A DNA stretch of 64,000 nucleotides, from the IMG/VR virus record IMGVR_UViG_3300037851_000671, positions 1-64,000 of that record; one strand, given 5' to 3'. Positions 1-64,000 of this stretch are shown piece by piece; within the stretch, counting starts at the first letter, position 1, and each line of letters opens with the position of its first letter. The notes beneath the pieces were generated by a model that searched no databases, had not been told where the DNA came from, and saw only the letters and a program-made list of their open reading frames with translations. This stretch comes from a virus (taxonomy: Duplodnaviria; Caudoviricetes). A program made the position numbers and the translations under genes.

Positions 1-2
1 CA

Positions 3-830
3 GGTGGTGCTCCGCCTCCACCAGCTCCTGGCGCTCCGGGTGGCGGCGGGGGTGATGGTGATAAAGAGGGCACAATCAAACTGCTGTCAGAGTTCTTTAA
101 CAATCTGAAAACCGGCCTGCCCATCAGTGTTGAGGAAGATCAAAAACAGAGCGAAAAGGTTCCAGACAAGGCACCAGAGAAAAAGTCTTGGATGAATTGG
201 GATGATAATCTTGTTGTTAAGGCTCAAGATGCCACTCCTGCCGCTCCAGTTGCACCGCCTCCGCCAGAAGCTCCACCAGCAGCCCCAGAAGCTCCCGCTG
301 CTGAGACGCCGGCTGCTGAGGCCACCCCACCAACAGATAACACTGATGACGTGATTGAGAACGCTCTTGGTGATGTGTCAATGGATGACATCATCAATCG
401 TCTTGAGATGTTGGTTGGAGTATACAACAAGCGTGAGATTTCAAGACAGCTTGCCGTTCTAGATATCATGATGGACAAGCGTGGTTTGTCAGCATTCTTC
501 CCGGCTTTGGGAGAGGCACAAGCCAAGGCACTGGAAGCAAACCAGTATATCGGAAGCCGTCTTGAGGGTGTTCTTACCAAGCTGAAGGGATCTGTACAAG
601 CTCCAGAAGCTACAAATTGGATTAAAGACAACAAGCAAGAGGACACAAGTACAGCTGAGGTTCGTCAGAAATTGACTGAACAACAGGAAAAGGAAGAGCA
701 GCGTAGGGAGATGAGGAAGCAAAAGGAACTAGAACCAAAGGCGGCACCAGCTCAGCCTGTGGGAGAGGTTGCTCCTGAAATACAAGAACCAGCAAGGGTA
801 GAACAATCTCCAGCAATCCCAGTGAGGTAA
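3..830 (+). CDS. 5'-truncated Pro/Ala-rich putative head protein
   Basis: The frame of ORF 192..830 is open back to the window edge (GGAPPPPAPGAPGGGGGDGDKEG...); helical core LAVLDIMMDKRGLS; low-complexity linkers. Confidence 0.8.
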   Translation, partial: GGAPPPPAPGAPGGGGGDGDKEGTIKLLSEFFNNLKTGLPISVEEDQKQSEKVPDKAPEKKSWMNWDDNLVVKAQDATPAAPVAPPPPEAPPAAPEAPAAETPAAEATPPTDNTDDVIENALGDVSMDDIINRLEMLVGVYNKREISRQLAVLDIMMDKRGLSAFFPALGEAQAKALEANQYIGSRLEGVLTKLKGSVQAPEATNWIKDNKQEDTSTAEVRQKLTEQQEKEEQRREMRKQKELEPKAAPAQPVGEVAPEIQEPARVEQSPAIPVR

Positions 831-833
831 TTA

Positions 834-1583
834 GTGTCAATCCGTGATGTGCTTCTTGAAATAAAGCGTATTTCAACCGAGAATGGTTTGTCCGAGCCAT
901 TTGTGGTTGGAGGCTTGCCCAGAGACAAATTTCTGGACAGAGCACGCATGGTCAAAGACATAGACATAACCACAGGTGATGAGTCTGTAAAAAAACTTGC
1001 CGTATTGGTTGCCAATAGATACCAAGCACATCCGATACAGTTCGAGGACGGTCATCACCAGGTTGTTATTGGACAGGTGAGATTCGATTTCTCATCTAAT
1101 TTCAATTCTCCAGATATTGAATACTTTTTGAACAGGGCTGGTGTAAAAGATCCAACGCCAATGCAGCAGGAGTTGTTTAGTAGGGATTTCACCTGCAACA
1201 CTTTGATTGTTCCAATGAATCTTAGGAGTTTGAGCGATCCTACAGGTCTTGGTATTAATGATATCAAGAACAAGATATTGAGAACTCCTTTGCCACCACG
1301 AATCACTATGAGAGATGATCCTAGAAGGGTCATCAGGTCAATCTATTTGGCCACCAAGCTTGGATTTGAGGTTGAACAAGGTATTGTGGATTGGGCATTG
1401 AAAAACCAAGCTGCTATACATAAAGCTAGTAAACCAATGTATTCAAAGGGTAAATTGGCCGATGCCACTAGAGCAGATGTAGAGAAGACAATCAGGTTGA
1501 TGACTGAGATGAATCTTTGGCATGTAGTAAGTATTCCGAAGATTTTAGAGGATGCTTATTTTCAGAGAGGAGTAGTAAAATGA
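834..1583 (+). CDS. Class II tRNA nucleotidyltransferase / poly(A) polymerase family protein
   Basis: Motifs VVGGLPRD...DIDI (motif A), SRDFTCN (motif B, RRD-like) and DDPRR (motif D, E/DDxxR); 249 aa with no HD domain; GTG start. Confidence 0.9.
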   Translation: MSIRDVLLEIKRISTENGLSEPFVVGGLPRDKFLDRARMVKDIDITTGDESVKKLAVLVANRYQAHPIQFEDGHHQVVIGQVRFDFSSNFNSPDIEYFLNRAGVKDPTPMQQELFSRDFTCNTLIVPMNLRSLSDPTGLGINDIKNKILRTPLPPRITMRDDPRRVIRSIYLATKLGFEVEQGIVDWALKNQAAIHKASKPMYSKGKLADATRADVEKTIRLMTEMNLWHVVSIPKILEDAYFQRGVVK

Positions 1584-2131
1584 GAGGAGAGGGATTGTGG
1601 CTAGTTTCGATGGCGCTAAAGAAGAAAGATCCAAGGGTGGATATGGATGTGAGGCCATCTCCAATTTTGTTCAAGAACTATGATTATACTGCTGAGGGGC
1701 CAAATGAAACAAGCCCTGGCGGAGGGTTATATCATGGAAGGATGGATCGTTTCAAGAGCGTGAAGGACTTTGTAAACAAGCGCAGGAAGGCAAACAAGAA
1801 GCTTAAGAAGTCTACCGCCGCTGATGATAGAGAGCCTTGGATGTATGAAGATGACTTTGATAAAGATTTGGCGGCCTCTATTCATGATATCAGCGTGTTT
1901 GTAAAAAACTGTCCAGAAACCTCACTTGAAGAAATTGGTGATATCATTGCAGACGAGGGATATCTAGATTATTTGTCAAAGCACAAATCATTACCAGACT
2001 ATAAAGATGGCATTAGGTTAATAGAGGCTTTCCTAAACAGAAAGGGTCTGCTAAAATCTCAGAAGCTGGTTGATAAACTTGCCGCATTACTTGAACAGGT
2101 TGGAACAGAATACGAAGACGAAACACCATGA
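1580..2131 (+). CDS. Hypothetical protein
   Basis: ATG at 1580 overlaps the upstream stop (ATGA) with an upstream GGAG; ORF track frame 1517..2131. Confidence 0.7.
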   Translation: MRGEGLWLVSMALKKKDPRVDMDVRPSPILFKNYDYTAEGPNETSPGGGLYHGRMDRFKSVKDFVNKRRKANKKLKKSTAADDREPWMYEDDFDKDLAASIHDISVFVKNCPETSLEEIGDIIADEGYLDYLSKHKSLPDYKDGIRLIEAFLNRKGLLKSQKLVDKLAALLEQVGTEYEDETP

Positions 2132-2652
2132 GAAAACTAGCTCTAATTCGCAAAAACACCAATGAAGAAAGGTGTCCATTTGGCTTGCCGATTCCATTCG
2201 GTTGCAAGCATGCTGGTAAATTTGTCGAAAACATGGCTCCGTTTTCATCTATGGGCAAAGAGGTTAGCGAAGATGAGAAAGATCAAATAGCAGATGCTAA
2301 CGTAAGGCTTTTTGCTTGGGAGCTATCCAGAAGCCATGAGGAGCCTGAAAAATGTCCATATGCCACGGTTATCATGGACAACAAAGAGGCTGTAGAATGC
2401 AATTTTGAGGACACAGCTCCGGGCGTTCCAGCGGCAAATTTGGTTGGCGCTCCATTCTATTCACAAGTGTTTACAGGTAGTGGTGGCAGTGGTTTGTACA
2501 GCTATCCTGTTGGGTATTACGCAGACTACAACACAAGCAGAAACCTATTTTTTGGAATGTACTCTCTACAAGGCTCTGAAGAAAAGAACGAACGGATCAG
2601 GAAGATTGCTGATGAGTTTGCGGATAGCATATCAATAAACAGGAATAGGTAA
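2128..2652 (+). CDS. Hypothetical Cys-containing protein
   Basis: ATGA-coupled ORF; CPFGLPIPFGC and CPY...C; K-x-A-like sites at both ends (MRKLAL, IRKIAD). Confidence 0.75.
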   Translation: MRKLALIRKNTNEERCPFGLPIPFGCKHAGKFVENMAPFSSMGKEVSEDEKDQIADANVRLFAWELSRSHEEPEKCPYATVIMDNKEAVECNFEDTAPGVPAANLVGAPFYSQVFTGSGGSGLYSYPVGYYADYNTSRNLFFGMYSLQGSEEKNERIRKIADEFADSISINRNR

Positions 2653-2684
2653 GTGTATAGCTATATTGGTTCACGAGGCAGAAA

Positions 2685-3581
2685 ATGAGTATACAGAAGC
2701 TTGCTGATGATTTTGATTCTCAAGATGTTGCTGGTCCTTTCAAAAAGGATCTTCTTAGGGGTTTGAAGCCTTTGATTGTTCATGAGGAAGAACCTGAAGA
2801 GGATATTGAAGAAAGGGATGATGACGTTGAGGTATCCGATGAGCCAGGAGAGGAGGGTGTAGTTTTCATCATTGATGACATACCAGGCGCTCCAGGCGCA
2901 GAGGCTATAGAGGTTGATGAGGGTGATAAGGACGTTGAGATTGATGAGTCAGAGATGCCAGAAGGCGATGAGTGGAAATGGGAAACCCCTACTTTCATTC
3001 CTTGGCTTCAGAAAATGATCAAGAACGTTCCTCAGCATACTGGATATGACACCACAGGTCTTGAGAAGGCCATCTCTTACTTTGAGAGCATTGATCGTGA
3101 AATCACAAAAGCTATGCGTACCGATTACAAGAACGAAATCAATTCTGCCCATGCTGAGAAGGCTAGAGAAGAGATTGAGAACGGACTTGAGCGTTTGATG
3201 GATCGTTTGGAGAAGGTACGCACTACCAAGTACAAGCGTCATGCAAAGAAAAAGAGCAAGTCTTGGACAGAGGAATATGGCATTGTAAAAGAGGCTGGAA
3301 CAGCGAAAATCACAGGAATCACAGTAACTGTTCCGTTGTTGATTGCCAGGATTGCTCGTGTTTGCATCAATGGCATGGTTTCTGCCGGACACGATATTGA
3401 AGACATATTTGAGAAACAGGCGAAGGAATATAACCTTGATAAAAGGGAGCGCGCAGAGCTTGCGCAGCTTCTTGATGATATGGGTTATGCCGTAAGAATG
3501 GATCGTGGTTATCCGGTTGGAGAACACGTTGATACCACAAAGTCTGACAATTTTGACTGGGCTGCAAACTACCCTGGATAA
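2685..3581 (+). CDS. Acidic putative head protein
   Basis: 298 aa; acidic N-terminus; IQKLAD and IVKEAG motifs; LAQLLDDMGY helix. Confidence 0.75.
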   Translation: MSIQKLADDFDSQDVAGPFKKDLLRGLKPLIVHEEEPEEDIEERDDDVEVSDEPGEEGVVFIIDDIPGAPGAEAIEVDEGDKDVEIDESEMPEGDEWKWETPTFIPWLQKMIKNVPQHTGYDTTGLEKAISYFESIDREITKAMRTDYKNEINSAHAEKAREEIENGLERLMDRLEKVRTTKYKRHAKKKSKSWTEEYGIVKEAGTAKITGITVTVPLLIARIARVCINGMVSAGHDIEDIFEKQAKEYNLDKRERAELAQLLDDMGYAVRMDRGYPVGEHVDTTKSDNFDWAANYPG

Positions 3582-3590
3582 GGAAAAACT

Positions 3591-4451
3591 ATGAGACAAA
3601 ACGGATTTTTTTACAGAGCTGACAGTGATGATGTATCACAACAGGACAAGGTTCAGGGTGATCCAAATGTATCTGATTGGCTTGTTAGATTTGCAGAAGA
3701 GCAAGATCTAAAGCAATCGTTGGCTGGTGGTAAAACCGCTGTAGAGGCGGCTAGGGAGCGTCAGCGTTCCATACTTGAGATGATGAGCAACATCATGGGA
3801 GGAAGCTCATCCAAGTTCAGCTCGGTTGAAGAGGTTGTAAAAGACTATCAGCGTCGTACTGGTCTTGACACCATATCACAGAAGAAAGCTTCTGATGAGC
3901 TTGGTTTTGCGGCCTCTTTGATCATTGAGGCCGGCAACAAGGACGGAAAGCCTCCGGTGGCCATTGGGGATTTGAAGAGCAAGATTCAGAAACTATGTGC
4001 TAAGTTGCATGGAGCCAAGGCAGCTGATGTATCTGTAACACTTGAAAAGGTTGGCGATAAGTTTGTTGCCTCCAGCAAGTGCAAAGGCAAGGTAAAGGGC
4101 AAGGCATGCCTCAGCAAGAAAGAAGCTTTGAATAGTTTGATTGAGAAGCTGAAGGGCATGATCAAGGCCAAGGGTTCTTCCGAGTCGAAGGAAGATGTTG
4201 CTGATGTTAAGAAACATCCAGTGCATCAAGCGCATCCAGCAGAGCCTATTCCAACCGAGAAGCCTGAAGCTCCTCCCGAGGGTAGCGAGGTTATTCCAGA
4301 GCGTGTTGGGGATTTGTTTGGAGAGGAGGAAATTCCTACTCTGTTTGATCAACCCGGAGAGGCACAGCCTTTTGGTAGTAGTACGTCTCTTGATGCAGCG
4401 GCCAGTGATTATGCAGCATTCTTGATGGCATACGGAAAAAAAAAATTCTGA
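3591..4451 (+). CDS. Putative head protein, N-terminal part (ends at an A10 tract)
   Basis: 286-aa ORF with RBS AAGGA; terminates 3 nt after ten consecutive A (4436-4445). Confidence 0.8.
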   Translation: MRQNGFFYRADSDDVSQQDKVQGDPNVSDWLVRFAEEQDLKQSLAGGKTAVEAARERQRSILEMMSNIMGGSSSKFSSVEEVVKDYQRRTGLDTISQKKASDELGFAASLIIEAGNKDGKPPVAIGDLKSKIQKLCAKLHGAKAADVSVTLEKVGDKFVASSKCKGKVKGKACLSKKEALNSLIEKLKGMIKAKGSSESKEDVADVKKHPVHQAHPAEPIPTEKPEAPPEGSEVIPERVGDLFGEEEIPTLFDQPGEAQPFGSSTSLDAAASDYAAFLMAYGKKKF

Positions 4452-4822
4452 GAACCGCCGAGGATGAACAAGAATATGCTCAAGAAGATGTCGATGACGC
4501 TAAACCGTCTGTTCTTAAATCGCATCCGGCGATTGATAATTTCGTCAACAACGTTGTTGATACTAACAAACACATTCAGATACCAGCCATTATACACTCG
4601 ATTCTAGAGACATTTTCGCGTGATGGCGTTGGTCAGCAACACGTTTCTGACAAGAAATTCCTCAATTATCTGAACAAGATCCTAATCAAGAAGCGTCCAC
4701 AAGACCACAACAGCACCCCTAACAACATAGGTCGTGGAGTGGGTATTGTGATTGAGATGGGTGGTAGAGAAGACTCAAATCGCAATCCTTTTGCTATCCT
4801 TGAGCCAACGCCATCTAAATAA
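4445..4822 (+). CDS. Start-less -1 frame continuation of 3591..4451 (about 125 codons)
   Basis: Manually translated ILRTAEDEQEYAQEDVDDAKPSVLKSHPAIDNFVNNVVDTNKHIQIPAIIHSILETF...EPTPSK*; the frame is open from 4409 with no ATG/GTG/TTG near its start; fills an otherwise empty 420-nt gap. Confidence 0.75.
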   Translation: MLRTAEDEQEYAQEDVDDAKPSVLKSHPAIDNFVNNVVDTNKHIQIPAIIHSILETFSRDGVGQQHVSDKKFLNYLNKILIKKRPQDHNSTPNNIGRGVGIVIEMGGREDSNRNPFAILEPTPSK

Positions 4823-4896
4823 CAAACAAATTTGTGGCATTCTCCAGTATTTAGATATGCATATGAAAGCTGTGCATGTTTTTACTGGAGAATTTG

Positions 4897-7833
4897 ATGA
4901 AGCAAGATAGTTTTGCCTCTTTGCTTGAGGCATACAGAGAAGGCGTCCTTTCAATGGACCCGGTCTTCTTTGTTGAGAATTTTTTAACTGTTGATGGCAA
5001 GTCGTTTGATTTGGGAACTGGATACAAGCCATTCAACGACATTTACAGATACATTGCCCTTCAAGCGGTTCAAGAAAACTCAAAGCCAATCGTAATGGTG
5101 AAGGGGCGTCAGGTTGGTGCCACCACCATGGCGGCGGCTTTGGAATGTTATTTCGTTGCATGTGGTCTGTTTGGAAATAACGGAAGACCACCAATGCGTA
5201 TGATGCATTTGTTTCCTACATTATCTTTGGCTGCCGCTTATACCAAAGACAAACTAGATCCAATCATTGGTTCTGCCCGTCCAGTACCAGGCGCTCTAAA
5301 ATCAAACGGACTTCTGAAGTCTTATATTGAAGCAAAACTAGACGCCTCCAATCCTGCCAACAACAACATGCACTTCAAGAAGTTCATGCACGGCAACCAG
5401 ATTTGGATTGAGTCTACTGGTTTGGATGGTGACCGTATTCGTGGACGAACCTGCGATGCTGCTTTTTTTGATGAGTGTTTTCCGTACTCTCAAAATATAG
5501 AAACTGATGTTGGCAAAGTTAAAATTGGAAAACTGTACGACATGTTCAAAGATGGTAAAACTTTACCACTAGTTAAAACGTACAATGAGGATTTGGATCG
5601 GTTCGAATTAAAACGTATCACAAATGCATGGAAACGTGGTGAGCGTGATCTTGTAAAGATAATTTGTGGTAATAGAGAGGTGCTATGCACTAGCAATCAT
5701 AGGTTTTTGACCACTGATGGTTGGAAACAGGCTAATGATATAGAGGTTGGAGAGTTGATAAAAACAACGCCAGCAGATGTTGGTCAATTATCAAAATCAC
5801 TAAACGACGATCAAATACAGATTATTTTAGGATCATTCCTTGGTGATGGTCATTTGTCAAAACACGGCCTTAATAAATATAGGATAAGCGAAAGGCACGG
5901 AATATCTCAACAAAACTATTGTGCCTGGAAGGCTGATATGTTTGGGGTAAAGCCTAAGCTTGTAGAAAAAAATGGATATTCACAGAAACCTGCGTTATCT
6001 TTTGCAAGCAAGTTATTTGGTTTTAAAGCCGATTTCCCATCAGAAAAAAACACCTGTCCACAATGGATTTTAGATCAGCTTGATGAACGTGGTCTTGCTA
6101 TATGGTTTATGGATGATGGTAGTACAAATAAACACATTGGTGGTGTTATAAATACATGCTCATTTGATGAAGAAACACAAATTAGGTTAGTAGCAAAACT
6201 AAAATCGTTTGGAATTGATTGTGAGTATAGGTTCTATAAATATAAAGGAAAGAAAAAAGAAGGTTACTATTCCATCTATCTTAACAAAACCGGTTATCGA
6301 AAGTTGTGCGACATTGTTCGTAAATATATTCATAGCGACTTGTATTACAAGGTATATGAGGCTTGCGATGAAACATCTTGTTATAAGTGGAATTCAAAGT
6401 TCAAACAACATGGTGTTATAACTGTTGTTGGTAAAGAGGTTGTAAACAAACCAGAATGTGTATATGATATTGAGGTTGAGGATAATCATAATTTCATAGT
6501 TACATCTGTAAAACATGCAAAAAATGGCGGTGGCCTGATCGCGCATAATTGCCAAGATATGTCTGATATTGCCATTGGTGCTGTTACCAAGATTCTGGCC
6601 CAATCAAAATACGGAGCAAGAGGCGAAGGTCTACAGGTATATTTCGGTACACCAAAGACAAAGGGCGGATCTTATTGGAAAATGTGGGAAGCATCTTGTC
6701 AAAACTACTACCACCTGCGTTGTGAGCATTGTGGAGAGTATTTCCCTCTGTATCGTCCAGACATCAACTGGGAAGATGTGTGGATTATTGGAACCACTGT
6801 AAGGTGCAGTTATTGTAAGCGAGATCAGGATAAAAACGAAGCTGTAGAACGTGGTAAGTGGGTTCCTCTAAACAACCCTGAAAATTCCGCGTTTGTTGGA
6901 TATCATATCAACCAGCTGTTTATCCCTCACTTTACCAGGGAAACGATTGAGAAAACCAAGCCAGAGAACAACAAGACCAACACCGAGAGGGTGTACATGA
7001 ACGAGGTTCTTGGTGAGTTTTTCGATGGTGATGGAGGAACCATTTCCGTTGAAGAGATTCGACAAAACTGTGCTGATAGGAATCGTAAACTATCAAAGAG
7101 CATTTCATCAGAGTCAAATCGAAAAGTGTATGCTGGTTTCGACTGGGGACAAAGAGCAGCGTTGGACCAAGCCACCGGAAGAAGGCAAGGAAAGTCATAC
7201 AGCTGTGCGGTTATTCTTACAGCAGATGGCCCGAACATTTTCAACGTAGAGTTTGCCACCCGTCTTCTAAGCAACGATCCTCAAGAGAAAGTGGATGTTG
7301 TAGAGGAGATGTTCAGGCGCTACACGGTTACGCTTGGAGTGGGAGATATTGGTGACGCCTTTGACCTTACACACAAACTGCAAAACATCCATGGTGATAG
7401 GTTTCTGGCTAGCCGTTCATCTTTCCGCATCAACGGTAGAGTAAAGTATTCTGAAGACGAATTTCCAAAAGTAATCCTTTTTGAGAAGGATTATTACATT
7501 GGTGAAATGATAGGTCTTATGAAAGAGGGTAAGATTAAATTTCCGTTTGGAAGCTATGATCGTATTGGTTGGTTGGTAAAACATTGTGCCAGTATGGATA
7601 CGAGGATTACGAGGGATAAGTCTGGTGAGCCGGTCAAAAGGTACGTCAAAGGAGATGGGCCAAACGACGGGCTCATGGCGCTTTTAAATGCGTATTTGGC
7701 TTGGAAATTTGATGTAACTCAAGGTTTCAAGATCAAGAGTCCGCAACAGATGCGGCATGACAGAGCAACCAATGTTCGGCAGATAGGTGCTATACTTGGT
7801 TATGTTCCGAAACTTTTTGGATCTAGGGGTTGA
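4897..7833 (+). CDS. terL: Terminase large subunit (intein-containing; about 620 aa after splicing)
   Basis: Walker A-like VMVKGRQVGATT; Walker B AAFFDE|C; CxxC..CxxC motif; nuclease motifs YAGFDWG and NDGLMA; ATG 4897 preceded by GGAGA (ORF track starts at 4876). Confidence 0.93.
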   Translation: MKQDSFASLLEAYREGVLSMDPVFFVENFLTVDGKSFDLGTGYKPFNDIYRYIALQAVQENSKPIVMVKGRQVGATTMAAALECYFVACGLFGNNGRPPMRMMHLFPTLSLAAAYTKDKLDPIIGSARPVPGALKSNGLLKSYIEAKLDASNPANNNMHFKKFMHGNQIWIESTGLDGDRIRGRTCDAAFFDECFPYSQNIETDVGKVKIGKLYDMFKDGKTLPLVKTYNEDLDRFELKRITNAWKRGERDLVKIICGNREVLCTSNHRFLTTDGWKQANDIEVGELIKTTPADVGQLSKSLNDDQIQIILGSFLGDGHLSKHGLNKYRISERHGISQQNYCAWKADMFGVKPKLVEKNGYSQKPALSFASKLFGFKADFPSEKNTCPQWILDQLDERGLAIWFMDDGSTNKHIGGVINTCSFDEETQIRLVAKLKSFGIDCEYRFYKYKGKKKEGYYSIYLNKTGYRKLCDIVRKYIHSDLYYKVYEACDETSCYKWNSKFKQHGVITVVGKEVVNKPECVYDIEVEDNHNFIVTSVKHAKNGGGLIAHNCQDMSDIAIGAVTKILAQSKYGARGEGLQVYFGTPKTKGGSYWKMWEASCQNYYHLRCEHCGEYFPLYRPDINWEDVWIIGTTVRCSYCKRDQDKNEAVERGKWVPLNNPENSAFVGYHINQLFIPHFTRETIEKTKPENNKTNTERVYMNEVLGEFFDGDGGTISVEEIRQNCADRNRKLSKSISSESNRKVYAGFDWGQRAALDQATGRRQGKSYSCAVILTADGPNIFNVEFATRLLSNDPQEKVDVVEEMFRRYTVTLGVGDIGDAFDLTHKLQNIHGDRFLASRSSFRINGRVKYSEDEFPKVILFEKDYYIGEMIGLMKEGKIKFPFGSYDRIGWLVKHCASMDTRITRDKSGEPVKRYVKGDGPNDGLMALLNAYLAWKFDVTQGFKIKSPQQMRHDRATNVRQIGAILGYVPKLFGSRG
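5476..6549 (+). mobile_element. Intein (358 aa) with LAGLIDADG homing endonuclease
   Basis: N-terminal CFPYSQNI, block B CTSNHRFLT, LAGLIDADG motifs ILGSFLGDG and LAIWFMDDG, block F VYDIEVEDNHNF, terminal HN followed by Cys+1; removal restores FFDECQD. Confidence 0.96.
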
Positions 7834-7850
7834 TATATTAGGAATGTACT

Positions 7851-9704
7851 ATGAGTAAAGGCGGCAATAAATCAAGAGCAGAACAATTGCTTGAGCAGAA
7901 GAAGACACTTCCTCCTGAATTATCTGATAGGATGGCACGTAGCGTAAGTGATTATAGGCGTGGCACTCTCGGAGAAGAGTTGGAATCTGGAATGTATAGG
8001 GAAAAAGGATCGTCTATGTATAAGGGTTCATCATCTCCTGATGAGGCAATGTTCAAGCCATCAATGCTTGGTATGATATCACACTCAAGCGGTGGTAAAA
8101 ACATTTACAAGAAAGGTGATGGCAGCAGTTCAAATGTAGGGACTCAACCATCAAGCAGTTGGCGAGGATCGAACAACACAGACAGGCAAATACCAGAAGT
8201 ATACTCGCCATTGTGGCTCAACTCGAACCTGAACCTTCCAAGAGACAGAACCACAATCAATGCCTGGAGCCGTTCGTTCTTTGCCCTGAATCCAATTGTT
8301 CATAATGCCATTACTCTTCACTCTACATACCCAATTGCCAAACTCAATATCAAGTGCAAAGACCCAGCGATAGAGAAGTTCTTTGCCCAGATGATTGATG
8401 AGATTGACCTCATGAATGTCTGTACAATGATTGCTCAGGAATACTACATTCTTGGCGAAGCATTTGTGTATGGTGAGTTGAATGAGGCTACAGGCAAATG
8501 GTCACGCCTCATGATATTGAACCCTGACTACATCAACGTTCAGCGTTCAGTTATAGCCGCTGAGCCAATCATCAGTTTGCGTCCAGACGAAAACCTGAAG
8601 CGTGTTGTGTTTGGTAACAAGCCAGCAGATATACAGCAGCGTAAACAGCTGGATCCTAGCATCATTGAGCATGTACGCAGGAATGAGAACATACCTCTCA
8701 ACAACTTCTACGTATCCCATATTGCCAGAAGGATTTCGCCGTATGAGATTCGTGGAACTGGCATTATCGTAAGCGCTTTCAGACCACTCATGCTTTTTGA
8801 TAAGTTGAGAGAGTGTAAGTATGCGCAGGCTGATAACATGATCAATCCTCTCACATTGGTGAAGATTGGTGATGCAGAATTCAAGCCAGGTCCAGCAGAT
8901 CTTGAGCATTGGAGAAACGTATTCGAGGAAGGTGAGAGCGATAAGAATTTCAAGATATTTACACACAACTCAGTGACAGTTGAGCGTGTTGGTTATGGAC
9001 AGGGTATTTATGATACGTCCAATGATATCACCCAGTTGATCAAGGAGATTTACATTGGGTTGATGGTGCCGTCTGTGATTATGGATGGCAGCGATACGAC
9101 CTATGCCACAGGAAGCGTTGCGCTGGATGTTTTGAGACAGCGTTACATGCAGTTCAGAAACTACATGTCCAGCTGGCTAAGGAATAGAGTTTTTGCTCCA
9201 ATATCACAGATCAACGATTTTTATGAGTATGTTGATGGCGAGAAGGTGCTGATTGTTCCAGAGGTTGATTGGAATCATATGTCATTGTTTGACATGGATA
9301 CTTTCATTAACAACCTAATCAATCTATCTCAGGGTGAGGGTCCTGCCAAGAGAGTTTCTTTGCAAACGCTGTATAGAAGCATTGGTTTGGAATATGAAGA
9401 GGAGCAGCGTAAACTCAGATACGAAGCAATACAAGATGCTATACGTCAAAGAGAGCTGGCTTCATTGCAGAAGTACAGTTTGCATGAGTTGAAATCGCTT
9501 GGACCGAATGATGATATTGAGGAAGTTACACAAGAACCGGTGCCTGGTGAGAGTCCGTACATCTCTGGTGCTGGTGGGGCACCTCCGGGTGCTCCTGGTG
9601 GCGGCGGAGGCGGAGCACCACCTCCACCTCCGGGCCTTGGACCAATGCCAGGAGCACCTCCACCTCCTCCAATTGGTGGTGGCGGAAAGCCACCTGGACC
9701 ATGA
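7851..9704 (+). CDS. Portal protein with Pro/Gly-rich C-terminal tail
   Basis: Immediately after terL; 617 aa; portal-like segments HIARRISPYEIRGTGII and NPLTLVKIG; tail GAPPPPPGLGPMPGAPPPPPIGGGG. Confidence 0.85.
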   Translation: MSKGGNKSRAEQLLEQKKTLPPELSDRMARSVSDYRRGTLGEELESGMYREKGSSMYKGSSSPDEAMFKPSMLGMISHSSGGKNIYKKGDGSSSNVGTQPSSSWRGSNNTDRQIPEVYSPLWLNSNLNLPRDRTTINAWSRSFFALNPIVHNAITLHSTYPIAKLNIKCKDPAIEKFFAQMIDEIDLMNVCTMIAQEYYILGEAFVYGELNEATGKWSRLMILNPDYINVQRSVIAAEPIISLRPDENLKRVVFGNKPADIQQRKQLDPSIIEHVRRNENIPLNNFYVSHIARRISPYEIRGTGIIVSAFRPLMLFDKLRECKYAQADNMINPLTLVKIGDAEFKPGPADLEHWRNVFEEGESDKNFKIFTHNSVTVERVGYGQGIYDTSNDITQLIKEIYIGLMVPSVIMDGSDTTYATGSVALDVLRQRYMQFRNYMSSWLRNRVFAPISQINDFYEYVDGEKVLIVPEVDWNHMSLFDMDTFINNLINLSQGEGPAKRVSLQTLYRSIGLEYEEEQRKLRYEAIQDAIRQRELASLQKYSLHELKSLGPNDDIEEVTQEPVPGESPYISGAGGAPPGAPGGGGGGAPPPPPGLGPMPGAPPPPPIGGGGKPPGP

Positions 9705-9775
9705 TGATTTGGGTTTTACCCTTTATGGGTCCGGGCATATTTTGGCTTCTTGTTTAGAGATCGATCAGGAGACAT

Positions 9776-12700
9776 ATGACTTTTGAAAAAGAAGCGCAAA
9801 GCCGTTCAATCGTGAACAGGGTTATTGAGACCGTTAATCCTATAACCGGTGTTCGTACATGGTTGAGTGATGATTATGGTGCAGATTTGGAAGCTCTCGT
9901 TGCGCTTGATGATACCATCAGGTCAAATGCACTGGAGGATGAGCCCTCTATGCGCGAGGCTATACACAATGCACGCATGGCTATGAATAGCAGGCTTTAC
10001 CCAGATGTTATCGCAAACGTTTGGGTTTTGCTGGCATTTGCAAGCCGTGTTATTGGACCCGTTGAACAGTTCAAGAGTCGTGGCACAGATGCTGTCAAGA
10101 AATTTTACGAAAAAACGGAACTTGGAAAAGATCAGTTTGCTCAGGTGCAAAAGGATTATGAAGCGTCTTTGCCAAACCAGCCACAGCACATTCAGGAGAA
10201 GTTTACACCAAAGCCAGCCCCAACCGCCACCACCACAACTCAACCATTGGCTGGGACATCTTTGGTACAACCTGCCGCTGGAAATCCGGCAGCATCTGGC
10301 ATTCCTCCTCTTGGAGCCGCAGCTGTACTTGCAGAGCATGGCCTAATATCAAAGGCTGATTTGACAGATATGTGGTATGGTGCGAAAGAGATGCTGCCAA
10401 CGTGGCGTGGTCTTGAGGGTGGTGTTCTGGAGAAGGCTTATGGTCTTCAGATGCAAGAACAACGTGAAAGTGCAAGACAAGCACTTGCCCTTGGTAATGA
10501 GGTTTTCAGAGGCTTGAAGAGAATGTTTCAGAAGATGGATTATGCCAGGGCAACCGGTATGGTTTCCAATTATCTGAAGGCGTATGATGCGTTCAAGCAG
10601 CAGTTAGTGGCCAAGTGGGGTGATTGGTATACACTCTATCAGGCACGTTTCATAAATGACATTCCTGCATTGGCAAAGGTTGATGTAAAGAACATTACCG
10701 CTGCCCCTCAACAGGCTGCCGGTGTTGCTTCTACTTTGGCATCATCGCCTGCTGGTGCTGGTGCTGGTGCTGCTGCAAGGGAAGCTCCTCCCGCTGGTGC
10801 AGCCGGTCCAACAGGTCCAACAGGGGCAACCGGTGTAACGGGAGTCACAGGGGCAACTGGAGCGGCAGCTAAGACCACCACCACCACCACAACTGGGGTA
10901 ACAGGAGCCACAGGCGCCACAGGCGCCACAGGAGCCACCGGAGCAACGGGACCTACAGGCCCAGCAAAGGGAACATTCCCAGTTCCAAAATACCCACACC
11001 TTAGAAGTTTGAAGAACAAGGAGCAAAGGAAAACAGAGATTCATGGATTCGTATTGGAAGACAACATGGCACTTAGGGTGACTGTTGGTGAAGAAATAAA
11101 GCTCAAGGATTTTTTGGGCAAGTGGTTTGACTATGACACAGTAGAAAAAGCCGCAAAGATATCTGACGTAATCAATAAAGGAAGAGTGCTTGTTGATGGA
11201 AATATCGTTAGAGATCCTGAGTTAAAGCTACACACCGGTCAAAGAGTGATTGTGACCGAGCAAACAGTCCCAGAACCAAAAAAACCAAATGCCATATACT
11301 TTGCACTTGCTGCAACTAAGCCAACAGTAATAGAATCTCTAAAGGACTTTTTCAATAACGAGGTTGGTGATGATGTATTGAAGAAATACATTGAGAAGGG
11401 TTGGGTATCATTCACAAATGATAAAGGTGGTTTGGAGATAACAACCAAAACCAATCAGCCAGTTGGTGCTGGTAAGAGCATTACTGTTCGCATGTTGAGC
11501 AAGGAAGTTCCAAACAAATATCACGGAAAGGGATTCTCCACAGAGATGCGTGAAGATCTTTCTTCTGGAAGGGTATCAGATTCAGCGGCTCAGCCTGCTG
11601 CTGCCAAGGCTCCGGCGAAACGTGAAGCCGAACCCATTACAGGAAATGATGCCGACCTTCTCAGTATTGAACAAGACGATTTCATCCTAAAAGCAAAAAA
11701 GAACCTTGGAACGCTTAAAGATGTAATAAGCCGTTTGGGTGCTGACTACGATCCTTCACAGCCTTATGTACATTTTGTAAACGGTGTAGAATCTAAGAAA
11801 CTAGACACACCAATCCCAATGGGTACAATGGTAAAGCTCTACCAGACAGTAATAGATCCTTCCCAAAGAAGGAATGCCAATCTTATCAAAGATAAGGTTA
11901 GTCTGTTTGATTTCTTGCTGAGTAAAGTTACTGTGACACCTGAAAACAAAGCCGCTGTAGAAGAAGGCATTCAGAAAATGATTTCTGGTGGTCAGGTTTA
12001 TGTCAACAACAATGTTCAGAAAAACAATGTTGAATTGGAACCAGTCAAAGAAAATGGACTTGGCGGGGATGTTGTGGTTGTTGCAAAAGACGGAGCAGCT
12101 CCTAAAAACAAAATACCAGAAGGCGATAAAGAGTTCCTGGTTGGTGGAAAGGACAAAGGAACTGACATAGGTTCTTTCATATACGCAATGGTAACATCGA
12201 TACCTTCATTTCAATCAATATCACCACGTTTGAAAACGCCATGGGTTGATGCTTTGTTGAGTTCTGGAAGGGTTTCTAACAAAGACGGCACAATCACAGA
12301 TAAGGGTTATCAAGTACAAGAGGATGAGAAGATTACTGTCAAAGACTGGAAGGGTGCTTTGGATAACCTTAGACTCCAAATGGCTGGCGTTAGAAAAGGA
12401 CGCGATGCAGGTGGAGAGGCCGCTTCAGAGAATCCAGAAGATTATGATTGGGATGAAACCGGAGAAGGCAGTTTTAACTTGGAAGAAGAAGGCACACAAA
12501 CCGCAGGTGCTGAGCCAGCTGTCGGTGGCCCAGGTGGAAAGGAATATTTCAAGACCGTACATTTGCCACAGTTTTCTTCCTACACAGTAACAAAGAACAC
12601 CAAGCTTAAAAAGCTTGTATCTCTTTGGTATGCGGATGATAAGGTTGGAGCGGCTGATATAAAGAGTGGTAACATTCTTGTTGGCGGCAATCCAGTCACA

Positions 12701-14320
12701 GAGCCCGGAACTGAAATTGCTAGTGGAAGCGTACTTACGTTGAAAGATGGTGATACGGATAAGCTAAAAGGCGAGCGTATGATGCTGTCTGAGGCAGTGG
12801 CTGATTACGTCAACAGCAGATACCCTGGCAGGTTTGCAGAAGCTGAAATAGATCAGTTGTTCTCTGCTGGAAAAGTAACAGTTGATGATAAGGATGTACA
12901 GCCTAATCTAAATGTAGATCCTCAGTCTTTGATTGAGGTTGATTTTACAGGACTAGACCTGCCAGCACCAGCGGAAGCTTCAACATCTACAGCTCAATCA
13001 ACACCAGCGGCAGCACCAAAACCTGTGAAGGAAGCTCCAAAAGCAAAAGAGGCTCCGGCCCCAGCTCCAGCTGAGCCTCCAGCTCCTATTGAGGTTAATC
13101 CAAATACACCAACTTATACTCCAGATGGTAATGTCAAATTACAAACGGCTGTTGGTGCTTGGGGTATGAATTGGAAGACACCAATCAATGTCACTGAGGC
13201 AAAAGCTCTCATTGCTAGTGGAAGAGTTTATGTTGGTTCAGACAAGGTGACAGATCCAAGGTTCATGGTTGGTCCAGACAGCGTAATATCTCTGGATAAA
13301 ACGCCAGCCGCTGATGTTCCTGCTGCTGCCGCCGATACCACCAAAGAGATAGTAACAAAAACCCTAAAGCCAGATGGTCAAGGTTTGTTGAATGCTATTC
13401 GTGCTAATGTCAAACCTCCAATGCCTGATAAGGAAATAGCACGTGCAATCAGAGACGGCAGGGTTACAGTTGATGGAAATGTTGTAACAAAACCTGGAAC
13501 TGTTGTAAAGCCAGAAAATGTGATCAAAATTACAATGCCTATAACTGAGGCTCCGGAAAAGGCTAAGGAAACAGTTCCAACAGCAGAAGAAGCAACACCA
13601 GTAGCAGAAGAAAAGCCAGTTGAAACTGTAGAAGGCGGTGGTAACAAATTTGTTGTACCTTATTCTGGAACAACGGAAGACCATGCTTATGTCCCACCAT
13701 CAGGCAGTTTAAAACATGCCCTTTCAGATTTCTTGAAGAAAAACGATATGGAAGAGGTAAATGTTGATGACTTGATTAGAAGCGGTCGTGTAAAGGTGAC
13801 AACTATTGATAATGATAACATAAAAGAAATTCCGGCCGATGGACAATATATAACCAAGCCAAGTGATGAGATTTTGATTGAGAACCTGCCATCAGAACTA
13901 AAGCATGTAAAACTCACAGCCCAAACCGATACGACGCTCAAAACATTACTAGACGCCTTTGTGGCTAAGAAATCCTCTGGAGACGGTGCCTCGGCAGCTC
14001 TGTACAAACAGATTGATGTTGCAGCCTTGATAGAAAATGGCTTTGTATGGGTCAATGGTTCAGTTGTAAAAGAGCCTGATGCTCAAATAGCAAAGGAGTC
14101 TGTTGTAAAGATGTTCCATGACAATAGCATGCTAAGGTCAGCTGCAATGCGTATAGTGAACAGGATGATCAAGCAAGCAGAGGTAGCGTACGAGAACGGC
14201 GCGGTATACATTGCTAATACAATCCTGAAGAAAGCCGCTGATGTATGCGCAATGGTTGGAGACTATAGTAACGGTAACAAACTTCTGATTGCCGCTAACA
14301 AGTTGGTCAAAAATGGATAA
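9776..14320 (+). CDS. 1514-aa multidomain protein with about 10-11 tandem S4-like RNA-binding repeats
   Basis: Repeated L(K/D)xxL...xI/LxxGxVxV(D/N)G..V..P....(G/P)..I.V units, e.g. [49 protein letters not shown]; helical N-terminus; collagen-like G-x-T block. Confidence 0.8.
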
Positions 14321-15824
14321 AACAGGGAATGAAATCTCAAACTTTACCAATGATCTGGTCATCCTTCGTCAAGCCGCACTTGAGCTTCACAGGGATGAAC
14401 CGGACTTGGTGCGCGTAGCTGGCATTGTCCAGAGAATACGCAATTGGTGGAAAGCCAGGTTTGATACAGATTTCATGAACAGGCAAAACGAGCTTCAGGG
14501 TAAGTATGAAGCTCTAAAGCCTTCCATGTCAGAGCTGATTACCAATCTGAATGCATTGGAGAACGGATTCAAAGACCAAGACCCAGATGCAGTGGCACAG
14601 CTTGTTGGCCCCATCAGATCAATACTTCCTCGTGTCATGTCTGAAATTTCCAAATTCAACAAGTCAATCAAAGACACTGATAATGCCGTACCAAGTGAAA
14701 CTGTTACTCCAAAACCTCAACAAGAAGCAGAAAAAGGCGGTAAATTCATCCGTACAGTTACAAGAGAACAGGCTAATGATCCTGAGGTTCTGAAACAGCT
14801 AATCAGTCAGTTGGATAAAAATTTCGATGTTCCAATACGTGATGGCATATACAAAAAACTAACAGATTTCAATTGGTACAAGAGCTATAAGAAAATAGAA
14901 ATAAGCACAGATGTCAAAAGGAACATCTGGGACAGGGTGGAGACAGCTCTACTAAATAGTCCATTAGCTTCAAACATATCAAGAGAAGATGCCGTTGAGA
15001 TACTGAATTATGGATTCTCAACTATGATAGAGAATCTTGAAAAATCTATCTTGAACTTTGGTATAATCAACTCGTGTGCGCCAGCATTCCCAAGCGAGAA
15101 CAGTAGCGTAAAAAACAGACCAGCCAATGAAATGAGGCTTGACATAAATGCGGGTGCTGTGGCTTTGCCCTCTTCAAAGTACAGCATATACATTGAATTC
15201 CCTCATGTCATTCTAATAGATCTTGGTACAGCAGAGAAGAAGATCAAGGCGCTGTCAATGGCTGCTGTAAACAACATAAGAGTATCAACACATTCAGATT
15301 TCAGAATACGAGAGACTCCGGTGACAACTGAAGCCTCGGCAGCGGAACCTGTAGCTGATCAGGCTACAACCGTTGCTGATCAGGCTACAACTGTCAATGC
15401 ATCAGTCAACCCTGATAACATTCTTGTCAAGTTGGTGAAACGCCATTTGATTGCCTCTTCGCTACCTAAGACACGTGTACTGATAAAGTCAACAAACGAA
15501 GTTCCAAGAGAGTATCTTGTTAGATACATGAAGGTTTTGGGATCTGCGTTGAGGGAAGAGCTTGACGCAGAATCATCCGTTCATGATGGTGGAAGTCAAT
15601 TGGTGGAAGTTGAGTCTGACATATACGGTAGTGATATTGCAGTAAAAGATGCAGCTTACGGAATTGCTTCTGGGGTATCTGATGCATTTGAGAAAGCCTT
15701 TGGATACGGTATCAAGGTTGCTATAGATATCGGAACATCATCTGAGCACGGTTTGATTTCTTCAGCGGTGCTTGATGAGAGTTTCAGGAAATTGGCTTTC
15801 GAGTCATGGAGCAGGAATGTCTGA
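14313..15824 (+). CDS. Putative head protein (coiled-coil N-terminus)
   Basis: ATG overlaps the previous stop; LVRVAG and FRKLAF motifs; heptad-like helical region. Confidence 0.7.
15351..15392 (+). repeat. 21-bp tandem duplication (VADQATT x2), in frame
   Basis: gtagctgatcaggctacaacc followed by gttgctgatcaggctacaact. Confidence 0.85.
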
Positions 15825-16131
15825 GAGATTGATCAGGGAACTTGGCGATTTGTGCAAGGAAATACGGCTTTTGGGAGATAACCAATTGCTGGACATGGCT
15901 CTTTGCGCTTATGCCGCCGTTTCTGGATCTTCTCAAAAAACCAATGTTGATGTGAGTTATACATCTGTCATGCGCGAGCTTCGTAAGAAAAAAGACCTGG
16001 ATGTTGTTAGAAAGTTTCAGAGGTCATTCAAGGATGCTTTTGAGAGGGCTTTGGATGAGGATGTGGAAGACCCAGCGAACGTTGCGTTGATGGTGGCCAT
16101 GAAAGCCATCAAATATCGCAAGGAGGAGTGA
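15817..16131 (+). CDS. Small helical hypothetical protein
   Basis: ATG at 15817 after GGAGCAGGA; ORF track frame 15772..16131. Confidence 0.75.
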   Translation: MSERLIRELGDLCKEIRLLGDNQLLDMALCAYAAVSGSSQKTNVDVSYTSVMRELRKKKDLDVVRKFQRSFKDAFERALDEDVEDPANVALMVAMKAIKYRKEE

Positions 16132-16132
16132 T

Positions 16133-17218
16133 ATGCCTGCCAAATTTGCAGAGGTGGTGAAAGGCCTATTTCGTGGTGGTGCGCCTTCTAATGAGGACAT
16201 CAACATGCTTCGTGACCTTTGGGGTGTGAACAAAATTGTCAGTCTTGATGGAGATGTAGCTGACAATATTGCGCCAACTGTTCGTGCCCTTGGGATGAAG
16301 CACGTTGTTTTAGACCTTGGGACCGGAGATGATCCAAGGGTTGAAACGCTGAAAAAGAAGATAGTTCCTTCATTGTTAGATGATGGTCCAACATATGTTC
16401 ATTGCAAGCATGGCAAGGACAGAACCGGAATGGCTGTAGCTATGTTCCGTATTTTGACGGGATGGCCAATTGAGAAAGCCCTGGCCGAAGCTGCTAAGTT
16501 TGGAATGGGTAAGGGTATGCCAAAAGACGTTGGTAATACGTACTATGAGGCTGTGAGTTCTTTCAAGCCAAACCAGGATACCAATGATGCCGCTGATGTT
16601 GTAGATGCCGCAAGAGAAACACTGCAACACAATCCAGCTATTGATAATTCAGCTATATCTAATCCAAACCAGTGTAGTTTCAGTTTACCAACGGATGGTA
16701 ATGCTCCAAGGATAAGCAGGTCAGCGGCGTTCCAGGCCATGTTGCGTGTCAATGCGTGGAATGCTCTTACTCCTAAAGTTTATTGTCAATGCAAACAAGA
16801 AGATAGATATAAGAAGCAGTTGTGGTTCTCTTCTCCACAGATGGCAAAGCAACACGCCAACAACAGCAAGCTTCCTTTGTTTTCCGCTGAGATCAGACAA
16901 TCAGAAAGGGTTAGTGCGCCAATGCCAAGCACCAAGTCAAACAAGGCACTAGAGGACCATTGGTTATCTAAAGGAATGGATATCGTCAAATTCACTGATA
17001 ATGTGTTTTTGGTATTAGTTCCAAACAATGCATTGGATGCAATGGTTGAGGAGGAGGCTGGCACATCCTCCCAAGACAAAAACGATATGATTGAAGTTGG
17101 AATAAGGGATAATTATCAGGGTGGAGGGGACAGTTATATTGGTAACCCTGGTGGTGGAGCGCCGATTAGTGGTGGGTTTGCCGGAACTACCTTCTTGCCG
17201 TTCTCTAATGGTTTGTAA
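16133..17218 (+). CDS. Dual-specificity/tyrosine phosphatase (CX5R) with C-terminal extension
   Basis: P-loop YVHCKHGKDRTG; FRGGAP at the N-terminus; strong RBS AAGGAGGAG. Confidence 0.9.
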   Translation: MPAKFAEVVKGLFRGGAPSNEDINMLRDLWGVNKIVSLDGDVADNIAPTVRALGMKHVVLDLGTGDDPRVETLKKKIVPSLLDDGPTYVHCKHGKDRTGMAVAMFRILTGWPIEKALAEAAKFGMGKGMPKDVGNTYYEAVSSFKPNQDTNDAADVVDAARETLQHNPAIDNSAISNPNQCSFSLPTDGNAPRISRSAAFQAMLRVNAWNALTPKVYCQCKQEDRYKKQLWFSSPQMAKQHANNSKLPLFSAEIRQSERVSAPMPSTKSNKALEDHWLSKGMDIVKFTDNVFLVLVPNNALDAMVEEEAGTSSQDKNDMIEVGIRDNYQGGGDSYIGNPGGGAPISGGFAGTTFLPFSNGL

Positions 17219-17253
17219 GGAATATCTGAGCATATAGGAATAAGGGCACAACC

Positions 17254-17892
17254 ATGATTGAGAGAAAAGCCTACGCAATTCAGATGAGCTTCGAAGTTCC
17301 CGACTCGGAAAAGAGACTTGCCGAGAAGGCGGAGGAGCGTTTTGAGGAATTGCTTTCAACAATGAAAGTGGCGATAGAGTATCTAGATCTTATTTATGGT
17401 CCATTCAAGAAACATGACAATCTTGATATGAAACTCATTATGCACTATAGAAAAACCTTCAGACAGTATCGTGATGCGGTTAAGAGAAGGTATGACAAAA
17501 TAATAAAGATGGCATTCAAGTGTGTTATGTTGATGAATGAGTTTGCCAAAGACTTTGCAATCAAAGAGATTGTAAACTCTTTTCTTGCTATGGTCAAGGA
17601 ACTAGAAAAATACATTAATATCTTCTTATCAATATTCTCGGATTTGAGTGATGCGGAGTTCAAAAACAAGTTGATATCAACAATTGACTCTATCCGCAAG
17701 ACAAGCAACCAGATACGCCAGGTAGTGAATGATCGAATTTTGGATCATATAGATACGAATATCCTGGCAAAGAATTGGGCGAGTGATTTCTCTGACAAAT
17801 ATCAAGAGATAGTTGAGGAGAAGATTCCGCTAGTTATGCAGTTGTTTAGAGAGAGACAACAAGCACTGAGTGAAAGAAATTCTAACGAATGA
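17254..17892 (+). CDS. Helical hypothetical protein
   Basis: 212-aa ORF; N-terminal IERKAY motif. Confidence 0.75.
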   Translation: MIERKAYAIQMSFEVPDSEKRLAEKAEERFEELLSTMKVAIEYLDLIYGPFKKHDNLDMKLIMHYRKTFRQYRDAVKRRYDKIIKMAFKCVMLMNEFAKDFAIKEIVNSFLAMVKELEKYINIFLSIFSDLSDAEFKNKLISTIDSIRKTSNQIRQVVNDRILDHIDTNILAKNWASDFSDKYQEIVEEKIPLVMQLFRERQQALSERNSNE

Positions 17893-17893
17893 G

Positions 17894-18061
17894 ATGCGTA
17901 TGATTATCAAGACAGGCGATGCACAAATTCTTGAGGTTGTTCCGGCGATAGAAGAAGAACAGCAGACCAAGAAAGCGAAGAACAAGATGCTTGGCCAGGC
18001 TTTGGAAAGGGCTAAAGACATTGTTGTTCAAAAACCAATTGACAAAAGGAATGGGAGCTAA
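17894..18061 (+). CDS. Small hypothetical protein
   Basis: Fills the gap between two genes; MRMIIKTGDAQILEVV... Confidence 0.55.
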   Translation: MRMIIKTGDAQILEVVPAIEEEQQTKKAKNKMLGQALERAKDIVVQKPIDKRNGS

Positions 18062-18064
18062 AAT

Positions 18065-21000
18065 ATGACTCTAATCAAACTTGGAGAGGCTGTTCAGTTA
18101 GATCCTCGTTCTTTAAGATCCGTTGATGCTTTTGCTGGTGATGTTGATTTGGACATTGATGGAAAAATGTACAAGTTCGCTCAGCAGCTCAAGGTCATTG
18201 CACCACAGGCAAAGGACTTTTTGTACTTTACATGTGTGATGATGCATGCGGCTGAAGCGGCTCTTTTGAATGACGACGGATCGTTGAAAAAACACGCAGA
18301 CGGCAGACCAGTATCTGCTGGCTGGGAAAACACACCCAATGGCGGTGTAAAATGGATATGTAGCGACCCAGGTATAAGGGCCTACAAGAACAACAATAAC
18401 GACATATTCCCAGAGTTAGAGCTAAAGACAGCTTACAAGAAATGGGTGGGTCGTCCTCTGTGCCTCGATCATAAGTCAGATTCTGTTGACAAGATTCGAG
18501 GCGTTATTGTTGATACGGTATGGGATGACAAGCGCAAGAGAGTGATTGCTCTGTGTGCTTTGGACAAGAAGAACTACCCAGACCTAGCTGATAAAGTTTC
18601 CTCTGGTGTGGCCGCCAACGTATCTATGGGTACTGCGGTTGGTAGGGCCGTTTGCACCGAGGCTGGATGTCATCGTGTTGCAAGAACTGAAAAAGATTTC
18701 TGCGCACATATGAGAAGCAAGACATGCTACGGAGAAATAAATCTTGACCTTGCCCCAATAGAGTTGTCTTTGGTGGTTAATGGAGCGGATCCAAAAGCCA
18801 AGGTAAAGCATGTTATAGCACAAGACTTAGGTAAGGCAGCGGAGTTGCTGACAGACTATCTTAGCTTAAAAGAGTCTGCCAAGAAAGTATCTACGCAAGA
18901 TCTGGCATCAATAAAAAGAGACCTTGCCCACCTGAGTGACAAGCTTGCACAGCTTGAAAATGGTGATGAAAATGATTCGGGCGTAGTTGAAGTGTCGAAG
19001 GCAACACGTACCCCAGCAAGTGTCAATATACATTCGACAGAAAAAACAGCATCGGAGGAAGATGAAATCCCACCGTATGCTTCTGAGTTACAGAAAGCAA
19101 TTCTGCGAGCACATACAAAAATTGCATCTCTGCAAGACAACTTTAACAGACTTTCTTCAGTTTCGAAGAGCGAGGAACAAAACATGAGTACAAAACGCGC
19201 ATATTATCAGGGAACCGTGGAGCCAAAGCCAGGCGATACCATGTACCAACCAGATCCGTTAGCCGATAAGGCGAGGCTGATGGACAAACACCTACATGGC
19301 CCAGGGGCTTTCCCTGACGTAGGCGATGTTGAGGGAATGTATCCGGGCATCACCCAGGATGACAAGGATCTCAAGAAGACCCTTCAGCGTTTGGCTGACG
19401 AAGAGGAGAGGGCAATGTTCCGTGAGGCAGCTCTCAAGAAAGCCAAGGAACAGCTGATGAAGCGTCATGCTTATATACAGGGCACCACAGAGCCAAATGC
19501 TGGCGGTGTAACTTACAAGCCAGATCCATTGGCTGATAAGGCTCGTGAAGAGGATAAGCACCTTGAGGGCGCTCCTCCATTCCCAGGTGTTGGCAAGGTT
19601 GACGGTCTCTATGATGATGACCTCGCTACAAAAGAGAAGCTTTCCCGTGCCGGTCTCAGGGCTAGATTTGAGAAGGTTGCATTCCCAGATGGTCGTTTGA
19701 ATAAGGCCGCTTCTCGTTGGGAAGTATATGCTGGAAACAAGCTCGTTCTTGCTGCTACCGTTGATCAGATTACAAAGGGAAATGCCCGTCATCTGTATGA
19801 AGCTGTTGCCACCAAGCGTTTTGGTGAGAGTCTTTTGAGCAGAATCAAGACAGAAGGATTTCAGGCCACAGCCAACGCCATGTTGAAGAGCGCTGCGGAT
19901 CCAGCCCCTGCCGCTGATCCTGCCGCTCCAGCTCCAGCCCCAGCAGCTCCTCCAGCGGGAGATGCGCCAGGTCTTGAGCCTCCAAAGGATGTTGACGCAG
20001 CTGCTCCGGCAAATGTTCCAGACATTGCAAAAGACATTCAGGATCTTGGAGATGAGCTTGTTCAGAAAGCGAATGATCTTGTTGAAGCTTCTGGATCGGT
20101 TGATAAGGATGCCAAGAATCTTGAAGGTGTACCAGAGGCCGGTGCAGATGAGTTCAAGGCTGCCGAGCAGGGTAAGCCACAGAAAGACGCCGCTCTTCAG
20201 AGCATGCGTAAGACTGTAAATGGTATGTTGCGTGATGGAATTCGTGAGACAGCGGGTAATCTGCTCAGTCATGCGAAGGAGCTTCATACAGCTCGTGAAG
20301 TATACTTGACAAGCTACGCTTCCATGTCCCCACAGCAACGTCAGTATTTGAATGCGCTCACAGTTGATGCTGTACAAGATGCTAGAGCGCTATTGGCAGA
20401 AACAACTAAACTCATGGGCGCTGTGATCAAGTACGCGTATGGTACGGCTGAGCTTGAGAAGCGCGCAGGAGCAAATTCACAAGGAGCGCTTATGAGCTAT
20501 GCCGAAGACGATGAGAACGATGCAAAGAAGGGCAAGAACCCATTCGCCAAGAAGGATGAGGACGATAAGAAAGACGACGATGAGGATTCAAAGAAGTGCA
20601 AGGACGATGAGAACGATCTGAGTGATAGTGATATCAACGATCTCATGAAGAGCCTGAGCGATGAGGATGATTGCGGTTACATGGACGAGAATGATCTTGT
20701 TCCTCAAACCGCAAATAAGCCAGCTACCCCTCAGCCAGCAATACCACCAGGACAGGGCAAGCCAGCTCCAGGTCCAGCACCAACACCAGTTCCTGCACCA
20801 GCTCCAGCTCCACAGGATGAGGACGATTTGTTCAAGTTTGATGATGAGAATGATTTGTTTGCTGATGACGACGCTGACGCTGATGACAATGACTCTGTCA
20901 AGCTCGATGTAGACGATGCCGGCAAGATCGGAATTTCTACAGCGGCTGGACGTGCAGCTCTCCGTACCAAGATTGCAAAGGACGGACTACTCGGATTCAA

Positions 21001-21664
21001 CGAGCTTAGTCAGCAGGCTCACCCACGTGGTAGCGCAGAGATCCCAGGCAAGCTTGACACGAAGCCATCCGTTGAGTCCAAGTTCCACGTGTTCAAGGAC
21101 CTCAAGGAGCAGATGCTTGATCTGGCTCACATGCCACCAAAGGTTCGCAAGCAGGCTGAGGAGATTCAGCGCTTGATAACGGCCGGACAGCTCAAGGTTG
21201 CCGACGTTGGACAGCTTGCTTCCTTCGGTGTTGATCAGGCAGCTATTGCATTCTGGAAGGAGCTGTATGGTCAGGGCGATTCCAAGAGCAAGGAGTTCGC
21301 AAAGGAACTGACTTCTGAGCATGAGACTCAGAAGCGCGCTGAGGATGCCCGTATATACGAAGCCCGTGTAAAGCGTGCTTATGACCTGGCTTACGAGATG
21401 CGTGAGAGAGGAATGATTGAAGGCAGCCAGATGAAAGAGCAGGTTGACGAGATCATGAAGTGGAATGATGACGGATTCACCTCTGTAAAGAGAATGATTG
21501 GTCGTCAGCCAGTGGTCAAGCAGGCTTCTGTTCCGATGGTTGGTTTGCTTCACTCCGGTGATGTAATTCTCCCAGCTGCTGGTGCTTTCTCGGCATCCGG
21601 CGGAAATGGCGACGGTGATATCAAGAACTATTTCGACAGCTACTTCGCTAACAAGAAGTTCTAA
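18065..21664 (+). CDS. Prohead maturation protease fused to a long scaffold-like region
   Basis: HK97/assemblin-type motifs PLCLDH (His), NVSMG (Ser) and IELSLVVNGADPKA; Cys/His cluster CTEAGC..FCAH; C-terminal acidic, coiled-coil and Pro/Ala segments. Confidence 0.85.
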   Translation: MTLIKLGEAVQLDPRSLRSVDAFAGDVDLDIDGKMYKFAQQLKVIAPQAKDFLYFTCVMMHAAEAALLNDDGSLKKHADGRPVSAGWENTPNGGVKWICSDPGIRAYKNNNNDIFPELELKTAYKKWVGRPLCLDHKSDSVDKIRGVIVDTVWDDKRKRVIALCALDKKNYPDLADKVSSGVAANVSMGTAVGRAVCTEAGCHRVARTEKDFCAHMRSKTCYGEINLDLAPIELSLVVNGADPKAKVKHVIAQDLGKAAELLTDYLSLKESAKKVSTQDLASIKRDLAHLSDKLAQLENGDENDSGVVEVSKATRTPASVNIHSTEKTASEEDEIPPYASELQKAILRAHTKIASLQDNFNRLSSVSKSEEQNMSTKRAYYQGTVEPKPGDTMYQPDPLADKARLMDKHLHGPGAFPDVGDVEGMYPGITQDDKDLKKTLQRLADEEERAMFREAALKKAKEQLMKRHAYIQGTTEPNAGGVTYKPDPLADKAREEDKHLEGAPPFPGVGKVDGLYDDDLATKEKLSRAGLRARFEKVAFPDGRLNKAASRWEVYAGNKLVLAATVDQITKGNARHLYEAVATKRFGESLLSRIKTEGFQATANAMLKSAADPAPAADPAAPAPAPAAPPAGDAPGLEPPKDVDAAAPANVPDIAKDIQDLGDELVQKANDLVEASGSVDKDAKNLEGVPEAGADEFKAAEQGKPQKDAALQSMRKTVNGMLRDGIRETAGNLLSHAKELHTAREVYLTSYASMSPQQRQYLNALTVDAVQDARALLAETTKLMGAVIKYAYGTAELEKRAGANSQGALMSYAEDDENDAKKGKNPFAKKDEDDKKDDDEDSKKCKDDENDLSDSDINDLMKSLSDEDDCGYMDENDLVPQTANKPATPQPAIPPGQGKPAPGPAPTPVPAPAPAPQDEDDLFKFDDENDLFADDDADADDNDSVKLDVDDAGKIGISTAAGRAALRTKIAKDGLLGFNELSQQAHPRGSAEIPGKLDTKPSVESKFHVFKDLKEQMLDLAHMPPKVRKQAEEIQRLITAGQLKVADVGQLASFGVDQAAIAFWKELYGQGDSKSKEFAKELTSEHETQKRAEDARIYEARVKRAYDLAYEMRERGMIEGSQMKEQVDEIMKWNDDGFTSVKRMIGRQPVVKQASVPMVGLLHSGDVILPAAGAFSASGGNGDGDIKNYFDSYFANKKF

Positions 21665-21685
21665 TACACCGAGCTAAGGAAAGGG

Positions 21686-21717
21686 TTGTGGGGACTGGCG
21701 GATAGCTAGTCCCCCAA
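21686..21717 (+). other. Intergenic stem-loop (no U tract; stabiliser or weak terminator)
   Basis: ggggact (21690-21696) pairs with agtcccc (21708-21714). Confidence 0.6.
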
Positions 21718-21748
21718 TCTTGATATCTTGAACAATAGGAGAATTTCA

Positions 21749-22675
21749 ATGAAATTTGACATAGCTAATAACATGAACCAGATCCTTGGCAGCCAAGAAT
21801 ACCGTAAGGTTTTTGAGCGTCCAGCTTTGCAGAAAAAAGCATCTTCACAAGAGGCATCAGGCCTTGAGTCTTTGGCAGCCGAACTGTCCAAGATATCTGA
21901 GAAGCTTGACAATGCTGGTTTGGAAGAGGGTGCAAAAACAGCTCTTAAGGCAGTTGCAGCCATGATGAAAGAGGCCCGTTCCAAGAAGGCGTGGCAGGAT
22001 GAATCTTCTGATGAGGGAGATGTCAAGATGCCAGCATGGAAACGTGACTTTTATTCAGACCCAAACAGGGTTGATTTCAAAGACCCAGAAGACATAGAGG
22101 TAGAACCACTTACTGAGGACGATCTTGACGGTGAAAAACTTCTCAGGATGGAGTTGAAGCCACGTGAACCAGAGGAACTTGATATTCCTGGTGATTCACT
22201 TGTGCAAATAACACCAAGAAAGCCAATTGATGATCCTGTTGGAGAGATGGTTGGCGAGCCACAGTTTGACATTGCGGATGTTGTTTGTGATGACGACGAT
22301 GATGTTCCAACAAACAAGGCAGCTTTCTTGAAGGCAATCGACAAGGCAATTTACCGTCAGGCGTTTCTTGATGAGATAGAGCGCGCGATTTTGGTTGTTG
22401 AAGCTGCTGATAAAAAGAAGAAAGCAGATCCAAAGGCTGAGGTCAGGAATCGTCCAGCACCAGTGTTTGATGCCAAGCACCCAAAGGTAAAGGACAATAA
22501 GGACCACTTCCCAATTGATACGATTGGAAGGGCAAGGAATGCATTGGTCAGAAGTCATCAGTTTGATGGCGCACCTCCATGGTGGAAGGGTTCCTTGAAG
22601 GAGCTTCAGAACGCTGTGGCGAAAGCGGTACACGGCAAGTATCCGGCCATTGGAAAGGAAGACAAGAAGAAGTAA
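21749..22675 (+). CDS. Putative internal head protein
   Basis: ATG 21749 after AGGAGA; QKKAS, SKKAW and YRQAF motifs; helix LSKISEKLDNAGLEEGA. Confidence 0.75.
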   Translation: MKFDIANNMNQILGSQEYRKVFERPALQKKASSQEASGLESLAAELSKISEKLDNAGLEEGAKTALKAVAAMMKEARSKKAWQDESSDEGDVKMPAWKRDFYSDPNRVDFKDPEDIEVEPLTEDDLDGEKLLRMELKPREPEELDIPGDSLVQITPRKPIDDPVGEMVGEPQFDIADVVCDDDDDVPTNKAAFLKAIDKAIYRQAFLDEIERAILVVEAADKKKKADPKAEVRNRPAPVFDAKHPKVKDNKDHFPIDTIGRARNALVRSHQFDGAPPWWKGSLKELQNAVAKAVHGKYPAIGKEDKKK

Positions 22676-22709
22676 TGCGGGCGCTTGAGCAGCTTATCAA
22701 CAAAGGAAA

Positions 22710-22922
22710 ATGATGAGAGATTTTTCACAGAGTTTAGAGAACGCGATGGCTGCAAATCTATCTGGGGCCAATGTAAAGTTGGCCTCAGAAGAGAGCGCTA
22801 TCAATCATCTTGAGAAGGCTCATAACATCTTGATTAATGCTGGATTTGAAGAGTATGCCAGTGATGTTGGTAAGATTTTGTACTCATATGCTAGCATTGG
22901 GGATATAGAGGTGGAACTATGA
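22710..22922 (+). CDS. Small putative internal head protein
   Basis: VKLASEE; helix LEKAHNILINAGFEEYA. Confidence 0.75.
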   Translation: MMRDFSQSLENAMAANLSGANVKLASEESAINHLEKAHNILINAGFEEYASDVGKILYSYASIGDIEVEL

Positions 22923-23260
22923 GATGGAACAACCTTTCCGGTGATGAGATTTTTGAGGCAATGGAAAGGATTGGTTTATCAAAAGTTGCATCTGAAGATT
23001 CAGCTGATGACGAGGCGATAGTTTCGGCATTGGAAGAGTTGGACGCAGCGGCTCAGAGTTTTGAGGCTGCTGGATTAGTGAGACAGGCTAGGCAGGTTTC
23101 TGAACTTATGACAGTGGTAGCAGCAAAGAAAAAACCACCGGTAAAGAACAAGCCAGCAAAAAAAGGCGTAAGTGAAGAGGCCAAAAAGGTACTTAGGATG
23201 TTTGGTTTTTCTGATAAAGACCTTGAGGGCCATGAAACAGATTCAGACAACCTAAAATAA
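22919..23260 (+). CDS. Small putative internal head protein
   Basis: LSKVASED; helix LDAAAQSFEAAGLVRQA. Confidence 0.75.
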   Translation: MRWNNLSGDEIFEAMERIGLSKVASEDSADDEAIVSALEELDAAAQSFEAAGLVRQARQVSELMTVVAAKKKPPVKNKPAKKGVSEEAKKVLRMFGFSDKDLEGHETDSDNLK

Positions 23261-23270
23261 GGAGATACAC

Positions 23271-23540
23271 ATGAGCAGCTTGAAGAAAATCGCAATGATC
23301 GCCGCAAAGAAGGCAGCAATCGAAACCTATCGTTCCATCATGAAAATGGCCGAGAGAGCCAGGGATGAAGCGGGCCTTTTGCAGTATACAGCCGAAGAGC
23401 TTGGTCAGATGAGACCAAAGGGCGAGACTATGCAAATTGGAAATCCAATTGGTTATGGCTACATTGGAACTGAAAAATGGAACGTTTACGGCGCACCTTT
23501 GAACAAGGATAACGTAGCACTTCTTTACAAAGCAATGTAA
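23271..23540 (+). CDS. Leader-paralog A (shared 28-aa leader plus unique cargo)
   Basis: MSSLKKIAMIAAKKAAIETYRSIMKMA; RBS AAGGAG. Confidence 0.8.
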   Translation: MSSLKKIAMIAAKKAAIETYRSIMKMAERARDEAGLLQYTAEELGQMRPKGETMQIGNPIGYGYIGTEKWNVYGAPLNKDNVALLYKAM

Positions 23541-23557
23541 TATGCGATAGGTAATGT

Positions 23558-23962
23558 ATGTCAAAGATCAAAAAGATAGCAATGATCGCAGCTAAAAAGG
23601 CTGCAATCGAAACATATCGCTCAATCATGAAACTGGCCGATGGTCTTTTTGAGGCTAAGCCAATACTTGATGTAAATAAACAACCTACTGGACATGTTGA
23701 CGAGGATGAATTACTCTCATTCTTGAGAAACAACGGTGCCAAAAACGTTGCTGAAACTGTTCGTGGAGCAGATATGGGAACGGATGGCGAAAAGGTTCTG
23801 AAGGACCCGGCAACTCTTAAAAGAGAATGGGCCGGAGTAAAGGGTAAAATTGGTCCAAAGACCACAGCTATCATAATCCAGAGGGTATATGATAATACTG
23901 GCAACGAAGTAGATCCTGCCACAGGTAAAAATTATCCAAAGGTAGATCTCAAACAACCATAA
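23558..23962 (+). CDS. Leader-paralog B (shared 28-aa leader plus unique cargo)
   Basis: MSKIKKIAMIAAKKAAIETYRSIMKLA; the cargo contains GKIGPKT, reminiscent of PG-binding motifs. Confidence 0.8.
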   Translation: MSKIKKIAMIAAKKAAIETYRSIMKLADGLFEAKPILDVNKQPTGHVDEDELLSFLRNNGAKNVAETVRGADMGTDGEKVLKDPATLKREWAGVKGKIGPKTTAIIIQRVYDNTGNEVDPATGKNYPKVDLKQP

Positions 23963-23983
23963 CCAACAAATAGCAACGTCGAT

Positions 23984-24016
23984 AAAGCCCCGGCCTAAAA
24001 TCCGGGGCTTTGTTGT
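23984..24016 (+). terminator. Probable intrinsic terminator
   Basis: aaagccccgg-cctaaaat-ccggggcttt followed by gttgt. Confidence 0.75.
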
Positions 24017-24052
24017 TATATCTACCATTATAGCCTATAGGAGATAGCACAG

Positions 24053-24748
24053 ATGACACTAAAAATAGTTCAAGTAGGTAACTCACTTCCAGTATCATAC
24101 CCAGTTGATTCAAACGCAGAATTTGAGCCTGGAATGATTGCGCAATTCAAGTTATCAGGAAACCAGATTGTTGTTGGCGTAAGCGACGGACGCGCACCAT
24201 TTGGCATTATAGACGATTACAAAACAAGGGCATTCTCAGCACCGTCCATTGATGAAGAAGTAATTGCCGTTGCCCCTGCTGTTATTGAGCAGGACGGAAG
24301 GCTGGTTACTGCCACCGATGTGAAATGGGAACTCAAAAATCCAAACGTAATTCCGCAAAGCTTCGTAACAAGCCCGGTTGATGTTCACTTGAATCCACGT
24401 AATGGAATCGTGACTTTCCCGGCAGGAACGCCATTGAACTTTGATGATAATGGTGATGGTCTTATGGATTCAATCAGAACGGTTGTAAGCTATACCTATC
24501 AGATTCCCAACATATCAGGAGATGACTCTACTCTGGCCAGCGGTAAGGTTACGATATGGTTCCAGAGAGGAATATTCCAGACTGATAAGTATGAGACAAA
24601 TCAGAGGTATCCATTGAATGCTATTCTGTTTGTTTCTCCTAATGGTATGCTTACAACGGAACAGCCAAGCGAAGAACATCCTGGTGTTGCGATTGTGACC
24701 GGACCTCCAACAGCTTTGTTCAGCACCCTTGAATTTGAGTGGTTGTAA
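24053..24748 (+). CDS. Head decoration/cement-like protein (paralog 1)
   Basis: Shares GVSDG..PFGII, ASGKVTIW and LFVSPNGMLT with 24752 and 33107; beta-rich. Confidence 0.65.
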   Translation: MTLKIVQVGNSLPVSYPVDSNAEFEPGMIAQFKLSGNQIVVGVSDGRAPFGIIDDYKTRAFSAPSIDEEVIAVAPAVIEQDGRLVTATDVKWELKNPNVIPQSFVTSPVDVHLNPRNGIVTFPAGTPLNFDDNGDGLMDSIRTVVSYTYQIPNISGDDSTLASGKVTIWFQRGIFQTDKYETNQRYPLNAILFVSPNGMLTTEQPSEEHPGVAIVTGPPTALFSTLEFEWL

Positions 24749-24751
24749 TCT

Positions 24752-25153
24752 ATGTTCAAGATAGTTGAATGTGCTTTTACACATCCAATAAGGATGCCAG
24801 TAAAACCAGGAATACGAATAAGTGCTGGGCACATAGTTAGAACTATTGATTACAAAAATCATGTTGTTGTTGATATTAGTGATGGGTATAGTTTTCTAGG
24901 AGTGGCCGGCAACAGGTGTAAGGGCGGGGCAGAAGTTGACTATGGGAATGTGGTCAAGATTTTCCCACAGCGCATGGTGTTGAGAATTGACAAGTATGAC
25001 AAGAAGTACCCAATGGGAGCGGGAAGCTCGTTGTATGTTGGGTTCGATGGAATTCTGACTTCAAGGAAGCCGCATGAAAGAGCGGTTATTACTGCCAAGG
25101 TGATATCACCAGAAACAGAAGAGCGGAAGTTTATTGAGATCTTGTATTTGTGA
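24752..25153 (+). CDS. Head decoration-like protein (paralog 2, compact/diverged)
   Basis: DISDGYSFLGV, IDKYD and LYVGFDGILT align to 24053. Confidence 0.6.
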   Translation: MFKIVECAFTHPIRMPVKPGIRISAGHIVRTIDYKNHVVVDISDGYSFLGVAGNRCKGGAEVDYGNVVKIFPQRMVLRIDKYDKKYPMGAGSSLYVGFDGILTSRKPHERAVITAKVISPETEERKFIEILYL

Positions 25154-25224
25154 AGATGCTGGTAACAGTGCATAAGTTCACATTCAATTGATACCTTGTT
25201 GGGTATGTTGTATAAAGGTGTTTC

Positions 25225-25551
25225 ATGGTAATGGACGAAGTTTGGAAGGAATTTTTCACTGACCATCAGACCGCTCGCGCACTGGATAGCTCAGAGGTTT
25301 TCCGTGAATATGCGAGAGCTGAGTTAGCTCGTGATGAGTTGAGGAAGCGTGCCCAGGCTCAAAACAGCATGGACGCCAGAATCCAAGAGCTTAACGAGAT
25401 AGAAGAGATGAATCGTAAAGTGGCTAGCGATCCTGCGCTTAAAGCGAAGCTTCGTCAGGCACGTGATTATCTTGAGGAGCATCCAGAGGCAGTGGCGGGT
25501 GTTGATCAAAACTTTGTTCGTGGACTGAGCCTACTTGACCTTGAGGACTAA
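25225..25551 (+). CDS. Putative internal head protein
   Basis: SEVFREYAR motif; LRKRAQ site. Confidence 0.7.
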   Translation: MVMDEVWKEFFTDHQTARALDSSEVFREYARAELARDELRKRAQAQNSMDARIQELNEIEEMNRKVASDPALKAKLRQARDYLEEHPEAVAGVDQNFVRGLSLLDLED

Positions 25552-25554
25552 AAC

Positions 25555-27357
25555 ATGAAGATTGGACTTGCAAAGCAATCATTTCAGAATCTATACGGCT
25601 CCGAGGTATATCGTGAGCTTGAGCGTCAAGCTGTGCGCAAAGGACACTTTGAGCCAACACCAGCGGAGCAGGTTAAGCTTGCATCCAATGAGCTTGCCAT
25701 ATCGAAGCGTGTGAATGCAGAGGTTGATCTGACACCTAGCAGTGACCTGTCACAGGACATTGCCAAGCTTGCCCATGCTCTTCGTCGCAAGGGATACGTC
25801 AAGCAAGCTGAGGATCTTGAATCAAACTTTGTGTTGTTCAAGCAGGCCGAGACAGCTTTGTACAATGTCAACAACGAGAGGGCTAAAGAGCTTATGGAGA
25901 TGGCGCATTCCGATGGGGATGTGGACATTGTTGATGGTGGGGAGCTTGGGGAGATTGAGACAATTCAGAGCGCGGCGGATAAGATACTTGCCGTTGTGAA
26001 CAAGAAGCCAACGGGGAAATTGGCTTCGATGGCAGCTCTGATTATGAAAAGGGGAGAGGTGCCAATTGGACCACCAACCGCTGAACAGGCAGCTGCTGCG
26101 ACAACTACCGGAACTAAAGAGCGTTCCTTGAAGATTAACAAATCAGAACGAGAATGGTCACAAGAACTGGCAAAAGTGAATGCGGCTCTTGGTACCATAG
26201 CAGCGGCCATACCAGAACAGCCAATACCAATTAGCAACAGTCCTTTGGAATGGGATGAAGCTGCAACACAAAAGTTTAGTGTGTATAGTGGTATTAGACC
26301 TGATGTTGCAAAAAAAGGTGTTGATGCAATGAGGAAAGCCAATGCTTCTGGTGTTTTGGAACATGGTGGTTTTTCACTTAATGCACAGTATGTCAAATCT
26401 ATTATCTATAAAGATCCAATGACTAATACTAATTTCATGGATTTTGTTAGGTTCCTTGGTGTTGACCCAAATTATTTTGGCGCCAATGGAGAAAAGGGTT
26501 GTTTTAGCTACTGGATGGAAGACCCAGGTGCGGTAGAGTTGATAAAAGGTATTTTGGACTGGAGTAACCCATTAGGAGTATACCAAAGGATATTTGGACA
26601 AGACGAGGTAAACAAATCTCCTAAGTCCATATACTACCAGACAAGAGTAGTGTATGGACAGCCAGGTTTTATACCTCGTGTTGAGGCTAATATACAAGCC
26701 CTAACCAGCGACATAATTGCAATATTCAACGGCATAATACAAGCTGCCTTTGGAGGCGATGGTGTAAATATAACCAAAGCACAGCAGATTATGAAATCTG
26801 ATTTCGACAAGATTAGACAGTCTGTTTCAAAAGCATTGACACCAGATGTTGCAAACGAAAGTGGAAAATTCAACGTACAAAAAGCACAATCAGTCCTAAG
26901 TGAACTTGATAAAAACCAGAACATCATAACAAACAACAATGATGCTTTTGAGAGAATAAAGGCAACAGATACTGGTTTGGCTACCAAACTACAAGGCGCT
27001 ATAGCTTCTTTTGGTAAGGTTTTGGAAAGTTCTGTGTCTAAAATGCGTGAGTTCAGTAAAGTCGGGGACGAAAATGTTGTGGCTTATATTGCAGAACTTA
27101 AACAGTGGCAAGATCTTTGGAAGCGTGTTGCTACCCACGCTGCGGCAACTGATGAAGAAAAAATGATTTCTAACAAGAACAAAGATGCAATTGATGATGC
27201 TTTGGCAGCAATTCAGACCGGAGATTTTGGCGAAATATCAGATGGTCTTGGGTTGAATATCAAGAACATGAAAGATTTGAACAATTACTTTGAGACAAGT
27301 ATAAGGACGCCTGGTTTGGACAATTATTTGAAGGTTCTAGACAAAAAGGTGAAGTAA
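25555..27357 (+). CDS. Putative internal/ejection protein
   Basis: SEVYRELER; KLAS and KQAE sites; the N-terminal domain aligns with 30675. Confidence 0.65.
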   Translation: MKIGLAKQSFQNLYGSEVYRELERQAVRKGHFEPTPAEQVKLASNELAISKRVNAEVDLTPSSDLSQDIAKLAHALRRKGYVKQAEDLESNFVLFKQAETALYNVNNERAKELMEMAHSDGDVDIVDGGELGEIETIQSAADKILAVVNKKPTGKLASMAALIMKRGEVPIGPPTAEQAAAATTTGTKERSLKINKSEREWSQELAKVNAALGTIAAAIPEQPIPISNSPLEWDEAATQKFSVYSGIRPDVAKKGVDAMRKANASGVLEHGGFSLNAQYVKSIIYKDPMTNTNFMDFVRFLGVDPNYFGANGEKGCFSYWMEDPGAVELIKGILDWSNPLGVYQRIFGQDEVNKSPKSIYYQTRVVYGQPGFIPRVEANIQALTSDIIAIFNGIIQAAFGGDGVNITKAQQIMKSDFDKIRQSVSKALTPDVANESGKFNVQKAQSVLSELDKNQNIITNNNDAFERIKATDTGLATKLQGAIASFGKVLESSVSKMREFSKVGDENVVAYIAELKQWQDLWKRVATHAAATDEEKMISNKNKDAIDDALAAIQTGDFGEISDGLGLNIKNMKDLNNYFETSIRTPGLDNYLKVLDKKVK

Positions 27358-29426
27358 TGAAAAAATTAGGAACACCAACAGTTACCAAATTGCCAGGTAT
27401 GTCAGGAAAACAACAGGCCCCACAAGGTGGGGGCGGCGGTCCTGGCGCAGCTTCGACCAGAGGGGGCGGAGGCAGAAAAGCATCCGATGAGCAGAAAGAC
27501 ATAGTTCGTTCTATGCAAGTCCTCATGTTGAATTTGTCTACTGGTATACAAAACAAACTAGCTGACAAAATAAAGGCTGGCGCCGTGATAGCTGGTTTAC
27601 CAAAAGGCAACAAGCTTACGGTTGATGGCCTGAAAGTAGAAGCTGGTAAAATCGGAAGGACATCTAGGAGTTTTGCAGGTGCCGCTCCAGAAGACGGATT
27701 GTGGTCAACCAATACCCAGCAAGCTCTTTTGACCATTAAAAACCTGGCAGCATCGGTTGGTGCTACTGACATTTCTATCAAAGAAGGTCCAACCTATGAT
27801 AAGGGCACGGACAATGAAATAAAGCAAAATGCCGAGTATAACATCACAAACATCTCAAGACTTTTTCAGGTGTTTGGTCTTGATATACCACATGAGCTTC
27901 GTGGGTCTGGAATTGCCGTTGATAAGGTTGACTGGCTTCCTGATGTAATCAACGAGGATGGTCTAGAGAATTGGTGGACAGTTTGGCAGAAGGGTAAAGC
28001 CCTTATGATGCAAGACATCGATAGCATTGGTTCTTTCTATGCGTTTTTAGTTCCAAGCGGTCCAAAACTTGAAGGTGTTGATTGCAAGCCTCTTGAAGGA
28101 TCTCCTCCACCGTCACAGGGCGGAAACCAAAGGTCTGCCCAACCAGACGAGAGAAAAGGAGGTCCTCAAAAACCAACCACACGCCCATATGAAAGTCACC
28201 TTCCAAATCAAACCGGACCACAACAAGCGCCTCCAACAAGTGGAGAAGGAAGTGTTGTTCCTGGTAGTGGTGGCGCTCTTCGTGGTGGGGCATCTGCAAG
28301 AGCTTCTTTAGATCAGAATAGCCTTGTCGCTCTAGCTGAGAAAATCAAGAGAGCCAGCATCATTCGTTTGGGTGATGAAGAGACTGAAAAAGATGCTCAG
28401 GAGATGGACGAAGAAGAAGCCGCTGACAATGCGTATTTCGACTCTGATGAAGACGAAACGCCAGGTGAAAAACCAGACACAAACCCATCAAGTGCTGCTG
28501 GTTTAGGCAACGCCATGAACTGGGACTCTGCTGATTTGTGTGTCAATCAGTTTGACCTTATCATCAGATGGCTGGCCACACGCGCCAACAGCATGTTGAA
28601 CAAGCTCCTGTATCTTTCCAACCCAAGAGTTGGTAGGAATCATCCGGGCACCAATCAGCCTATCAATCCAAAAGACATTGAAGTTGCTCGCCGCTATGTA
28701 GACCAGACAAGAATGCTTTGGGCTCAGTGGCAGCGTGCAATGCCAGCTCTGATTGCATACATCAAAAAACTGGCTGAAAAAAATCCTGAACTTTGGCAGA
28801 AACCAAGGCTCAACCAGGCCATGTTCTCCAAAGCGGGAAGCATGGGTGGTGGAGAAGGAGGCGGCGGAATGTGGGGTCTCTATGGAGGTCCAGGTGGCGC
28901 CAACAGAAGAGGCGGCCGTTGGGGCAATAACAGAGGCGGTCAGAGAGGGGGCGGTGGTGGAAGCTACGGCGGAAGTCACTCTGGAGATGGCCCAATCGAT
29001 CCATCAATGAGTTTCACAGACCTTATCCGCAAGGGATATGCGCTTCCAGAAGAGAACGCAAAGGACGTTGATAACCTCAATAACACCGAGGTTCGTATTG
29101 GTGATTGGCTTGGGGATATGAGTTGGCAAGCGTTGACACAACACTATCGTCTACAGAGCGAGACAGAGCTTGCTGAAGAAGCTAACGTCAGCCCTGAGAA
29201 GTTCCAGATTGTGGCCCGTAGGATTGGGGATATCATCAATGGTTTCTTCAAGATGTGGAGAAATTCAGAACCACCGCCAGATGAAGCCGAAGCAAAAGCA
29301 CAGTCGGCAATGTTGGCAAGGTGGATGAGTGCAATTAGAAGTTCGTACAGAAATGCATCAAATTCAATGAGCCAAAGCTACTATGGAAGAAGGTTAGACC
29401 CAACCAAACAGCCACGTAGGTGGTAA
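27357..29426 (+). CDS. Putative internal/ejection protein, Gly-rich
   Basis: 689 aa; IKRAS site followed by an acidic stretch; EDGLWSTNTQQAL (PG-binding-like); GG-rich/RGG segments. Confidence 0.6.
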   Translation: MKKLGTPTVTKLPGMSGKQQAPQGGGGGPGAASTRGGGGRKASDEQKDIVRSMQVLMLNLSTGIQNKLADKIKAGAVIAGLPKGNKLTVDGLKVEAGKIGRTSRSFAGAAPEDGLWSTNTQQALLTIKNLAASVGATDISIKEGPTYDKGTDNEIKQNAEYNITNISRLFQVFGLDIPHELRGSGIAVDKVDWLPDVINEDGLENWWTVWQKGKALMMQDIDSIGSFYAFLVPSGPKLEGVDCKPLEGSPPPSQGGNQRSAQPDERKGGPQKPTTRPYESHLPNQTGPQQAPPTSGEGSVVPGSGGALRGGASARASLDQNSLVALAEKIKRASIIRLGDEETEKDAQEMDEEEAADNAYFDSDEDETPGEKPDTNPSSAAGLGNAMNWDSADLCVNQFDLIIRWLATRANSMLNKLLYLSNPRVGRNHPGTNQPINPKDIEVARRYVDQTRMLWAQWQRAMPALIAYIKKLAEKNPELWQKPRLNQAMFSKAGSMGGGEGGGGMWGLYGGPGGANRRGGRWGNNRGGQRGGGGGSYGGSHSGDGPIDPSMSFTDLIRKGYALPEENAKDVDNLNNTEVRIGDWLGDMSWQALTQHYRLQSETELAEEANVSPEKFQIVARRIGDIINGFFKMWRNSEPPPDEAEAKAQSAMLARWMSAIRSSYRNASNSMSQSYYGRRLDPTKQPRRW

Positions 29427-29427
29427 T

Positions 29428-30678
29428 ATGACAACTGGAGAATTCAAACTAATCTCAGATTGTTTACTTTTGGAAAGAACACTGAAAGTCATTGCGGAGC
29501 TGGAGGCTGAAGAGAATGGCGGAGACATGGTCAAAAACGCATTTGACATGTCTTCGTTTTTCAGCGGTATATTGGGTACGATCAAAAACTCGGTAGCTGG
29601 ACAGGCAGAGGGCCAGTCCCCATTGCACGTTGCTGTCAGGTTCTTGGCACCAGCGATGTTTTTCAGATTGAACCCAGTGCTTGGTATCCTTGTTACCATA
29701 GCACAATCACTTGGTTTTGATCTGGTTAGCATATTCGAGAAGATTGCAAATCCAATCATAGACATGCTAAAAAGCAACAAACCTATAAAACCAGAGGATG
29801 TAGATCAGTTAGGCAGGGCGGCAGCAGCCAGTCTTGGTGCAACAGCTTCAGAAGATCTGCTTGGACCACTTCGCAAACTGGATAAATACGGACTGAAAGT
29901 TGCCATAGCTGAGGGGGCCTTTTCTTCTGCTTGGGGTAAGGGTTTTTTGGGCACAAGCGGAGGTGTTCCATGGATGGGTCAAGGTCTATCTCCGTTACAA
30001 AGAATGTTTACATTCATGGCTCCTTCCGCTGGTAAAAACATACTAGTTGGATTCATCGTATCAGCTATCAAGACGGTTTTGATGTCTTGTGGTCTTTTGG
30101 CTGGTGTTGGTTTGGCGGCCGGTGCTGTTGGTTTGTTGATGCACGGAAACAAACCAGTTGCTGGGACAGTGACCCCGGCCCCCGGACACGCCCATGTTCC
30201 GGCTGGTGCTCCAAAACCAGGACAACCAGGGGCTCCAACCGTTCAACCATCTAGTTCTGCTGCCCATGCATTCAAATCCAAACCAGAAGAGTTTAGCCCA
30301 CATGCACGAAGCTTAGGATATGGCGAGGGCGATGAATACTACGATGACAGAACCATTGATACAAATGGTATGACACCAGAGCAGATACTACAGACCTGGA
30401 TTTTCAGCCAGTACCCACAACTAGGTCTTACGATAACCCAAGATCAGTTACCGGGAGTATTGAGGACGACACCGGAGTATACAACAGTAGTGAACAAGCT
30501 GCGCCAATATTGGACACCTGGCAGCGCATATCTTCGGATACCAGAAGAGCTTGGCGATTCTTCCAATGAGATTTTGGGACGTTTTATGCCGCAGGTTTTG
30601 AGAACCCTTCAAGCGAAGCCAGTTCAACCTAGCCAACAGCTATACGATTTTGAGCGACAATATCAGGAGAGCCCATGA
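29428..30678 (+). CDS. Putative ejection protein with hydrophobic segments
   Basis: MVKNAF and LKVAI sites; hydrophobic run LLAGVGLAAGAVGLLM. Confidence 0.6.
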   Translation: MTTGEFKLISDCLLLERTLKVIAELEAEENGGDMVKNAFDMSSFFSGILGTIKNSVAGQAEGQSPLHVAVRFLAPAMFFRLNPVLGILVTIAQSLGFDLVSIFEKIANPIIDMLKSNKPIKPEDVDQLGRAAAASLGATASEDLLGPLRKLDKYGLKVAIAEGAFSSAWGKGFLGTSGGVPWMGQGLSPLQRMFTFMAPSAGKNILVGFIVSAIKTVLMSCGLLAGVGLAAGAVGLLMHGNKPVAGTVTPAPGHAHVPAGAPKPGQPGAPTVQPSSSAAHAFKSKPEEFSPHARSLGYGEGDEYYDDRTIDTNGMTPEQILQTWIFSQYPQLGLTITQDQLPGVLRTTPEYTTVVNKLRQYWTPGSAYLRIPEELGDSSNEILGRFMPQVLRTLQAKPVQPSQQLYDFERQYQESP

Positions 30679-32033
30679 GTTCATTTAGAAACACATCAGA
30701 CATTTTTGAAGAGTATGCAAGAATTGCTATTGCTCATGGTCTTGTCTCTGAAGCCGAGGATGACAAGAACGATGCCAAGACAGAGAAGAATGATTCTCTG
30801 TCTGATGATGCGATAGCTATGTTGTATGGAGTTGAGCCAAAGAACTTTTATGGCAAGGACTCCATTCTTGAAGCCGCTCATCCAGATACATATGTGGTTG
30901 GACGTGCGTATGACCCAATGAATGCTGTTGTGGAAAATCTGCAAGAGCGTCAGAACATCATGAGTCAGATTGCTCTTAGAACACCTGATGGAACGGCCAC
31001 ACAAAAACGCTATGTTCAGGCCAGGTCTGATTTGATTAATTCTTTGGTAAGAGCTGGGTTTTTGATGGACAATAGGAATGAGTCATCTCTGATGAAGATG
31101 GCAGATTCCTGTGCGCTGCGTTTGAGTCAAGAAAAAAAAATGGTTAAAAACGCCAATCCATGGCTGATAGCTGCCGGAATAGCCACCGTTGTATCTGGTT
31201 TGATTGGGGCTTCTCTTTGGTTTACAAAAGGGTCCACCACAGTTCAGAATGTTTACGCCAATGCCGAGATGGTGAAGAAACAAGCGCAAACCGTTCAAGA
31301 GTCTTATTCCAAGGACATCTCTGACAGAATGGATGAGATTATGAAGCTTGCGGCAAATGCTTACAAGCAAGCCGAAGAAGCTAAGTCTATGGTTTCAAAG
31401 TACAAAATAGGAAAGAGCATATCAAAGAGCACTGTGCAAAACCTTAGTTCTGATATGATTTCAGATCCTGTTCAGAAGAAAGTGGCAGAGAGCATACTCA
31501 CATCCTTGAAAGAGTATAACGCAAAACTAGAAGAGCTTGGCGGACCAAATGGCAAGATTATGGTTTGGGCAAAGACGATATTTTCGCTTGTTCCAAAGGC
31601 TGATATGTCAACCCAGGTAAGCAGTGATGAGTATGCAAAACTGAAAACGATTTGGGATCAGTTTACATCAAGCCCACAAGGAATATTGGTAAACCGTCTG
31701 ATTGGAACTCAAAAGTTCTCAGAGATGGCTAATGATGCAATGAAGTACATCAGCGGAAATTTTGAGGGTCCAAAGACGCCAGAAAACGTTGAAGGCGGTT
31801 TGTTGGGTGCGGTAGAAAAAGAAAAGGTTTCTACCAAGTCTACAATTGGTACGTTGGAATCACTTCTTCCCGCTATACAGAATGTTGTTAGTAAAACAGT
31901 AGCGCAAAACATGATTAGCGCCCCGGCGTCCCCAGCAGCGCCAGCAAAACCAGGAAAATACATTCTCAGAGGAGACCCTGAGCCAGCCTCTCCAATAGGA
32001 AAGCCAACCGGACCTGGGGCACCAATTAGCTAA
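30675..32033 (+). CDS. Putative ejection protein with one TM-like helix
   Basis: SDIFEEYAR; MVKNA followed by NPWLIAAGIATVVSGLIGASLWF. Confidence 0.65.
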   Translation: MSSFRNTSDIFEEYARIAIAHGLVSEAEDDKNDAKTEKNDSLSDDAIAMLYGVEPKNFYGKDSILEAAHPDTYVVGRAYDPMNAVVENLQERQNIMSQIALRTPDGTATQKRYVQARSDLINSLVRAGFLMDNRNESSLMKMADSCALRLSQEKKMVKNANPWLIAAGIATVVSGLIGASLWFTKGSTTVQNVYANAEMVKKQAQTVQESYSKDISDRMDEIMKLAANAYKQAEEAKSMVSKYKIGKSISKSTVQNLSSDMISDPVQKKVAESILTSLKEYNAKLEELGGPNGKIMVWAKTIFSLVPKADMSTQVSSDEYAKLKTIWDQFTSSPQGILVNRLIGTQKFSEMANDAMKYISGNFEGPKTPENVEGGLLGAVEKEKVSTKSTIGTLESLLPAIQNVVSKTVAQNMISAPASPAAPAKPGKYILRGDPEPASPIGKPTGPGAPIS

Positions 32034-32041
32034 GGTTTTCA

Positions 32042-33019
32042 ATGCCAGATCCAACCCCAGCAACACCATATCCAACAGTAATACCTACCGTTCCGGCGAC
32101 ACCAGCCCCAGCAACGGGTGGTGTTATTGTGCCTTCGCCTGGAGCTTCAACCATTCCGGTTGAGGATCCTGTTGTCAAAGAGTGGCAAAACTATCTGAAA
32201 ACCGCACCGCTTGGTATTTCATATGCTGGTCCGGTTGATGGAAAATACAACCCAGAACTATTGACGGCGGCCAAAGCCCTTGAAGCAAAACTCAAAGAAC
32301 AGGGCAAGCAAACTTCAATTGTTTCTTCTGATAAAATCACAGCGTCATCAGCCCAAGTAAAAACCGAAGTTGATCAACTGGCAGCCGCTCAGAAATCAGC
32401 ACCTCCAAACATCAAGGTTTGGAAGGAATACGCCAAAAACCATGGTTATACTGGTAATGTAGATTCTCCAGATATTGATGCAAATTTCAAACAGACAATG
32501 CTGAATCTTGAAGGCAAGCTGTCTCATGACGTACCTTCTATTACTGGTATGTTGTGGCAGGGCAATGCACCTAATCCAAACCTTACACCGGCCCAATATG
32601 AAGAGGCTTTGAAACTTTTACAGACTGCTAAAGCAAAAGCCAAAAAAGCTTCGGTATATGAGTTTGTTGAGAAGCCAAATAGGTTTGTGGCGTTTACCAA
32701 GATGGCGCAACCAACTTTAGATGAGCTTGGTCCGCCGGTTGAGCCAAGCGATTTGGGATCAGCTGGTAAGAGAATACTAACACAAGACGATTCACAACAG
32801 TACAACGGAGACCCTGATACAGATCAAAATAGACCTGTGCATTCAGAAATTCCAGGCGCTGAGAAAAAACCAGAAGACGAGAATGAGGCAGAAAAAACGC
32901 CGTCTGATGGTGGTAGAGCGAATCAGAGAATGAAAGAGTTAACAAATTTGATGGAGCAAGCAAAAAAAAGTTGTATGATTCTATCACTATGGGGGCATAC
33001 AATTTGTAACAGCTCATAA
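32042..33019 (+). CDS. Protein with two PG-binding-like repeats
   Basis: VKEWQNYL..YAGPVDGKY and IKVWKEY..GYTGNVDS; KKAS and KMAQ sites; the C-terminal 15 aa follow an A8 run and may be frame-uncertain. Confidence 0.55.
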   Translation: MPDPTPATPYPTVIPTVPATPAPATGGVIVPSPGASTIPVEDPVVKEWQNYLKTAPLGISYAGPVDGKYNPELLTAAKALEAKLKEQGKQTSIVSSDKITASSAQVKTEVDQLAAAQKSAPPNIKVWKEYAKNHGYTGNVDSPDIDANFKQTMLNLEGKLSHDVPSITGMLWQGNAPNPNLTPAQYEEALKLLQTAKAKAKKASVYEFVEKPNRFVAFTKMAQPTLDELGPPVEPSDLGSAGKRILTQDDSQQYNGDPDTDQNRPVHSEIPGAEKKPEDENEAEKTPSDGGRANQRMKELTNLMEQAKKSCMILSLWGHTICNSS

Positions 33020-33106
33020 TAAAGAGTTGTGTTTTGTAAGACCGCAAGATGTAAGTTGTTTGCGACCAACACTTAAGGGTGTTGAAACACACTAAAAAGG
33101 ATAATC

Positions 33107-33793
33107 ATGGCACTAGAACTTGTACAATCAGGCTTTCAGCCACTTGGTCAGTTTGATGGAGCGGACGATGTTTACTTGACCGTCAAGGGTGGCGAGGTAG
33201 CTACTATAATTGGCGTATCAAGGACAGGCACTGACCTTCGCACAGCTGACGTGGCAAACGACGGATACGTTGGAACGACCCGTCCAGCAGCTACCACAAA
33301 TCTTACTTCCGGCAACCGTCCATTGTTCCTCGTGGACGATGGCATTGTTGGATACGGCACTCTGTTTGGTTCCGTCATTGGCGGAGTTGCCGGACAGATT
33401 ACGACAGGCGCTCCACTCGGACCACACACAGCCGCTGCCTCTGGCAAGCTGACACTGTGGGACAAGCCAGGCACCTATGCGATTACGCTTGATGCAGTCG
33501 ATACTACATCCGCAACCGGCTTGGTCCCAACCAACGCCACATTGCAGATTGGCGACGCTCTCTATGCAACAGCCACTGGTTTGGTAACTCCAAACAACGC
33601 TGTATCTTTCGAGAGCCCAGGCGCTTCGGCACCAAAGATTGGCCGTTTCCTCAACTTCGAGACCAACAAGGGTGGCGCACTCGTCACAACCCCAGTCAGC
33701 CTCGTAAGCGCTGCAAACAGCCCAGTAGGCCAGGGACAGCCACAGCTCTCCAGATTTGCCCGTGCGTTGATCTTCTTCAACCCACCTGTCTAA
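33107..33793 (+). CDS. Major head decoration protein (paralog 3, directly upstream of MCP)
   Basis: ASGKLTLW and LYATATGLVT; canonical position before MCP; strong high-expression codon bias like MCP. Confidence 0.7.
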   Translation: MALELVQSGFQPLGQFDGADDVYLTVKGGEVATIIGVSRTGTDLRTADVANDGYVGTTRPAATTNLTSGNRPLFLVDDGIVGYGTLFGSVIGGVAGQITTGAPLGPHTAAASGKLTLWDKPGTYAITLDAVDTTSATGLVPTNATLQIGDALYATATGLVTPNNAVSFESPGASAPKIGRFLNFETNKGGALVTTPVSLVSAANSPVGQGQPQLSRFARALIFFNPPV

Positions 33794-33812
33794 GTTAGAG
33801 AGTTTTTTTCCG

Positions 33813-33876
33813 AAGGATCGGAGGGGTTTAGCGGCCCCTCCTGATCGCCAGGGTTGTTGACAGAGTTGGCAACCTA
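33813..33876 (+). promoter_or_regulatory. Two intergenic hairpins in the MCP leader
   Basis: gatcggagggg..cccctcctgatc, and ggttgttgac/gttggcaacc with G-U pairs, upstream of RBS CAGGAG. Confidence 0.55.
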
Positions 33877-33899
33877 TAACCAAAAACAGGAGTCTACAC

Positions 33900-34127
33900 A
33901 TGTCTTTTTTTAATACACAGGGCACCGTAAATGCCACCAGTTTGAAGGATGCATTGAACACAATCGTTCGTTATGCATCGATCCTCGAAGAGGGACAGCC
34001 CTCCAACATGCAGCTTGCCGGACAGCCAAGCCTAAACAACGAGAAGCGTGATGAGCTGATTTCTCGTGCGATTCTGACACAGGAAGGAAAGATTGCCCTT
34101 GCCCAGGCCATGGCGAACCCAATCCGT
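33900..34127 (+). CDS. Major capsid protein, exon 1 (76 aa)
   Basis: Ends ...EGKIALAQAMANPIR; joins in frame to RNLDYQGIARR at 35295, giving a 336-aa HK97-type MCP. Confidence 0.9.
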
Positions 34128-35294
34128 TAAGTAACCGGCGGATGTAAAATTTAGCTATATGCTGGAACCTCCGAAAGCCTAATCACCGCAGCACTCAACA
34201 GGCCGACCACAGTAGGCGGCTTAAAACAAGCTAAGGTAACAGAATTAGGATGAAACGGACAATCAGCAGGAAAGGCAGACAAAATGGAAATGTATATAAA
34301 ACAATATGAAGCTGGCCTTACAATAAAACAAATTGCAGAACTTAACGAAGTTTCTTTTGAAGCAGTTAGAAAAGCAATAAAAGGCAAAGTGAAATGGCGT
34401 AGAAATTACATTTCAGATTTTACCGAAGAGCAGAAACAAAAAGCTATAAAAATGTTTGATGATGGGCAAACGGTCAAAGAGATAGCAAAGTGGTTTGAGA
34501 TATCACCACCAGCAATATCAAGACTCCTGATAGCAAACAATAGACAGCCTGATTCTTCTGCTAGAAGATATGAGATACTAAGAGCAACACCTCTAAATCT
34601 AATTCAAAAACAATTTATCGTTGGACATTTATTAGGCGATGGTTGTTTATATAGGGATGGAGAAAACTCACTGTTCAAAATATCACTCTCTCATAAAAAA
34701 GAACATGAACAATACTTCCACTGGAAAAGAACGATGTTAGATCCGTTCGTAAACACTTGGAGGGAAAATACAGATAAGAGAGGTAATTCGGTAATGTTAA
34801 ATGCAACAACGATATGTCATCCAGAATTAAAGCAATTTGCTGACATGTTCTATACACAAGATAGAATAAAGGTTGTGCCAAAAAATCTTGATTTATTTTT
34901 GACACCACTTAGTTTAGCAGTTTGGATAATGGATGATGGCAATCTGAATAGCGGAGTAAATATGAGAATAGCCACAATGGGTTTCTCAAGTGAAGACCAT
35001 ATAAGATTGCAGGACTATCTAAGAAGTGTGTTTGATATAAGAAGTAAAATAATGGGTTTTAGTTATAAAGGTAAACAATACCAGCAAATAACAATAAACA
35101 AAGAAAACACTCAAAAGTTATCAAACATAGTTAGGCCGTATATAATTGATTGCATGAAATACAAGATAATGTCTGATTCCTCAACGACTGAATGCTAAAC
35201 ACTAACAAATAGTGATGTTACAGTCTGAACCATATAGAGATATATGGAGCCAAGCAGAAATGACTTGGCCGGCTTCCCTAGCCGTAACACTTTG
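34128..35294 (+). mobile_element. Group I intron (1167 nt) in the MCP gene
   Basis: P1 auccgu/gcggau (34138-34143) with U-G at the 5' splice site; P3 tttagc 34150-34155 / gctaaa 35194-35199; P4 tgctg/cagca; P6 aggaa/ttcct; P7 gactg 35186-35190 / cagtc 35221-35225; P8, P9, P9.1 and P9.2 hairpins; terminal G35294. Confidence 0.95.
34284..35198 (+). CDS. Intron-encoded homing endonuclease: two HTH plus double-motif LAGLIDADG
   Basis: GLTIKQIAELNEVS and GQTVKEIAKWFEIS HTHs; IVGHLLGDG and LAVWIMDDG; located in the P6 loop with its 3' end overlapping P7/P3'. Confidence 0.92.
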   Translation: MEMYIKQYEAGLTIKQIAELNEVSFEAVRKAIKGKVKWRRNYISDFTEEQKQKAIKMFDDGQTVKEIAKWFEISPPAISRLLIANNRQPDSSARRYEILRATPLNLIQKQFIVGHLLGDGCLYRDGENSLFKISLSHKKEHEQYFHWKRTMLDPFVNTWRENTDKRGNSVMLNATTICHPELKQFADMFYTQDRIKVVPKNLDLFLTPLSLAVWIMDDGNLNSGVNMRIATMGFSSEDHIRLQDYLRSVFDIRSKIMGFSYKGKQYQQITINKENTQKLSNIVRPYIIDCMKYKIMSDSSTTEC

Positions 35295-36077
35295 CGCAAC
35301 TTGGACTACCAGGGTATTGCGCGTCGTCTCTTGGTTGTTGACCCGCTCCCACAGGGCGTCAACCCAACCTACGAGCGTGATATTGACGTAGCTGCAACCG
35401 TTGTTTCCAGCAATGGAACCGGTGGTGAGAGCCGCGTATTCGGTGACCGTATCACCGTTCCAACGTTCGAGCTTTACTCCAACCCAACGGTTAGAATCTC
35501 TGAGGTTCGTCGTCGTCGTTTCAACGTCATTGACCGTGCAGTGCAGAAGGCCCGTCAGGAGCTGATGGCTCAGGAAGATGCAAACATCTTCGCAGCCATT
35601 GACGCTGCTGCTCAGGTTGAGAACGTTGTACAGGACATCGCTGACGGTGGTCTCCTCAAGCGTGACCTTGTTGAGATCAAGGCGCAGATTGATCGCTGGG
35701 ACTTGGTAACGACCAAGTTCTTCATGAACATCAATGAGTTTACAGACATCCTCAACTGGGCATCCGGCGGCGGCCAGGGTCCAGGTGGTGGTGAAGTTGA
35801 CCCAGTTACACAGCGTGAGATTCTCCAGACCGGCCTCTACGCCCACATCTGGGGCGCGGACATCATGGTCTCCAAGATTGTTCCATCGGGAACTGTCTAC
35901 GGCGCAGCTGACCCAGAGTTCGTAGGTGTAATGCCAATCCGTCAGGACATCGAAGTTATCCCAGCTGACGAGCCAAAGCAACTTAAACTCGGGTGGGTGG
36001 TATCAGAAGAAATCGGAATCGGCATTGTCAACCCAAGAGGCACAGCCGTTTCCAGAAAGTCAACGCTGGTCGGATAA
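35295..36077 (+). CDS. Major capsid protein, exon 2 (260 aa)
   Basis: RNLDYQGIARRLLVVDPLPQG...EEIGIGIVNPRG; strongest high-expression codon bias; followed by a terminator. Confidence 0.9.
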   Translation, partial: RNLDYQGIARRLLVVDPLPQGVNPTYERDIDVAATVVSSNGTGGESRVFGDRITVPTFELYSNPTVRISEVRRRRFNVIDRAVQKARQELMAQEDANIFAAIDAAAQVENVVQDIADGGLLKRDLVEIKAQIDRWDLVTTKFFMNINEFTDILNWASGGGQGPGGGEVDPVTQREILQTGLYAHIWGADIMVSKIVPSGTVYGAADPEFVGVMPIRQDIEVIPADEPKQLKLGWVVSEEIGIGIVNPRGTAVSRKSTLVG

Positions 36078-36102
36078 TTGAACCAGTAACGGTTACATAA
36101 CG

Positions 36103-36132
36103 GAAGGCGGGATTATTCCCGCCTTCTTTTTT
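36103..36132 (+). terminator. Intrinsic terminator after MCP
   Basis: gaaggcggga-ttat-tcccgccttc followed by tttttt. Confidence 0.9.
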
Positions 36133-36185
36133 CTTTGCGTGACCCTAAATAATTCTAATCGTTTTTAACTGATATATGGATCGGC

Positions 36186-36452
36186 ATGAAAGAGCCAAGG
36201 ATAGTTTGTGTGCTAGCGCAATCAGAACCAGAGTACGTTGGTAAAATGCCGCTTCGTTCTGATATAGTTGTTCTACCAGCTGATGATCCTAAATTACTGA
36301 AAAAAATTGGTTTTAGTGTTGAAGAGAAAATTGGTATTGGTGTTGTCAATCCAAGAGGCGTGGCTATAGCAAGCAAGATAACTGTTGTTGATGGAATATT
36401 GAACGAACACCCTCCGGCTTTGGTAATTCGTAAAGTTACTATTGTTGAATGA
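36186..36452 (+). CDS. Stand-alone copy of the MCP C-terminal ~55 aa
   Basis: SEPEYVGKMPLRSDIVVLPADDPK..KIGFSVEEKIGIGVVNPRG versus MCP ADPEFVGVMPIRQDIEVIPADEPK.LKLGWVVSEEIGIGIVNPRG; no clear RBS. Confidence 0.7.
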   Translation: MKEPRIVCVLAQSEPEYVGKMPLRSDIVVLPADDPKLLKKIGFSVEEKIGIGVVNPRGVAIASKITVVDGILNEHPPALVIRKVTIVE

Positions 36453-36523
36453 TTGTCATGTTGCGTTGGTCGCGCACTGTATATTTAGGTATATTGGTGC
36501 GATTATACCAATGGTGATTGATA

Positions 36524-39500
36524 ATGACAACAAATAGGCAAACTGTTATTGTTCCTGATGAAGTTACTTATCCAGACGGGTACGTTGTTACATATGACCT
36601 TGTAAGTCAGTCATTTGTACCTAAAGCCCCAATAACATCGTATGGTCCAACGGGTCCTACAGGGGCCACCGGTCCCATTGGCCTTGGGTATGCAGGGCTC
36701 ACTTCAAATACTAGTTTTGCATCTAGTGATACCGGTACTAAGATTCTAACAACAAATCTATCTTCTATACAAACCTCATTTGGTGTTGGAACAAGAATTA
36801 GGGTTGCTTCAGCGGCAACACCAACAGATTTTGTTGAAGGCATCATTGCGTCTTTTGGCGGTTCGCTGTTGAGTTTCACCATAGATTACAATTCTGGTAG
36901 CGGAACACATACAGATTGGAACATAAGCGTAGCTGGACAAGTTGGATCTACAGGACCAACCGGAGCAACGGGACCAACTGGTGCGACCGGAGCAACAGGA
37001 GCAACGGGATATGGAAACTATGATTTGAACAATCTGTACCCAAATGTAATTCAAGATCCAACTGGGTTTGCTACAAGAACAACATCAAAAGTGACACTGG
37101 ATGTTGGTAATAAAACCCTAATCATAGATCCTGTTGGTGGTTCAACGTTTGATTACTACATAATGGGTATCAAGTATACGGTTGGTACAAAATCGGTAGC
37201 TTGGACAGCTGTCGAAGGATCGCATTTCTTCTACCTAGACTCAAGTAGTAATCTGGTTCATACAACAGATCCAACGGTATGGGCGGCGTGCATTCTTGGA
37301 ACTGCTGGGGCACCTGTTTGGTTTTTGGCCTGGGATAATACCAATAGCAAAATCCTAAGATCCATTGAAGAAAGGCACGGAACACAGTTGCCTGGTTCTA
37401 TCCATTCTTATCTTCACACCTATTTGGGAACACAATGGAAAAGTGGTGGTGCGTTAGCAAACTTCACAATAAGCACTGGAGCTGCTGATTCGCACGCTCA
37501 ATTTTCTGTTGATGACGTTGTGATAGCTGATGAGGATTTGCAGAGAAGCATTACAAATGCTGCATCACAAGTATTGTCAACAGTAGCTCAGTTGCCTGTT
37601 TTTTATCTATCTGGCACAATTGCTAGTCCTGTTTTTAGATTCAAAGAAGCTGATACATTCCCATTCATACAAAGTGGCTCAGCGGGATATACCGGAGCAA
37701 ATGGTAGAATTGCGTATAACGAAAATACAGGTGCCAATTGGGTTTTGACAGAGGTTCCTGTAAACGACAATTACGTACTATCTCATATAATTGCAACACC
37801 AGCACCAGACGGCTACACACCGATTATGGCTGTGCTAGGACAGACGTTTTATACTACGCTGGCCAATGCAACAACGGGGGCAACTACTGAAGCAGGATCT
37901 CTTCAGGGTTTGGTGTCTTTGATGTCAACCGAGTATAAAATACTTGGAACGGTTATCTATCAAACAAATTCTGGATATGGAAACACAGTAAAAGCAAGAG
38001 TGGTTGCTCCGTCTACTGGTGGTAATTATGTTGATTTTAGAGCTTCCAAATTCAACAACTCCACTACACAAGGCGCTGCGGGACCAACCGGAATAGGGTA
38101 TGCTGGATTTTCTTCTGCAACTTCTTTTGCATCAAATACGACAGGGCCAATTTCAATAACTACAAACTTCGCCAATACAGCAACAGCTTTTGCGGTTGGG
38201 GATAGAATAAGGGTGGCATCTCTCGCTACGCCGACAGATTTTGTCGAGGGTATAGTTACAGCGTTTTCTGGAACGTCGTTGACATTTACATCTGATTTGA
38301 CATCAGGTTCTGGAACACATACTGATTGGGTTATTGGAATTGCTGGTCAACAGGGAACCACAGGACCAACAGGACCAACAGGTGCCACTGGGGCAACGGG
38401 AATTGGATACGCAGGTCTAACGTCATCCACATCTTTTGTAGCTTCTTCAGTTACGCCAGTAAGCCCGGCAACTATAACCACAAACCTAGCATCAACAGCG
38501 AGTGCATTTGCTGTAGGGGAGCGAGTACGAGTAGCCTCGGCCGGTACACCAGCAGATTACGCAGAAGGTCCAATTTCATCTTTCAGCGGCACTACCATGG
38601 TAATCACCTGGGATTTTGGTGCAGGATCTGGAAGTGCCCATACTGATTGGACTATTTCAGCAACCGGTGTGAGAGGTTCCACTGGACCTACTGGACCTAC
38701 TGGACCTACTGGACCTACTGGGGCCACAGGCGCTACTGGCCCTTTGGTTCCATTATCAACAATCCTTGGTGTTGGTGATACAACAGATGGAAATGACATT
38801 TACCTAACAGGAACTGACAGGTTATTAACTGATGCCGGTTACCTTGCAAAATCAGGTGGTTCAATACGTTTAAATGGAAAAGACGGGATTCCAGGCCAAG
38901 ATGGTTATTCTGTTTACATTCGTTCTGGAGACTCTATTGATGGGTACGCTGGTATCGCTATTACGTTATCTGCTGCCGTGTCTGGATCTTATGCTGGAGG
39001 GTTAAATCTATACACAGGAAATTTTGGTAGTTATGGTAAAGCGGCCAGTGCAAATATAAACAACGCATCTTCTGGACAGTCAGCGTATTGGTACATAACA
39101 TCCGGAGGTTTTGGTAGTGATACAGATGCAGTATTCCAACTAGGATCATCTTCGGCTTCCAATTCCTATGGTTGGAAACTTGCTGGTGGAACATTTGGAG
39201 GATCTGGCAACGGAACAGGCGCAACGCTTGAAGCAAAAGCTGTAACATCATCATACGGATCAGAGATATACATTAGCACAGGCGGAACAACCGATGGTTA
39301 TCCTGGTACGTCAATGTCGCTATGGAAAGCACAAAATGGTTTGAATGCCGGTGGTTTTAATCTATATACAGGCGATTTTGGAAGTTTTGGAAAAGCGGCA
39401 TCAGCAGTTATAGACGGGGCATCTGCTACACAATCGGCATATTGGTTCTTGTCATCTGGAGGTTTTGGAACACATTCAGGATCCACTTTCCAATTGGGTC

Positions 39501-41878
39501 GTGCAATTTCTGCTTCCACTTTTGGTTGGTCTTTGGTTGGTGGAAATTACACGGGAATAAGCAACACCGGAGCTAGTTTCTCTGGATCGAGTGCGTTATC
39601 AACAAACGGATCAAACATTACACTAACGTCTGGAATATCTCCAGATGGGTATCCGTCAGCTACATTAAATATTTACGGTGGTAGAACAGCAACCAGAGAT
39701 GGTTATGTTGGAATAAATTCCTGGCTTAAGATTGAAAGAAAGGCAGCCCCAACGGGTTTGGTAAACGTACTATATGCAAAATCTGCAACTAATGAACTGC
39801 ATTGGATTGATAACGCAGGAACCGATAATATCATATCTCCACCTGTAAGCATGCCAACCGGAACAGCTGCTCAAGTTCTTCAATACAACAACTCTTCTGT
39901 TCTTACAGCGCAGTCGATGTTGTATGCGTCTTCGACAACGATTACAGCAGCGCCAACACTTGGGTTTATCAGAGGTGCAGGTAGCGATGTTATCATTGGT
40001 GCTAAAATTGGAGCAAACAACTTCAACGCACTGAGCCTTGATGCTGGAACTACATCACTGTGGCTGGGCTCTACTGCGGCAGCTGGTCCTACATATTTGA
40101 AACTAGGATCGCCAAGCAATGTACAATTGCAGGTTGGTAGTACCAATGCAATTCAGATTGATACATCGAACATAACCATGGTGGGAGCTGATGGAAATAC
40201 AGGGGGAAGTATCTCTCTTAGTTCTGGCGCTAGCTCTTCCATGAACACAACCAAAGCATCTATTACAATTGTTCCTGCTAATAGCGGAACCACAGCAAAT
40301 ACAAATGGTCAGGTTGGAGTAACTGGCGCTATTGTACATGCACCAAACGTTTGTCAAAAACCAATGCCAGGAGATGGGTCTACGGCTTTTTGGTGGAAAC
40401 TTGATGAGCTTGGTGCTGCTGGAGCTGTTCCAACTGCATGGGCAAGCTCAGGTACGCAAAACGTCAATTTGATAAAAGTGGGTGGAGCTGTAGCTGTTGC
40501 TCAAGGAATTCATGGTAACTGTTTATCTTTTACAGCGGCAAATGCTGCTGTAGTTTGGAACAACCTAAACCAGGCTATAAGTTCGGCGATTACGTTGTCG
40601 TTCTGGATCAATCCATCAACGTTTATTGCTAACACGTATTTTGTCACCAAAGACTACTGGTCAGAGTTTACCTATAGCAAAGGTGGTTTTTATGTTGGTT
40701 TTTCGAGCAGCGCAACTGATAACTGGACAATTTCTGTAACTGATAATGGTGGTGGAACACACACATATGCATCATCAAATTTCGCTGTTCGTAATTTGCC
40801 AATAGGAACCTGGAGTCATGTTGCTATTAGCGTGGATAGCGTTGCTTTGTCTGTGTATCTTAATGGTAAATTGATATACCGCACAACAACCGGATACACA
40901 TTGGGTTCTAGTGGTGGTTGGCATCTTGGAGGTTTGTTGTGGGGTGATGGAACTGTAATGGCAAGCACCTGCTTCACTGGTTTGATTGATGATGTCAGGG
41001 TTGATAACACTGTCAGATCTTCAAAATACATTGCTGACCTGTACAACTCAGCTTTTGGAACAGCTCAAATATACGACGGAATTTACTCACCAGATGCAAG
41101 CACTTATCTCAGGTGGATTTTTAATGAAACCGGAACACCATGGAAACATTCTGGTTTCTATGGAGGCGCTCTTGATTTGACTGTTGGACAAGGAACTGTA
41201 GACGTTGCGCCTGGATTGTTTGTAAATTCTGTACGTACATCTATTGGGAGTTTGAAAACAGCTGATACATCTGTAAACCCAGGCAATACGTTCACTATAT
41301 CTGCTTGGGTAAATCTGAGTGCATATTCTGTGGTCGATCAACTAGCCAACCTGTATAGTATCATAATATGTAAAAACTATAGACCTGTTACCGATCCTAA
41401 TCCTTGGGCATCGCCATTTGCATCAATATACATAGCACTTACTGGTGCTATGGATGGCAGTTGGGAAATTAGATTGATTACAGGATCTGGTGTAGCGAAC
41501 CTTTTTAGCATTGGTGGTGCAAATGTAATACCGCTGAACACTTGGTGTTTGATATCTCTTACATATGATGGGTCTATTGTAAAGGCTTATCTTAATGGAA
41601 ATCTTGCGGCGAGTATGTCGGCCACCGGCAACGTTGACTATGGTACAAATGGCCCATGGATGGTTGGCGGAAGGCTGACCGGTGGTAACTGGGGTAGTAA
41701 CGCTCAATACTTTGATGGTATGATTGATGATGTAAGGGTTGAGACAACTGTACGTTCAGAGGCTTATCTCAAAGCAATGTACCAGAAGGGTTTTGTTGGA
41801 ATTACGTATGTTGATGTTCAGGGTAGGTTGGTATATCAATCACCAAACGGAAACATAACTGTACTTGGGGCTGGTTGA
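36524..41878 (+). CDS. Large fibre protein: collagen-like G-x-T linkers, triplicated beta modules, two C-terminal LamG/ConA-like domains
   Basis: GPTGATG runs; 3x GYAG..RIRVAS..TPTDFVEG..SGSGTHTDW; 2x GGxNLYTGxFGSxGKAAS; LamG motifs WSHVAISVD..LYLNG / GLIDDVRV and ISLTYDG..AYLNG / GMIDDVRV. Confidence 0.85.
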   Translation: MTTNRQTVIVPDEVTYPDGYVVTYDLVSQSFVPKAPITSYGPTGPTGATGPIGLGYAGLTSNTSFASSDTGTKILTTNLSSIQTSFGVGTRIRVASAATPTDFVEGIIASFGGSLLSFTIDYNSGSGTHTDWNISVAGQVGSTGPTGATGPTGATGATGATGYGNYDLNNLYPNVIQDPTGFATRTTSKVTLDVGNKTLIIDPVGGSTFDYYIMGIKYTVGTKSVAWTAVEGSHFFYLDSSSNLVHTTDPTVWAACILGTAGAPVWFLAWDNTNSKILRSIEERHGTQLPGSIHSYLHTYLGTQWKSGGALANFTISTGAADSHAQFSVDDVVIADEDLQRSITNAASQVLSTVAQLPVFYLSGTIASPVFRFKEADTFPFIQSGSAGYTGANGRIAYNENTGANWVLTEVPVNDNYVLSHIIATPAPDGYTPIMAVLGQTFYTTLANATTGATTEAGSLQGLVSLMSTEYKILGTVIYQTNSGYGNTVKARVVAPSTGGNYVDFRASKFNNSTTQGAAGPTGIGYAGFSSATSFASNTTGPISITTNFANTATAFAVGDRIRVASLATPTDFVEGIVTAFSGTSLTFTSDLTSGSGTHTDWVIGIAGQQGTTGPTGPTGATGATGIGYAGLTSSTSFVASSVTPVSPATITTNLASTASAFAVGERVRVASAGTPADYAEGPISSFSGTTMVITWDFGAGSGSAHTDWTISATGVRGSTGPTGPTGPTGPTGATGATGPLVPLSTILGVGDTTDGNDIYLTGTDRLLTDAGYLAKSGGSIRLNGKDGIPGQDGYSVYIRSGDSIDGYAGIAITLSAAVSGSYAGGLNLYTGNFGSYGKAASANINNASSGQSAYWYITSGGFGSDTDAVFQLGSSSASNSYGWKLAGGTFGGSGNGTGATLEAKAVTSSYGSEIYISTGGTTDGYPGTSMSLWKAQNGLNAGGFNLYTGDFGSFGKAASAVIDGASATQSAYWFLSSGGFGTHSGSTFQLGRAISASTFGWSLVGGNYTGISNTGASFSGSSALSTNGSNITLTSGISPDGYPSATLNIYGGRTATRDGYVGINSWLKIERKAAPTGLVNVLYAKSATNELHWIDNAGTDNIISPPVSMPTGTAAQVLQYNNSSVLTAQSMLYASSTTITAAPTLGFIRGAGSDVIIGAKIGANNFNALSLDAGTTSLWLGSTAAAGPTYLKLGSPSNVQLQVGSTNAIQIDTSNITMVGADGNTGGSISLSSGASSSMNTTKASITIVPANSGTTANTNGQVGVTGAIVHAPNVCQKPMPGDGSTAFWWKLDELGAAGAVPTAWASSGTQNVNLIKVGGAVAVAQGIHGNCLSFTAANAAVVWNNLNQAISSAITLSFWINPSTFIANTYFVTKDYWSEFTYSKGGFYVGFSSSATDNWTISVTDNGGGTHTYASSNFAVRNLPIGTWSHVAISVDSVALSVYLNGKLIYRTTTGYTLGSSGGWHLGGLLWGDGTVMASTCFTGLIDDVRVDNTVRSSKYIADLYNSAFGTAQIYDGIYSPDASTYLRWIFNETGTPWKHSGFYGGALDLTVGQGTVDVAPGLFVNSVRTSIGSLKTADTSVNPGNTFTISAWVNLSAYSVVDQLANLYSIIICKNYRPVTDPNPWASPFASIYIALTGAMDGSWEIRLITGSGVANLFSIGGANVIPLNTWCLISLTYDGSIVKAYLNGNLAASMSATGNVDYGTNGPWMVGGRLTGGNWGSNAQYFDGMIDDVRVETTVRSEAYLKAMYQKGFVGITYVDVQGRLVYQSPNGNITVLGAG
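38681..38716 (+). repeat. 9-bp perfect tandem repeat (actggacct x4) in a collagen-like block
   Basis: Read directly from the sequence; encodes (TGP)4. Confidence 0.9.
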
Positions 41879-41885
41879 GGGTAAT

Positions 41886-42578
41886 ATGTCGAAAGGTATA
41901 AATAACGCAAAAATATACAGCGGAGAGTTTAGAACATCTATATACAGGAATGGAAGTGGTTCGGCAATTCCAGATGCTATAACCATACAATCAATCAACA
42001 TGAAACAGTTACCAGTAGCGATTACTGATTTCTGTCATGTGTTTGTAGATTCGATCATCATGTTCAACATCTATCCTGGTGGCAGCACTGGTTCTGACGC
42101 TACCCATCACAACTTTGCAAGCTACTCTGGTGGTATGCAAAAAAGCGTAAAGCTGAACTATGATCCAATACTCCCATACCCTTTCTCAAAGAACAGCTCA
42201 TTTTCGGCATCTCCAACCAAGTTCCTTACCTATAGGCAGGGAAACACAAGACTAGATCCTGATATGTCATTCCAGGTAAGAACAACATCTGGTACTGACC
42301 TTTCGATATGGAGTGCATACTATGCTGTGCCAGACCCTGCATTGACGTTTTCTTCAGCTAACATCAATGGTGAAACACAGTCACGCGTAGACTTTTGTAA
42401 CATATGGGGAGTCGTTGGTATTGGTAATACGGAGATTACAAGGGCCGATCCTAATTCAATCAATGTCAATTGTGCTATGTTTGCAAATGCTGTAAATGGA
42501 AACGTCTCTGCACTGATAAACTATTCGTGTGTTTCTAGGATAGTGGTTGCTCAGCCAGATTTGTACGGGATAATATGA
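41886..42578 (+). CDS. Beta-rich hypothetical virion protein
   Basis: ATG 41886 after GAGG; Ser/Asn-rich. Confidence 0.65.
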   Translation: MSKGINNAKIYSGEFRTSIYRNGSGSAIPDAITIQSINMKQLPVAITDFCHVFVDSIIMFNIYPGGSTGSDATHHNFASYSGGMQKSVKLNYDPILPYPFSKNSSFSASPTKFLTYRQGNTRLDPDMSFQVRTTSGTDLSIWSAYYAVPDPALTFSSANINGETQSRVDFCNIWGVVGIGNTEITRADPNSINVNCAMFANAVNGNVSALINYSCVSRIVVAQPDLYGII

Positions 42579-43378
42579 AAGCAAGAAAGATCGTTGTCAT
42601 TTGCCCTTTCTCCAGACCTGAGTTTCAACAGAATGTTTTTGATAATTTCACACAGCAAACGTTCCACGGAAAAGAACTTGTTATTGTTGAGAATGGTGAG
42701 TCTGTTGGGAAATGGAAGCTACCAGCCACTCAGATTTTGAACTCTAACAAGCACCAAGCATCGGCAAAAAACACAGGCCTGCTCTATGTTGGCGAAAAGT
42801 TTCCAGACGCTTTGTGGACAACTTTCGATGATGATGACTACTACGGACCAGGGTACTTGGAAGAGCTAGCGGAAAATTCAGACAAGGCAGATGTAATTGG
42901 AAAAGCAAACATTTTCATGAAATCAAAAAGCGGAAAGCTTAGGTTCATAGACATCTGTAGAGAAAACGAATACTCAAATTACTTGTGGGGTTGTTCCATA
43001 TCTTCGTGGGTAAAAGATATCAATTTCCCATACACAGGGGTATGGGGAGAGGATAACACTTGGCTTGATATCGCTGAATCAAAGGGTCTGAAAATTTACG
43101 CTACATCTAGGTATAATGCATACATAAATAGGTGCCACGAAAGGAACACCTGGAGAACAACAGATCAAAACATAGTTAACACAAGCAATAAAGTTGTTGA
43201 ATATGAGTTTGATATAGATGTTATTAACAACAAAAAACAAGCTCAAGGCAAAGAACTTCAGAGATCTAATGCGTTTGATTTCTCTCATGTTGAGGAGCAA
43301 TTTAATCTTTCTGATTTTGAGAAGTTCATTGACGGGCACATAGAAGGAGAGTTATGGCAAAGATCACATCACCAGTAA
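42575..43378 (+). CDS. Glycosyltransferase, GT-A fold (family 2-like)
   Basis: IVVICPFSRP, QTF..KELVIVEN, FDDDDYY (DxD), WGED. Confidence 0.88.
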   Translation: MKARKIVVICPFSRPEFQQNVFDNFTQQTFHGKELVIVENGESVGKWKLPATQILNSNKHQASAKNTGLLYVGEKFPDALWTTFDDDDYYGPGYLEELAENSDKADVIGKANIFMKSKSGKLRFIDICRENEYSNYLWGCSISSWVKDINFPYTGVWGEDNTWLDIAESKGLKIYATSRYNAYINRCHERNTWRTTDQNIVNTSNKVVEYEFDIDVINNKKQAQGKELQRSNAFDFSHVEEQFNLSDFEKFIDGHIEGELWQRSHHQ

Positions 43379-43713
43379 CCAACACAGAAATACCAAGTGG
43401 ATACTTTACCGTTACAGGAGAGATAGACGATGCTACAGAGGTAGTTGACGGATATGCGTGGTTGGTGATGGGACGCACTCATTATCATCATGTGATGTGG
43501 CCAAAGGCTAATGTCTCTGGAAATTTCAGTGAGTCAATTTTCGAAGGAGGGGATCCTGGCCCAATTATTTGCAGACTGATGGTAGTAACACCAAGCGTTC
43601 ATGAGAGGTTTATGGATGTTTCTGTAACTGATGCCGGTTTGGAAATACCAGACTTCGTGCAGCTTGACTATGTAAATCTGACAAAAACTGGAGATTTAGC
43701 GCCAAAGCCATGA
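43354..43713 (+). CDS. Small Ig-like domain protein
   Basis: ITSPVTNTEIP..FTVTG pattern; RBS GAAGGAG. Confidence 0.55.
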   Translation: MAKITSPVTNTEIPSGYFTVTGEIDDATEVVDGYAWLVMGRTHYHHVMWPKANVSGNFSESIFEGGDPGPIICRLMVVTPSVHERFMDVSVTDAGLEIPDFVQLDYVNLTKTGDLAPKP

Positions 43714-43768
43714 TTGTTAGCTAGGCATTCTTCAGTATGAATATGACTCTGCATGAACGGTGAACCGC

Positions 43769-44569
43769 ATGAAACTACCAATAGAAGCTAGAATTAAATT
43801 GCTTTGCAAGGTTGTGGGAGATTTCTACAAATACGCCCACACCAACGAGCAAATATTGCCGTCTTCTATTACCTATCGTGTAACAGCGCCTGAAGAAAGC
43901 ACTTTGGTAAAACAAGCCGCCAGACAGGCTGCCTTTGAGTCTCTTAAAAATTCCACATCTAGTTCTGTACGCCAGGACAAGATTACCAAGCTGGCGTTTG
44001 ATACGAGAAGAATTGATCAGGAGCATGATCGCAATCCTCGCCACAACCTACAATATTGGCACAGATCAGATCCGTTCATTGATGACGAAGACCAGAAGAA
44101 GCTTGATATCTTTGCTCGTCTTGGAAAAATCCTTGGGCAACTCAAGGATAAACTCGGAACGGACCCGCAGTGGTTTGAAAGCTATGTTCGTCAGCTACAC
44201 GATAACGTCAATAGGATATTGAGGGTCAAGCAGGCTGACATGGATATTTTCAGGCCTCAGTTGGCTTATCTTGAACAGTTGGTTTATGCTAGATATAGAT
44301 TGACTATGGAGAATCTTGAGAAATTCTCGGATGAGCAGTTGACGGAATCAATCCTGGCCAAGGATGAAAACCTAAACGGCAAGTCAAAGTTTCTCACCAC
44401 GGTATCTAAAGATGAAAAACCTGCGGCGCTGATAAAAGACAGCTTGACCAAAACAACTCAAGATTCTATTGTCAATGCAATTTTCGGCGCTCCAAACTTG
44501 AGAAGGGATGGGGAAAGAACAGTGGAGAGGACAATCACAATTAAAATCGTTGACAGTGTTGTAGACTAA
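43769..44569 (+). CDS. Putative head-associated protein
   Basis: YKYAH, VKQAA and TKLAF sites; ORF track GTG start at 43760. Confidence 0.7.
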   Translation: MKLPIEARIKLLCKVVGDFYKYAHTNEQILPSSITYRVTAPEESTLVKQAARQAAFESLKNSTSSSVRQDKITKLAFDTRRIDQEHDRNPRHNLQYWHRSDPFIDDEDQKKLDIFARLGKILGQLKDKLGTDPQWFESYVRQLHDNVNRILRVKQADMDIFRPQLAYLEQLVYARYRLTMENLEKFSDEQLTESILAKDENLNGKSKFLTTVSKDEKPAALIKDSLTKTTQDSIVNAIFGAPNLRRDGERTVERTITIKIVDSVVD

Positions 44570-44580
44570 AAAGGAGCAAG

Positions 44581-45198
44581 ATGCCACCCGTTGGTTTTGA
44601 GACATGGTTTCCGAAGCAATGTCCCACATCATTCGTGGTGAAAAACATCGCTCCAGGGAACAAAAGAGTTCACGTTTTTCACTATCCTATTGCTAACGGG
44701 ATGGAGCGTGATCTCATGGCCATTCCCTACGTTTCTGAGGCTGATATTCGTCATTCTTTGTTAAAGGGTGAGCTGTATACGAAGCTTCTGTGCCGTGATA
44801 TTAGAGTAACAGAAAGCAACATTGACCTTATTCAATTTGATGCGTGTCACAAAAACTTCCTGCAACAGGCCGGTATAACGATTGGCCTTGATTGTGGTGG
44901 TAGCGGATCTAACGTTAGGTATTTGTTCAGGCAGAATGTACCATTAATTGGACCTTTAAATAACGCCAATAGGGTGTTCATGGTGCCTTACCAAGAGAAG
45001 TTTTTGAACAACAATTTTGATGGTAATGATTTTCGTATAATAGTTGAGCATAACGGAAGGAGGTTGATTGAGAACGTTGATTACACTGTTCTTGAGTCTA
45101 CCCCTGGTTCTGGATATGACTTAATACGAATGGATTCTTTTGTACCAAATACAAGAAGTCATTTGATTGCTGACTACGTAATCGAAAACAGCATCTAA
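44581..45198 (+). CDS. Virion structural protein (N-terminus paralogous to 59435)
   Basis: FVVKNI...SEADIRHSLLKGEL; C-terminal NGRRLIENVDY beta domain. Confidence 0.6.
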   Translation: MPPVGFETWFPKQCPTSFVVKNIAPGNKRVHVFHYPIANGMERDLMAIPYVSEADIRHSLLKGELYTKLLCRDIRVTESNIDLIQFDACHKNFLQQAGITIGLDCGGSGSNVRYLFRQNVPLIGPLNNANRVFMVPYQEKFLNNNFDGNDFRIIVEHNGRRLIENVDYTVLESTPGSGYDLIRMDSFVPNTRSHLIADYVIENSI

Positions 45199-45207
45199 GG
45201 AGACAAT

Positions 45208-46695
45208 ATGGCATCACGTCAAAACGCACTTGATCAAGAACTAGACATTGCTGGTTCACAACTACAATCATCAACAATGGTTTTGGCTGATGAGCCAAAT
45301 CTTTTGGGATCTCCGGTTACTGGACAAACTGGCGCAGCTGGAACAATTACGGCTGCCTCTGGCGGTATCAGTACAATGGATGGTCTTACCGGTATGACCG
45401 CTGATTCTGTTGGCAAATTCCTGACAGTTTCTGGAGCAGCTAATGCAGGAAATAACGGAACGTTTTTGATAGTTGCGTATAACTCTGCAACATCAGTAGA
45501 CATAGCAAACGTTTCTGGTGTATTTCCAGATGCGAATACAGGGGCTTTGGTATGGACTGAACGCAATCCATATTCTTTGCTTGATGACTTGAATTATGAG
45601 CGTACAGACCGCGCTGCTATCAAAGGTGTTGCGTATTCTGCGGCAATTCCTACATACACACGTCCAACCGCTACAGGAACACCAGTACCAGCAAACCTGT
45701 CAAATATAGCTGGTAAAACAACTGATGCTCAGGCCATTGTTGCCAATCGCAAATTTGAAGACCTTACAATTAATCTTGGTGACACTTATATCACACTAAG
45801 TGATACCGGAAACCTGAAACACGCTGATGCAATAGATAGAACAGGCGTACCAATCTGGGACGGTGCTGACGCTGGTAATTGGGAGGCAACATACTGTGAA
45901 ATCGCATCTCAGCAAGAACAGGAGTTGTTGGTTGTTGGAGGTCCATATGACGGATACAGAATCTTTGGACGTTCAAGGGCGGGGGCTTCTACATCTCCAA
46001 ACTCTGTTGAGGTAGAGTTCTTCTGTGTAAGGCGCGGAGATCCTGTCTCTACAGCTGTTGCTTACACATGGGATGGTTACCAGCCAACTTCGGTTGATAT
46101 CTACTACCCATACCGTACACGACTTGACCAGATGTCAGAAACGGCAATGCGCGTTCTTTTGGTCAATGGTTTGGTGAGCGATGCTGTTACAACAGAGCTG
46201 AATAACATCTATTCAACATTGGGCACAAATTCCACATCAACAAGCTTGGCAGGATTGTTGACCAATCTTGGAGCGTATTACCCATTCTATAACCTACCTG
46301 ACGCATCTCCGTCTGTGGTTGAGGCTTTAAACACTTTGAACGAGCAGATTGGAAACCGTGATTACACCGGACCAATACTCACTGACGGATATACCATTAC
46401 ACAGTCTCTGCAGCAACTTGCTAATGCTATTTCTGGAGCAACATCACAGAGGTACATTGAAAGGCTGGCGGCTTCGATTACAGCAAACACTGCACACACC
46501 CTACCAGGTGGTTTGACATATACACCAGATGGAACGAACAATGGTAAAAATATGTGGGTGTTTACGAGAGGTTTGTTGAGAGATCCGGGCCCAGTAAGCA
46601 GTGGAAATGACTACGCTGAAACAAGCTCAACACAGATAACTTTCTATTCCAAGCTTAATGCTGGCGATCACATAAACTACATCGTATACATCTGA
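45208..46695 (+). CDS. Virion structural/fibre-like protein
   Basis: Thr/Gly/Ser-rich; C-terminal VFTRGLLRDPG..NDYAETSSTQITF domain. Confidence 0.6.
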   Translation: MASRQNALDQELDIAGSQLQSSTMVLADEPNLLGSPVTGQTGAAGTITAASGGISTMDGLTGMTADSVGKFLTVSGAANAGNNGTFLIVAYNSATSVDIANVSGVFPDANTGALVWTERNPYSLLDDLNYERTDRAAIKGVAYSAAIPTYTRPTATGTPVPANLSNIAGKTTDAQAIVANRKFEDLTINLGDTYITLSDTGNLKHADAIDRTGVPIWDGADAGNWEATYCEIASQQEQELLVVGGPYDGYRIFGRSRAGASTSPNSVEVEFFCVRRGDPVSTAVAYTWDGYQPTSVDIYYPYRTRLDQMSETAMRVLLVNGLVSDAVTTELNNIYSTLGTNSTSTSLAGLLTNLGAYYPFYNLPDASPSVVEALNTLNEQIGNRDYTGPILTDGYTITQSLQQLANAISGATSQRYIERLAASITANTAHTLPGGLTYTPDGTNNGKNMWVFTRGLLRDPGPVSSGNDYAETSSTQITFYSKLNAGDHINYIVYI

Positions 46696-46708
46696 TATAT
46701 GATAGGTT

Positions 46709-46918
46709 GTGCAGAAAGTTGATCTAACATTCACAGAAATAGAACATCCAAGTTTCTGGTGCGATTCAGGACACAGACCACCAGAAACTTGGGGTAAAGA
46801 TCAGAAACCCACTCGCTTTTTCCGAGCTTCTGGAAAGGCCGGTGGGGTTTTCTGTGAGTGTTGTATGATTGTTGCTAATTACGTATCTGACAGACAAAGG
46901 AAAGAAAATGGCATATAA
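46709..46918 (+). CDS. Small putative zinc-binding protein
   Basis: FWCDSGH...FCECC; GTG start. Confidence 0.55.
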   Translation: MQKVDLTFTEIEHPSFWCDSGHRPPETWGKDQKPTRFFRASGKAGGVFCECCMIVANYVSDRQRKENGI

Positions 46919-47297
46919 TGAAGACTTGATAAATTTGAAGAAAAGAGTTGCAGATCTTATATCAGAAGGGATAATCAACCCAAACAGCAAAGATATATAT
47001 GAGTCAACTTTGATTCAGGTTATGAATGACGCTGAGAGGAATCGTCAAACATGTATGACGAGTGCTGAGAATTTGAAGCGTCAGGCCGCTATTCTTGAAG
47101 GACAGGCTGGTGGTTTCGCCTCTGTTAGCAGTTTGATTATAGCTGTTCTAAATGGATTCGTAGCCATTGCTGAAAAAAATAAGAACGAACTGCGTGAGCG
47201 CGAAGCTGAGCGTAAAGCCAATGAAGAAGAGGTATCTGCGGCGGTGTTAGAAGAGAAAATTCCTGCGAAAAGGAAGAGCAAGCACACTGAGAAATAA
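46908..47297 (+). CDS. Coiled-coil hypothetical protein
   Basis: ATG 46908 after AAAGGAAAG; helical. Confidence 0.7.
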   Translation: MAYNEDLINLKKRVADLISEGIINPNSKDIYESTLIQVMNDAERNRQTCMTSAENLKRQAAILEGQAGGFASVSSLIIAVLNGFVAIAEKNKNELREREAERKANEEEVSAAVLEEKIPAKRKSKHTEK

Positions 47298-47317
47298 GAC
47301 TAAACCAGCATTAGAGT

Positions 47318-48433
47318 ATGTCACAGGATAACCTAATCCGAAAAGAAGACATACTCGATTCTGATTTCCACGATGCCTATGAACTTGGTTCTGATGGGTA
47401 TAGTGTCTATTTCTATGCTGCTAATGTAATATCCACAACAGCTATTACAAAAACAGTAGTAGTATCGGGTATCAATCATTCTGTCCGCGATAACAACGTG
47501 CAGGCAGAGGATAGGGTTTACCTTTATGGAACGTCTGGAGCTGATGGGTATTACACCATTGCTTCAATTATCAATGACACTTCTTTTACAGTCGCAGGAG
47601 AGATACCAAACTCATCTGGCGGATACTGTAACTACATCTATAGATCTGGTTCTTTAAATATTGGGTTTGATCCAACCAATACAAATAACATTACGGCCCA
47701 TAACGTTCAAGAAGCTATTGAGCAGTTGGATCAGGTTGTTACAGCAAACCCAACAGGTCTTGATGGATACAAGCATGCTGAGCTTAGACAGCTGATTCAT
47801 CTTGCTGATGGTGTTGGTGGTCCTTTTGAAGGGTTTACTACAGGTGCGTACAGGGAATACACCGGTTCAATGATATTCCCAACAAAGGTAACTTGGTATA
47901 CAAACCCAACTAAAACCAAGAAAATTGTAGAAAAACAGATAACCTACAATTCAAACCTTGCACCTACTCTAATCATTTGGAATGTGTATTTCAATGATGG
48001 TGTAAACGTTGCAGCTACCGCAACTGATACAATCACAAACTCTGGCCCATTTGAGGTATCTAGAGTTCGTACTATTGTTGACTACAGCGTTGCAAGCGGC
48101 GATCTGACATCTGAGACTCACAAGAGTTTGAGACAATTGATACACCTAGCAGAGGGTGTTGGCGGTCCATTTGAGACGTTCCCAAGCGGTGTTTACAGAG
48201 AGCTGAATCCAGTTGGACCATTCCCGACATCTGTCATTTGGTACATAGATTCCAGCAAACTGCAAAAGATTGTTGAAAAAACTGTCGTGTATAATTCCAA
48301 AAGTGTACCAACACAGATTACATGGAAAGTTTACGACACAAATGGCATTACAATTATGGCCACAGCAATTGACACAATAACATACTATCCTGGTACAGTG
48401 TTTGAGATGTCAAGGTCAAGGAACATCCTTTGA
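47318..48433 (+). CDS. Structural protein with an internally duplicated ~100-aa domain
   Basis: 2x HxxLRQLIHLA(D/E)GVGGPFE...KIVEK...ATA(T/I)DTIT..FE(V/M)SR. Confidence 0.75.
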   Translation: MSQDNLIRKEDILDSDFHDAYELGSDGYSVYFYAANVISTTAITKTVVVSGINHSVRDNNVQAEDRVYLYGTSGADGYYTIASIINDTSFTVAGEIPNSSGGYCNYIYRSGSLNIGFDPTNTNNITAHNVQEAIEQLDQVVTANPTGLDGYKHAELRQLIHLADGVGGPFEGFTTGAYREYTGSMIFPTKVTWYTNPTKTKKIVEKQITYNSNLAPTLIIWNVYFNDGVNVAATATDTITNSGPFEVSRVRTIVDYSVASGDLTSETHKSLRQLIHLAEGVGGPFETFPSGVYRELNPVGPFPTSVIWYIDSSKLQKIVEKTVVYNSKSVPTQITWKVYDTNGITIMATAIDTITYYPGTVFEMSRSRNIL

Positions 48434-48476
48434 GCTATGAATAGTAGGGCATACGAATAGCCATTAAAGGAGAAGG

Positions 48477-49541
48477 ATGTCATCAGAATCGCCAGCATCA
48501 ATTTTGTTTTCATCAGATGGATATGAATTAGCAGCGGTTACCGCTACAGCTATCCCTACTGGCACTCGTGGTCTTCTGGCAATGGGTTCTGATGGTACCA
48601 ATGCCAGGTTCATCAACGTTGACAGCTCTGCAAGGGTGATTACGGCCGGTGCTGGTGTTGCTGGTACTCCTGCCGGTGGCGTACTTAGCATTCAGGGTGT
48701 GGCTGGCGGTACGGCAATTCCTGTTTCGGGTAGCATTACAGCAAACAACGCCTCTGTATCTGCGACAGGATCTGCTCCTCCGGCATCTGCTACTTATATT
48801 GGTGGTAGCGTAACAACAGCCGCCCCCACATACACAACCGGACAGATGAATGCGCTTTCTCTGACAACAGCGGGAGCCTTGAGAGTTGATGGCTCTGGAG
48901 CCACTCAGCCAGTATCTGGTAGCGTAACAGTGAGCGGAACAGTTACTGCTAATCAGGGCACAGCCGCTGCAACAGCTAGTGCATGGCCAATAAAACTTAC
49001 TGACGCTACCAACACAGCCTCTTTGCTGAATACCACACCAGCCGGAACAGAATATGGTTTGGTTGTTAGGAATATTCCATCTGGCACACAGACAATATCA
49101 GGAACCGTTACGGCGAACGCTGGAACTGGTAACTTCACAGTTGTCCAAAACACAGCCGCAAACCTGAATGCTGCTGTTGTTGGTACTGGTGTGGCTGGTA
49201 CTCCTGCTGGTGGTGTGCTCACTGTCCAAGGTGCGTCTGGTGCAACCGCCCTTCCTGTTACAAATCAAAAAGCTGCAACATCGTCACTTTCAAACGTGCC
49301 TGGTTCGGCCACTAGCGTGACGTTGTTGGCTGCAAATGCAAATAGGCTTGGCGCTACAATATACAACGATTCAAGTTCTACGCTATATGTAAAATACGGA
49401 ACAACAGCATCAAACTCAAGTTTTACTATTAGACTGCTAGCGCAAGCATATCACGAGGTTGTATTTGATTACATCGGAAGGATTGATGGTATTTGGAATG
49501 CCTCTACTGGAAATGCTAGAATCACAGAACTAACAGCTTAA
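48477..49541 (+). CDS. Surface fibre/decoration protein (short paralog of 49574)
   Basis: Shared N-terminus MSxESPAS.LF, block GVAGTPAGGVLSIQGVAGGTAIPVSG, and C-terminal SVTLLA.N.NRL...ND...AR(I/V)TE.T domain. Confidence 0.7.
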   Translation: MSSESPASILFSSDGYELAAVTATAIPTGTRGLLAMGSDGTNARFINVDSSARVITAGAGVAGTPAGGVLSIQGVAGGTAIPVSGSITANNASVSATGSAPPASATYIGGSVTTAAPTYTTGQMNALSLTTAGALRVDGSGATQPVSGSVTVSGTVTANQGTAAATASAWPIKLTDATNTASLLNTTPAGTEYGLVVRNIPSGTQTISGTVTANAGTGNFTVVQNTAANLNAAVVGTGVAGTPAGGVLTVQGASGATALPVTNQKAATSSLSNVPGSATSVTLLAANANRLGATIYNDSSSTLYVKYGTTASNSSFTIRLLAQAYHEVVFDYIGRIDGIWNASTGNARITELTA

Positions 49542-49573
49542 TTGTGGGTATATTCTAGGGCAAAGGAAATGTA

Positions 49574-52500
49574 ATGAGCGGAGAATCACCAGCATCAACA
49601 CTATTTAATGCAGCTGGAGTAGAGCTTGCAGTAACTACCGGATCATCAATTCCAGTTGGTACACCTGCCTTATTGCTGGCCGGAGAAGATAGCACTGGAA
49701 ATGCTCAGAGACTTACGGTTGATGGTTATGGTAGGCAAATAATCGTAAGCGATCCTGACAGTCCAATATCCATTAGCGGAAGCATTACTGCCACAAATCC
49801 ATCTGTTGGCGTGTTGGGAGGAACTCCACCATTATCGGCCACACAAATTGGTGGACCAAATAATGATGGGGTGTTCAACGTATTGGAGGTTACCAGACAA
49901 GGTCACATGCCGGTTGCTGCACAAGCTTTGAACGGGTATGCCGGAGAGGTTACCCAGTGGCCGGTAGACAATCAGATTAGAAAGTCACTGACGGCCGATG
50001 ACTTTGGTGGATTATACACACGTGGTCAGGTAATGACCGATGAAGGGTCTTTTACTGATGTTTTTTCCACGCTTGAAACGTCGTTGACGGGAACAGTATC
50101 TTTCGAGAACAATTCTGTAAACGTTGTTGGTGTTGGAACCGCATTTTTGTCAGAGATAAACTACTATAGCTTGGTAAAAAAAGCAACTGACGCCGATTCT
50201 CTGCTGGTAGAGGTTGAAGCAGTGTTGAGCGACACTGAGCTTCGGCTGTCTTCGCCATACCAAGGAACCACTGCTTCGGGTGTCAGCGCTGTTGAGACGC
50301 ATTGGTATAAGCAGACTGCGTCCGGCGGTACCATAACGATATCCAGCAATACGTGTGTTCTGACAGTGCTGCAAGACAGCGCACAAGCGGCTGGCATTGA
50401 GACAATCGGTGACTACGTACCATTTCTTGGCACGATACGCGCACAGTTGAGTGCGCGTGCTACCAATCAGACGACTTGGATTGGTTACGCTGATACGTTA
50501 TGGAATGGGGTAACAGGCGCACACGCTTGTTTCTTGTTTGATGGTACGACCAACACAACGGTGAAATGCAGCTCTGGTACTGGTCGCACTACCAATACGT
50601 ACCAGGAAACGACGGTTACGATTCCTGGCGGTTTAAACAGTTCGTCACCTCAAAATTACCGAATCGTGCCTTGGCAAGGCCAGGTCGCGTTTTTCATCAA
50701 CGGCAACCAGGTAGCGGTTCACGACCAGTACGTTATCCCTCCATATGTTGACGTGCGCTTCGGTATTTATACAGTGAACACTAGCACTGCCACAGACCTT
50801 ACGGTTACTCTGTATGGCACGGTTTACGAAAGCATCGACAGGTTTGATGTACGTGTGTATAACACTAACGCAGATCTGCTACAGGCGACGGTTAGTGGTA
50901 AGACGACAACAGGTCTGACAGTCCCTCTTCAGGTGAGTACGGCCGGTATTGCAGTAGTATCAGGCGCTGTAACACTATCTGGTACATCGAATACAGTTCG
51001 TGGCAACGTCACACAATACACAGCTGATGGTACGGCGGCTGTTGCAAACTCGTTGCCGGTAATTGCGCAGATGTTGGCAACCAAAGCCGGCGCTAATACT
51101 CTTGACCGTTTGTGGGCTGGTCCGACGAATGCTGATGGTGAGGCTGTAGAAACAGTCGGTGCGCTTCTTGTGAAGGACAGGTTGTACGGATTCAATGGTA
51201 CAACCTGGGACCGTTTACGCTCTACTACTGCAAACGGTTTGGCTGTTGATGTAAGTCGTGTTCAGGGGACTGTCACTGTTGGCGGTATCAATGCTGCTGG
51301 TGGAGGTATAACTGGAAATCCTTTGCGTATCGGTGGCAGTGATGGTTCAAATACCAGAGATATCCAAACAGACACTGCTGGAAATCTGGAGATAGTGGGT
51401 ACCGGTGTTGCTGGTACTCCCGCTGGCGGAGTGCTCAGTATTCAGGGCGTTGCTGGCGGTACGGCAATCCCTGTAAGTGGCACTGTAACCGCAGCAAATG
51501 CATCTGTTTCAACCACAGGATCAGCTCCTCCAGCATCAGCAACGTATGTTGGTGCAAAAGTAGGTACAACAGAGCCATCATATACAAACGGTAATATGGA
51601 GGCACCATCGCTTACCACAGCTGGGCGTCTTCGTGTTGATTCTCAGTTCCTGAATGTTGTAGACTCTGGAAACTCCACTACAACTCCGCTTGGTGCCAAT
51701 GCTACGTTCACAGGAACTGCGGTAGATCTCCTGGCATATGCCAGTATTACATACTCAGTATTTACAGATCAGGATAGCGCTGCAAATGGCGTTGTATGTC
51801 AGTTCAGTCCTGACAATGTAAACTGGGATGATCGTATAATAAATACCAAAACCGCAGACGGAACTGTCAGCGATTTTTCGGCGCGTTCACATGACCGATA
51901 TTTCCGTATCAAGTACACTAACGGAGCCACACCACAGACCACTTTCAGATTTCAGACGATTCTGAAGCGATACATGCCAGCTGGTGATACTACTGGTGTG
52001 GATCATCCGCCACACTCTGGTGATGATGCTCTTCTGGTAAAAGCCGTAATGTCTGGTAAGTCTACGGTTGGTGGTGTTACGTATGTTGATGTTAAAGTAA
52101 ACCCATCTGGAACAATCCAGATTGGTGGTGGTGATACGCCAGCAGAAGGACATGCAAATCCAACAGACGCACAGCTTTCAACCGCTTTTAATATGGGTTG
52201 GAATGGTTCTACATGGGACCGTATTCAGGCGCATGGCAACGACATAGATAGTGATACCGTTGAGACAACCGGCTCTCTTGCTGTGTGCTCTCACAACATG
52301 ATGTTCAACGGCACTTCTTGGGATCGTATACGTGGAACCATAGCCAATGGGCAGCTCGTTGATGTGTCCAGGGTGCAGGGCAGCGTAGCTGTTACTGGTA
52401 CGTTCTGGCAGGCAACACAACCTGTTTCTGGCACTATAACGGCAGCTCAGGCAACTGCGGCAAATCTTAATGCAACTGTAGTTCAAGGTAATGCAGGAAC

Positions 52501-52918
52501 TGCGGCTCAAGGATGGTTTGCCAAGGTCACAGACGGAACGAATACAGCAGCTGTCAAAGCGGCTTCTACTGCGGCAGTTGCTTCAGATCCTGCTTTGGTA
52601 GTGGCTATATCTCCTAACAACTCACTTACCGTAAAAGAACCAAGACCAAGCTCTGCATCACAAGCAAACGTAGCAATCAGTGCCACAAGCGTAACACTAT
52701 TGGCATCTAATACAAACAGGCTTCGTTACTCTGTTATAAATGACACAAACAAACAAGCATATGTATCTCACAGTGGAGCGGCCAGCACAACAAATTACAA
52801 ATACACATTGCAACCTGGTGAATATTACGAAGATCCGTTTCCTTGTTTTACCGGTGCTGTAACAATAATCTGGTCAGGTTCTGGTACTGGTTCCGCTAGG
52901 GTAACCGAGGAGACATAA
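49574..52918 (+). CDS. Long surface fibre/decoration protein
   Basis: Same termini as 48477; repeated FNG(T/S)(T/S)WDR(L/I) motifs; inserted lectin-like beta domain. Confidence 0.7.
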   Translation: MSGESPASTLFNAAGVELAVTTGSSIPVGTPALLLAGEDSTGNAQRLTVDGYGRQIIVSDPDSPISISGSITATNPSVGVLGGTPPLSATQIGGPNNDGVFNVLEVTRQGHMPVAAQALNGYAGEVTQWPVDNQIRKSLTADDFGGLYTRGQVMTDEGSFTDVFSTLETSLTGTVSFENNSVNVVGVGTAFLSEINYYSLVKKATDADSLLVEVEAVLSDTELRLSSPYQGTTASGVSAVETHWYKQTASGGTITISSNTCVLTVLQDSAQAAGIETIGDYVPFLGTIRAQLSARATNQTTWIGYADTLWNGVTGAHACFLFDGTTNTTVKCSSGTGRTTNTYQETTVTIPGGLNSSSPQNYRIVPWQGQVAFFINGNQVAVHDQYVIPPYVDVRFGIYTVNTSTATDLTVTLYGTVYESIDRFDVRVYNTNADLLQATVSGKTTTGLTVPLQVSTAGIAVVSGAVTLSGTSNTVRGNVTQYTADGTAAVANSLPVIAQMLATKAGANTLDRLWAGPTNADGEAVETVGALLVKDRLYGFNGTTWDRLRSTTANGLAVDVSRVQGTVTVGGINAAGGGITGNPLRIGGSDGSNTRDIQTDTAGNLEIVGTGVAGTPAGGVLSIQGVAGGTAIPVSGTVTAANASVSTTGSAPPASATYVGAKVGTTEPSYTNGNMEAPSLTTAGRLRVDSQFLNVVDSGNSTTTPLGANATFTGTAVDLLAYASITYSVFTDQDSAANGVVCQFSPDNVNWDDRIINTKTADGTVSDFSARSHDRYFRIKYTNGATPQTTFRFQTILKRYMPAGDTTGVDHPPHSGDDALLVKAVMSGKSTVGGVTYVDVKVNPSGTIQIGGGDTPAEGHANPTDAQLSTAFNMGWNGSTWDRIQAHGNDIDSDTVETTGSLAVCSHNMMFNGTSWDRIRGTIANGQLVDVSRVQGSVAVTGTFWQATQPVSGTITAAQATAANLNATVVQGNAGTAAQGWFAKVTDGTNTAAVKAASTAAVASDPALVVAISPNNSLTVKEPRPSSASQANVAISATSVTLLASNTNRLRYSVINDTNKQAYVSHSGAASTTNYKYTLQPGEYYEDPFPCFTGAVTIIWSGSGTGSARVTEET

Positions 52919-55041
52919 TGCCAATTTATTCTCAACCAACAGCAAAGTCAGTAACCACCTTAACAAAAGAACCAAGTGGCTGGGCTGATAGAACCACCGC
53001 TACGATAAGCCGGGTGAATGGAACGCTTACATTTAGCGTAGCCCCTGTAAGCGGCTCTTTCACAATTTACATCAAAGGCATACCATATACATATACATCA
53101 ACACAAAACGTTACTTGGACAGACACTGAAGGAACATGGTTTTTCTATTTTGATACTAGCGGTGTTTTGACATCAACACAAGATGCAAATGTATGGACCA
53201 CTGCGTTGCTTGGTGATGGGGTGTTGGTAGCATCATTGTATTGGGATGCAACAAATAATGTCAGTTTTATATTCTCAGAAGAACGTCACGGTTTTATGGA
53301 ACCAAATACGCATTTGGAATTCCACAATGCATTTGGAACTCAATGGGTATCTGGCGGTCTTATATCTCCAACAACCGTTTCTGGTACTGGTGGAAATGCT
53401 TCTGATGCTCAGCTTGGCGTCAGTACGGTTACCATTTACGATGAAGACATAAGGTTGACATGGTCTAACGGATCTCCGCAAACCATGAATAATCCAGCCG
53501 CTATACCGGTATACTACAAATCTGGAGCCAGTGGATATTGGAGAAAGAAAACAGCAGATAGTTGGCCATTTATTTACTCTGGTACTGCCGGTTATACTGG
53601 AGCGAATGGACGTATTCCATATAACCAGAACAATGCTGGAACATGGTCACTTACACAAATTGCTCAAAGCAACTATGTTTTGATACATCTGTATGCTACA
53701 AATGATATTGTTGAACCGATAATAGCCATACAAGGACAAACAGAGTATACCAGTCTAGCATTGGCCCAGTCAGGAGCCACTACAGAGTTGTTGAGTATTT
53801 CAACTACCGTAAAAGGATTGAGTATTGAAATAACACCTCTTGGTTCTTTGGTGTTACAATCAAACAGCGGTTATACAAATACACCAAAAGCAAGATTTCA
53901 ACCAGCTACAGCGGCCGGTGCTTCGTATATTGATTTTCGTGGCAATACTTTTAGAAGCGGTATGGGTAGTGGTGTTACAATTCATAGTCAATTGACCGGT
54001 TTAACAGCTCCAGCAGATGACCATACACAATACCCATTATCAGCTGGTCGTGCTGGTGGTCAGACATTGATTGGTGGAACCGCAGCAAGCGAGAATCTTA
54101 CATTACAAAGCACTGCAAATGCTACCAGGGGAAATATACTGTCATTGGACAGTTTATTTCTAAGCACTAATGGTAGTACAATATCTCCTGACGCTCCAAG
54201 GACTATAGGTTTCGATAACCTATCTTCTGGTGAAGCTGGACGAATCCAATTCGGAGATACTAACAACGCATGGCAAAATGGTTATGACCAGTTGATGCAG
54301 ATGTATGCATATTGGCAAATACAGATATATGGCCGAAGAACGGGCACAGCCGTACCATGGACATCATATGGATCTGCTCCAAGCACTGCTAGTTTACAAG
54401 TCATAAACACTGATGTCAATGCAGTGGCAATCGAAATAAAGGGAGCATCATCACAGGCCGCCAACCTTCAAAACTGGGTAAACTCATCTGGAACGGCTCT
54501 GGCAAGAGTTGATGCTTCTGGAAATATCTCTTTCAACTCAACACAGACAGTAGACGGCGTTGATGTTTCTGCGATCTATGCAGCTAGCAGCCCTTTGCAA
54601 ACCTATTCATTAGCCTTGAGTGACGCACAGGTAAATGTGTATGGTACAACTTCAACGTTCTATGGAATTGTAATTCCAGCCTACACAGTTAGCATAAAAA
54701 CCATTCAAGCATACGTATACCAATCTGCATCTGGCAACATCCAGTGTGGTTTATACAATGCCGCTACTGGAGCTAGAATTGCTACAACAGACTCGGTTTC
54801 GTCTAGTACGACCGGTATTAAAACAATGACATTCGCAACGGCACAATCCCTAACTAAAGGAACAGCCTATTATTTGGCTATATCTTGTACCGCTAACGGC
54901 TCTACGTTTGCCGGTAAAACAGTAGGTACCTGGAACACAACGCCAAGGCCATCTGCTTACGAAAACAACAACAGATTGCCGGCAACGCTTACATCAAACT
55001 CATCAACAAGTTTGGTTTGGATGGCAGCATTCACCGCATAA
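52918..55041 (+). CDS. Fibre protein sharing a ~340-aa module with 36524
   Basis: EPSGW.DRT..., EG.WFFY.D, WD.TN...EERHG...H...GTQW.SGG, GYTGANGRI.YN in both proteins. Confidence 0.75.
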   Translation: MPIYSQPTAKSVTTLTKEPSGWADRTTATISRVNGTLTFSVAPVSGSFTIYIKGIPYTYTSTQNVTWTDTEGTWFFYFDTSGVLTSTQDANVWTTALLGDGVLVASLYWDATNNVSFIFSEERHGFMEPNTHLEFHNAFGTQWVSGGLISPTTVSGTGGNASDAQLGVSTVTIYDEDIRLTWSNGSPQTMNNPAAIPVYYKSGASGYWRKKTADSWPFIYSGTAGYTGANGRIPYNQNNAGTWSLTQIAQSNYVLIHLYATNDIVEPIIAIQGQTEYTSLALAQSGATTELLSISTTVKGLSIEITPLGSLVLQSNSGYTNTPKARFQPATAAGASYIDFRGNTFRSGMGSGVTIHSQLTGLTAPADDHTQYPLSAGRAGGQTLIGGTAASENLTLQSTANATRGNILSLDSLFLSTNGSTISPDAPRTIGFDNLSSGEAGRIQFGDTNNAWQNGYDQLMQMYAYWQIQIYGRRTGTAVPWTSYGSAPSTASLQVINTDVNAVAIEIKGASSQAANLQNWVNSSGTALARVDASGNISFNSTQTVDGVDVSAIYAASSPLQTYSLALSDAQVNVYGTTSTFYGIVIPAYTVSIKTIQAYVYQSASGNIQCGLYNAATGARIATTDSVSSSTTGIKTMTFATAQSLTKGTAYYLAISCTANGSTFAGKTVGTWNTTPRPSAYENNNRLPATLTSNSSTSLVWMAAFTA

Positions 55042-55054
55042 GGAGATAACAATC

Positions 55055-55684
55055 ATGGTAACTAAGTCAGTTTTGTCTTTTGAAATTTCAGAAATAGCCG
55101 GTAAAGGCGTCAACATACCAGTTCTTACCCGTGAGCTTGAGGATGCCGGCTTGGTTGGAGGGATTGTAAGCAGGGACATAACATCTGTGTATGTTGAATT
55201 TGCAACATTGCTTACACCAGAACAGGAAACAACATGCAATACTACGGTACTTGCACACCAAGCATTACCCTTCAATGCAACAGATCAGGACGCAAACGAT
55301 CCAACCGAAAAAACCATTATAGCTGGAGCTGATTGGGTTGATGTTGGAGAATTTGATACTGGTCCTTTGCCAGCAGGAAAATACGCCACACAATGGTCTT
55401 CTGAAACAATGATAAATACAGAGGCTATTGGAAATAGAATTGAGGTTCATTTGTTGATGTGGTATCCTGTTCCAAATCCAGGTGGTGGTTATATCATGAT
55501 GTGGGTAGAGGTAAGTAATGAAGCTCACAATCTCCCAGCATGGCAGAAATATCAAGATGGAGCTTGGATTAGTAGACGTGCCGGAGAATCATTCAAGTAC
55601 AAGATACAGGCACGCTCTATTGGTTGCGATGGTATTGTTCGCCGCGTTAGATTTGGATTAGCACCATTGAGCATTCATAACTAA
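55055..55684 (+). CDS. Hypothetical virion protein
   Basis: 209-aa ORF with RBS AAGGAG; beta-rich C-terminus. Confidence 0.65.
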   Translation: MVTKSVLSFEISEIAGKGVNIPVLTRELEDAGLVGGIVSRDITSVYVEFATLLTPEQETTCNTTVLAHQALPFNATDQDANDPTEKTIIAGADWVDVGEFDTGPLPAGKYATQWSSETMINTEAIGNRIEVHLLMWYPVPNPGGGYIMMWVEVSNEAHNLPAWQKYQDGAWISRRAGESFKYKIQARSIGCDGIVRRVRFGLAPLSIHN

Positions 55685-55732
55685 ACTGCACTGTTTTGAT
55701 GAATAACCAGGCATTGCTATGAGAGGTAAAAT

Positions 55733-56050
55733 ATGGGCGTAACACCAAAAATCATGCAAGGAAAAGATTACAATTTTTTCCAAAGAGTAACCATCAACAG
55801 CAATACGTTTGCACAAATTTCTGATATCACCATACCATTCAGAAACAGCAATATGGGTTTCTCTATGATATTTGAGGGAAGTGGAATTATTGAATACTCT
55901 TTCAATGGCAACACTGTTCATGGTGATATGGACAGTACGGCGCTGACAAAGGGCCTGGTATTCGACAACAGAAAAATCAGTGCTGTGTGGTTCCGGTTGA
56001 AGACGGCCGGTGCTGGTGTAACCCTTAGATTCGAAGCATGGGCGGTGTAA
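55733..56050 (+). CDS. Small beta-sandwich virion protein
   Basis: IEYSFNGNTVHGD...VWFR; RBS GAGG. Confidence 0.65.
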   Translation: MGVTPKIMQGKDYNFFQRVTINSNTFAQISDITIPFRNSNMGFSMIFEGSGIIEYSFNGNTVHGDMDSTALTKGLVFDNRKISAVWFRLKTAGAGVTLRFEAWAV

Positions 56051-56051
56051 T

Positions 56052-57245
56052 ATGTCAGGATTTCTAGGAGGAGGCGGTTCTGGTGGTGGAGGCGGTGGGT
56101 CTGATGGCTACGCTGCCACTGGTACATTTATCTATCGTGAAGGTGAACCATCCCCTTCAGGAAATGTGTATTCATCTTGGGCCGCTGCCTATGCTGCCAG
56201 AACGGCATTCAAAGGAAGCGCAATCATAGAGATTGATAGTCGTTTTGGATCGCCAACAATCCCTGCTGGTGTTTATGACATGTCAGTTACAAAACTGACA
56301 GGTTCATATTTTAACGATCCTGTATATGTTGCGCCAAGAGTTGATGTTTATGGACAGTTCACAAACCTATCACATATTGAACATATTAGTCTTTACATTC
56401 ACTCTGATGGAGCTATGATAAAAACTCAACCATCAGAGTTTGTTATGCTGCAAATGTTTGATACTAATATAGTAAACCATAATGGTGGTTTGCTTAACCT
56501 TGTAAATTCACAGTGTTTCATTAACTTGTGGCACATAAGTGGTTTTCACGTTTCTGCTGGTGGACCAAACATCAACGTTGATAGTACATCAGGTGTGGTG
56601 ATGGGTATTGGCTTGTTTGGCGGTTTTGACGATTATACCTTTGGAGGTGCTGGAAGTGCATATGTTTATGTAGACAGAACCTCATACCACCAAAATACAC
56701 AACCAATTGCCGATTTAATCTTGGTAATAGCCGAAGCATGGTCTGAACAAATCACGGTATCATATGCTGGCGCACAGTTGCCGGCTGCCGGGGTAACTCG
56801 TCATGCTGATGTATCTGGCGGTGCTGCTCTTAATGTAACTTCAGGATGGACAGAAAAATACCCATATCGTGGTTTGACTATAGCTCGTCAGGCTGGTGGC
56901 CCGGCAAACGTTACATACACCGTAACATTCACGGCTCCAAATGGTAAGGAAGTAACTGAAGATGTAACGGTAGCGGCTGGAGGTTCTGCTCAAACAAACA
57001 ACGCCGGTCCAATTGCTAAGGTTACGACATCAGTTGATCCTGTTGGTACAACGAGTTTTACTACAGGTAATTCGTTTTTTGCTGGAGGAAGCGTACGCTC
57101 TGTAGCGCATCTATTTGCTGATGGTAATGAGATTTTGTACACATTCTATCCAGATACATCAGCCATACTTCCAACCGGAACAGTTCCAAACGGAACCGTT
57201 GCGTTCTCTGCAATAGTACACACGCTTCCAGTATTTACAGCATAA
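56052..57245 (+). CDS. Fibre-like/beta-helix-like protein
   Basis: Gly-rich N-terminus; GNVYSSW...IEID..F.SPTIPAGVYD. Confidence 0.55.
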   Translation: MSGFLGGGGSGGGGGGSDGYAATGTFIYREGEPSPSGNVYSSWAAAYAARTAFKGSAIIEIDSRFGSPTIPAGVYDMSVTKLTGSYFNDPVYVAPRVDVYGQFTNLSHIEHISLYIHSDGAMIKTQPSEFVMLQMFDTNIVNHNGGLLNLVNSQCFINLWHISGFHVSAGGPNINVDSTSGVVMGIGLFGGFDDYTFGGAGSAYVYVDRTSYHQNTQPIADLILVIAEAWSEQITVSYAGAQLPAAGVTRHADVSGGAALNVTSGWTEKYPYRGLTIARQAGGPANVTYTVTFTAPNGKEVTEDVTVAAGGSAQTNNAGPIAKVTTSVDPVGTTSFTTGNSFFAGGSVRSVAHLFADGNEILYTFYPDTSAILPTGTVPNGTVAFSAIVHTLPVFTA

Positions 57246-57256
57246 TCAGGATAATT

Positions 57257-57430
57257 ATGATAATACGAAAAAAAGACGGATCTGAGGTGGAATCCGCAGA
57301 AAGCATTTCTGTTGGTGATATTATCGAAATCAAAACACCAAATGGTTTCAGGAAAGGTATGGTGGTTAGCAGGGTTACCAAAACCAAAGAACAAATAGAA
57401 AAAGAACTTGCAGAGATACCAAAGAGATAA
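57257..57430 (+). CDS. 57-aa hypothetical protein (below the ORF-track cutoff)
   Basis: Manually translated MIIRKKDGSEVESAESISVGDIIEIKTPNGFRKGMVVSRV...; RBS CAGGA; small SH3/KOW-like beta pattern. Confidence 0.6.
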   Translation: MIIRKKDGSEVESAESISVGDIIEIKTPNGFRKGMVVSRVTKTKEQIEKELAEIPKR

Positions 57431-57445
57431 GTTATATCCCTTTAC

Positions 57446-58546
57446 ATGGCGATATTCTTAGACTCAAACGCTCATGTGGCGATGAACAAATCAGCACTAA
57501 GAGCGTTGGATGATTTTCATTCATCTTTGGCGGGCCATGGTAATCCTATGGCCCTTTCTCTTCCTGGCAGAGAAGCAAGTTCAGCAATAGAAAATGCACG
57601 CTCTAAAATTGCTGCTTTGATTGGTGCAGAATCACACAATCAAATTATCTTCACCTCAACATGCACACAGGCTTGCGAATGGGCTTTGAACTTCATCAAA
57701 GCCAAAAACCCAAAGAACATATTCTACTCGCCTTTAGAGCATTCGGCCATTAGACATACCGTTGGCGTTATGTTCCCAAATGGTGTTGAATTAAGCACCT
57801 CCAAAGACGGCAATACGGGTTGTGTGTTCCCGCCTCCACCAAACAGTTTTTTCATCTGTATTCATGCTCAAAACGAAATAGGCACACTACAGAACATTGA
57901 AGCCATTCAGGCCCCGTTGTTCAGTGATATGAGCCAAAGCCTAGCCAGAATACCAATCAACGTTTCAAGAATACCAAACCTTCAACTTGCCGCTTTTGGA
58001 GCCCACAAATTTGGAGGGCCTTCTGGGGTGGGTTTTCTATACATGAAAGACACATCTTGGTGGAAGGCGGTGGAGCCAAGCACCAATCGTTATTACACAG
58101 ATAGACCCGGAACACCTGATACTGGCAGTATTGTAGCTACAGCCGCTGCTTTGGAAGAAGCCATGAGAACACTACCAGAACGCTATGAGCGTATGGTTAG
58201 GTTTCGTGATGTATTGGAACGTGAAATAGAAAGCCTTGGTTTGAAAATAATCGGCAAAAGCGCAGCTAGAATTCCAAGCACTACATCTGTTCATATCGGT
58301 GAACGCATGGGTCCTTATCTAATGAGTCAGCTTGAAACAGAAGGTATATTTATAGGTCTTGGAACTGCGTGTGCTGCTCTTGGCAGTGTGATGGGGCCAA
58401 ATCCTTTAATGACAAGGTTGGGATATGGAGGGCATGCTCATGATTTCATTAGGATATCGCATTTTGGAGATTACGCCGAAAAAGAAGCACACATCGTTGC
58501 AAAGGCGTTGAAGAAGTATTGCCCGAGGGTGAGTGATCTTCCGTGA
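57446..58546 (+). CDS. iscS: Cysteine desulfurase (IscS/NifS family, PLP-dependent)
   Basis: FLDSNA, NEIGT, SDMSQ, GAHKFGGPSGVG (PLP lysine), GTPD, LGTAC (catalytic Cys loop). Confidence 0.88.
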   Translation: MAIFLDSNAHVAMNKSALRALDDFHSSLAGHGNPMALSLPGREASSAIENARSKIAALIGAESHNQIIFTSTCTQACEWALNFIKAKNPKNIFYSPLEHSAIRHTVGVMFPNGVELSTSKDGNTGCVFPPPPNSFFICIHAQNEIGTLQNIEAIQAPLFSDMSQSLARIPINVSRIPNLQLAAFGAHKFGGPSGVGFLYMKDTSWWKAVEPSTNRYYTDRPGTPDTGSIVATAAALEEAMRTLPERYERMVRFRDVLEREIESLGLKIIGKSAARIPSTTSVHIGERMGPYLMSQLETEGIFIGLGTACAALGSVMGPNPLMTRLGYGGHAHDFIRISHFGDYAEKEAHIVAKALKKYCPRVSDLP

Positions 58547-58559
58547 TATATCCAAGAGA

Positions 58560-58886
58560 ATGAAGCTTAAAAAGGTATCTTGCGAGATCTGCGGCGAGTC
58601 ATCGAAAGCCACTCTTCATACTCACCATATCGTTGAAAGAACCAATCCAGAATCAACCGAAGATTGGTCAAACCTGTGCGTAATTTGCGCCAATTGTCAC
58701 AATAAAGTTCACGCTAACACAATCAAGATCATTGGGGTTTATCCCTCTACAAAACCGCCATATGGAAGGTTCCTTGTTTTTGAGGAAAATGGCATAAGTA
58801 ATCTTCCTGGTGTAAAAGATCCGTATATTGTGTCAAAGCCAAAATCTATGAGGTTAACAAATGTCGAAACCGAAAGTTCAAAATGA
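58560..58886 (+). CDS. HNH endonuclease
   Basis: CEICG...HTHHI...SNLCVICANCHNKVH. Confidence 0.88.
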   Translation: MKLKKVSCEICGESSKATLHTHHIVERTNPESTEDWSNLCVICANCHNKVHANTIKIIGVYPSTKPPYGRFLVFEENGISNLPGVKDPYIVSKPKSMRLTNVETESSK

Positions 58887-59157
58887 TAAAGCGTTCATAA
58901 ATGGTATTCTGGCCAAGGCCCGTCAGCAAGGGGTTGAGGAGAGGGTAAAGAATATTCTAGCCAAATGTGAAGATAATGTAAAGGGATGTAGGTCAGACAT
59001 TGAGCGTAAGCATATAGTACATTTGGCATTGATTGAGATACACAAAACCATTGGTTGTGTGGGTCCTTTGGTAGTGGATGGTATAGAGCTTTTGCCCGCA
59101 GACCCTAGCTATCAGGAAGCTATAGATTGGCATAAAGGTTTGGTAAGATTGGATTAA
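58861..59157 (+). CDS. Hypothetical protein
   Basis: 98-aa ORF overlapping the HNH stop. Confidence 0.65.
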   Translation: MSKPKVQNDKAFINGILAKARQQGVEERVKNILAKCEDNVKGCRSDIERKHIVHLALIEIHKTIGCVGPLVVDGIELLPADPSYQEAIDWHKGLVRLD

Positions 59158-59193
59158 TCTTTGCATATCTGCGCATGAAAACAAGAGGAAGAT

Positions 59194-59466
59194 ATGCAAG
59201 TAGAAAAATACATCGGTGAAGTTATATGGTTTGAACCCCGTCGTGGATTTGGATTCATTTCAAGGGCAGGCGAACCGGATCTTTTCGTTCATTGGTCAGA
59301 TATAAAGGTTGAAGGTTTCAAGACGCTAAAGAAAGGTCAGAAAGTGGCTTATTCAATTGGTCTCAACAAGCGCAAGGAACCAAAAGCAACTGAGGTTGTT
59401 ATTGTAGACGATGTAGAATTCTCATTGGAGAAAGATGTCGCAGCTACCAACACTGATCCCGCATAA
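59194..59466 (+). CDS. cspA: Cold-shock domain protein
   Basis: GEVIWF, RNP1 RGFGFI, RNP2 LFVHWSDI, GFKTLKKGQKV. Confidence 0.92.
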   Translation: MQVEKYIGEVIWFEPRRGFGFISRAGEPDLFVHWSDIKVEGFKTLKKGQKVAYSIGLNKRKEPKATEVVIVDDVEFSLEKDVAATNTDPA

Positions 59467-59914
59467 GAAAACCGAAGCACAGTTATGGATCACCAACATA
59501 TCTCGTCAAAAAGATATTCAGCTTGGTGATCTTAGGCTGACGGTAAGACGCGGTAAAAGTTACAATCTTCTTGATAAAAAACACTTCCACTACACGGAAG
59601 AGCAAATCAGAGCCAGCATTGCTAGTGGTTCTATTTTCAAGAAAAGAGATGTAATAAGAGTGCGTGAAGTTGCGCCTGTTGTTTACAATATGCGAGTTGA
59701 CATATACAACGGACCAAGAGATGGTATTCGTCCAGTAAGACAGCAACCACCTCCAGAGCACAAGCAATTTGCCGAGCTTGATTTTGATGAGGTATCTGAT
59801 GATAGTCCTCAAGCCCAAGAACAGTATGCAGCAGAAACGGCAGAGCTTGATTTGATGGATAAGATGCCTGCTTTGCCTGTGGATCCAAAGTACCGTAAAA
59901 TGGATAGTGAATAA
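59435..59914 (+). CDS. Hypothetical protein paralogous to the 44581 N-terminus
   Basis: LWITNIS..DIQLGDL...NLL...TEEQIRASIASGSI; acidic C-terminus. Confidence 0.65.
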   Translation: MSQLPTLIPHKKTEAQLWITNISRQKDIQLGDLRLTVRRGKSYNLLDKKHFHYTEEQIRASIASGSIFKKRDVIRVREVAPVVYNMRVDIYNGPRDGIRPVRQQPPPEHKQFAELDFDEVSDDSPQAQEQYAAETAELDLMDKMPALPVDPKYRKMDSE

Positions 59915-59928
59915 CCCAGCATAGGTTC

Positions 59929-60264
59929 ATGGGAGCAGCAACATACATTTTCGCAAATCCAGGTCAAATAGTGCGTCTTATAGAACAGACGCTTGATGGG
60001 TATGGTGACCGCACTGATGGATATGTTCCTGTAGTCCAAAGTGTTGTGTTCCCTGACCTGACAAACGCTGCCGGATACCCTCGTCAGATGAGTCGAATTG
60101 ATGTTGGCTTGTATGCTCATGGAATACAACTTCCAACAGGGGTTGATTCTTTGGGTACATACGTTATCAGCGTCTACTATCAGGAATCCGGCCTATCAAA
60201 ATGGGATGCGTTTGCCATCAATGTTGCAAGGCCATTTGGCAATACGATAGTTACTCCGGCATAA
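59929..60264 (+). CDS. Ig-like virion protein
   Basis: Aligns loosely with the N-terminal domain of 60281 (G.Y...G.Y/W). Confidence 0.55.
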   Translation: MGAATYIFANPGQIVRLIEQTLDGYGDRTDGYVPVVQSVVFPDLTNAAGYPRQMSRIDVGLYAHGIQLPTGVDSLGTYVISVYYQESGLSKWDAFAINVARPFGNTIVTPA

Positions 60265-60280
60265 TTAGGAGGGATGAACA

Positions 60281-61177
60281 ATGGCAACACTTCCAAGATC
60301 TTCTATAATCCAGCCATCTGACACTGTGGCTTTGTGTGCCAAATTTGCCGGACCCGATGGCCAGCCAACAGACCTTGATGCGTTTCCAAATGTCACGATA
60401 GTTCAACCAAGTGGTAATTCCATTGGTCCAATAACTAGCGGAATAAAACACATAGCCACTGGAGAATATGAGTATGACTATTCTGTTGGTCTTTTCCCTC
60501 CGCTTGGAACCTGGCGCGATGTTTGGCGTGGGATTATGGCTGGATTTGAGGTTATCGGAGAGTTTACATTCACCGTTTACACAACCCAGACTCCAGGTCT
60601 AAACACAGATGGATACGAACATCTTGGCGATGATCCTGGTTTCAACTACTCTCAAGTTGCTATTCATAACATCAACGTTCTAATGAAATCTGTCAGGGCA
60701 AGACTAAAGAGCCGTGGCAAAAAACTAGACAAGGATGAATACGGAAATGAGATATACAAAGATTGCGATATCTTTTCTGTTGATGAGTTAGTGACGTTCA
60801 TTGCCCGTTCTCTTTCGGCATTCAATGAGATACCGCACTTTACAATGTTCACATTCGAAGACACACCTATTTTGGAGCAGTTCCACGATGTCTTGGTGCA
60901 GGGCGCGGTGATTTTTGCAATGGGCGCTCAGGCGTTGATTGAGCGTGGTAGAGAATTCCAGATACAAGATAACGGAGTTGGATTTACACCACCAACCATT
61001 TCTGAGCTTCTAAACTCACAAATGGGTACTGAACTTACCAACTGGACAGAGCGCGTAAAGCAAATCAAGGGAAATATGCGCCCTAGTCCAATAGCTCTTG
61101 GAACGCTTTCATTTACATCCGGAGCAAGCCCGCAATTCCGCAGACTTAGGCATCTCCGTCAGCGTAAAATCTATTAA
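60281..61177 (+). CDS. Head-tail connector/neck protein (Ig-like plus adaptor-like helical domain)
   Basis: IFS.D....SLSAFN...QALIERGREFQIQDNG; paralog at 62262; position after the fibre genes. Confidence 0.55.
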   Translation: MATLPRSSIIQPSDTVALCAKFAGPDGQPTDLDAFPNVTIVQPSGNSIGPITSGIKHIATGEYEYDYSVGLFPPLGTWRDVWRGIMAGFEVIGEFTFTVYTTQTPGLNTDGYEHLGDDPGFNYSQVAIHNINVLMKSVRARLKSRGKKLDKDEYGNEIYKDCDIFSVDELVTFIARSLSAFNEIPHFTMFTFEDTPILEQFHDVLVQGAVIFAMGAQALIERGREFQIQDNGVGFTPPTISELLNSQMGTELTNWTERVKQIKGNMRPSPIALGTLSFTSGASPQFRRLRHLRQRKIY

Positions 61178-61242
61178 GCGTTTTTTTTCATCATCCTCGC
61201 TAGGTGCGTATATACATCATCGCATATCGTGGCTTTTTAACA

Positions 61243-62253
61243 ATGAGACGCAAAGCTTACGAAGACGTGAATCGAAAGTTCTACGCCAAGCCTGTGGGAG
61301 TTGATCAGACACCAGGACTTTGCGGACCAGCTGTTCTTAAAAGTGTTCTTCACTACTATGGAATACACGAGGATCTTGAGGATATTACCAAGAAAATCAA
61401 GGCTACTCCAGAGAAGGGAATAGAAGCACCTGAGCTTGTTAGGGCCGCGAAACAGTATGGCCTCAAAGCCTTCATAGATGATGATTCTTCATTCAAGGAC
61501 ATCAAGAAGTTTTTGGATCAAGGTTGTCAGGTTATTGTGGAATGGTTCAAGGCTGATGACTCTCATTATTCTGTGGTTGAAGAAGTTACAGACGATGAAA
61601 TAGCTATTATGGACCCTGAGCTTGGCGAGGTTAAATACATAACTCATGAAGAGTTTGAGCCAATGTGGTTCACTTTCCCGCACAATGACGATCACAAGAA
61701 ACCGGCAGATAAGCGCATCATTGTAATGTGGAAAGAAGACAAGCTTGGCGAAAAGAGAATGCCAACATATAAGAAACATCAGGGCCCGCCAAAGGACAGG
61801 GCCCTAAATGAAATCTTGGAAAAGAAAGTTGGTCATGTTTTTGGATATGATATTTATCTTGTTGATGGTGAGGCTACAAGAAACTCATTGGACATTGACT
61901 TTGTGATGGGGGGAAACCCAGGAAGATACAAGTATGTTCCAAACAACCAGATTTGGATTGAGTCACATTACGGTGATGAAGAGTTGATTCCGATTGTTGT
62001 ACATGAGATTGTAGAGTGTGAGTACATGATACGTGATGGGGACACGTATGACAAAGCGCACGACAAGGCCACCAAAAACGAAGAAGATTTGCGTAAGCAT
62101 GACAAAAAGATCGAGAATTTGGAAGAGGCAGAGGAGTACATCACAGGAATCTTCGGAAAAAAGAGTGACAGGGCTTTAGCAGGGCTATTGCCTATGGGTG
62201 CTTTGAGCCGGTTTGCTTCTTGGTATGCGCAGGCTGTTACGAAGCGGATATAA
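61243..62253 (+). CDS. Peptidase C39-like cysteine protease fused to an HExxE zincin-like domain
   Basis: QTPGLCGPAVL (Gln/Cys), SHYSVV (His), IMDP (Asp); VHEIVE..AH in the C-terminal half; N-terminal RRKAY. Confidence 0.8.
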   Translation: MRRKAYEDVNRKFYAKPVGVDQTPGLCGPAVLKSVLHYYGIHEDLEDITKKIKATPEKGIEAPELVRAAKQYGLKAFIDDDSSFKDIKKFLDQGCQVIVEWFKADDSHYSVVEEVTDDEIAIMDPELGEVKYITHEEFEPMWFTFPHNDDHKKPADKRIIVMWKEDKLGEKRMPTYKKHQGPPKDRALNEILEKKVGHVFGYDIYLVDGEATRNSLDIDFVMGGNPGRYKYVPNNQIWIESHYGDEELIPIVVHEIVECEYMIRDGDTYDKAHDKATKNEEDLRKHDKKIENLEEAEEYITGIFGKKSDRALAGLLPMGALSRFASWYAQAVTKRI

Positions 62254-62261
62254 GTAGAAGC

Positions 62262-62648
62262 ATGGAACATTTGATTGAAATGGTTAAATTCAGGTTGTCT
62301 TCTACTGGCCAGGTGAAAAACGCTGATGGCACACTTGTTGAAACGAACATTTTCAGCGAAGATCAGATAAGAAAAGCATTGGAACTATCATTGTCAGCGT
62401 TCAATAGTTACAAAGAGCCAACGAACTACAGTTTTGAGGAAGTTGTTGAGAGAAACTACTCAGATATCATTACGTTGCATGCTTGTATAACGCTGCTTGA
62501 GGCTCAGGCATTGATGGAAAAGGGCCGTGAGTACGTTATCACCGATGGAGATTGCACATCTTTTCAGCCGGCTATTCTGTCTGATTTCTTGATACACTTG
62601 GCACAAACGATGTGGCATCGTTGGTGTGACCTGATGACAAGAATATAA
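62262..62648 (+). CDS. Short paralog of the neck-protein helical domain
   Basis: NIFSEDQI...SLSAFN...AQALMEKGREYVITDG versus the 60281 C-terminal half. Confidence 0.7.
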   Translation: MEHLIEMVKFRLSSTGQVKNADGTLVETNIFSEDQIRKALELSLSAFNSYKEPTNYSFEEVVERNYSDIITLHACITLLEAQALMEKGREYVITDGDCTSFQPAILSDFLIHLAQTMWHRWCDLMTRI

Positions 62649-62688
62649 ATTGGACTTTGGAACCTGCGCATATTGTGGGTTCTTAAAG

Positions 62689-64000
62689 ATGAAGAAGCGA
62701 TCTACCCCAATTGCGGATTTTTCCCAAATTCTGAAGGAAGCTGGACCTGTGCCCGTTCCGCCAGGCGCTGTTGCTCGTCCATTGGCTCCTCCGCCACGTG
62801 CTCCGATAGCTGCCCCAAGAGCGCCGCTGCGTGCTCCTGTGCCTATGCCAGAGGCTCCTACGGGTATTCGTCCACCGCCTTCTCCACATCCGCTTCCATC
62901 ATTTAACGTTGAACCTGCAAAGGCTCCTGCGGCATCTGTTGCAACAGAACCAACGGCCCCAAAACCAGGTCTTCGTCAAAGGATAACTGATTTTTTCAAG
63001 TCAAAATTAAACAGAGAGCCAACACCAGAAGAAGTGACGGCAGCCGAAGACAAAGTAAAAGCAAAAACAGAAGCCGACTCAATGAGGGCGGCTGAAAGGG
63101 CCAAAGCGCAGGCAGAAACCGCCGCAAAAACTCAAGAACAGACGGCAAAACTAGACAAAGCAGCCGAAGATATTGCTGACAAAATAGACCCGCGTTCAAG
63201 GGGAGATATCTGGAAACAAATTGAAAAACTTATACCAGAAGAAATGCTGAAGGCAGAAAAGGATGGTGGTTTAAGTTATGAAGAATTGACAAGGTTGAAG
63301 ATCAAGGTCAAAGAGGCTGTATATGCAAATAGAGCCAAAGCTCGTTCTAACGCGTTCAAACAAAAAGTTTCAACGCTTGGTTCTAGGTTTGTAAATGCAT
63401 TGCAAGGTGGAAGTACACAGGTCAACGCAGCTATGGCCATTGGTTCTGTAGTTACTATTGCATACTATATGTTTTGTGGTCGTGCTCCAGCGGCTAAGTC
63501 AGAAGATGCAGCAAAGGTCACGGGGTTGATATCGCAAGTCAATGTTGAAGCTCCGAGAATGGATACCTTGCTTACTTCCATAGATGTTGCAGAAAAAACC
63601 ATTGCATCATCTGGTGCAACAATACCAGAAGTAGGACAGGCAACTGCCGCACTGACCAGCTTGAAGCAATCAGCTACGTCAGTTAAAAATTCATCAGTAA
63701 ATCTTGATGACTTGAATACTGTACAAAATTTCGTAAATCAATTGACGGCATTAGCAACCCAATGTGATACTTTCATAAGGGTGGCCGCTACACTATCACA
63801 AAGCGGAAAGTCTCCAGAGATTGATCGTGCTCTGGATGCTACAAGTGATACTGCTGCTGAGATTATGGTTGAGATTAAAGCTACAAAAGAAGAGCTAGGA
63901 AAAGCAAAAACAAAAGCGTCAGCGGGTGGGGCAGGTGCTAAACTTGCATCAAAAATTGAATCAATATGCAAGGCCACAGACATTTATTGTGGTAAAATTG
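62689..64000 (+). CDS. 3'-truncated Pro-rich putative internal/ejection protein
   Basis: Manually read open frame MKKRSTPIADFSQILKEAGPVPVPPG... running to the window end; TM-like AAMAIGSVVTIAYYMFCG. Confidence 0.8.
   Translation, partial: MKKRSTPIADFSQILKEAGPVPVPPGAVARPLAPPPRAPIAAPRAPLRAPVPMPEAPTGIRPPPSPHPLPSFNVEPAKAPAASVATEPTAPKPGLRQRITDFFKSKLNREPTPEEVTAAEDKVKAKTEADSMRAAERAKAQAETAAKTQEQTAKLDKAAEDIADKIDPRSRGDIWKQIEKLIPEEMLKAEKDGGLSYEELTRLKIKVKEAVYANRAKARSNAFKQKVSTLGSRFVNALQGGSTQVNAAMAIGSVVTIAYYMFCGRAPAAKSEDAAKVTGLISQVNVEAPRMDTLLTSIDVAEKTIASSGATIPEVGQATAALTSLKQSATSVKNSSVNLDDLNTVQNFVNQLTALATQCDTFIRVAATLSQSGKSPEIDRALDATSDTAAEIMVEIKATKEELGKAKTKASAGGAGAKLASKIESICKATDIYCGKI

Follow-up and report, generated by a model that had tools for sequence, protein, structure and literature searches.

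A predicted three-helix domain in small charged proteins of a clade of uncultured huge phages, encoded just downstream of the prohead protease

Outside T4 and the phiKZ group, little is known about how the heads of huge phages come to be filled with the dozens of internal and ejected proteins they contain. In the window analysed here, a 64,000-nt stretch of a 219-kb phage record, an earlier note had read one short amphipathic helix on nine unrelated head-cluster proteins, and had taken this helix for a candidate capsid-targeting signal. The nine peptide strings (segments 1 to 9, numbered along the sequence) are indeed present, all in plus-strand ORFs and within a few bases of where they had been placed. 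As a family, however, they did not hold together: an HMM built from the nine segments gave no match of at least 3 bits outside its training set, and leave-one-out retrieved none of the nine, with segments 1, 3, 4 and 9 not aligned at all. Furthermore, the loose pattern, searched as regular expressions in the 242-ORF record, was not enriched (7 matches against 3.6 +/- 1.9 and 5 against 2.7 +/- 1.6 in residue shuffles). Which of these proteins truly share an element, and what might it do in the forming head?

A domain common to three genes downstream of the protease

The clearest bearers are encoded immediately downstream of the prohead protease gene, which anchors a conserved gene order:

18065-21664, plus strand: prohead protease with a long C-terminal region (fusion); matches phrog_18299, head maturation protease, at 6.6e-15
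21749-21979, plus strand: N-terminal domain of gp21728 (ORF 21728-22675); first helix at residues 8-21, K-K-A-S at residues 36-39, hairpin at residues 45-84 (nt 21860-21979); holds segment 5
22710-22904, plus strand: gp22710 (70 aa), the entire protein being the domain; hairpin at nt 22785-22904; holds segment 6
22940-23134, plus strand: N-terminal domain of gp22919 (113 aa); hairpin at residues 33-72 (nt 23015-23134); holds segment 7

As judged by profile comparison, gp21728, gp22710 and gp22919 have in common a ~65-residue three-helix domain, undescribed before, in which a linker joins a short first helix (pattern D-I-A..M...L) to a TPR-like helix-turn-helix with the consensus Ah..L..ASEhLD..Gh...A..h..hh..L. 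The first hairpin helix is amphipathic and the turn region is acidic, while the glycine and the next residue vary among members; the stretch Ah..L..ASEhLD..Gh...A is essentially the pattern of the earlier note.

Single-seed jackhmmer searches over related loci retrieved the paralogues reciprocally, with gp22919 found from gp22710 at E 1.6e-11 and gp22710 from gp22919 at 2.6e-13, and a gp21728 seed (residues 37-92) reached gp22710 at 9.4e-8 and gp22919 at 3.9e-4. Chance resemblance among the three was rejected, since 24 shuffled or reversed control seeds retrieved nothing. In addition, 13 ORFs of relatives were matched through the hairpin by two or three family HMMs, including those of gp22710 and gp22919. 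Leave-one-out on the four window hairpins alone was marginal (E 0.002-0.05, with gp25555 not retrieved), and the case for homology rests on the relatives. On these searches, gp21728, gp22710 and gp22919 are truly homologous; segments 5, 6 and 7 belong to paralogues and not, as had been supposed, to unrelated proteins.

The AlphaFold2 model of gp22710 has helices at residues 2-17, 20-43 and 47-65 (pLDDT 90-95 over residues 31-60), and a helical hairpin of ~35-45 residues is modelled with high pLDDT both there (20-43 and 47-65) and in gp25555 (65-78 and 82-117); at the level of predicted models, the three-helix fold class of the domain is shown. The statement that the small proteins are little more than this helix stands for gp22710 in so far as three helices fill 65 of its 70 residues. 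In gp22919 a basic tail comes after the hairpin, and a distinct C-terminal motif conserved in its family could be the true capsid-binding element.

In the relatives, one to five domain genes were found in 39 of 51 protease-anchored loci, nearly all just downstream of the protease, with a conserved order of protease, long charged member and two small members (39/51) that recurs on an independent soil contig. The gp22919 start overlaps the gp22710 stop as ATGA, read directly in the window, and the counterparts of these two genes in relatives lie at most ~10 nt apart. Among gp21728 orthologues, the hairpin is kept in 10 despite being shifted by a variable-length K/E-rich insert; these proteins carry K/E-rich and D/E-rich low-complexity, scaffold-like stretches, and K-x-A-[SA] motifs on both sides of the hairpin. 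PHROGs searches of 22 small and 10 long members gave no family with known function. As a side observation, the gp21728 C-terminal region had an ESM Atlas lead to DUF6582 (score 0.83), of which Pfam scans gave no confirmation.

In the rest of the record no further ORF was matched (next best E 0.14), and a six-frame search of the record with a narrow gp22710 profile recovered gp22710 alone. The record being ~51% complete by CheckV, the statement that the domain occurs nowhere else in the genome is valid for the sequenced half, where these searches show it to be restricted to the head gene block after the protease.

Against 1.84 billion representative proteins, the gp22710 profile detected the domain in 409 cluster representatives; in 144 of the 145 checked, proteins of 60-353 aa, it is N-terminal and followed by variable tails of 0 to ~290 residues. 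No Pfam domain reached the gathering score in eight longer representatives, and a homologous-protein search for fused forms of greater length scored none. Among the 150 best representatives, 145 had a single full-length match and three were multi-repeat, ordinary TPR proteins; tandem arrays of at least three hairpins, by which TPR proteins are recognised, are not a trait of the family. By its sequences, all from metagenomes, the family consists of small, highly charged proteins whose genes come straight after that of the prohead protease in one clade of uncultured huge phages; with its 409 sequence clusters, the domain is an annotation handle for probable scaffold or core genes left blank by Pfam and PHROGs.

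Distant copies and segments without a link to the domain

Two larger genes of the window, gp9776 and gp25555, probably share the domain, and a weaker resemblance falls in the capsid protein:

14141-14308, plus strand: C-terminal three-helix copy in gp9776 (1514 aa), residues 1456-1511
25735-25905, plus strand: hairpin of gp25555, helices 65-78 and 82-117 (pLDDT 93-97); holds segment 8
33936-33992, plus strand: major capsid protein, exon 1; helix of the N-terminal extension, residues 13-31

The gp9776 copy matched the profile of relatives' C-termini at E 5.2e-6, with the gp21728 hairpin as runner-up (0.019), and the gp21728-seeded profile matched the corresponding region in 11 relatives at 1e-7 to 1e-3. 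Segment 3 (14165-14215) does lie inside this copy, of which it is the first helix; the true equivalent of the hairpin is the next helix pair, at about residues 1482-1511. Segment 8 sits in a hairpin inside a conserved N-terminal domain of ~155 aa (nt 25555-26019) that is carried on bodies of 118 to 1264 aa. The best local alignments of gp25555 were in register in every profile comparison, though weak (P 0.004-0.09 against broad profiles, up to 0.37 between single families), and a related-loci search seeded with gp25555 alone retrieved no relatives; the hairpin is a probable diverged copy. What had been proposed as a short, T4-like signal is in these data a ~65-residue folded domain with three clear paralogues and one or two distant copies.

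Within the capsid protein, the domain profiles had their best local match in the N-terminal helix (E 0.05-0.2; P 0.013 and 0.024), which weakly resembles the first hairpin helix and as such may be taken as a lead to a candidate partner of the domain. This extension helix is amphipathic in the clade and absent from the capsid protein of phage G, which is the nearest cultured relative (32% identity in the portal) and in whose portal-to-capsid block the domain was not detected; megablast of 20 kb against cultured phages gave no match.

Four segments proved unrelated to the domain:

450-488, plus strand: segment 1, conserved in its own family, not amphipathic; no link to the domain
3459-3488, plus strand: segment 2, in a C-terminal region 49-66% identical in relatives; no significant link (E 1.2)
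15841-15891, plus strand: segment 4, the own conserved N-terminal helix-LLG-helix of the gp15772 family; no link
31044-31094, plus strand: segment 9 (gp30675), a conserved helix with the glycine replaced by alanine in most orthologues; no link

Most matches made by eye to a helix followed by glycine are, as these cases teach, ordinary helix ends and not signals. The adjoining K-x-A sites, also part of the earlier description, are found in the window in gp21728, gp22710, gp22919 and gp25555; they are conserved in the gp21728 and gp25555 families, with modest positional enrichment, but not in gp22710 and gp22919 orthologues.

A possible role in the prohead core

Judging by position and architecture, and by the analogies to P22, phi29 and T4, we consider it somewhat better than an even chance that the domain proteins belong to the scaffold or the core (internal proteins) of the prohead, in which the domain serves as an assembly module. 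The idea of a docking helix survives to this extent, that the shared element is confined to the post-protease block and lies N-terminal, ahead of variable tails, which is how a docking or assembly module would look. The conserved Ala/Leu face would pack into helical bundles with other domain copies, and possibly with the capsid protein's helical N-terminal extension; through such bundling, the tails or larger bodies attached to the domain would enter the forming head, where the protease would then cut at the flanking K-x-A sites. The domain is of interest as a candidate means by which proteins are recruited into the prohead.

If, instead, each copy binds the capsid N-arm or N-terminal extension directly, like the C-terminal helix-turn-helix of the P22 scaffold or the N-terminal one of phi29, the bearers, including gp9776 and gp25555, would be cargo on the inner wall; this is the targeting idea narrowed to the true members, and we hold it to be unlikely. 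The hairpin agrees with the known hooks in size and form (PMC12005531; PMC11922011), the domain is found on bodies of very different size, and the clade combines an extra amphipathic capsid N-helix with domain genes where phage G has neither the helix nor detectable domain genes. Nevertheless, no match to the P22 or phi29 scaffolds was found in sequence or fold, the capsid N-helix resembles the domain only marginally, and the turn region of the hairpin is acidic. Scaffold proteins were absent from a PDB profile search with the domain, which gave alpha-SNAP at E 0.009, and from the Foldseek and VIA-align results, in which short hairpins carry little signal: the gp22710 model had nothing in the PDB at E <= 0.001 by Foldseek, only generic hairpins, and a wide VIA-align search with the gp25555 N-domain model gave common helical arrangements only (best Z 5.7).

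These common arrangements, together with the matches of the hairpin profile to TPR_12/SNAP repeat proteins, would also suit a generic TPR-like hairpin unconnected to capsid entry, be it chaperone-like, regulatory or a structural filler outside proheads. Since such proteins are matched, through summed repeats, the hairpin is a generic interaction fold that by itself does not point to capsids; Pfam TPR thresholds were reached by no window protein. We regard this explanation as quite improbable, in view of the strict position between protease and capsid gene, conserved in 39 loci, of the scaffold-like composition with conserved flanking K-x-A-[SA] motifs, and of true members that have a single hairpin with a specific first helix and not repeat arrays. 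As to one short amphipathic T4-like targeting signal that is cleaved off nine unrelated proteins, the strings exist, their consensus fits that of the true domain, and short shared propeptides can target unrelated proteins in T4 (PMC9026906). Yet the unenriched pattern, the failure of the nine-segment model in leave-one-out, the four segments with no domain link, the paralogy of three members and a unit of ~65 residues lying downstream of the nearest K-x-A-S site leave that reading largely refuted at the sequence level and highly improbable.

A more novel reading, to which we give a rather low probability, is that a single portable TPR-like three-helix domain gives general admission to the prohead, both for scaffold paralogues and for very large cargo (gp9776; gp25555-type proteins of up to 1264 aa), with the capsid N-helix, which resembles the first hairpin helix, as its partner. 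If this were true, the domain would be a natural counterpart of engineered P22 scaffold-fusion cargo and a handle for loading large capsids; if portable, it would be usable for loading them with foreign proteins.

Comparison with known systems

In the giant phages SPN3US, phiKZ and 201phi2-1, many head proteins bear long N-terminal propeptides that are processed by the prohead protease at a short motif and are suspected of guiding assembly; their cleavage was mapped by mass spectrometry, and one shared domain was not reported (PMC10052503). In the proteins described here, by contrast, the domain is shared and cleavage would be the predicted step. The TPR_12 and alpha-SNAP families (PF13424, PF14938) are alike in that single repeats match the hairpin profile, with a packing face of small residues and leucine and a glycine-containing turn; they differ in their tandem repeats, against one hairpin plus a family-specific first helix in true members.

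The capsid-targeting sequence (CTS) of T4 IPI, IPII and IPIII (Mullaney and Black, 1996), as summarised in a later review, comprises the ~10 residues up to the cleavage site, at which it is removed (PMC9026906). The likeness lies in an N-terminal element on proteins that are, or here would be, head-internal, in its association with protease sites and in the proposed entry to the scaffold core; the remainders of gp21728, gp22919, gp9776 and gp25555 differ, as do the mature parts in T4, although the core three are paralogues through the domain. Unlike the short extreme N-terminal peptide of T4, the phage domain is a folded three-helix unit of ~65 residues, six times longer, and is C-terminal in gp9776. 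Moreover, in four window proteins the hairpin is preceded by candidate K-x-A-S sites, and in three of the four a candidate cleavage site lies upstream of the domain, so that cleavage there would leave the domain in place.

In P22, the C-terminal helix-turn-helix hook of the scaffold gp8 binds the coat protein N-arm (PMC12005531; PMC9965877), and cargo engineered onto the scaffold protein is encapsidated (PMC9962691). A helical hairpin of ~40 residues in a scaffold-type protein, possibly tethering it to the capsid interior, is the common point, whereas the gp8 hook is C-terminal, basic and electrostatic, and the phage domain has an acidic turn and lies at the N-terminus except in gp9776, where it is C-terminal. 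The N-terminal helix-turn-helix of the phi29 scaffold gp7 binds a cleft at the capsid N-arm or dimerises (PMC11922011). Despite no detectable sequence relation, and one scaffold gene and no prohead protease in phi29 against three to five paralogues plus large fusions here, gp7, a small scaffold protein with an N-terminal hairpin, is the closest architectural analogue of gp22710.

A three-helix domain in the head module

Three proteins encoded after the prohead protease gene, gp21728, gp22710 and gp22919 (named by ORF start position), share a domain built around a helical hairpin. They belong to the head module, which lies on the + strand, the strand that holds nearly all genes of 1-36 kb. The window makes up the first 64 kb of a record of 218,772 bases (CheckV completeness of the record about 51%). 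Bacillus phage G is the nearest cultured relative (portals 32% identical), and a nucleotide-level search with 20 kb gave no match among cultured phages. The module includes:

4876-7833: large terminase carrying an endonuclease-like insert; the portal gene comes next
from 9776, + strand: gp9776, a 1514-aa protein with S4 and collagen-like repeats
18065-21664, + strand: 1199-aa protein whose N-terminal part is the head maturation protease
between protease and capsid gene: a run of unannotated genes
33900-36077: gene of the capsid protein, interrupted by an insertion that carries an endonuclease

Homology was examined in 51 related IMG/VR loci, retrieved with the protease domain as anchor. Single window sequences served as seeds for iterative searches that covered 1629 ORFs of these loci and the 242 ORFs of the record. 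The gp22710 seed retrieved gp22919 at 1.6e-11, the gp22919 seed retrieved gp22710 at 2.6e-13, and residues 37-92 of gp21728 reached both gp22710 (9.4e-8) and gp22919 (3.9e-4); shuffled or reversed seeds (n = 24) gave no match. Furthermore, two or three family HMMs, each built separately, matched 13 ORFs of more distant relatives, in every case through the hairpin. Orthologues of gp21728, gp22710, gp22919 and gp25555 keep the helix-turn-helix, with flanks diverging to about 30% identity, and in gp21728 orthologues the hairpin persists despite the shifts in position caused by a K/E-rich insert that varies in length. Among the other proteins of the record, itself about 51% complete, the final domain profile found no match (next best E 0.14).

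Since the small proteins also have the first helix of gp21728 (D-I-A..M...L), the domain comprises three helices over about 65 residues. For gp22710, AlphaFold2 (22-row alignment) predicted helices at residues 2-17, 20-43 and 47-65, with pLDDT 90-95 across residues 31-60. The consensus from 92 distinct copies, Ah..L..ASEhLD..Gh...A..h..hh..L, is close to the pattern L..L/I...LD..G....A under which the earlier note had described a shared helix. The first hairpin helix is amphipathic, the best-kept positions (Ala, Leu, Ala) fall on a single helical face, and the hairpin glycine is frequent, not invariant (85 of 99 copies). We call the hairpin TPR-like because alpha-SNAP was the best natural-protein PDB profile match (E 0.009); fold searches returned common helical arrangements only.

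The nine segments, further copies and K-x-A sites

The earlier note had assigned this helix to nine proteins. All nine strings were found, in + strand ORFs, but they do not cohere as a set. Pattern matches among the 242 ORFs of the record numbered 7 and 5, versus 3.6 ± 1.9 and 2.7 ± 1.6 in residue shuffles. The HMM of the nine aligned segments that the note had proposed detected no further segment scoring 3 bits or above, whether in head or non-head genes, and leave-one-out retrieved 0/9, four segments not even being aligned. The stricter-pattern matches are nevertheless not scattered: four of them fall within residues 34-85 of gp21728, gp22710, gp22919 and gp25555, and all four run on into a second helix. 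Segments 1, 2, 4 (gp15772) and 9 (gp30675) are each kept within their own orthologues, showed no link to the domain in profile search or leave-one-out and are ordinary helix ends; in gp30675, alanine replaces glycine in most relatives. The nine proteins thus reduce to three certain members (gp21728, gp22710 and gp22919), one displaced by one helix (gp9776) and one probable (gp25555), the other four being false.

The listed TTG start of gp15772 (15772-16131) overlaps the preceding gene, and its relatives (L001-L014, near 7800) begin at the position of an internal ATG (Met16), so the true protein probably has about 104 aa.

Residues 1456-1511 of gp9776 were matched at 5.2e-6 by a profile of relatives' C-termini, for which the next best match in the record was the gp21728 hairpin (0.019). 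The listed segment is the first helix of this C-terminal copy, and the equivalent hairpin comes after it. Sequence searches from domain seeds do not reach gp25555; its hairpin is in register in every profile-profile comparison, with P of 0.004 against the large profile, 0.09 against the small family and 0.012 over 62 columns, first helix included. This hairpin (predicted pLDDT 93-97) sits in a larger N-terminal domain (about 155 residues), conserved on bodies of 118 to 1264 residues, and gp25555 is taken as a probable diverged member.

A further N-terminal helix, S-E/D-V/I-aromatic-x-E-aromatic...G-L/H, is common to gp25225, gp25555 and gp30675 (25225-25551, 25555-25660 and 30675-30770; L133-L137) and conserved in orthologues. 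This makes a third element that recurs in head proteins, and it differs from the three-helix domain; gp25555 and gp30675 also have a downstream L-Y...A-H-P block in common.

The helix had also been described as lying next to K-x-A sites. This holds for gp21728, gp22710, gp22919 and gp25555, where K-x-A-S stands 8 to 30 residues upstream of the hairpin in the window. The gp21728, gp25225 and gp25555 families conserve K-x-A-[SA]; orthologues of gp22710 and gp22919 do not. In turn-aligned copies, K-x-A showed about twofold enrichment between positions -30 and -16 and about threefold enrichment between +15 and +19; the domain consensus also contains it, within the second helix.

Distribution and gene order

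Searched exhaustively with the domain profile, 1.84 billion cluster representatives yielded 409 matches at E <= 0.001, 30 of them at <= 1e-10. The best 150 span 60 to 353 residues (median 75); 145 of these 150 carry a single full copy, starting within the first 25 residues in 144, and three multi-stretch matches are ordinary TPR_12/SNAP repeat proteins. Eight longer members scanned against Pfam had no domain at gathering score, and PHROGs held no family for the domain. One to five domain genes occur in 39 of the 51 protease-anchored loci, nearly all directly 3' of the protease, usually as one long, charged member with two small ones behind it that abut or overlap (ATGA for gp22710/gp22919 in the window). 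Two domain genes also stand side by side on a soil metagenome contig from a separate source.

The C-terminal 80 residues of gp21728 (H-F-P-I-D-T...R-A-R-N-A-L; 22430-22672) are conserved, and several relatives encode them in a small ORF of their own (L003 14573-14863, L006 14606-14884), so phages differ in whether this gene is fused or split. DUF6582 reached a lead-level score for this region in the ESM Atlas, and Pfam gave no confirmation. The two genes after gp22919 (23271-23962) share a different, A/K-rich N-terminal amphipathic leader, I-A..AAK.AA..TY..I, which relatives carry on unrelated bodies, at times twice per protein (L001 14752-15030, L002 15026-15520, L003 15463-16095). It is a second recurrent N-terminal element of the head block.

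Other genes of the module were also noted. The large terminase (985 aa) has its LAGLIDADG endonuclease-like segment at residues 310-483, preceded by a helicase-like stretch, which suggests an intein or inserted element. Just before the protease, 16133-17218 encodes a dual-specificity/tyrosine phosphatase-like domain (Y_phosphatase2, E 6e-11), a candidate packaged enzyme. The paralogues gp24053 (231 aa) and gp24752 (133 aa; together 24053-25153) have counterparts separated by endonuclease-like ORFs in some relatives. No family match was found for gp24053; in this block only the capsid protein is better conserved (gp24053 identity 72-83% in closer relatives, and 61-63% in both L009 and L011).

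An insertion bearing a LAGLIDADG endonuclease gene (34284-35198) splits the capsid gene behind codon 76, and relatives read uninterrupted through the same junction (ANPIR then RNLDY; L057, L060, L064, L065, L079). Capsid protein identity is 78-93% across 80 loci, versus about 30% for scaffold-like genes.

Proposed role and known scaffolds

The domain bearers are probably scaffold or core proteins of the prohead with a common assembly domain. This reading fits the location of their genes behind that of the protease, the charged and low-complexity make-up of gp21728 orthologues, the tight gene coupling, the single interaction-type hairpin with its conserved small-residue face, and the N-terminal placement on variable tails. 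Candidate partners of the domain would be another copy, the protease fusion or the capsid protein. The capsid protein of the clade has an extra amphipathic N-terminal helix, absent from the phage G protein; within the capsid protein the domain profiles have their best local match, a marginal one, in this helix. Several longer gp22919-type proteins (P0049, P0092, P0118, P0129, P0132, P0137; weaker in window 23180-23230) carry, after a basic stretch, the C-terminal motif G-L-T-S-E-K-M..N-L.H-K-G-W-V-F-N-A-D-D, which might be a second docking element, or a capsid-binding element in the domain's stead.

In P22 and phi29 scaffolds, helical hairpins bind the N-arm of the capsid protein, and in phi29 this binding alternates with self-association of the hairpin (PMC12005531, PMC11922011). 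In T4, diverse proteins can enter the core by means of an N-terminal element that they share (PMC9026906), and giant-phage propeptides are suspected of similar roles (PMC10052503). Of the earlier capsid-targeting proposal, a module shared by head proteins and plausibly serving incorporation stands, and a short T4-like signal on unrelated proteins does not. The domain family is undescribed, and its most likely kind, a scaffold assembly or docking hairpin, is already known; unlike the T4 targeting peptide, the hairpin would remain on the downstream product if putative cleavage took place at the upstream K-x-A site.

Follow-up and report, generated by a model that had tools for sequence, protein, structure and literature searches.

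The window analyzed here is a stretch of 64,000 nucleotides, positions 1 to 64,000 of the IMG/VR virus record IMGVR_UViG_3300037851_000671. Directly 3' of the terminase and portal genes, it contains an intact open reading frame (P0001), which lies on a 219-kb fragment of a huge phage and shows no deviation in GC content. One freshwater metagenome is the only known source of the phage, and no RNA run with its sequence was found among public runs. An assembly artifact was ruled out: in an independent Logan assembly, from the only run that contains this DNA, a single contig spans positions 9000-15500 with zero differences, the array stretch described below included. The features of the locus are as follows.

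4876-7833, large terminase gene, upstream of the portal gene and P0001
7851..9704, + strand, portal gene (phrog_16240, E 2.8e-49; 32% identity to the phage G portal gp14)
9776..14320, + strand, whole ORF P0001, 1514 aa, intact
9776..10675, + strand, conserved N-terminal helical domain (aa 1 to about 300), beginning with the family motif M-x-F-E-K-E-A-Q
10778..10969, + strand, collagen-like G-X-T stretch, 8 + 9 triplets broken by a poly-Thr run
11072..11275, + strand, S4-like unit 1 (aa 433-500; Pfam S4 24.5 bits, and S4_2; leave-one-out 34.1 bits)
11306..11512, + strand, candidate degenerate S4-like unit 2 (aa 511-579; right register; leave-one-out 1.3 bits, hhalign E 0.045; not significant)
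11684..11860, + strand, candidate truncated S4-like unit 3 (aa 637-695; right register; leave-one-out -0.2 bits, hhalign E 0.028; not significant)
11876..12103, + strand, S4-like unit 4 (aa 701-776; Pfam S4 E 0.0039 for a segment; leave-one-out 6.7 bits, marginal)
12137..12361, + strand, S4-like unit 5 (aa 788-862; leave-one-out 16.5 bits)
12578..12763, + strand, S4-like unit 6 (aa 935-996; leave-one-out 31.3 bits; Pfam E 0.0066)
12764..12964, + strand, S4-like unit 7 (aa 997-1063; leave-one-out 20.7 bits)
13109..13315, + strand, S4-like unit 8 (aa 1112-1180; Pfam S4 24.3 bits; leave-one-out 31.8 bits)
13358..13555, + strand, S4-like unit 9, the best (aa 1195-1260; Pfam S4 32.7 bits; leave-one-out 42.9 bits)
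13682..13900, + strand, S4-like unit 10 (aa 1303-1375; leave-one-out 22.3 bits)
13907..14134, + strand, S4-like unit 11 (aa 1378-1453; Pfam S4 22.5 bits; leave-one-out 31.7 bits)
14141..14311, + strand, conserved C-terminal helical tail (aa 1456-1512), a three-helix bundle in the model of a homologue

Our main finding is that P0001 carries a tandem array predicted to comprise nine supported, and possibly eleven, S4-fold domains, separated by Pro/Ala/Glu-rich spacers. On the whole protein, the Pfam S4 model (PF01479) scores 90.4 bits (E 5.8e-26) over 6 stretches, the cut-off being 22.8; taken singly, units 1, 8 and 9 pass this cut-off and unit 11 comes just under it. Each unit was also submitted to a leave-one-out HMM test, with 500 shuffles of each as a control (maximum 10 bits), in which units 1 and 5 to 11 scored 16-43 bits. 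Counting unit 4, the statistics back an S4-like identity for nine of the 11 proposed units and leave units 2 and 3 as candidates only, unit 3 retaining the V-x-V-N-G hairpin pattern and having no helix 2. When the unit profile was compared by hhalign with one built from eight S4 domains of E. coli, the probability was 97.2% (E 3.7e-11, 52 columns), and the alignment ran from helix 1 to the hairpin, which is the extent of a full domain as judged by profiles only. A PDB profile search with the units returned the S4 domains of uS4, eS4, RluB and YlmH, the eS4 alignment spanning positions 4-62, and the NCBIfam and PDB matches include TlyA. These per-repeat results uphold the original prediction of tandem S4-like repeats directly after the portal, and all eleven ranges that it proposed fall inside the units delimited here. 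It had also recognized no catalytic domain, and indeed none was found in Pfam, NCBIfam or PHROGs.

Pairwise identity among the units is 19-31%, and outside the collagen-like stretch the gene contains no DNA-level repeat, which suggests that the fold persisted while the units diverged over a long period. Conservation among units is limited to core hydrophobic positions and one Gly. We also considered a two-domain super-repeat and rejected it, since the pairwise unit scores display no odd/even pattern.

Both ends of the protein, already singled out as special in the original prediction, proved to be the conserved parts of a post-portal head-module family. By BLAST, the proteins that relatives encode after the portal match the N-terminal domain at 22-29% identity (E down to 7e-27). 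An HMM of this domain matches 61 of 80 portal-related loci on huge-phage contigs, and at least 61 related contigs of huge phages have a family protein at this syntenic position. Across the family, the domain is about 290 aa long and its N-terminus is nearly invariant (M-x-K-x-A-Q-[KR]-R); of the putative K-x-A cleavage sites, only the N-terminal K-x-A-Q is conserved. At the other end, an HMM built from 8 close relatives recognizes the tail with 17-18 bits (E 7e-8), the best of 1000 shuffles reaching 12.2. In the related huge phages, the portal gene is always followed by that of the family protein and then by a conserved set, namely a 511-aa ORF, a PTP-like phosphatase, a 212-aa ORF and a prohead-protease fusion; orthologous slot and synteny are kept at loci L008, L012, L018, L020, L022 and L024. 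With its N-terminal domain and start motif, its C-terminal three-helix tail (about 60 aa in the family) and its slot between the portal and the 511-aa ORF, P0001 is this phage's copy of a conserved, uncharacterized post-portal head-module protein.

The model of a homologue is all-helical (pLDDT 80.9, and about 95 in the C-terminal tail); a single-sequence AlphaFold prediction of P0001 residues 1-320 has a pLDDT of 37. The carrier family has no match among Pfam, PHROG and PDB families. The homologue model found nothing in the PDB with Foldseek and nothing above a TM of 0.25 in the Atlas, and in BFVD it retrieved one uncharacterized phage protein only. For the C-terminal tail, VIA-align gave generic three-helix, MIT-/TPR-like matches with Z about 10, too low to be meaningful for helical bundles.

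In relatives, the family protein is 364-561 aa long, and the linker between its conserved ends measures 36-206 aa, with a median of 98. These linkers are of low complexity (mostly 50-90% P/A/E/Q/S/T/G) and fast-evolving. At the linker position, P0001 has about 1140 aa, made up of the collagen-like stretch and the S4 array. No S4 unit was found in the post-portal protein of any relative, and five large related genomes contain occasional single S4 genes only, at other loci.

We found no second S4 array of 9-11 copies within a head-module protein of a phage in any of the databases or papers searched. An exhaustive phmmer search with residues 400-1514 against 1.84 billion representatives yielded 0 matches; P0001 itself is absent from that set, so the sample is unrepresented there. 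No homologue of the array was detected by tblastn in 50,697 phage records, by peptide-pattern scans of IMG/VR and JGI metagenomes, or by features in the ESM Atlas. The sole match of word-indexed searches, run with the whole protein, residues 1-313 and the unit alignment, was a collagen-like protein. The literature searches likewise gave no relevant result on poly-S4 or S4 proteins as components of phage virions.

The hallmark RNA-contact arginines of Hsp15/RqcP-type S4 domains are R10 and R24 of Hsp15, which correspond to R2 and R16 of RqcP (PMC9757039). The R10-equivalent is basic in 3 of 10 phage units (Lys only), compared to 7 of 8 E. coli S4 domains, and the R24-equivalent in none of the 10 (it is acidic in 5), compared to 8 of 8. 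Moreover, every Pfam S4 match in P0001 is confined to model positions 17-48, and the N-terminal RNA-contact half is never included. Between helices 1 and 2, 8 of 10 units have a longer connection; overall it ranges from 20 to 34 residues, as against 22-23 in E. coli. Canonical rRNA or tRNA binding by the phage units is doubtful, and it is unlikely that they constitute eleven Hsp15-like ribosome binders; the term 'RNA-binding', applied to them, is a family label only.

These residues bear directly on whether the array might be a genuine multivalent RNA binder, one that would co-package tRNAs or small phage RNAs in the head, or, once ejected, capture ribosomes or 50S subunits. In favor of this, RNA binding is almost the only known role of the S4 fold (uS4, Hsp15/RqcP, YlmH, TyrRS, pseudouridine synthases), and a PolyA_pol-type nucleotidyltransferase is encoded in the head region of the same genome. 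Multivalency could offset weak single sites. The G-R/K-V residue is retained in about half of the units, as in E. coli S4 domains; three units have the Lys mentioned above, and unit 9 has a net charge of +4. The array is nevertheless acidic overall (net charge -25), which at first sight counts against RNA binding, but we dropped this argument: the net charges of E. coli S4 domains span +7 to -3 (RluD -3, RluF 0), so genuine RNA-binding S4 domains are not always basic overall and charge cannot exclude RNA binding. What does weigh against this reading is the scarcity of basic residues at both contact positions and the missing N-terminal half of the model, and we consider it rather unlikely.

An inert spacer would account for the same losses. 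In that case the S4 fold would serve, by exaptation, as a stable and soluble bead without a ligand, making the disordered tether of the family longer or bulkier, for example so as to fill the head or bridge a distance. Such a role agrees with a conservation restricted to the core and one Gly, with the loss of RNA-contact positions, and with a family linker that varies in length and sequence and is hence tolerant of change; the linker of L008 is likewise longer and less low-complexity. However, a linker of about 100 aa suffices for relatives whose contigs reach 448 kb, with no evident need for 1140 aa, and the upkeep of nine or more folded domains through divergence to about 25% identity suggests selection beyond length. 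In addition, the motifs G-R-V and V-T-x-P recur across units, on what is presumably their surface. We give a pure spacer a small chance.

The explanation that we favor, with moderate confidence, is that P0001 brings a string of S4-fold beads into the prohead by means of the conserved ends of a scaffold- or core-like protein, a designation that refers to gene position and helical architecture only. That these ends belong to a head-module family encoded after the portal makes incorporation into the prohead plausible. There, near the portal, they would perform the assembly job of the family, most likely of scaffold or core type, and the bead string would enter the head as their passenger. Since the beads seem to have kept the S4 core and lost the basic residues through which canonical S4 domains engage rRNA or tRNA, they would most likely form a flexible string with weak, non-canonical binding to nucleic acid (packaged DNA, or RNA after ejection), or would just provide reach or bulk.

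A bolder proposal is that the disordered linker of the scaffold- or core-like protein is a natural cargo slot, and that S4 strings are loaded into each capsid, ejected with the DNA and bound multivalently to host or phage RNA, such as ribosomal subunits, tRNAs or the phage's own RNAs. If true, this would be the first virion-delivered poly-S4 RNA scaffold, but we regard it as quite improbable.

As for the collagen-like stretch, it is built of 9-nt DNA tandem repeats, matches BclA in the PDB and tail fibers in PHROGs, and scores 22.6 bits with the Pfam Collagen model (PF01391), under the cut-off of 27.2. G-X-T stretches of this kind are typical of phage fibers, and bead arrays are common on phage surfaces (for example, the Ig-like domains of Hoc and tail proteins), but an external fiber or whisker, in which the segment trimerizes and the beads extend outward from head or neck to act as an adhesin, is very improbable for a gene located between portal and prohead protease and not in a neck or tail module, with only 8 + 9 triplets under the cut-off and no collagen segment in the post-portal proteins of relatives.

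If the bead string is indeed carried by the conserved ends, P0001 would show a structural phage protein gaining a large passenger through an expanded disordered tether, a naturally evolved equivalent of the scaffold-cargo fusions made by engineering. Among RNA-binding folds, S4 ranks with the oldest, and it is nearly always present in single copy, while 9-11 copies are found here; the array is a singleton, from one freshwater metagenome. RNA binding by the array would suggest a packaged factor that acts on host translation or on phage RNAs; without such binding, the array would clearly exemplify the reuse of an RNA-binding fold as a structural bead.

By profile, the units belong to the same domain family as the single-domain S4 (alpha-L motif) binders Hsp15/RqcP, YlmH, uS4 and RluB/RsuA/TyrRS/TlyA. 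Unlike these, the phage chain has 9-11 copies instead of one, with no catalytic or ribosomal partner domain; its units are devoid of the two hallmark arginines, and its gene resides in a phage head module. Ribosomal protein S1, with six S1 domains, and multi-KH proteins are multi-copy RNA-binding arrays with conserved binding residues. P0001 resembles them in having tandem small nucleic-acid-binding folds on flexible linkers, an arrangement that confers multivalency, but it differs in the fold and in that the binding residues are not conserved.

Among head proteins, phage G is the closest cultured phage by its portal, but gp15, which occupies its post-portal slot, is unrelated to P0001 and was rejected as a homologue. 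Post-portal minor head proteins of the MuF/SPP1 gp7 type are in some cases fused to a toxin or to polyvalent cargo; they share with P0001 the post-portal slot and the idea of a head-internal carrier with extra domains, and the Phage_Mu_F profile matches neither P0001 (E <= 1) nor ten relatives (E <= 0.1). A further parallel is with scaffolding and prohead-core proteins, which have served to carry cargo (P22 gp8; T4 core and internal proteins). The carrier family differs from scaffold proteins in that it has no sequence or fold match to any, and the major capsid gene lies about 19 kb downstream of P0001. P22 gp8 is encoded directly after the portal and is helical, with a small C-terminal helical coat-binding domain. 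As with P22 gp8 and the T4 core proteins, the P0001 gene adjoins the portal gene, upstream of the prohead protease, and the family protein, as modeled for the homologue, consists of helices throughout, with a flexible middle and a small helical bundle at the C-terminus; a passenger fused to a protein of scaffold or core type would be encapsidated.

P0001, the 1514-aa protein encoded directly after the portal gene, lies in the packaging and head module of a huge phage: the IMG/VR source record, whose first 64 kb form the window, is 218,772 bp long at 51% completeness (CheckV), and is therefore a huge-phage fragment. The relevant genes, in window coordinates, are:

834-1583: class II nucleotidyltransferase with a PolyA_pol head domain (E 5.6e-13), encoded shortly ahead of the packaging genes
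4876-7833: large terminase, 985 aa, with an inserted LAGLIDADG intein, upstream of P0001
7851-9704: portal, upstream of P0001 (phrog_16240, E 2.8e-49)
9776-14320, + strand: P0001, uninterrupted ORF of 1514 aa
16133-17218: PTP/DSP-type Cys phosphatase in the head module (Y_phosphatase2, E 6e-11)
18065-21664: 1199-aa protein with a head-maturation protease match (phrog_18299) at residues ~104-219

On its 3' side, P0001 is followed by a 511-aa ORF, the PTP-type phosphatase, a 212-aa ORF and the 1199-aa prohead-protease-domain protein. P0001 DNA is present in one public run alone, a freshwater metagenome that is probably the source sample. An independent Logan assembly of this run yielded a single contig spanning 9000-15500 with zero differences at a depth of ~19, which rules out an assembly chimera as the origin of the long ORF. 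The 511-aa ORF, for which a TTG start is listed, overlaps the 3' end of the P0001 gene (14289-14320); an alternative in-frame ATG at 14313 would reduce the overlap to 8 nt, an arrangement that suggests translational coupling.

No relatives of the S4 array were detectable in phage records, 1.84 billion protein representatives, IMG/VR or JGI metagenomes. Relatives of the portal, by comparison, were found in 147 IMG/VR stretches (58-75% identity, contigs up to 448 kb), of which the best 80 were analyzed; the closest cultured phage by portal is Bacillus phage G (32% identity). In 61 of these 80 loci, the next gene after the portal encodes a homologue of P0001 residues 1-~300 (BLAST 22-29% identity, E down to 7e-27). 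Full-length homologues (364-561 aa) share a near-invariant start (M-x-K-x-A-Q-[KR]-R, M-T-F-E-K-E-A-Q in P0001) and a conserved helical tail at the C-terminus, joined by a low-complexity linker. A tail HMM built from the eight closest relatives matches P0001 residues 1456-1512 with 17-18 bits (E 7e-8), whereas 1000 shuffles peaked at 12.2. The closest long loci strictly keep one gene order: orf298, orf286, terminase, portal, post-portal family, orf511, phosphatase, orf212, protease fusion. The linker of 45 full-length relatives measures 36-206 aa (median 98) and is mostly 50-90% P/A/E/Q/S/T/G; at this position P0001 carries ~1140 aa, comprising a collagen-like G-X-T stretch (8 + 9 triplets, scoring under the Pfam cut-off) and the S4 array with its Pro/Ala/Glu spacers. 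None of the relatives' post-portal proteins contains S4 units, and five large related genomes have at most single S4 genes, located elsewhere. Conserved ends, synteny and short S4-free linkers in relatives together indicate that P0001 is a lineage-specific expansion of the tether in a conserved head-module protein. The original prediction of a giant poly-S4 protein after the portal was thus right about location and S4 units, but the protein is not free-standing, as both its ends belong to the post-portal family.

Several features of these loci deserve mention. The N-terminus M-x-K-x-A-Q-[KR]-R-[SG] is near-invariant in 45 post-portal proteins (loci L008-L087; window 9776-9800 in P0001) that are otherwise very divergent (14-48% identity to the alignment's reference row), which suggests a docking or processing signal. 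The 561-aa protein at L008:11976-13658 has a 206-aa linker far less low-complexity than the others (44% PAEQSTG), and perhaps accommodates another kind of small folded insert in this position. In one subgroup (L011:4126-5352, L016:11890-13131, L020:11887-13092) the ORF runs ~50 aa past the usual tail; this segment, conserved within the subgroup, represents a small additional domain or else the fusion of a downstream gene. The terminase intein combines Pfam Intein_splicing with a LAGLIDADG_2 homing endonuclease, and terminases of relatives are either short (~620-630 aa) or long (~970-990 aa), meaning that some carry the intein and others lack it. The Cys phosphatase keeps its position in 42 related loci and is for this reason possibly a packaged enzyme. 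Homologues of the 1199-aa protein measure 1125-1534 aa; a protease joined to a very long C-terminal region is therefore characteristic of the clade.

The array was delimited into eleven units, each containing one of the eleven ranges originally predicted (P0001 residues):

433-500: unit 1
511-579: unit 2, candidate
637-695: unit 3, candidate
701-776: unit 4, marginal
788-862: unit 5
935-996: unit 6
997-1063: unit 7
1112-1180: unit 8
1195-1260: unit 9
1303-1375: unit 10
1378-1453: unit 11

Pfam S4 matches P0001 in six stretches (90.4 bits, E 5.8e-26), S4_2 additionally matches unit 1, and all Pfam S4 matches of the 219-kb record fall inside this ORF. When each unit was scored by an HMM of the other ten, units 1 and 5 to 11 reached 16-43 bits (best of 500 shuffles per unit, ≤10 bits) and unit 4 was marginal (6.7 bits; Pfam E 0.004). 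Units 2 and 3 stayed at background level in this test; both are in correct register by eye and by hhalign, with E-values of only 0.045 and 0.028, unit 2 retaining helix 2 and the hairpin, and unit 3 just the V-x-V-N-G hairpin half. A nine-unit profile matches the S4 domains of uS4, eS4, RluB and YlmH in the PDB, and aligns with a profile of eight E. coli K-12 S4 domains over 52 columns, helix 1 included (97.2% probability, E 3.7e-11). Of the 10-11 domains first proposed, nine thus count as S4-like on sequence evidence, with two more as candidates. Pairwise identity between units is just 19-31%, and the gene has no DNA-level repeats outside the collagen-like stretch; the fold has thus been kept through long divergence, suggesting that it is in use for something.

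What the conserved ends would do is the family's assembly job, bringing the protein into the prohead with the S4 string as a passenger. The string would most likely provide flexible, multivalent, weak or non-canonical nucleic-acid contacts, or mere added reach or bulk. A true RNA scaffold, as first envisaged, seems unlikely, since the hallmark RNA-contact positions are mostly non-basic. In Hsp15/RqcP, two highly conserved arginines, Arg10/Arg2 and Arg24/Arg16, contact 23S rRNA helix 69 (PMC9757039). With the conserved helix-1 Leu and the G-x-V Gly as anchors of the alignment, the first position is basic in 7/8 E. coli S4 domains versus 3/10 phage units (Lys only), and the second in 8/8 versus 0/10 (five acidic). 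Pfam matches of the phage units cover only model positions 17-48 in every case; in the eight E. coli domains the match spans nearly all 48 model positions (33-71 bits). The units belong to the S4 family by sequence but have mostly lost its basic contact residues, which argues against canonical RNA binding and makes eleven Hsp15-like ribosome binders unlikely. The net charge of the array (-25) is by itself weak evidence, because neither RluD nor RluF of E. coli has a basic S4 domain. That the array is an inert spacer is likewise doubtful, and an external fibre anchored by the collagen-like segment is highly improbable.

The S4 family itself is already known; an architecture of 9-11 S4 units, an S4 array in a phage head module and an array origin by disordered-tether expansion were not found in the databases or literature searched. 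The poly-S4 observation is real and unusual, yet it is a singleton with a weakened RNA-binding signature and a putative function.

As for the carrier, that is, the post-portal family, no sequence matches were found in Pfam, PHROGs, NCBIfam or PDB, and MuF matches neither P0001 (E ≤ 1) nor ten of its relatives (E ≤ 0.1). An AlphaFold model of a 364-aa relative (47-row alignment, pLDDT 80.9) consists of helices throughout and ends in a confidently modelled three-helix bundle; apart from a single uncharacterised phage protein, fold searches with it gave nothing but generic helical bundles. In phage G, the protein occupying the same post-portal slot is unrelated. By analogy, the family may be scaffold- or core-like, a putative membership: similarly to scaffolding and prohead-core proteins, it is portal-adjacent, precedes the prohead protease, and is helical with a flexible middle and a small C-terminal helical domain, and P22 gene 8 likewise follows the portal gene.

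What the first reader, a model, noticed from the sequence alone, without database searches (positions are those of the whole stretch)
23271..23962. Twin genes: identical 21-aa leader under purifying selection, fused to unrelated cargo
Seen: KKIAMIAAKKAAIETYRSIMK is identical in both proteins, yet 10 of the 21 codons differ silently and none non-synonymously. The leader ends in K-M-A or K-L-A, after which the sequences are unrelated. This is direct evidence of a conserved modular N-terminal tag. Inference: a transferable capsid-loading leader removed at K-x-A, which could be usable for packaging foreign proteins.
Basis: seen in the sequence. Interest (0 to 1): 0.8.

Follow-up and report, generated by a model that had tools for sequence, protein, structure and literature searches.

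The report
Shared N-terminal tag on phage proteins
Two neighbouring small genes of an uncultured giant freshwater phage start with the same 25-residue helix. It belongs to a tag family found on at least 24 different protein bodies in related phages and most likely marks proteins for loading into the phage head, as a known tag does in phage T4, though this is untested.

Summary
ORF1 (23271-23540, 89 aa) and ORF2 (23558-23962, 134 aa) share residues 5-25, KKIAMIAAKKAAIETYRSIMK. Ten codons differ silently and none changes the residue (pS 0.77, pN 0; chance about 1e-7). After K25-x-A27 the two proteins show no detectable similarity.

The twins are not an isolated pair. The closest relative, a 336-kb record, has at least six such genes scattered across its genome. 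A profile of the leader finds about 40 clusters among 1.84 billion proteins, and all but one hit lie at the extreme N-terminus of proteins of 38-268 aa. These carry at least 24 cargo types.

Conservation stops sharply after K(P3)-x-A(P1)-Q/D/E(P1'). The same [IVLM]-x-[KR]-x-A motif is enriched in the adjacent 1199-aa protease-scaffold fusion (10 sites against 1.9 expected). It also sits at residues 22-27 of the capsid protein.

My best reading is a T4-like capsid-targeting propeptide cut after Ala. Both the targeting and the cleavage are inferred, not shown. The scan has reported many similar shared-leader systems on other phage DNA. This one is a new variant: a long Ala-rich helix, a K-x-A border, a two-helix form, and a phage-G-type protease.

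The parts
23271..23540 (+). ORF1, 89 aa: leader (aa 3-27) plus a 62-aa cargo of no known family
   Evidence: no Pfam or PHROG hit; AF2 models aa 3-37 as a helix
23283..23345 (+). ORF1 leader core, residues 5-25, KKIAMIAAKKAAIETYRSIMK
   Evidence: matches the leader profile at 63.8 bits
23343..23351 (+). ORF1 K25-M26-A27, the predicted processing border; the predicted mature N-terminus is ERARD
   Evidence: family-wide K-x-A border; cleavage itself is inferred
23558..23962 (+). ORF2, 134 aa: leader (aa 3-27) plus a 107-aa cargo. The cargo's counterpart in relative G001 (48% identity) also carries the leader but lies far from the head module.
23570..23632 (+). ORF2 leader core, residues 5-25, identical in protein sequence to ORF1's, with 10 silent codon differences
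23630..23638 (+). ORF2 K25-L26-A27, the predicted processing border; the predicted mature N-terminus is DGLFE
   Evidence: cleavage inferred
23259..23264 (+). AAGGAG ribosome-binding site of ORF1
   Evidence: read from the sequence
23980..24015 (+). intrinsic-terminator-like hairpin (14-bp stem, T-rich tail) closing the unit after ORF2
18065..21664 (+). 1199-aa head-maturation protease (aa ~100-250) fused to a scaffold-like region. It is the presumed processing enzyme and carries 10 [IVLM]-x-[KR]-x-A-[QDESAG] sites.
   Evidence: phrog_18299 at E 6.6e-15; nearest cultured relative is Bacillus phage G gp19; 10 sites observed against 1.9 expected, and several are kept in orthologues
33963..33980 (+). 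Capsid protein exon 1, residues 22-27, I-V-R-Y-A|S: same pattern as the leader border at about the same distance from the N-terminus
   Evidence: [KR]-Y-A-[SA] kept in 5 relatives

Best explanation
ORF1 and ORF2 are two members of a clade-specific family of small phage proteins. Each consists of a strictly N-terminal Ala-rich amphipathic helix of about 25 residues (consensus KKIAxxAAKxAAIETYRSIMK-x-A) joined to a hypervariable body. [quoted passage not shown] One conserved face (A-AA-TY-I-A) would dock the precursor onto the scaffold core or the inner shell of the prohead. The head-maturation protease fused to the scaffold (18065-21664) would then cut after the Ala of K-x-A. That would leave the cargo (mature N-termini ERARD... 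and DGLFE...) inside the head, to be delivered with the DNA. Shown here: the tag, its purifying selection, its N-terminal position, its spread over many cargos and scattered genes, the sharp K-x-A border, and the recurrence of that motif in head proteins. Inferred: docking in the prohead, cleavage, packaging and ejection.
For: 1. Purifying selection: 10 silent and 0 replacement changes in 21 codons, with silent sites saturated. This rules out recent duplication or gene conversion.
2. Modularity: relative G001 has at least 6 leader genes, at 37, 180, 211, 240, 289 and 306 kb, and a seventh lies on the parent contig. A leader profile finds 41 hits at E<1e-3 among 1.84 billion representative proteins. 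All but one lie at residues 1-47 of proteins of 38-268 aa. The cargos fall into 24 clusters among 42 proteins and none has a consistent family match.
3. Border: K at P3 in 36/42, A or G at P1 in 42/42, Q/D/E at P1' in 38/42, then conservation collapses. Two-helix forms have a K-x-A after each helix. P0005 repeats the half-leader AIETYRSIVKQA|S internally.
4. Head context: the gene sits between the protease-scaffold gene and conserved head genes in every close relative.
5. Motif elsewhere: [IVLM]x[KR]xA[QDESAG] occurs 27 times in the head module against 10.0 expected, and 54 against 37.5 in the rest of the genome (binomial P=3e-6). The scaffold protein has 10 against 1.9 expected, with the twins excluded from the count. 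Scaffold sites are kept in orthologues and lie at borders between conserved blocks and variable linkers. The capsid protein has I-V-R-Y-A|S at aa 22-27.
6. Precedent: the T4 CTS on diverse internal proteins (PMC3012670); short 20- and 24-residue propeptides in SPN3US (PMC10052503).
Against: There are no virion proteomics or mature N-termini for this phage or any relative, and the phage is uncultured. The specificity of this protease clade is unknown; I found no cleavage data for phage G. K-x-A-Q could simply be a helix cap at a domain border. The K-x-A sites in two neighbouring small proteins (22710 and 22919) are not kept in orthologues, so the motif is not a universal signal. The motif is also 1.4-fold over shuffled expectation outside the head module, and it was defined after seeing the data. 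Most leader genes in G001 and in metagenome contigs lie among non-structural genes. That fits T4-like cargo but gives no head linkage.
Confidence: 0.5

Rival explanations
1. The helix is a retained functional domain, not a removable address. In this reading the family is one paralogous group whose conserved N-terminal helix binds a common partner (itself, the scaffold, DNA, a membrane or a host target). The C-terminal region evolves very fast or is poorly constrained. No cleavage occurs and the proteins need not be in the virion.
For: The conserved residues form one helical face of small residues plus Tyr and Ile, typical of tight helix packing (positions). Many relatives carry two tandem helices that could form a hairpin domain. 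ORF2's cargo shows weak profile similarity (55% probability, E 1e-4) to the cargo of some two-helix proteins, which hints at descent rather than shuffling. The K-x-A in neighbouring small proteins is not conserved.
Against: Conservation stops exactly at P1' and is followed by Pro-rich or unrelated sequence in 24 cargo clusters. P3 Lys lies off the conserved face yet is kept in 36 of 42 proteins, which suggests a separate recognition role. The same pattern recurs in the scaffold and the capsid protein. The half-leader carrying the border is repeated inside P0005.
Confidence: 0.3
2. The leader is a signal for a host system rather than for the capsid. It could be a membrane-targeting amphipathic helix or secretion signal, or a mimic of a host protein's N-terminus that a host protease cuts, as in staphylococcal phage 80alpha with Prp.
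For: [quoted passage not shown] The leader is basic and amphipathic.
Against: The hydrophobic run is only 6 residues and is interrupted by KK. P3 is Lys, whereas signal peptidase needs a small residue at -3 (established rule, from my own knowledge), and there is no lipobox Cys. The profile search of 1.84 billion proteins returned only small proteins with the same N-terminal tag architecture, apart from one weak internal hit in a 4312-aa protein, and no recognisable cellular protein with this N-terminus. The phage has its own protease next to the genes.
Confidence: 0.08
3. The identity is a by-product of a recent tandem duplication or gene conversion, or an RNA/DNA-level element, with no protein-level meaning.
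For: The two genes are adjacent and in the same orientation.
Against: Silent sites are saturated (pS 0.77) while replacement sites are unchanged. By my reading of the codon table, the longest identical nucleotide run is about 11-12 nt. Related leaders occur in other genomes at scattered loci.
Confidence: 0.01

Closest known systems
Capsid targeting sequence (CTS) of phage T4 internal proteins IPI, IPII, IPIII and Alt, removed by prohead protease gp21 (PMC3012670; Mullaney and Black 1996, as cited in PMC10052503)
   Same: A short tag at the extreme N-terminus of otherwise unrelated, fast-evolving small proteins encoded at several loci. The tag ends at a motif that also occurs in scaffold and capsid proteins, and a prohead protease is encoded in the head module.
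   Different: There is no sequence similarity to the T4 tag. The helix is about 25 residues rather than about 10. The border is K-x-A followed by Q/D/E, not L/I-x-E. Many members have two tandem helices. The protease is of the phage-G / PHROG 18299 type and is fused to a ~900-aa scaffold, not T4 gp21. Packaging is not demonstrated.
Propeptides of head and ejection proteins in the giant phages phiKZ, 201phi2-1 and SPN3US, cut at A-x-E by gp175/gp245 (PMC10052503)
   Same: A giant phage in which several head proteins lose N-terminal propeptides, some only 20-24 residues long. The cleavage motif recurs in many head proteins.
   Different: In those phages the propeptides are not one shared sequence on unrelated bodies. 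The motif is different, and A-I-E inside this leader is not conserved across the family.
Shared N-terminal cleavage motif of 80alpha capsid and scaffolding proteins and ribosomal protein L27, cut by the host protease Prp (PMC5744158)
   Same: One conserved N-terminal sequence on non-homologous phage proteins, ending at a defined cut site before Ala or after a small residue.
   Different: In 80alpha the motif copies a host protein and a host enzyme cuts it. Here no host counterpart was found and the phage encodes its own protease next door.
Herpesvirus assemblin cleavage sites, (V/L/I)-x-A|S (Welch et al. 1991 and DiIanni et al. 1993, cited in PMC4498786; the consensus is from my own knowledge)
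   Same: Ala at P1 and a small or polar P1' residue. The protease is fused to the scaffold precursor and its substrates include the scaffold itself. Phage prohead proteases share the assemblin fold (established knowledge).
   Different: P3 is Lys or Arg here, and P1' in the leaders is mostly Gln, Asp or Glu. The resemblance is a lead only and no cleavage was tested.
Earlier findings of this scan: shared N-terminal leaders on unrelated proteins of large uncultured phages (e1-1165449, e1-5370560, e1-5368281 and others)
   Same: The same architecture and the same proposed function.
   Different: Those leaders are shorter (8-24 residues), several of those listed end in I/L-x-E or L-N-E, and several belong to phages with T4-type head genes. 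This one is a different sequence family with a K-x-A border.

Membership tests
T4-type capsid targeting sequence / internal proteins | Tag at the extreme N-terminus of otherwise unrelated proteins | tested here: met
   The leader starts at residue 1-8 in nearly all of the 41 profile hits. P0012 has an apparently mis-called start, and P0039 (4312 aa) is a weak internal hit. There are 24 cargo clusters.
T4-type capsid targeting sequence / internal proteins | Tag ends in the gp21 site L/I-x-E | tested here: not met
   The border is K-x-A. An A-I-E inside the window leaders is replaced by INT, VST, ISA or LAT in relatives.
T4-type capsid targeting sequence / internal proteins | T4 gp21-type prohead protease in the genome | tested here: not met
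   The protease domain matches phrog_18299 and has no Pfam hit. Its nearest cultured relative is phage G gp19 at 33% identity.
T4-type capsid targeting sequence / internal proteins | Tagged proteins are packaged in the head and the tag is removed | not testable with these tools
   The phage is uncultured and no proteomics exist. The complex prediction gave no answer.
Sec-type signal peptide | Hydrophobic core of 7 or more residues and small residues at -3 and -1 | tested here: not met
   The core IAMIAA is followed by KK, and -3 is Lys in 36 of 42 proteins.
80alpha / Prp shared leader | The motif copies the N-terminal extension of a host protein (L27) and ends F|A | tested here: not met
   No recognisable cellular protein with this N-terminus among 1.84 billion representatives. 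The border has no Phe.
Assemblin-like cleavage site | Ala at P1 with a small or polar P1', used by a protease fused to the scaffold | tested here: inconclusive
   P1 is Ala in 37 of 42 proteins. P1' is Q/D/E in the leaders, S in the capsid protein and in some scaffold sites. Cleavage is not testable.
   No Pfam family for ORF2 at E up to 1.

The most novel reading that the evidence does not exclude
The 25-residue helix plus K-x-A is a portable address label of a phage-G-like lineage of giant phages. Any protein that carries it is loaded into the prohead and trimmed by a protease with assemblin-like Ala specificity. The roughly 24 cargo types would then be a rapidly changing arsenal of injected proteins, for example anti-defence factors. 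Searching for the tag would be a purely computational way to list the injected proteome of uncultured giant phages.
Probability: 0.4. Interest if true: 0.6.

Novelty: new variant of a known kind. Interest (0 to 1): 0.5.

Why it matters
Proteins injected with phage DNA are the first phage weapons to meet host defences, and in uncultured giant phages they are almost impossible to identify. A recognisable address tag would pick them out from sequence alone. It would also give a test set of cargo bodies with no known family. In addition, it would define the specificity (K-x-A) of a head protease clade, the phage-G type fused to its scaffold, for which I found no cleavage data. The idea itself is not new. 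T4 established it, and this scan has met similar shared leaders in many other large phages. The gain is therefore one more independent version, not a new principle.

Tried and rejected
- **Word-indexed protein searches.** Searches with ORF1 and ORF2 found only the two proteins themselves. The family appeared only with a leader profile against the exhaustive library.
- **Phage collection.** DNA search of 18100-26000 gave nothing useful, and the 231-aa neighbour had no tblastn match.
- **AF2 models.** ORF2 reached pLDDT 50 and ORF1 pLDDT 56. The ESM Atlas model of ORF2 has no neighbour above TM 0.42.
- **Complex prediction.** The protease domain (280 aa, 10-row alignment) was run with the leader segment (36 aa, 12 rows). 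The result was no answer, score 0.01, and I do not use it either way.
- **Marginal Pfam hit.** The 80-aa G001 leader protein hit HK97-gp10_like at 24.1 bits. Its homologue P0011 did not repeat the hit, so I treat it as unreliable.
- **ORF1 cargo in G001.** I first read ORF1's cargo as an orthologue of the syntenic G001 cargo. BLASTP gives E=1.9, so only synteny and the leader link them.
- **A-I-E as a phiKZ/T4-like site inside the leader.** Rejected, because the Glu is not conserved in the family.
- **K-x-A in the small proteins 22710 and 22919.** The motif is not conserved in orthologues.
- **Parent contig of G001.** The 455-kb contig could not be searched.
- **Phage G literature.** No cleavage-site data found.

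Full report
**Observation**

The window is the first 64 kb of a 218,772-bp IMG/VR record of an uncultured giant phage, estimated to be about half complete. Earlier notes of this scan call it a freshwater phage. ORF1 (23271-23540, 89 aa) and ORF2 (23558-23962, 134 aa) lie head to tail on the + strand.

- Residues 5-25 (KKIAMIAAKKAAIETYRSIMK) are identical in the two proteins. Of these 21 codons, 10 differ and all ten differences are silent.
- Nei-Gojobori counting gives 13 synonymous and 50 non-synonymous sites, Sd=10 and Nd=0. That makes pS 0.77, which is saturated, and pN 0. The chance that ten random changes all fall at silent sites is 1.4e-7.
- Residue 27 is Ala in both proteins. In the next ten codons pN is 0.74.
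- The two bodies are not alignable: BLASTP gives E=4 and hhalign gives a probability of 0.2%.
- By my reading of the codon table, the longest identical nucleotide run is about 11-12 nt. Recent duplication, gene conversion and a nucleic-acid element are therefore excluded.

**Context**

All genes nearby are on the + strand and form a head module:

- Large terminase at 4876, carrying a LAGLIDADG insert, and portal at 7851.
- A 1199-aa protein at 18065-21664. Its N-terminal part matches a head-maturation protease (phrog_18299, E 6.6e-15). Its nearest cultured relative is gp19 of Bacillus phage G. The remaining ~900 residues look like a scaffold.
- Three small helical proteins follow, then the twins, then a strong terminator (23980-24015).
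- Two conserved paralogous proteins of 231 and 133 aa come next, then larger head proteins.
- The capsid gene follows, with its first exon at 33900.

**The twins belong to a family**

Relatives were fetched through the conserved 231-aa neighbour.

- Every close relative (neighbour at least 70% identical) with sequence available there has a leader gene in the same slot. More distant relatives do not, including a 301-kb record.
- The closest relative is G001 (336 kb). Its neighbour is 83% identical and its protease 76% identical. It has at least six leader genes, at about 37, 180, 211, 240, 289 and 306 kb. A seventh lies on the 455-kb parent contig.
- The G001 gene at 211 kb is the counterpart of ORF2: 48% identity in the cargo, E 2.6e-13. 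It lies about 170 kb from the head module.
- The G001 gene in the head slot shares only the leader with ORF1. Its cargo shows no similarity (E=1.9), although the flanking genes are about 80% identical.
- A 36-column leader profile searched against 1.84 billion representative proteins returned 41 hits at E<1e-3. All but one (a weak hit inside a 4312-aa protein) lie at the very N-terminus of proteins of 38-268 aa.
- The hits fall into two architectures. One has a single helix ending K-x-A followed by D, E or Q. The other has helix A, then a linker containing K-[VIT]-A, then helix B ending [KR]-x-[AG]-Q, and then the body.
- After removal of the leaders, 42 proteins fall into 24 clusters by BLASTP and by phmmer. 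None has a consistent Pfam or PHROG match.

**The border**

I anchored the 42 proteins on the end of the last helix.

- P16, P13 and P12 are Ala in 37-40 of the 42 proteins, and P8 is Tyr in 39.
- P5 is Ile or Val in 40. P3 is Lys in 36 and Arg in 3.
- P1 is Ala in 37 and Gly in 5. P1' is Gln, Asp or Glu in 38.
- Information content then drops from about 3.8 bits to about 0.7 bits and stays low.
- P8, P5, P3 and P1 were partly fixed by the anchoring pattern. The Ala positions, P1' and the collapse after P1' were not.
- On a helical wheel (my calculation), P16, P13, P12, P9, P8, P5 and P1 fall within one 140-degree arc, which marks a packing face. The conserved Lys at P3 points elsewhere, as expected if it serves a different recognition role.
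- One G001 protein (P0005) repeats only the second half of the leader, AIETYRSIVKQA|S, inside its body.

**Does K-x-A look like a protease site?**

I used the pattern [IVLM]-x-[KR]-x-A-[QDESAG], taken from the leaders, with a crude gene call that happened to omit the twins.

- The head module has 27 sites against 10.0 expected from shuffling. The rest of the genome has 54 against 37.5 (binomial P 3e-6).
- The protease-scaffold protein alone has 10 sites against 1.9 expected.
- Several scaffold sites are kept in five orthologues and lie where conserved blocks meet variable or Pro-rich linkers. Examples are LLK-S/T-A just before a Pro/Ala run, ELEKRA before a variable acidic region, and VVKQA|S.
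- The scaffold repeats are also preceded by K-R-A-Y-x-Q-G and L-S-R-A in distant relatives.
- The 600-aa protein at 25555 has two sites that keep x-A|[SAG] through indels.
- The capsid protein has I-V-R-Y-A|S at residues 22-27, and [KR]-Y-A-[SA] is kept in five relatives.
- Against the idea: the sites in the small proteins at 22710 and 22919 are not conserved. The pattern is also somewhat over-represented everywhere, and it was defined after seeing the data.

**Mechanism**

The best-supported reading is a T4-like address tag. In T4 a conserved capsid targeting sequence is the only shared feature of a diverse set of internal proteins, and it can carry foreign proteins into the head (PMC3012670). 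Short 20-24-residue propeptides are also known in the giant phage SPN3US (PMC10052503).

Here the helix would dock the precursor in the prohead core, and the protease fused to the scaffold would cut after Ala27. The Ala at P1 and the protease-scaffold fusion recall herpesvirus assemblin. I recall that consensus from memory, so it is only a lead.

The main rival is that the helix is a retained binding or oligomerisation domain of a fast-evolving family and is never removed. A host-directed signal is unlikely, because the tag has a short interrupted hydrophobic core, Lys at -3, and no recognisable cellular protein with this N-terminus.

**What could not be settled**

- Both AF2 models were poor, so structural homology of the cargos is not excluded.
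- The complex prediction gave no answer.
- I found no cleavage data for this protease clade.

**Novelty**

The principle is known from T4, and this scan has reported many comparable shared leaders in other large phages. This case differs in several ways:

- The tag is a long Ala-rich helix with no similarity to the T4 tag.
- The border is K-x-A.
- A tandem two-helix form exists.
- The protease is of the phage-G type and is fused to its scaffold.

I rate it a new variant of a known kind, of moderate interest.

Noticed in passing
L010, L011, L012, L022 (protease gene of relatives): The protease domain is split. tblastn places residues 23-111 and 110-280 about 1.1 kb apart in L010/L011 and about 0.5 kb apart in L022. 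L012, near its locus edge, shows only the second piece. This suggests an intron or intein inside the head protease gene of some relatives.
   Followed up: no
window 24053-24748 and 24752-25153: The 231-aa and 133-aa proteins just downstream are paralogues (BLASTP E 1e-8). The 231-aa protein is conserved in more than 90 metagenome loci. Neither has a Pfam or PHROG family.
   Followed up: partly
window 23428-23922 (- strand): An antisense ORF of 164 aa overlaps both twins and is longer than either. A longest-ORF gene call picked it instead of them, so automatic annotation may miss the twins.
   Followed up: partly
L114:778-1584:- (G001, about 289 kb; protein P0005): This 268-aa leader protein repeats the second half of the leader (GAIETYRSIVKQA|S) in the second half of its body. 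That is a possible second processing site.
   Followed up: partly
window 21728-22675, 22710-22922, 22919-23260: The three small proteins between the scaffold gene and the twins share a helical motif, roughly A(I/L)xxLxxAxxxLxxAG. The motif recurs in the syntenic genes of distant relatives. They look like small scaffold-like paralogues.
   Followed up: no
window 23271-23540 compared with L111:1495-1770: The cargo in the head-module slot differs beyond recognition between two phages whose flanking genes are 76-83% identical. The slot is hypervariable or has been swapped.
   Followed up: partly
L113:1348-1587:- (G001, about 306 kb): This 80-aa leader protein gives a marginal Pfam match to HK97-gp10_like (24.1 bits, cut-off 21.4). 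Its homologue P0011 does not repeat the match.
   Followed up: partly
window 18065-21664, residues about 197-215: A Cys/His cluster (C197, C202, C213, H215) inside the protease domain is invariant in 10 relatives. It may be a zinc-binding insert.
   Followed up: no

Follow-up and report, generated by a model that had tools for sequence, protein, structure and literature searches.

DGY-carrying proteins of the window

Translation of the open reading frames in the window, by which we mean the whole 64,000-nucleotide stretch of DNA analyzed, revealed 22 in-frame Asp-Gly-Tyr (DGY) tripeptides in 11 ORFs on the plus strand. The first-pass annotation had listed 22 Asp codons in 11 proteins; all of them were confirmed as in-frame DGY on this strand and none had been missed, since no DGY was found in the window outside these coordinates and none before position 24752. 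Below, the start of the Asp codon is given for each site. The proteins concerned include a probable head decoration protein, fibres and several conserved virion-module proteins.

The 133-aa protein at 24752–25153 contains one DGY (24881), which is DGE in the closest relative (G001), and has no Pfam or PHROG match. A 228-aa probable head decoration protein (33107–33793; one DGY at 33260) matched phrog_49 “head decoration” weakly (E = 2e-4), and its gene is located immediately upstream of the capsid gene, like that of the decoration protein gp26 in phage G. This site is conserved in G001, G003, G008, G010 and G013, and the family holds 40 DGY across 30 members. Seven sites (36575, 37808, 38900, 38939, 39293, 39644 and 39698) are found in a 1786-aa fibre protein (36518–41878) with a collagen-like stretch, two LamG-type domains (PF13385 Laminin_G_3, E = 2e-30) and matches to tail-fibre PHROGs. 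Three of them (aa 808, 926 and 1043) share one position of a repeat of ∼117 aa, and six of the seven are conserved in G001. Three DGY pairs in the window are close neighbours. The 119-aa protein at 43354–43713, for which no family match was obtained, carries a single site (43447), again conserved in G001.

Three DGY (45949, 46072 and 46384) lie in a highly conserved 495-aa virion-module protein (45208–46695) with more than 500 metagenomic homologues of 57–80% identity. In these homologues DGY occurs at 24 different alignment columns, with 0–7 copies each compared to ∼0.15 expected. Its AlphaFold2 model (pLDDT 69) shows coil at all three sites, each directly followed by a strand or helix; small beta-barrel domains were matched weakly and no sheath match was obtained in the structure comparison. 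The conserved 371-aa virion-module protein (47318–48433) also has three sites (47393, 47543 and 47762). In its alignment (A2), DGY-rich relatives show SDGY or ADGYY, whereas DGY-poor relatives show SDGT, SDST, SDAT, GDGTF or AAGTY. According to the AlphaFold2 model (pLDDT 75), two sites are loop-to-strand positions in a confident beta domain and one falls in a low-confidence linker. On the two models together, four of the six sites map to loop-to-strand junctions in confident beta domains and two to low-confidence linkers.

Downstream, a 354-aa protein (48477–49541) has one DGY close to its N-terminus (48516; DGI in G001, DGY in G003), and a 1114-aa probable fibre or appendage protein (49574–52918; weak DUF6385 match) has one at 49721; together with its single orthologue, from a DGY-rich genome, the latter contains 7 DGY vs. 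0.48 expected. In the 397-aa protein at 56052–57245, which matches phrog_5596 (unknown function), a Gly-rich N-terminus is followed by DGY (56103). The 111-aa protein at 59929–60264 has two sites seven residues apart (59995 and 60016), and with its three orthologues in DGY-rich genomes reaches 10 DGY vs. 0.20 expected. Finally, a 298-aa protein (60281–61177) has a single site (60608), which G013 and all four DGY-rich relatives share. The labels “Ig-like” and “neck” previously given to some of these proteins received no confirmation from Pfam, PHROG or structure comparison.

Excess and specificity of DGY

In the outer proteins of the particle, DGY is about 10-fold more frequent than chance predicts, both in this phage and in its close relatives. 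The window encodes 20,414 aa, for which per-protein composition predicts 3.2 DGY and a first-order Markov model 5.6, the latter falling to 2.98 without the contribution of DGY itself. The subregion 33107–61177 (9,115 aa) contains 21 vs. 1.6 (composition) or 3.9 (Markov), so that the 2–3 roughly estimated beforehand was fair. Per-protein shuffling of the window (n = 5000) gave a mean of 3.3 and a maximum of 12, with none of the 5000 shuffles above 12, and DGY ranks first, by a wide margin, among all 8000 tripeptides under both models (P = 6e-12 and 1e-7). The excess survives the two controls named in the first-pass annotation, the collapsing of repeats and the correction for composition. Counting as one, by eye, any sites separated by fewer than 30 aa, and likewise the three paralogous repeats in the 1786-aa fibre, left 17 sites (P(≥17) = 1.5e-6 vs. 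the 1.27x that DGY-poor relatives give as an empirical baseline). The first ∼8,000 aa contain no DGY, but 0 vs. 1.1–1.5 expected is no depletion by itself. Simple counts do not show DGY to be complementary to a K-x-A set, as had been suggested: K-x-A stands at 1.3x in either half of the window and is present in DGY proteins too.

The tripeptide is encoded by 11 different 9-mers in the window, where GAYGGNTAY occurs 24 times on the plus strand (22 in frame) and twice on the minus strand. The varied codon strings and the scarcity of matches out of frame or on the opposite strand show that the signal resides at protein rather than DNA level. Any other ordering of these residues (five are possible) is found only 2–3 times in the same window proteins, in line with expectation, and in virion modules 76 DGY stand against 5–17 for each other ordering. 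Near-miss tripeptides are close to or below expectation (NGY 0.8x, EGY 0.8x, DGF 1.3x, DGW 0.5x, DAY 0.5x), SGY and AGY are not enriched in the tripeptide counts either, and DGS and DGT are mildly enriched (1.5–2x) in all these phages. A search for an extended motif flanking DGY found none. Fibres encoded just beyond the window have tandem arrays, e.g., of six DGY within 22 residues. The first 60 residues of proteins hold 95 of 426 DGY sites vs. 10.5% of residues, about twice the expected share (P = 1e-12), and an N-terminal DGY-containing segment is common to two fibre paralogues.

Distribution among relatives

The whole record contains 79 DGY vs. 11 expected, which makes it the top tripeptide (P = 3e-40). 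It is also the top tripeptide in four fully fetched relatives (81–94 observed vs. 9–21 expected) and in ∼27 of 50 loci (47 IMG/VR loci and 3 others). The phages from which these sequences come are huge, freshwater, uncultured and phage-G-like. Five other relatives are at baseline (62 vs. 48.6 expected), as is cultured phage G (34 vs. 21.2; rank 245 among tripeptides), and where DGY-poor relatives encode an orthologue of the 495-aa or 371-aa protein, it contains no DGY at all. Protein families that are rich in DGY in one lineage stay at baseline elsewhere. In trees of capsid, portal and baseplate proteins, G015 and G017, both DGY-poor, are on very long branches, so the DGY-rich phages are probably one lineage, and the association of the trait with the sugar island described below may rest on a single evolutionary event. 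No DGY was found in 41 members of the major capsid protein family; as the outer face of the capsid is presumably exposed, exposure alone does not decide which proteins carry the motif.

Bacillus phage G (Donellivirus gee) is the closest cultured relative, with a major capsid protein 53% and a portal 32% identical, and shares homologues of tail and baseplate proteins. It has no homologue of the 495-aa protein, no DGY excess and no GT2 glycosyltransferase above cut-off, and is therefore an outgroup without the trait rather than a laboratory model.

Conservation and turnover of sites and avoidance in non-virion proteins

Individual sites are conserved well above background while new ones keep arising. 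In the closest relative, 80% of DGY sites are conserved vs. 24% of background tripeptides, and in more distant relatives 34–43% vs. 10%; sites are kept 3–4 times better than neighbouring tripeptides. Each relative also has 11–20 DGY at other aligned positions. Asp and Tyr tend to be present together: at alignment column 248, both are found in 50 sequences, D only in 0, Y only in 3 and neither in 68, and at column 289 they are largely gained and lost together. New sites often consist of a Tyr placed after a pre-existing Asp-Gly turn, and DGT, DGQ, DGE and DGS are the common alternatives. At some columns the alternatives are unrelated (e.g., AGE or EAG), which argues that the turn itself is not required.

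Non-virion and packaging proteins of five DGY-rich genomes contain, when pooled, 4 DGY, compared to 10–24 (mean 16.6) for each of the other five orderings (P = 2.5e-4, an optimistic value as the orthologues are not fully independent). The depletion is significant only with orthologues and other non-virion modules pooled. In DGY-poor genomes the same non-virion families have 5 DGY vs. 2.06 expected. We believe that avoidance of DGY in non-virion proteins is described here for the first time.

Candidate enzymes

The last DGY-rich fibre gene is followed, after 27 bases, by a sugar island of ∼10 soluble glycosyltransferases plus GDP-sugar enzymes. Among 13 DGY-rich records, 12 gave a GT2 match exceeding the curated cut-off, and GT1 (mostly sub-cut-off) and a sugar epimerase were detected in 11 each; all three are present in the DGY-weak record G013. 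At the cut-off, none of the three was found in nine DGY-poor records, three of which gave a sub-cut-off GT2 match. This co-distribution does not discriminate, because ∼45 other genes of this genome share it even at profile sensitivity, among them those for a TubZ-like tubulin, methionine aminopeptidase, GMP reductase and a head phosphatase. An oxidoreductase and several conserved DGY-free proteins of unknown function (e.g., 43760–44569) are likewise confined to the DGY-rich lineage. None of the island enzymes closely resembles a known protein glycosyltransferase, and sequence searches of the PDB returned nothing decisive.

The first-pass annotation had pointed to a GT-A glycosyltransferase and a tyrosine-type phosphatase in the DGY region. 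The former is a weakly GT-A-like 267-aa protein of the virion module (42575–43378, plus strand; PF00535, E = 1.2e-3), which does match Pfam GT2, but at 19.3 bits it remains below the curated cut-off of 23.3. It is probably not a general reader of DGY, since its orthologue was found only in the closest relative. The latter is a genuine CX5R phosphatase (PF03162 Y_phosphatase2, 42.6 bits), but lies outside that region, at 16133–17218 (plus strand) in the head gene cluster, and is not a kinase. Its gene sits among those of internal head proteins; it is present in 12 of 13 DGY-rich and 0 of 9 DGY-poor records and absent from the DGY-weak fragment G013. PF03162 phosphatases are best known as inositol-pyrophosphate and atypical dual-specificity enzymes.

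DGY as a tag and alternative explanations

The “peptide code” proposed earlier is borne out insofar as DGY behaves as a selected short motif limited to a subset of virion proteins. As judged from sequence, it appears to be a three-residue linear motif under selection on outer particle proteins of one phage-G-like lineage, and looks like an undescribed tag read by some phage factor, possibly a sugar-adding enzyme. Specificity, conservation with turnover, presence or absence by lineage and avoidance fit a trans-acting enzyme or binding partner. A lineage-specific factor would recognize accessible D-G-Y, so that sites would be favoured on proteins to be marked and purged from others. We tentatively propose that this factor may be a soluble phage enzyme that modifies the hydroxyl of the tyrosine while the protein is in the cytoplasm, either ahead of assembly or in its course, with O-glycosylation by the island adjoining the DGY-rich fibre genes as the best candidate chemistry; this would give the particle a sugar coat. 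Against it, the co-distribution of the island is weak evidence, sugar islands of large phages may modify the host surface instead, and tyrosine O-glycosylation is rare in biology. Four of the six modelled sites are ordinary loop-to-strand turns, which a structural explanation fits too.

It is conceivable, if somewhat doubtful, that DGY is read by a binding protein and not by an enzyme. The accessible D-G-Y turns and arrays would then serve as attachment points for a coat, decoration or assembly protein specific to the lineage, or for a bound polysaccharide, which would form an outer layer or fasten fibres. Specificity, lineage distribution, avoidance and tandem arrays (through avidity) would fit such docking equally well. 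The N-terminal bias of sites speaks for docking, as the N-terminus is commonly the end by which fibres and spikes are attached to the particle, and so does the segment shared by two fibre paralogues; the DGY-free proteins limited to the DGY-rich lineage, such as that at 43760–44569, would provide candidates. The partner itself remains hypothetical, though, three residues are a very short epitope for specific protein–protein binding, and sites spread over many unrelated domains with fast turnover would be unusual for structural interfaces.

Other chemistry on the tyrosine or on the Asp-Gly bond appears unlikely: phosphorylation, which the head-cluster phosphatase would cycle, oxidative tyrosine cross-linking, which would harden the particle, sulfation, or succinimide/isoaspartate formation. 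The phosphatase is co-distributed as tightly as the sugar genes except in G013, an oxidoreductase is confined to the same lineage, and any promiscuous modifying activity predicts avoidance in cytoplasmic proteins. Yet no kinase, sulfotransferase, tyrosinase or peroxidase was noticed in an untargeted scan of proteins, and the phosphatase, of a family best known for inositol-pyrophosphate and atypical dual-specificity enzymes, is encoded among internal head proteins. Of all sequences, Asp-Gly forms aspartimide most readily (PMC12447389), but such reactions leave the strict need for Tyr unexplained, with DGF, DGS and DGT near baseline.

Similarly unlikely is that DGY has no reader and is a favoured means of having a surface tyrosine directly behind a tight Asp-Gly turn of beta-rich fibre domains. 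Selection would then act on a physical trait, e.g., how well the particle adheres to polysaccharide of the host or how stable it is. The loop-to-strand sites, the origin of many sites on existing DG turns and the mild enrichment of DGS and DGT would fit, and an Asp with an aromatic residue is typical of sugar-binding sites. Conversely, NGY, SGY, AGY, DGF and DGW are not enriched, AGE or EAG replaces the motif at some columns, and tandem DGY runs are not beta turns. Moreover, a purely structural motif explains neither the non-virion depletion nor why DGY-poor relatives and phage G lack DGY in the orthologous domains. An artefact of composition, internal repeats, multiple testing or DNA-level signal has a negligible probability: paralogous repeat units do hold three of the window sites, three pairs lie close together and 8000 tripeptides were implicitly tested, but the collapse, ordering, codon and replication tests reject it.

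Comparison with known systems

Virion glycosylation by virus-encoded soluble glycosyltransferases is known from mycobacteriophages, where capsid and tail-tube proteins are O-glycosylated, and from chlorovirus PBCV-1, whose capsid glycans are attached at atypical sequons. Similarly, a DGY-reading phage glycosyltransferase would decorate viral structural proteins in the cytoplasm; glycosyltransferase genes lie next to structural genes here too, and the acceptors would depart from the cellular N-x-S/T rule. Unlike in those viruses, the putative acceptor is a tyrosine in a strict D-G-Y context, on at least a dozen particle proteins and in tandem arrays, and the present phage is known from sequence alone while the glycans are known there. 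To our knowledge, proteome-wide motif avoidance has not been described for either system.

Short sequons in bacteria include N-x-S/T, also used by the cytoplasmic NGT/HMW1C enzymes, and the D-(S/T)-(A/I/L/V/M/T) motif of Bacteroidetes O-glycosylation. Like these, DGY would be a code of three residues in which an acidic or polar one adjoins a hydroxyl or amide acceptor, with sites gained and lost while their number is maintained, and a single enzyme would serve many substrates. It differs in having Tyr in place of Ser, Thr or Asn and a fixed central Gly, and the Bacteroidetes system is periplasmic and uses lipid-linked glycans, whereas the enzymes of this phage are soluble; DGY cannot be claimed as a member of this class. 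Tyrosine O-glycosylation occurs in S-layer proteins of Paenibacillus and Thermoanaerobacter, in the self-glucosylation of glycogenin and with Photorhabdus PaTox. We know of no D-G-Y context among these examples, none that is viral and none that marks many proteins at once. They do show that a tyrosine hydroxyl can bear a glycan and that GT-A-fold enzymes are capable of this in the cytoplasm.

DGY Is Over-Represented in the Window and in the Whole Record

The first-pass annotation had recorded 22 copies of the tripeptide Asp-Gly-Tyr (DGY), with Asp codons starting from 24881 to 60608, as a strong excess in surface and structural proteins. All 22 were recovered in frame on the + strand, in 11 ORFs, and the window contains no further copy. 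Per-protein composition predicts 3.2 copies and a first-order Markov model 5.6, or 2.98 when DGY's own dipeptide contribution is subtracted, and per-protein shuffling (n = 5000) gave a mean of 3.3 with a maximum of 12. DGY ranked first among all tripeptides under both models, with the next one far behind. The excess did not vanish after correction for composition and repeat collapse, in which close-neighbor sites and three paralogous fiber repeat units were merged: 17 sites remained (P = 1.5e-6 against an empirical baseline from DGY-poor relatives). For each of the other five orderings of D, G, and Y, the same proteins contain 2-3 copies. A composition or repeat artefact is therefore ruled out by the expectations, the shuffles, the collapsed sites, and the other orderings. 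The whole record holds 79 DGY versus 11 expected (P = 3e-40), and the fibers just past the window end carry tandem DGY runs, for example six copies within 22 residues of a 1023-aa protein (genome 67739-70810). No DGY was found in the window before position 24752, a result that is not significant taken alone, as the expectation is merely 1.1-1.5. The DGY observation is real, strong, and replicated.

Eleven distinct codon strings encode the tripeptide, and the degenerate string GAYGGNTAY has 24 matches on the + strand, 22 of them in frame, and two on the opposite strand. This codon variety and reading-frame distribution rule out an explanation at the DNA level, and the signal resides in the protein. 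The proposed complementarity of DGY to a K-x-A set of internal proteins did not show up in simple K-x-A counts, which did not differ between the window's two halves.

Distribution of DGY Among Related Phages

Metagenomes yielded more than 500 homologs of the 495-aa protein (45208-46695), at 57-80% identity. Among the best 120 of these, DGY occurs at 24 distinct alignment columns, with 0-7 copies per protein versus about 0.15 expected. The alternatives at these columns are often unrelated (AGE, AGN, EAG), or the turn alone is kept (DGQ, DGE). D and Y largely came and went together at two of the columns, 248 and 289. Two clades of the 495-aa homologs have no DGY at all. Across 50 loci (47 from IMG/VR), DGY was the top tripeptide in about 27, at 7-28 times expectation, and stood at 0-3 times expectation in the remainder.

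Ten relatives were compared as whole records. In four of them (G001, G003, G008, and G010), DGY was again the top tripeptide, with 81-94 copies versus 9-21 expected; five others (G014, G015, G017, G019, and G020) are DGY-poor, at 0.8-1.5 times expectation. The tenth, the fragment G013, is intermediate: its tail and fiber orthologs retain DGY (6 times expectation), with none around the 495-aa gene, and the tag can therefore be lost separately from different parts of the particle. A sub-lineage comprising G013 (L143-L149) and L001 has a capsid protein of the DGY-rich type, yet its 495-aa and 371-aa proteins and their neighbors are stripped of every DGY. The P0040 clade, like L001, combines such a capsid with a 495-aa region free of DGY. 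Bacillus phage G (Donellivirus gee, NC_023719.1), the closest cultured relative, has 34 DGY versus 21 expected, which places the motif at rank 245 among tripeptides. The values of the DGY-poor relatives and of phage G thus set an empirical baseline of about 1.1-1.6 times expectation for comparable phage proteomes, and the trait is confined to one lineage. DGT or DGS as an alternative sequon of the DGY-poor relatives was rejected, as the strong local signals were tandem domain repeats and DGS and DGT stand at 1.5-2 times expectation in all genomes.

Conservation, Turnover, and Avoidance of DGY

The closest relative shares 80% of the DGY sites, versus a 24% share of all tripeptides in those proteins; for three relatives at a greater distance, 34-43% of the sites are shared versus a background of 10%. 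Each relative in turn has 11-20 DGY at aligned positions that lack the motif in this genome. DGY accordingly evolves like a sequon, with conservation above background and gain and loss elsewhere. All four DGY-rich relatives, and G013 as well, have kept sites 33260, in the probable 228-aa decoration protein (33107-33793), and 60608, in the 298-aa protein (60281-61177), and site 47393, in the 371-aa protein (47318-48433), is kept in all four and reads DAT in G013. Members of the 371-aa family carry SDGY or ADGYY in DGY-rich genomes and SDGT, SDST, SDAT, GDGTF, or AAGTY in DGY-poor ones; thus Thr was replaced by Tyr at a retained turn, for which two base changes are needed.

When five DGY-rich genomes were pooled, DGY reached 12-15 times expectation in the modules at 36.5-64, 64-110, and 146.6-156.5 kb. 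The major capsid protein, portal, terminase, internal head proteins, and the 142-aa protein after the 495-aa gene have none or nearly none. Pooled counts were below expectation for head and packaging (1 versus 3.9), sugar island and metabolism (0 versus 5.7), and replication (3 versus 5.6), and non-virion homologs in four relatives gave 1 versus 9.9. Controlled by the other orderings of D, G, and Y, the pooled avoidance amounts to 4 DGY versus 10-24 (mean 16.6; P = 2.5e-4); such P-values are optimistic because orthologs are not fully independent, but the direction was nonetheless uniform across genomes. Homologs of the same families in DGY-poor genomes had 5 DGY versus 2.1 expected.

A Putative Factor Recognizing DGY

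A factor that recognizes D-G-Y, hereafter the reader, probably exists. We propose it because of the specificity for residue and order, the conservation combined with turnover, the presence or absence by lineage within the same families, the tandem arrays, and the avoidance elsewhere. Genome-wide, NGY, EGY, DGF, DGW, DAY, and DSY stand at 0.5-1.3 times expectation. DGY is thus strict on residue and order, as a sequon would be, and is a short, position-independent motif with a residue able to accept a glycan. No extended consensus was found in its flanks, which are somewhat poor in Lys and Glu and, at +1, poor in Pro, and sequence variability around DGY columns did not differ from that in random windows. 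In the first 60 residues of proteins the motif occurs at twice expectation.

The reader may be an enzyme acting on the hydroxyl of the tyrosine, with glycosylation as the most plausible reaction; we hold this view tentatively. Right behind the last DGY-rich fiber gene lies an island encoding about ten soluble glycosyltransferases (GT4-like, several GT2, GT10, and GT11) together with methyltransferases, an aminotransferase, and GDP-sugar enzymes. The split between DGY-rich and DGY-poor phages is a clean natural experiment for the reader search, and co-distribution was surveyed in 23 records (13 DGY-rich, 9 DGY-poor, and the DGY-weak G013). GT2 was above cut-off in 12 of the 13 DGY-rich records, and GT1 and a sugar epimerase were detected in 11 each; all three families were present in G013. 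None exceeded its cut-off in any of the nine DGY-poor records, which include four complete genomes of 143-529 kb. Phage G likewise had no GT2 above cut-off.

The head phosphatase (16133-17218, PF03162) shows nearly the same pattern, being found in 12 of 13 DGY-rich and none of nine DGY-poor records and absent from G013. Whole-genome profiling of five DGY-rich versus five DGY-poor genomes yielded 59 candidates by BLAST, which profile searches narrowed to about 45. Even at profile sensitivity, then, about 45 genes in this genome have the distribution of the glycosyltransferases, too many for this unbiased profiling of ten genomes to pick out any single gene. Trees of the capsid, portal, and baseplate proteins place the DGY-poor G015 and G017 on very long branches, and therefore the DGY-rich phages may represent a single lineage and the gene association one event. 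The glycosyltransferase co-distribution would fit a sugar coat on DGY, yet it is not strong evidence and does not discriminate among candidates, because the phosphatase and about 45 genes behave likewise and a single lineage or event may underlie the association. A search of the three conserved island glycosyltransferases (genome 110349-113150) against solved structures by sequence returned nothing decisive. The GT-A-like gene in the window (42575-43378), which the first-pass annotation had put forward in connection with DGY, is a weak match with an ortholog solely in the closest relative and does not qualify as a general reader. The families specific to DGY-rich loci near the 495-aa gene were LAGLIDADG homing endonucleases and a CCA-adding enzyme, and were rejected as readers.

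A non-enzymatic partner docking on DGY would also recognize a strict tripeptide at accessible positions; we consider it unlikely, and less likely still is some other chemistry on Tyr or on Asp-Gly. Equally improbable to us is a structural or adhesive motif that acts without any reader. In an AlphaFold2 model of the 495-aa protein (pLDDT 69; DSSP), all three sites are in coil: two immediately precede strands where the model is confident, and the third is in a loop of low confidence ahead of a helix. In that of the 371-aa protein (pLDDT 75; DSSP), two sites fall where loops pass into strands of a confident beta domain (pLDDT 80-96), and the third falls in a low-confidence linker. If DGY were simply a beta-turn, the enrichment should be common to NGY, DGF, DGW, and SGY and to all related lineages. 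This prediction failed, as variants stood at 0.5-1.3 times expectation and orthologs in DGY-poor relatives and phage G were at baseline.

Returning to an enzyme acting on tyrosine, the fullest form of this reading, a previously unknown protein-marking system across a lineage of huge freshwater phages, is possible but somewhat doubtful. In such a system, a phage enzyme would modify the Tyr of every accessible DGY with a chemical group, for which a sugar chain is the most plausible candidate; the outer particle proteins would accumulate DGY, to the point of tandem arrays, and the remaining phage proteome would purge it, as genomes purge restriction sites. A literature search for the DGY motif in phages found no paper. 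Should DGY prove to be a modification sequon, its acceptor rule, tyrosine within a three-residue code, would be new, and this would to our knowledge be the first virus with an entire proteome molded by such a rule, through enrichment as well as avoidance. Huge phages would then coat tails and fibers, beyond capsids alone, with a bearing on host recognition, escape from recognition by hosts or grazers, and particle stability in fresh water, and a three-residue tag with a small set of soluble enzymes could become a protein-labelling tool. Even without an enzyme, DGY flags the outward-facing proteins of poorly annotated phages.

Genome Organization and Additional Features

The record is a single virus contig of 218,772 bases with a completeness of about 51% (CheckV), of which the window is the first 64000, and nearly all window genes are on the + strand. 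The confirmed genes are those of a large terminase interrupted by an intein (4876-7833), the portal (7851-9704), a CX5R phosphatase in the head gene cluster (PF03162, 16133-17218), the major capsid protein in two pieces (33900-36077), and a 1786-aa fiber with collagen-like and LamG domains (36518-41878). The capsid protein is 53% identical to phage G gp27 across 92% of its length, and the portal 32% identical to that of phage G; judged by these homologous proteins, the virus is therefore a phage-G-like huge phage. Searches of a cultured-phage collection found no match to the record at the nucleotide level and none to the 495-aa protein.

The terminase intein contains a LAGLIDADG endonuclease domain and is inserted within the ATPase domain. 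The first capsid piece, a 76-aa ORF (33900-34130), shares 68% identity with the first 74 residues (1-74) of an intact homolog, and the second (35244-36077) corresponds to positions 71-317 of the 318-position profile phrog_2522. The two are separated by a gene for a LAGLIDADG endonuclease that also has an HTH domain (34284-35198), and the intervening sequence matched no Rfam intron family at E<=0.01. The + strand decoration gene is overlapped by a 247-aa - strand ORF (33218-33961), which displaces it in length-greedy ORF calling; judged by its family (n = 30 members), the + strand ORF is the conserved one of the pair at 33107-33961.

Fold searches with the 495-aa protein gave weak matches alone, all to the small beta-barrel domains that occur in tailspikes and tail tips (Z about 7). 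Its assignment as a tail sheath was dropped, as its sequence matched no solved structure and fold searches gave no sheath, and the phage G sheath-region homolog corresponds to a different gene, at 78319-80796 beyond the window.

The virion module also includes a class-V aminotransferase/cysteine-desulfurase-like gene (57446-58546, PF00266, E 1e-33) and a gene for Peptidase C39, the double-glycine leader peptidase family (61204-62253). Near the latter, the 397-aa protein (56052-57245) has a long Gly-rich N-terminal run with DGY at its end. The gene of a 996-aa DGY-rich fiber (genome 107332-110322), which directly precedes the glycosyltransferase island, encodes two DVNGDG...D segments reminiscent of calcium loops of the dockerin or EF-hand-like type. 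In phage G, the top over-represented tripeptides are CPI and PIC (37 each versus 3 expected), a pattern that hints at a recurring C-P-I-C motif, perhaps within a family of paralogs. A TubZ/PhuZ-like tubulin gene (PF00091 and a TubZ C-terminal domain; genome 131488-132873) is kept in all DGY-rich relatives.
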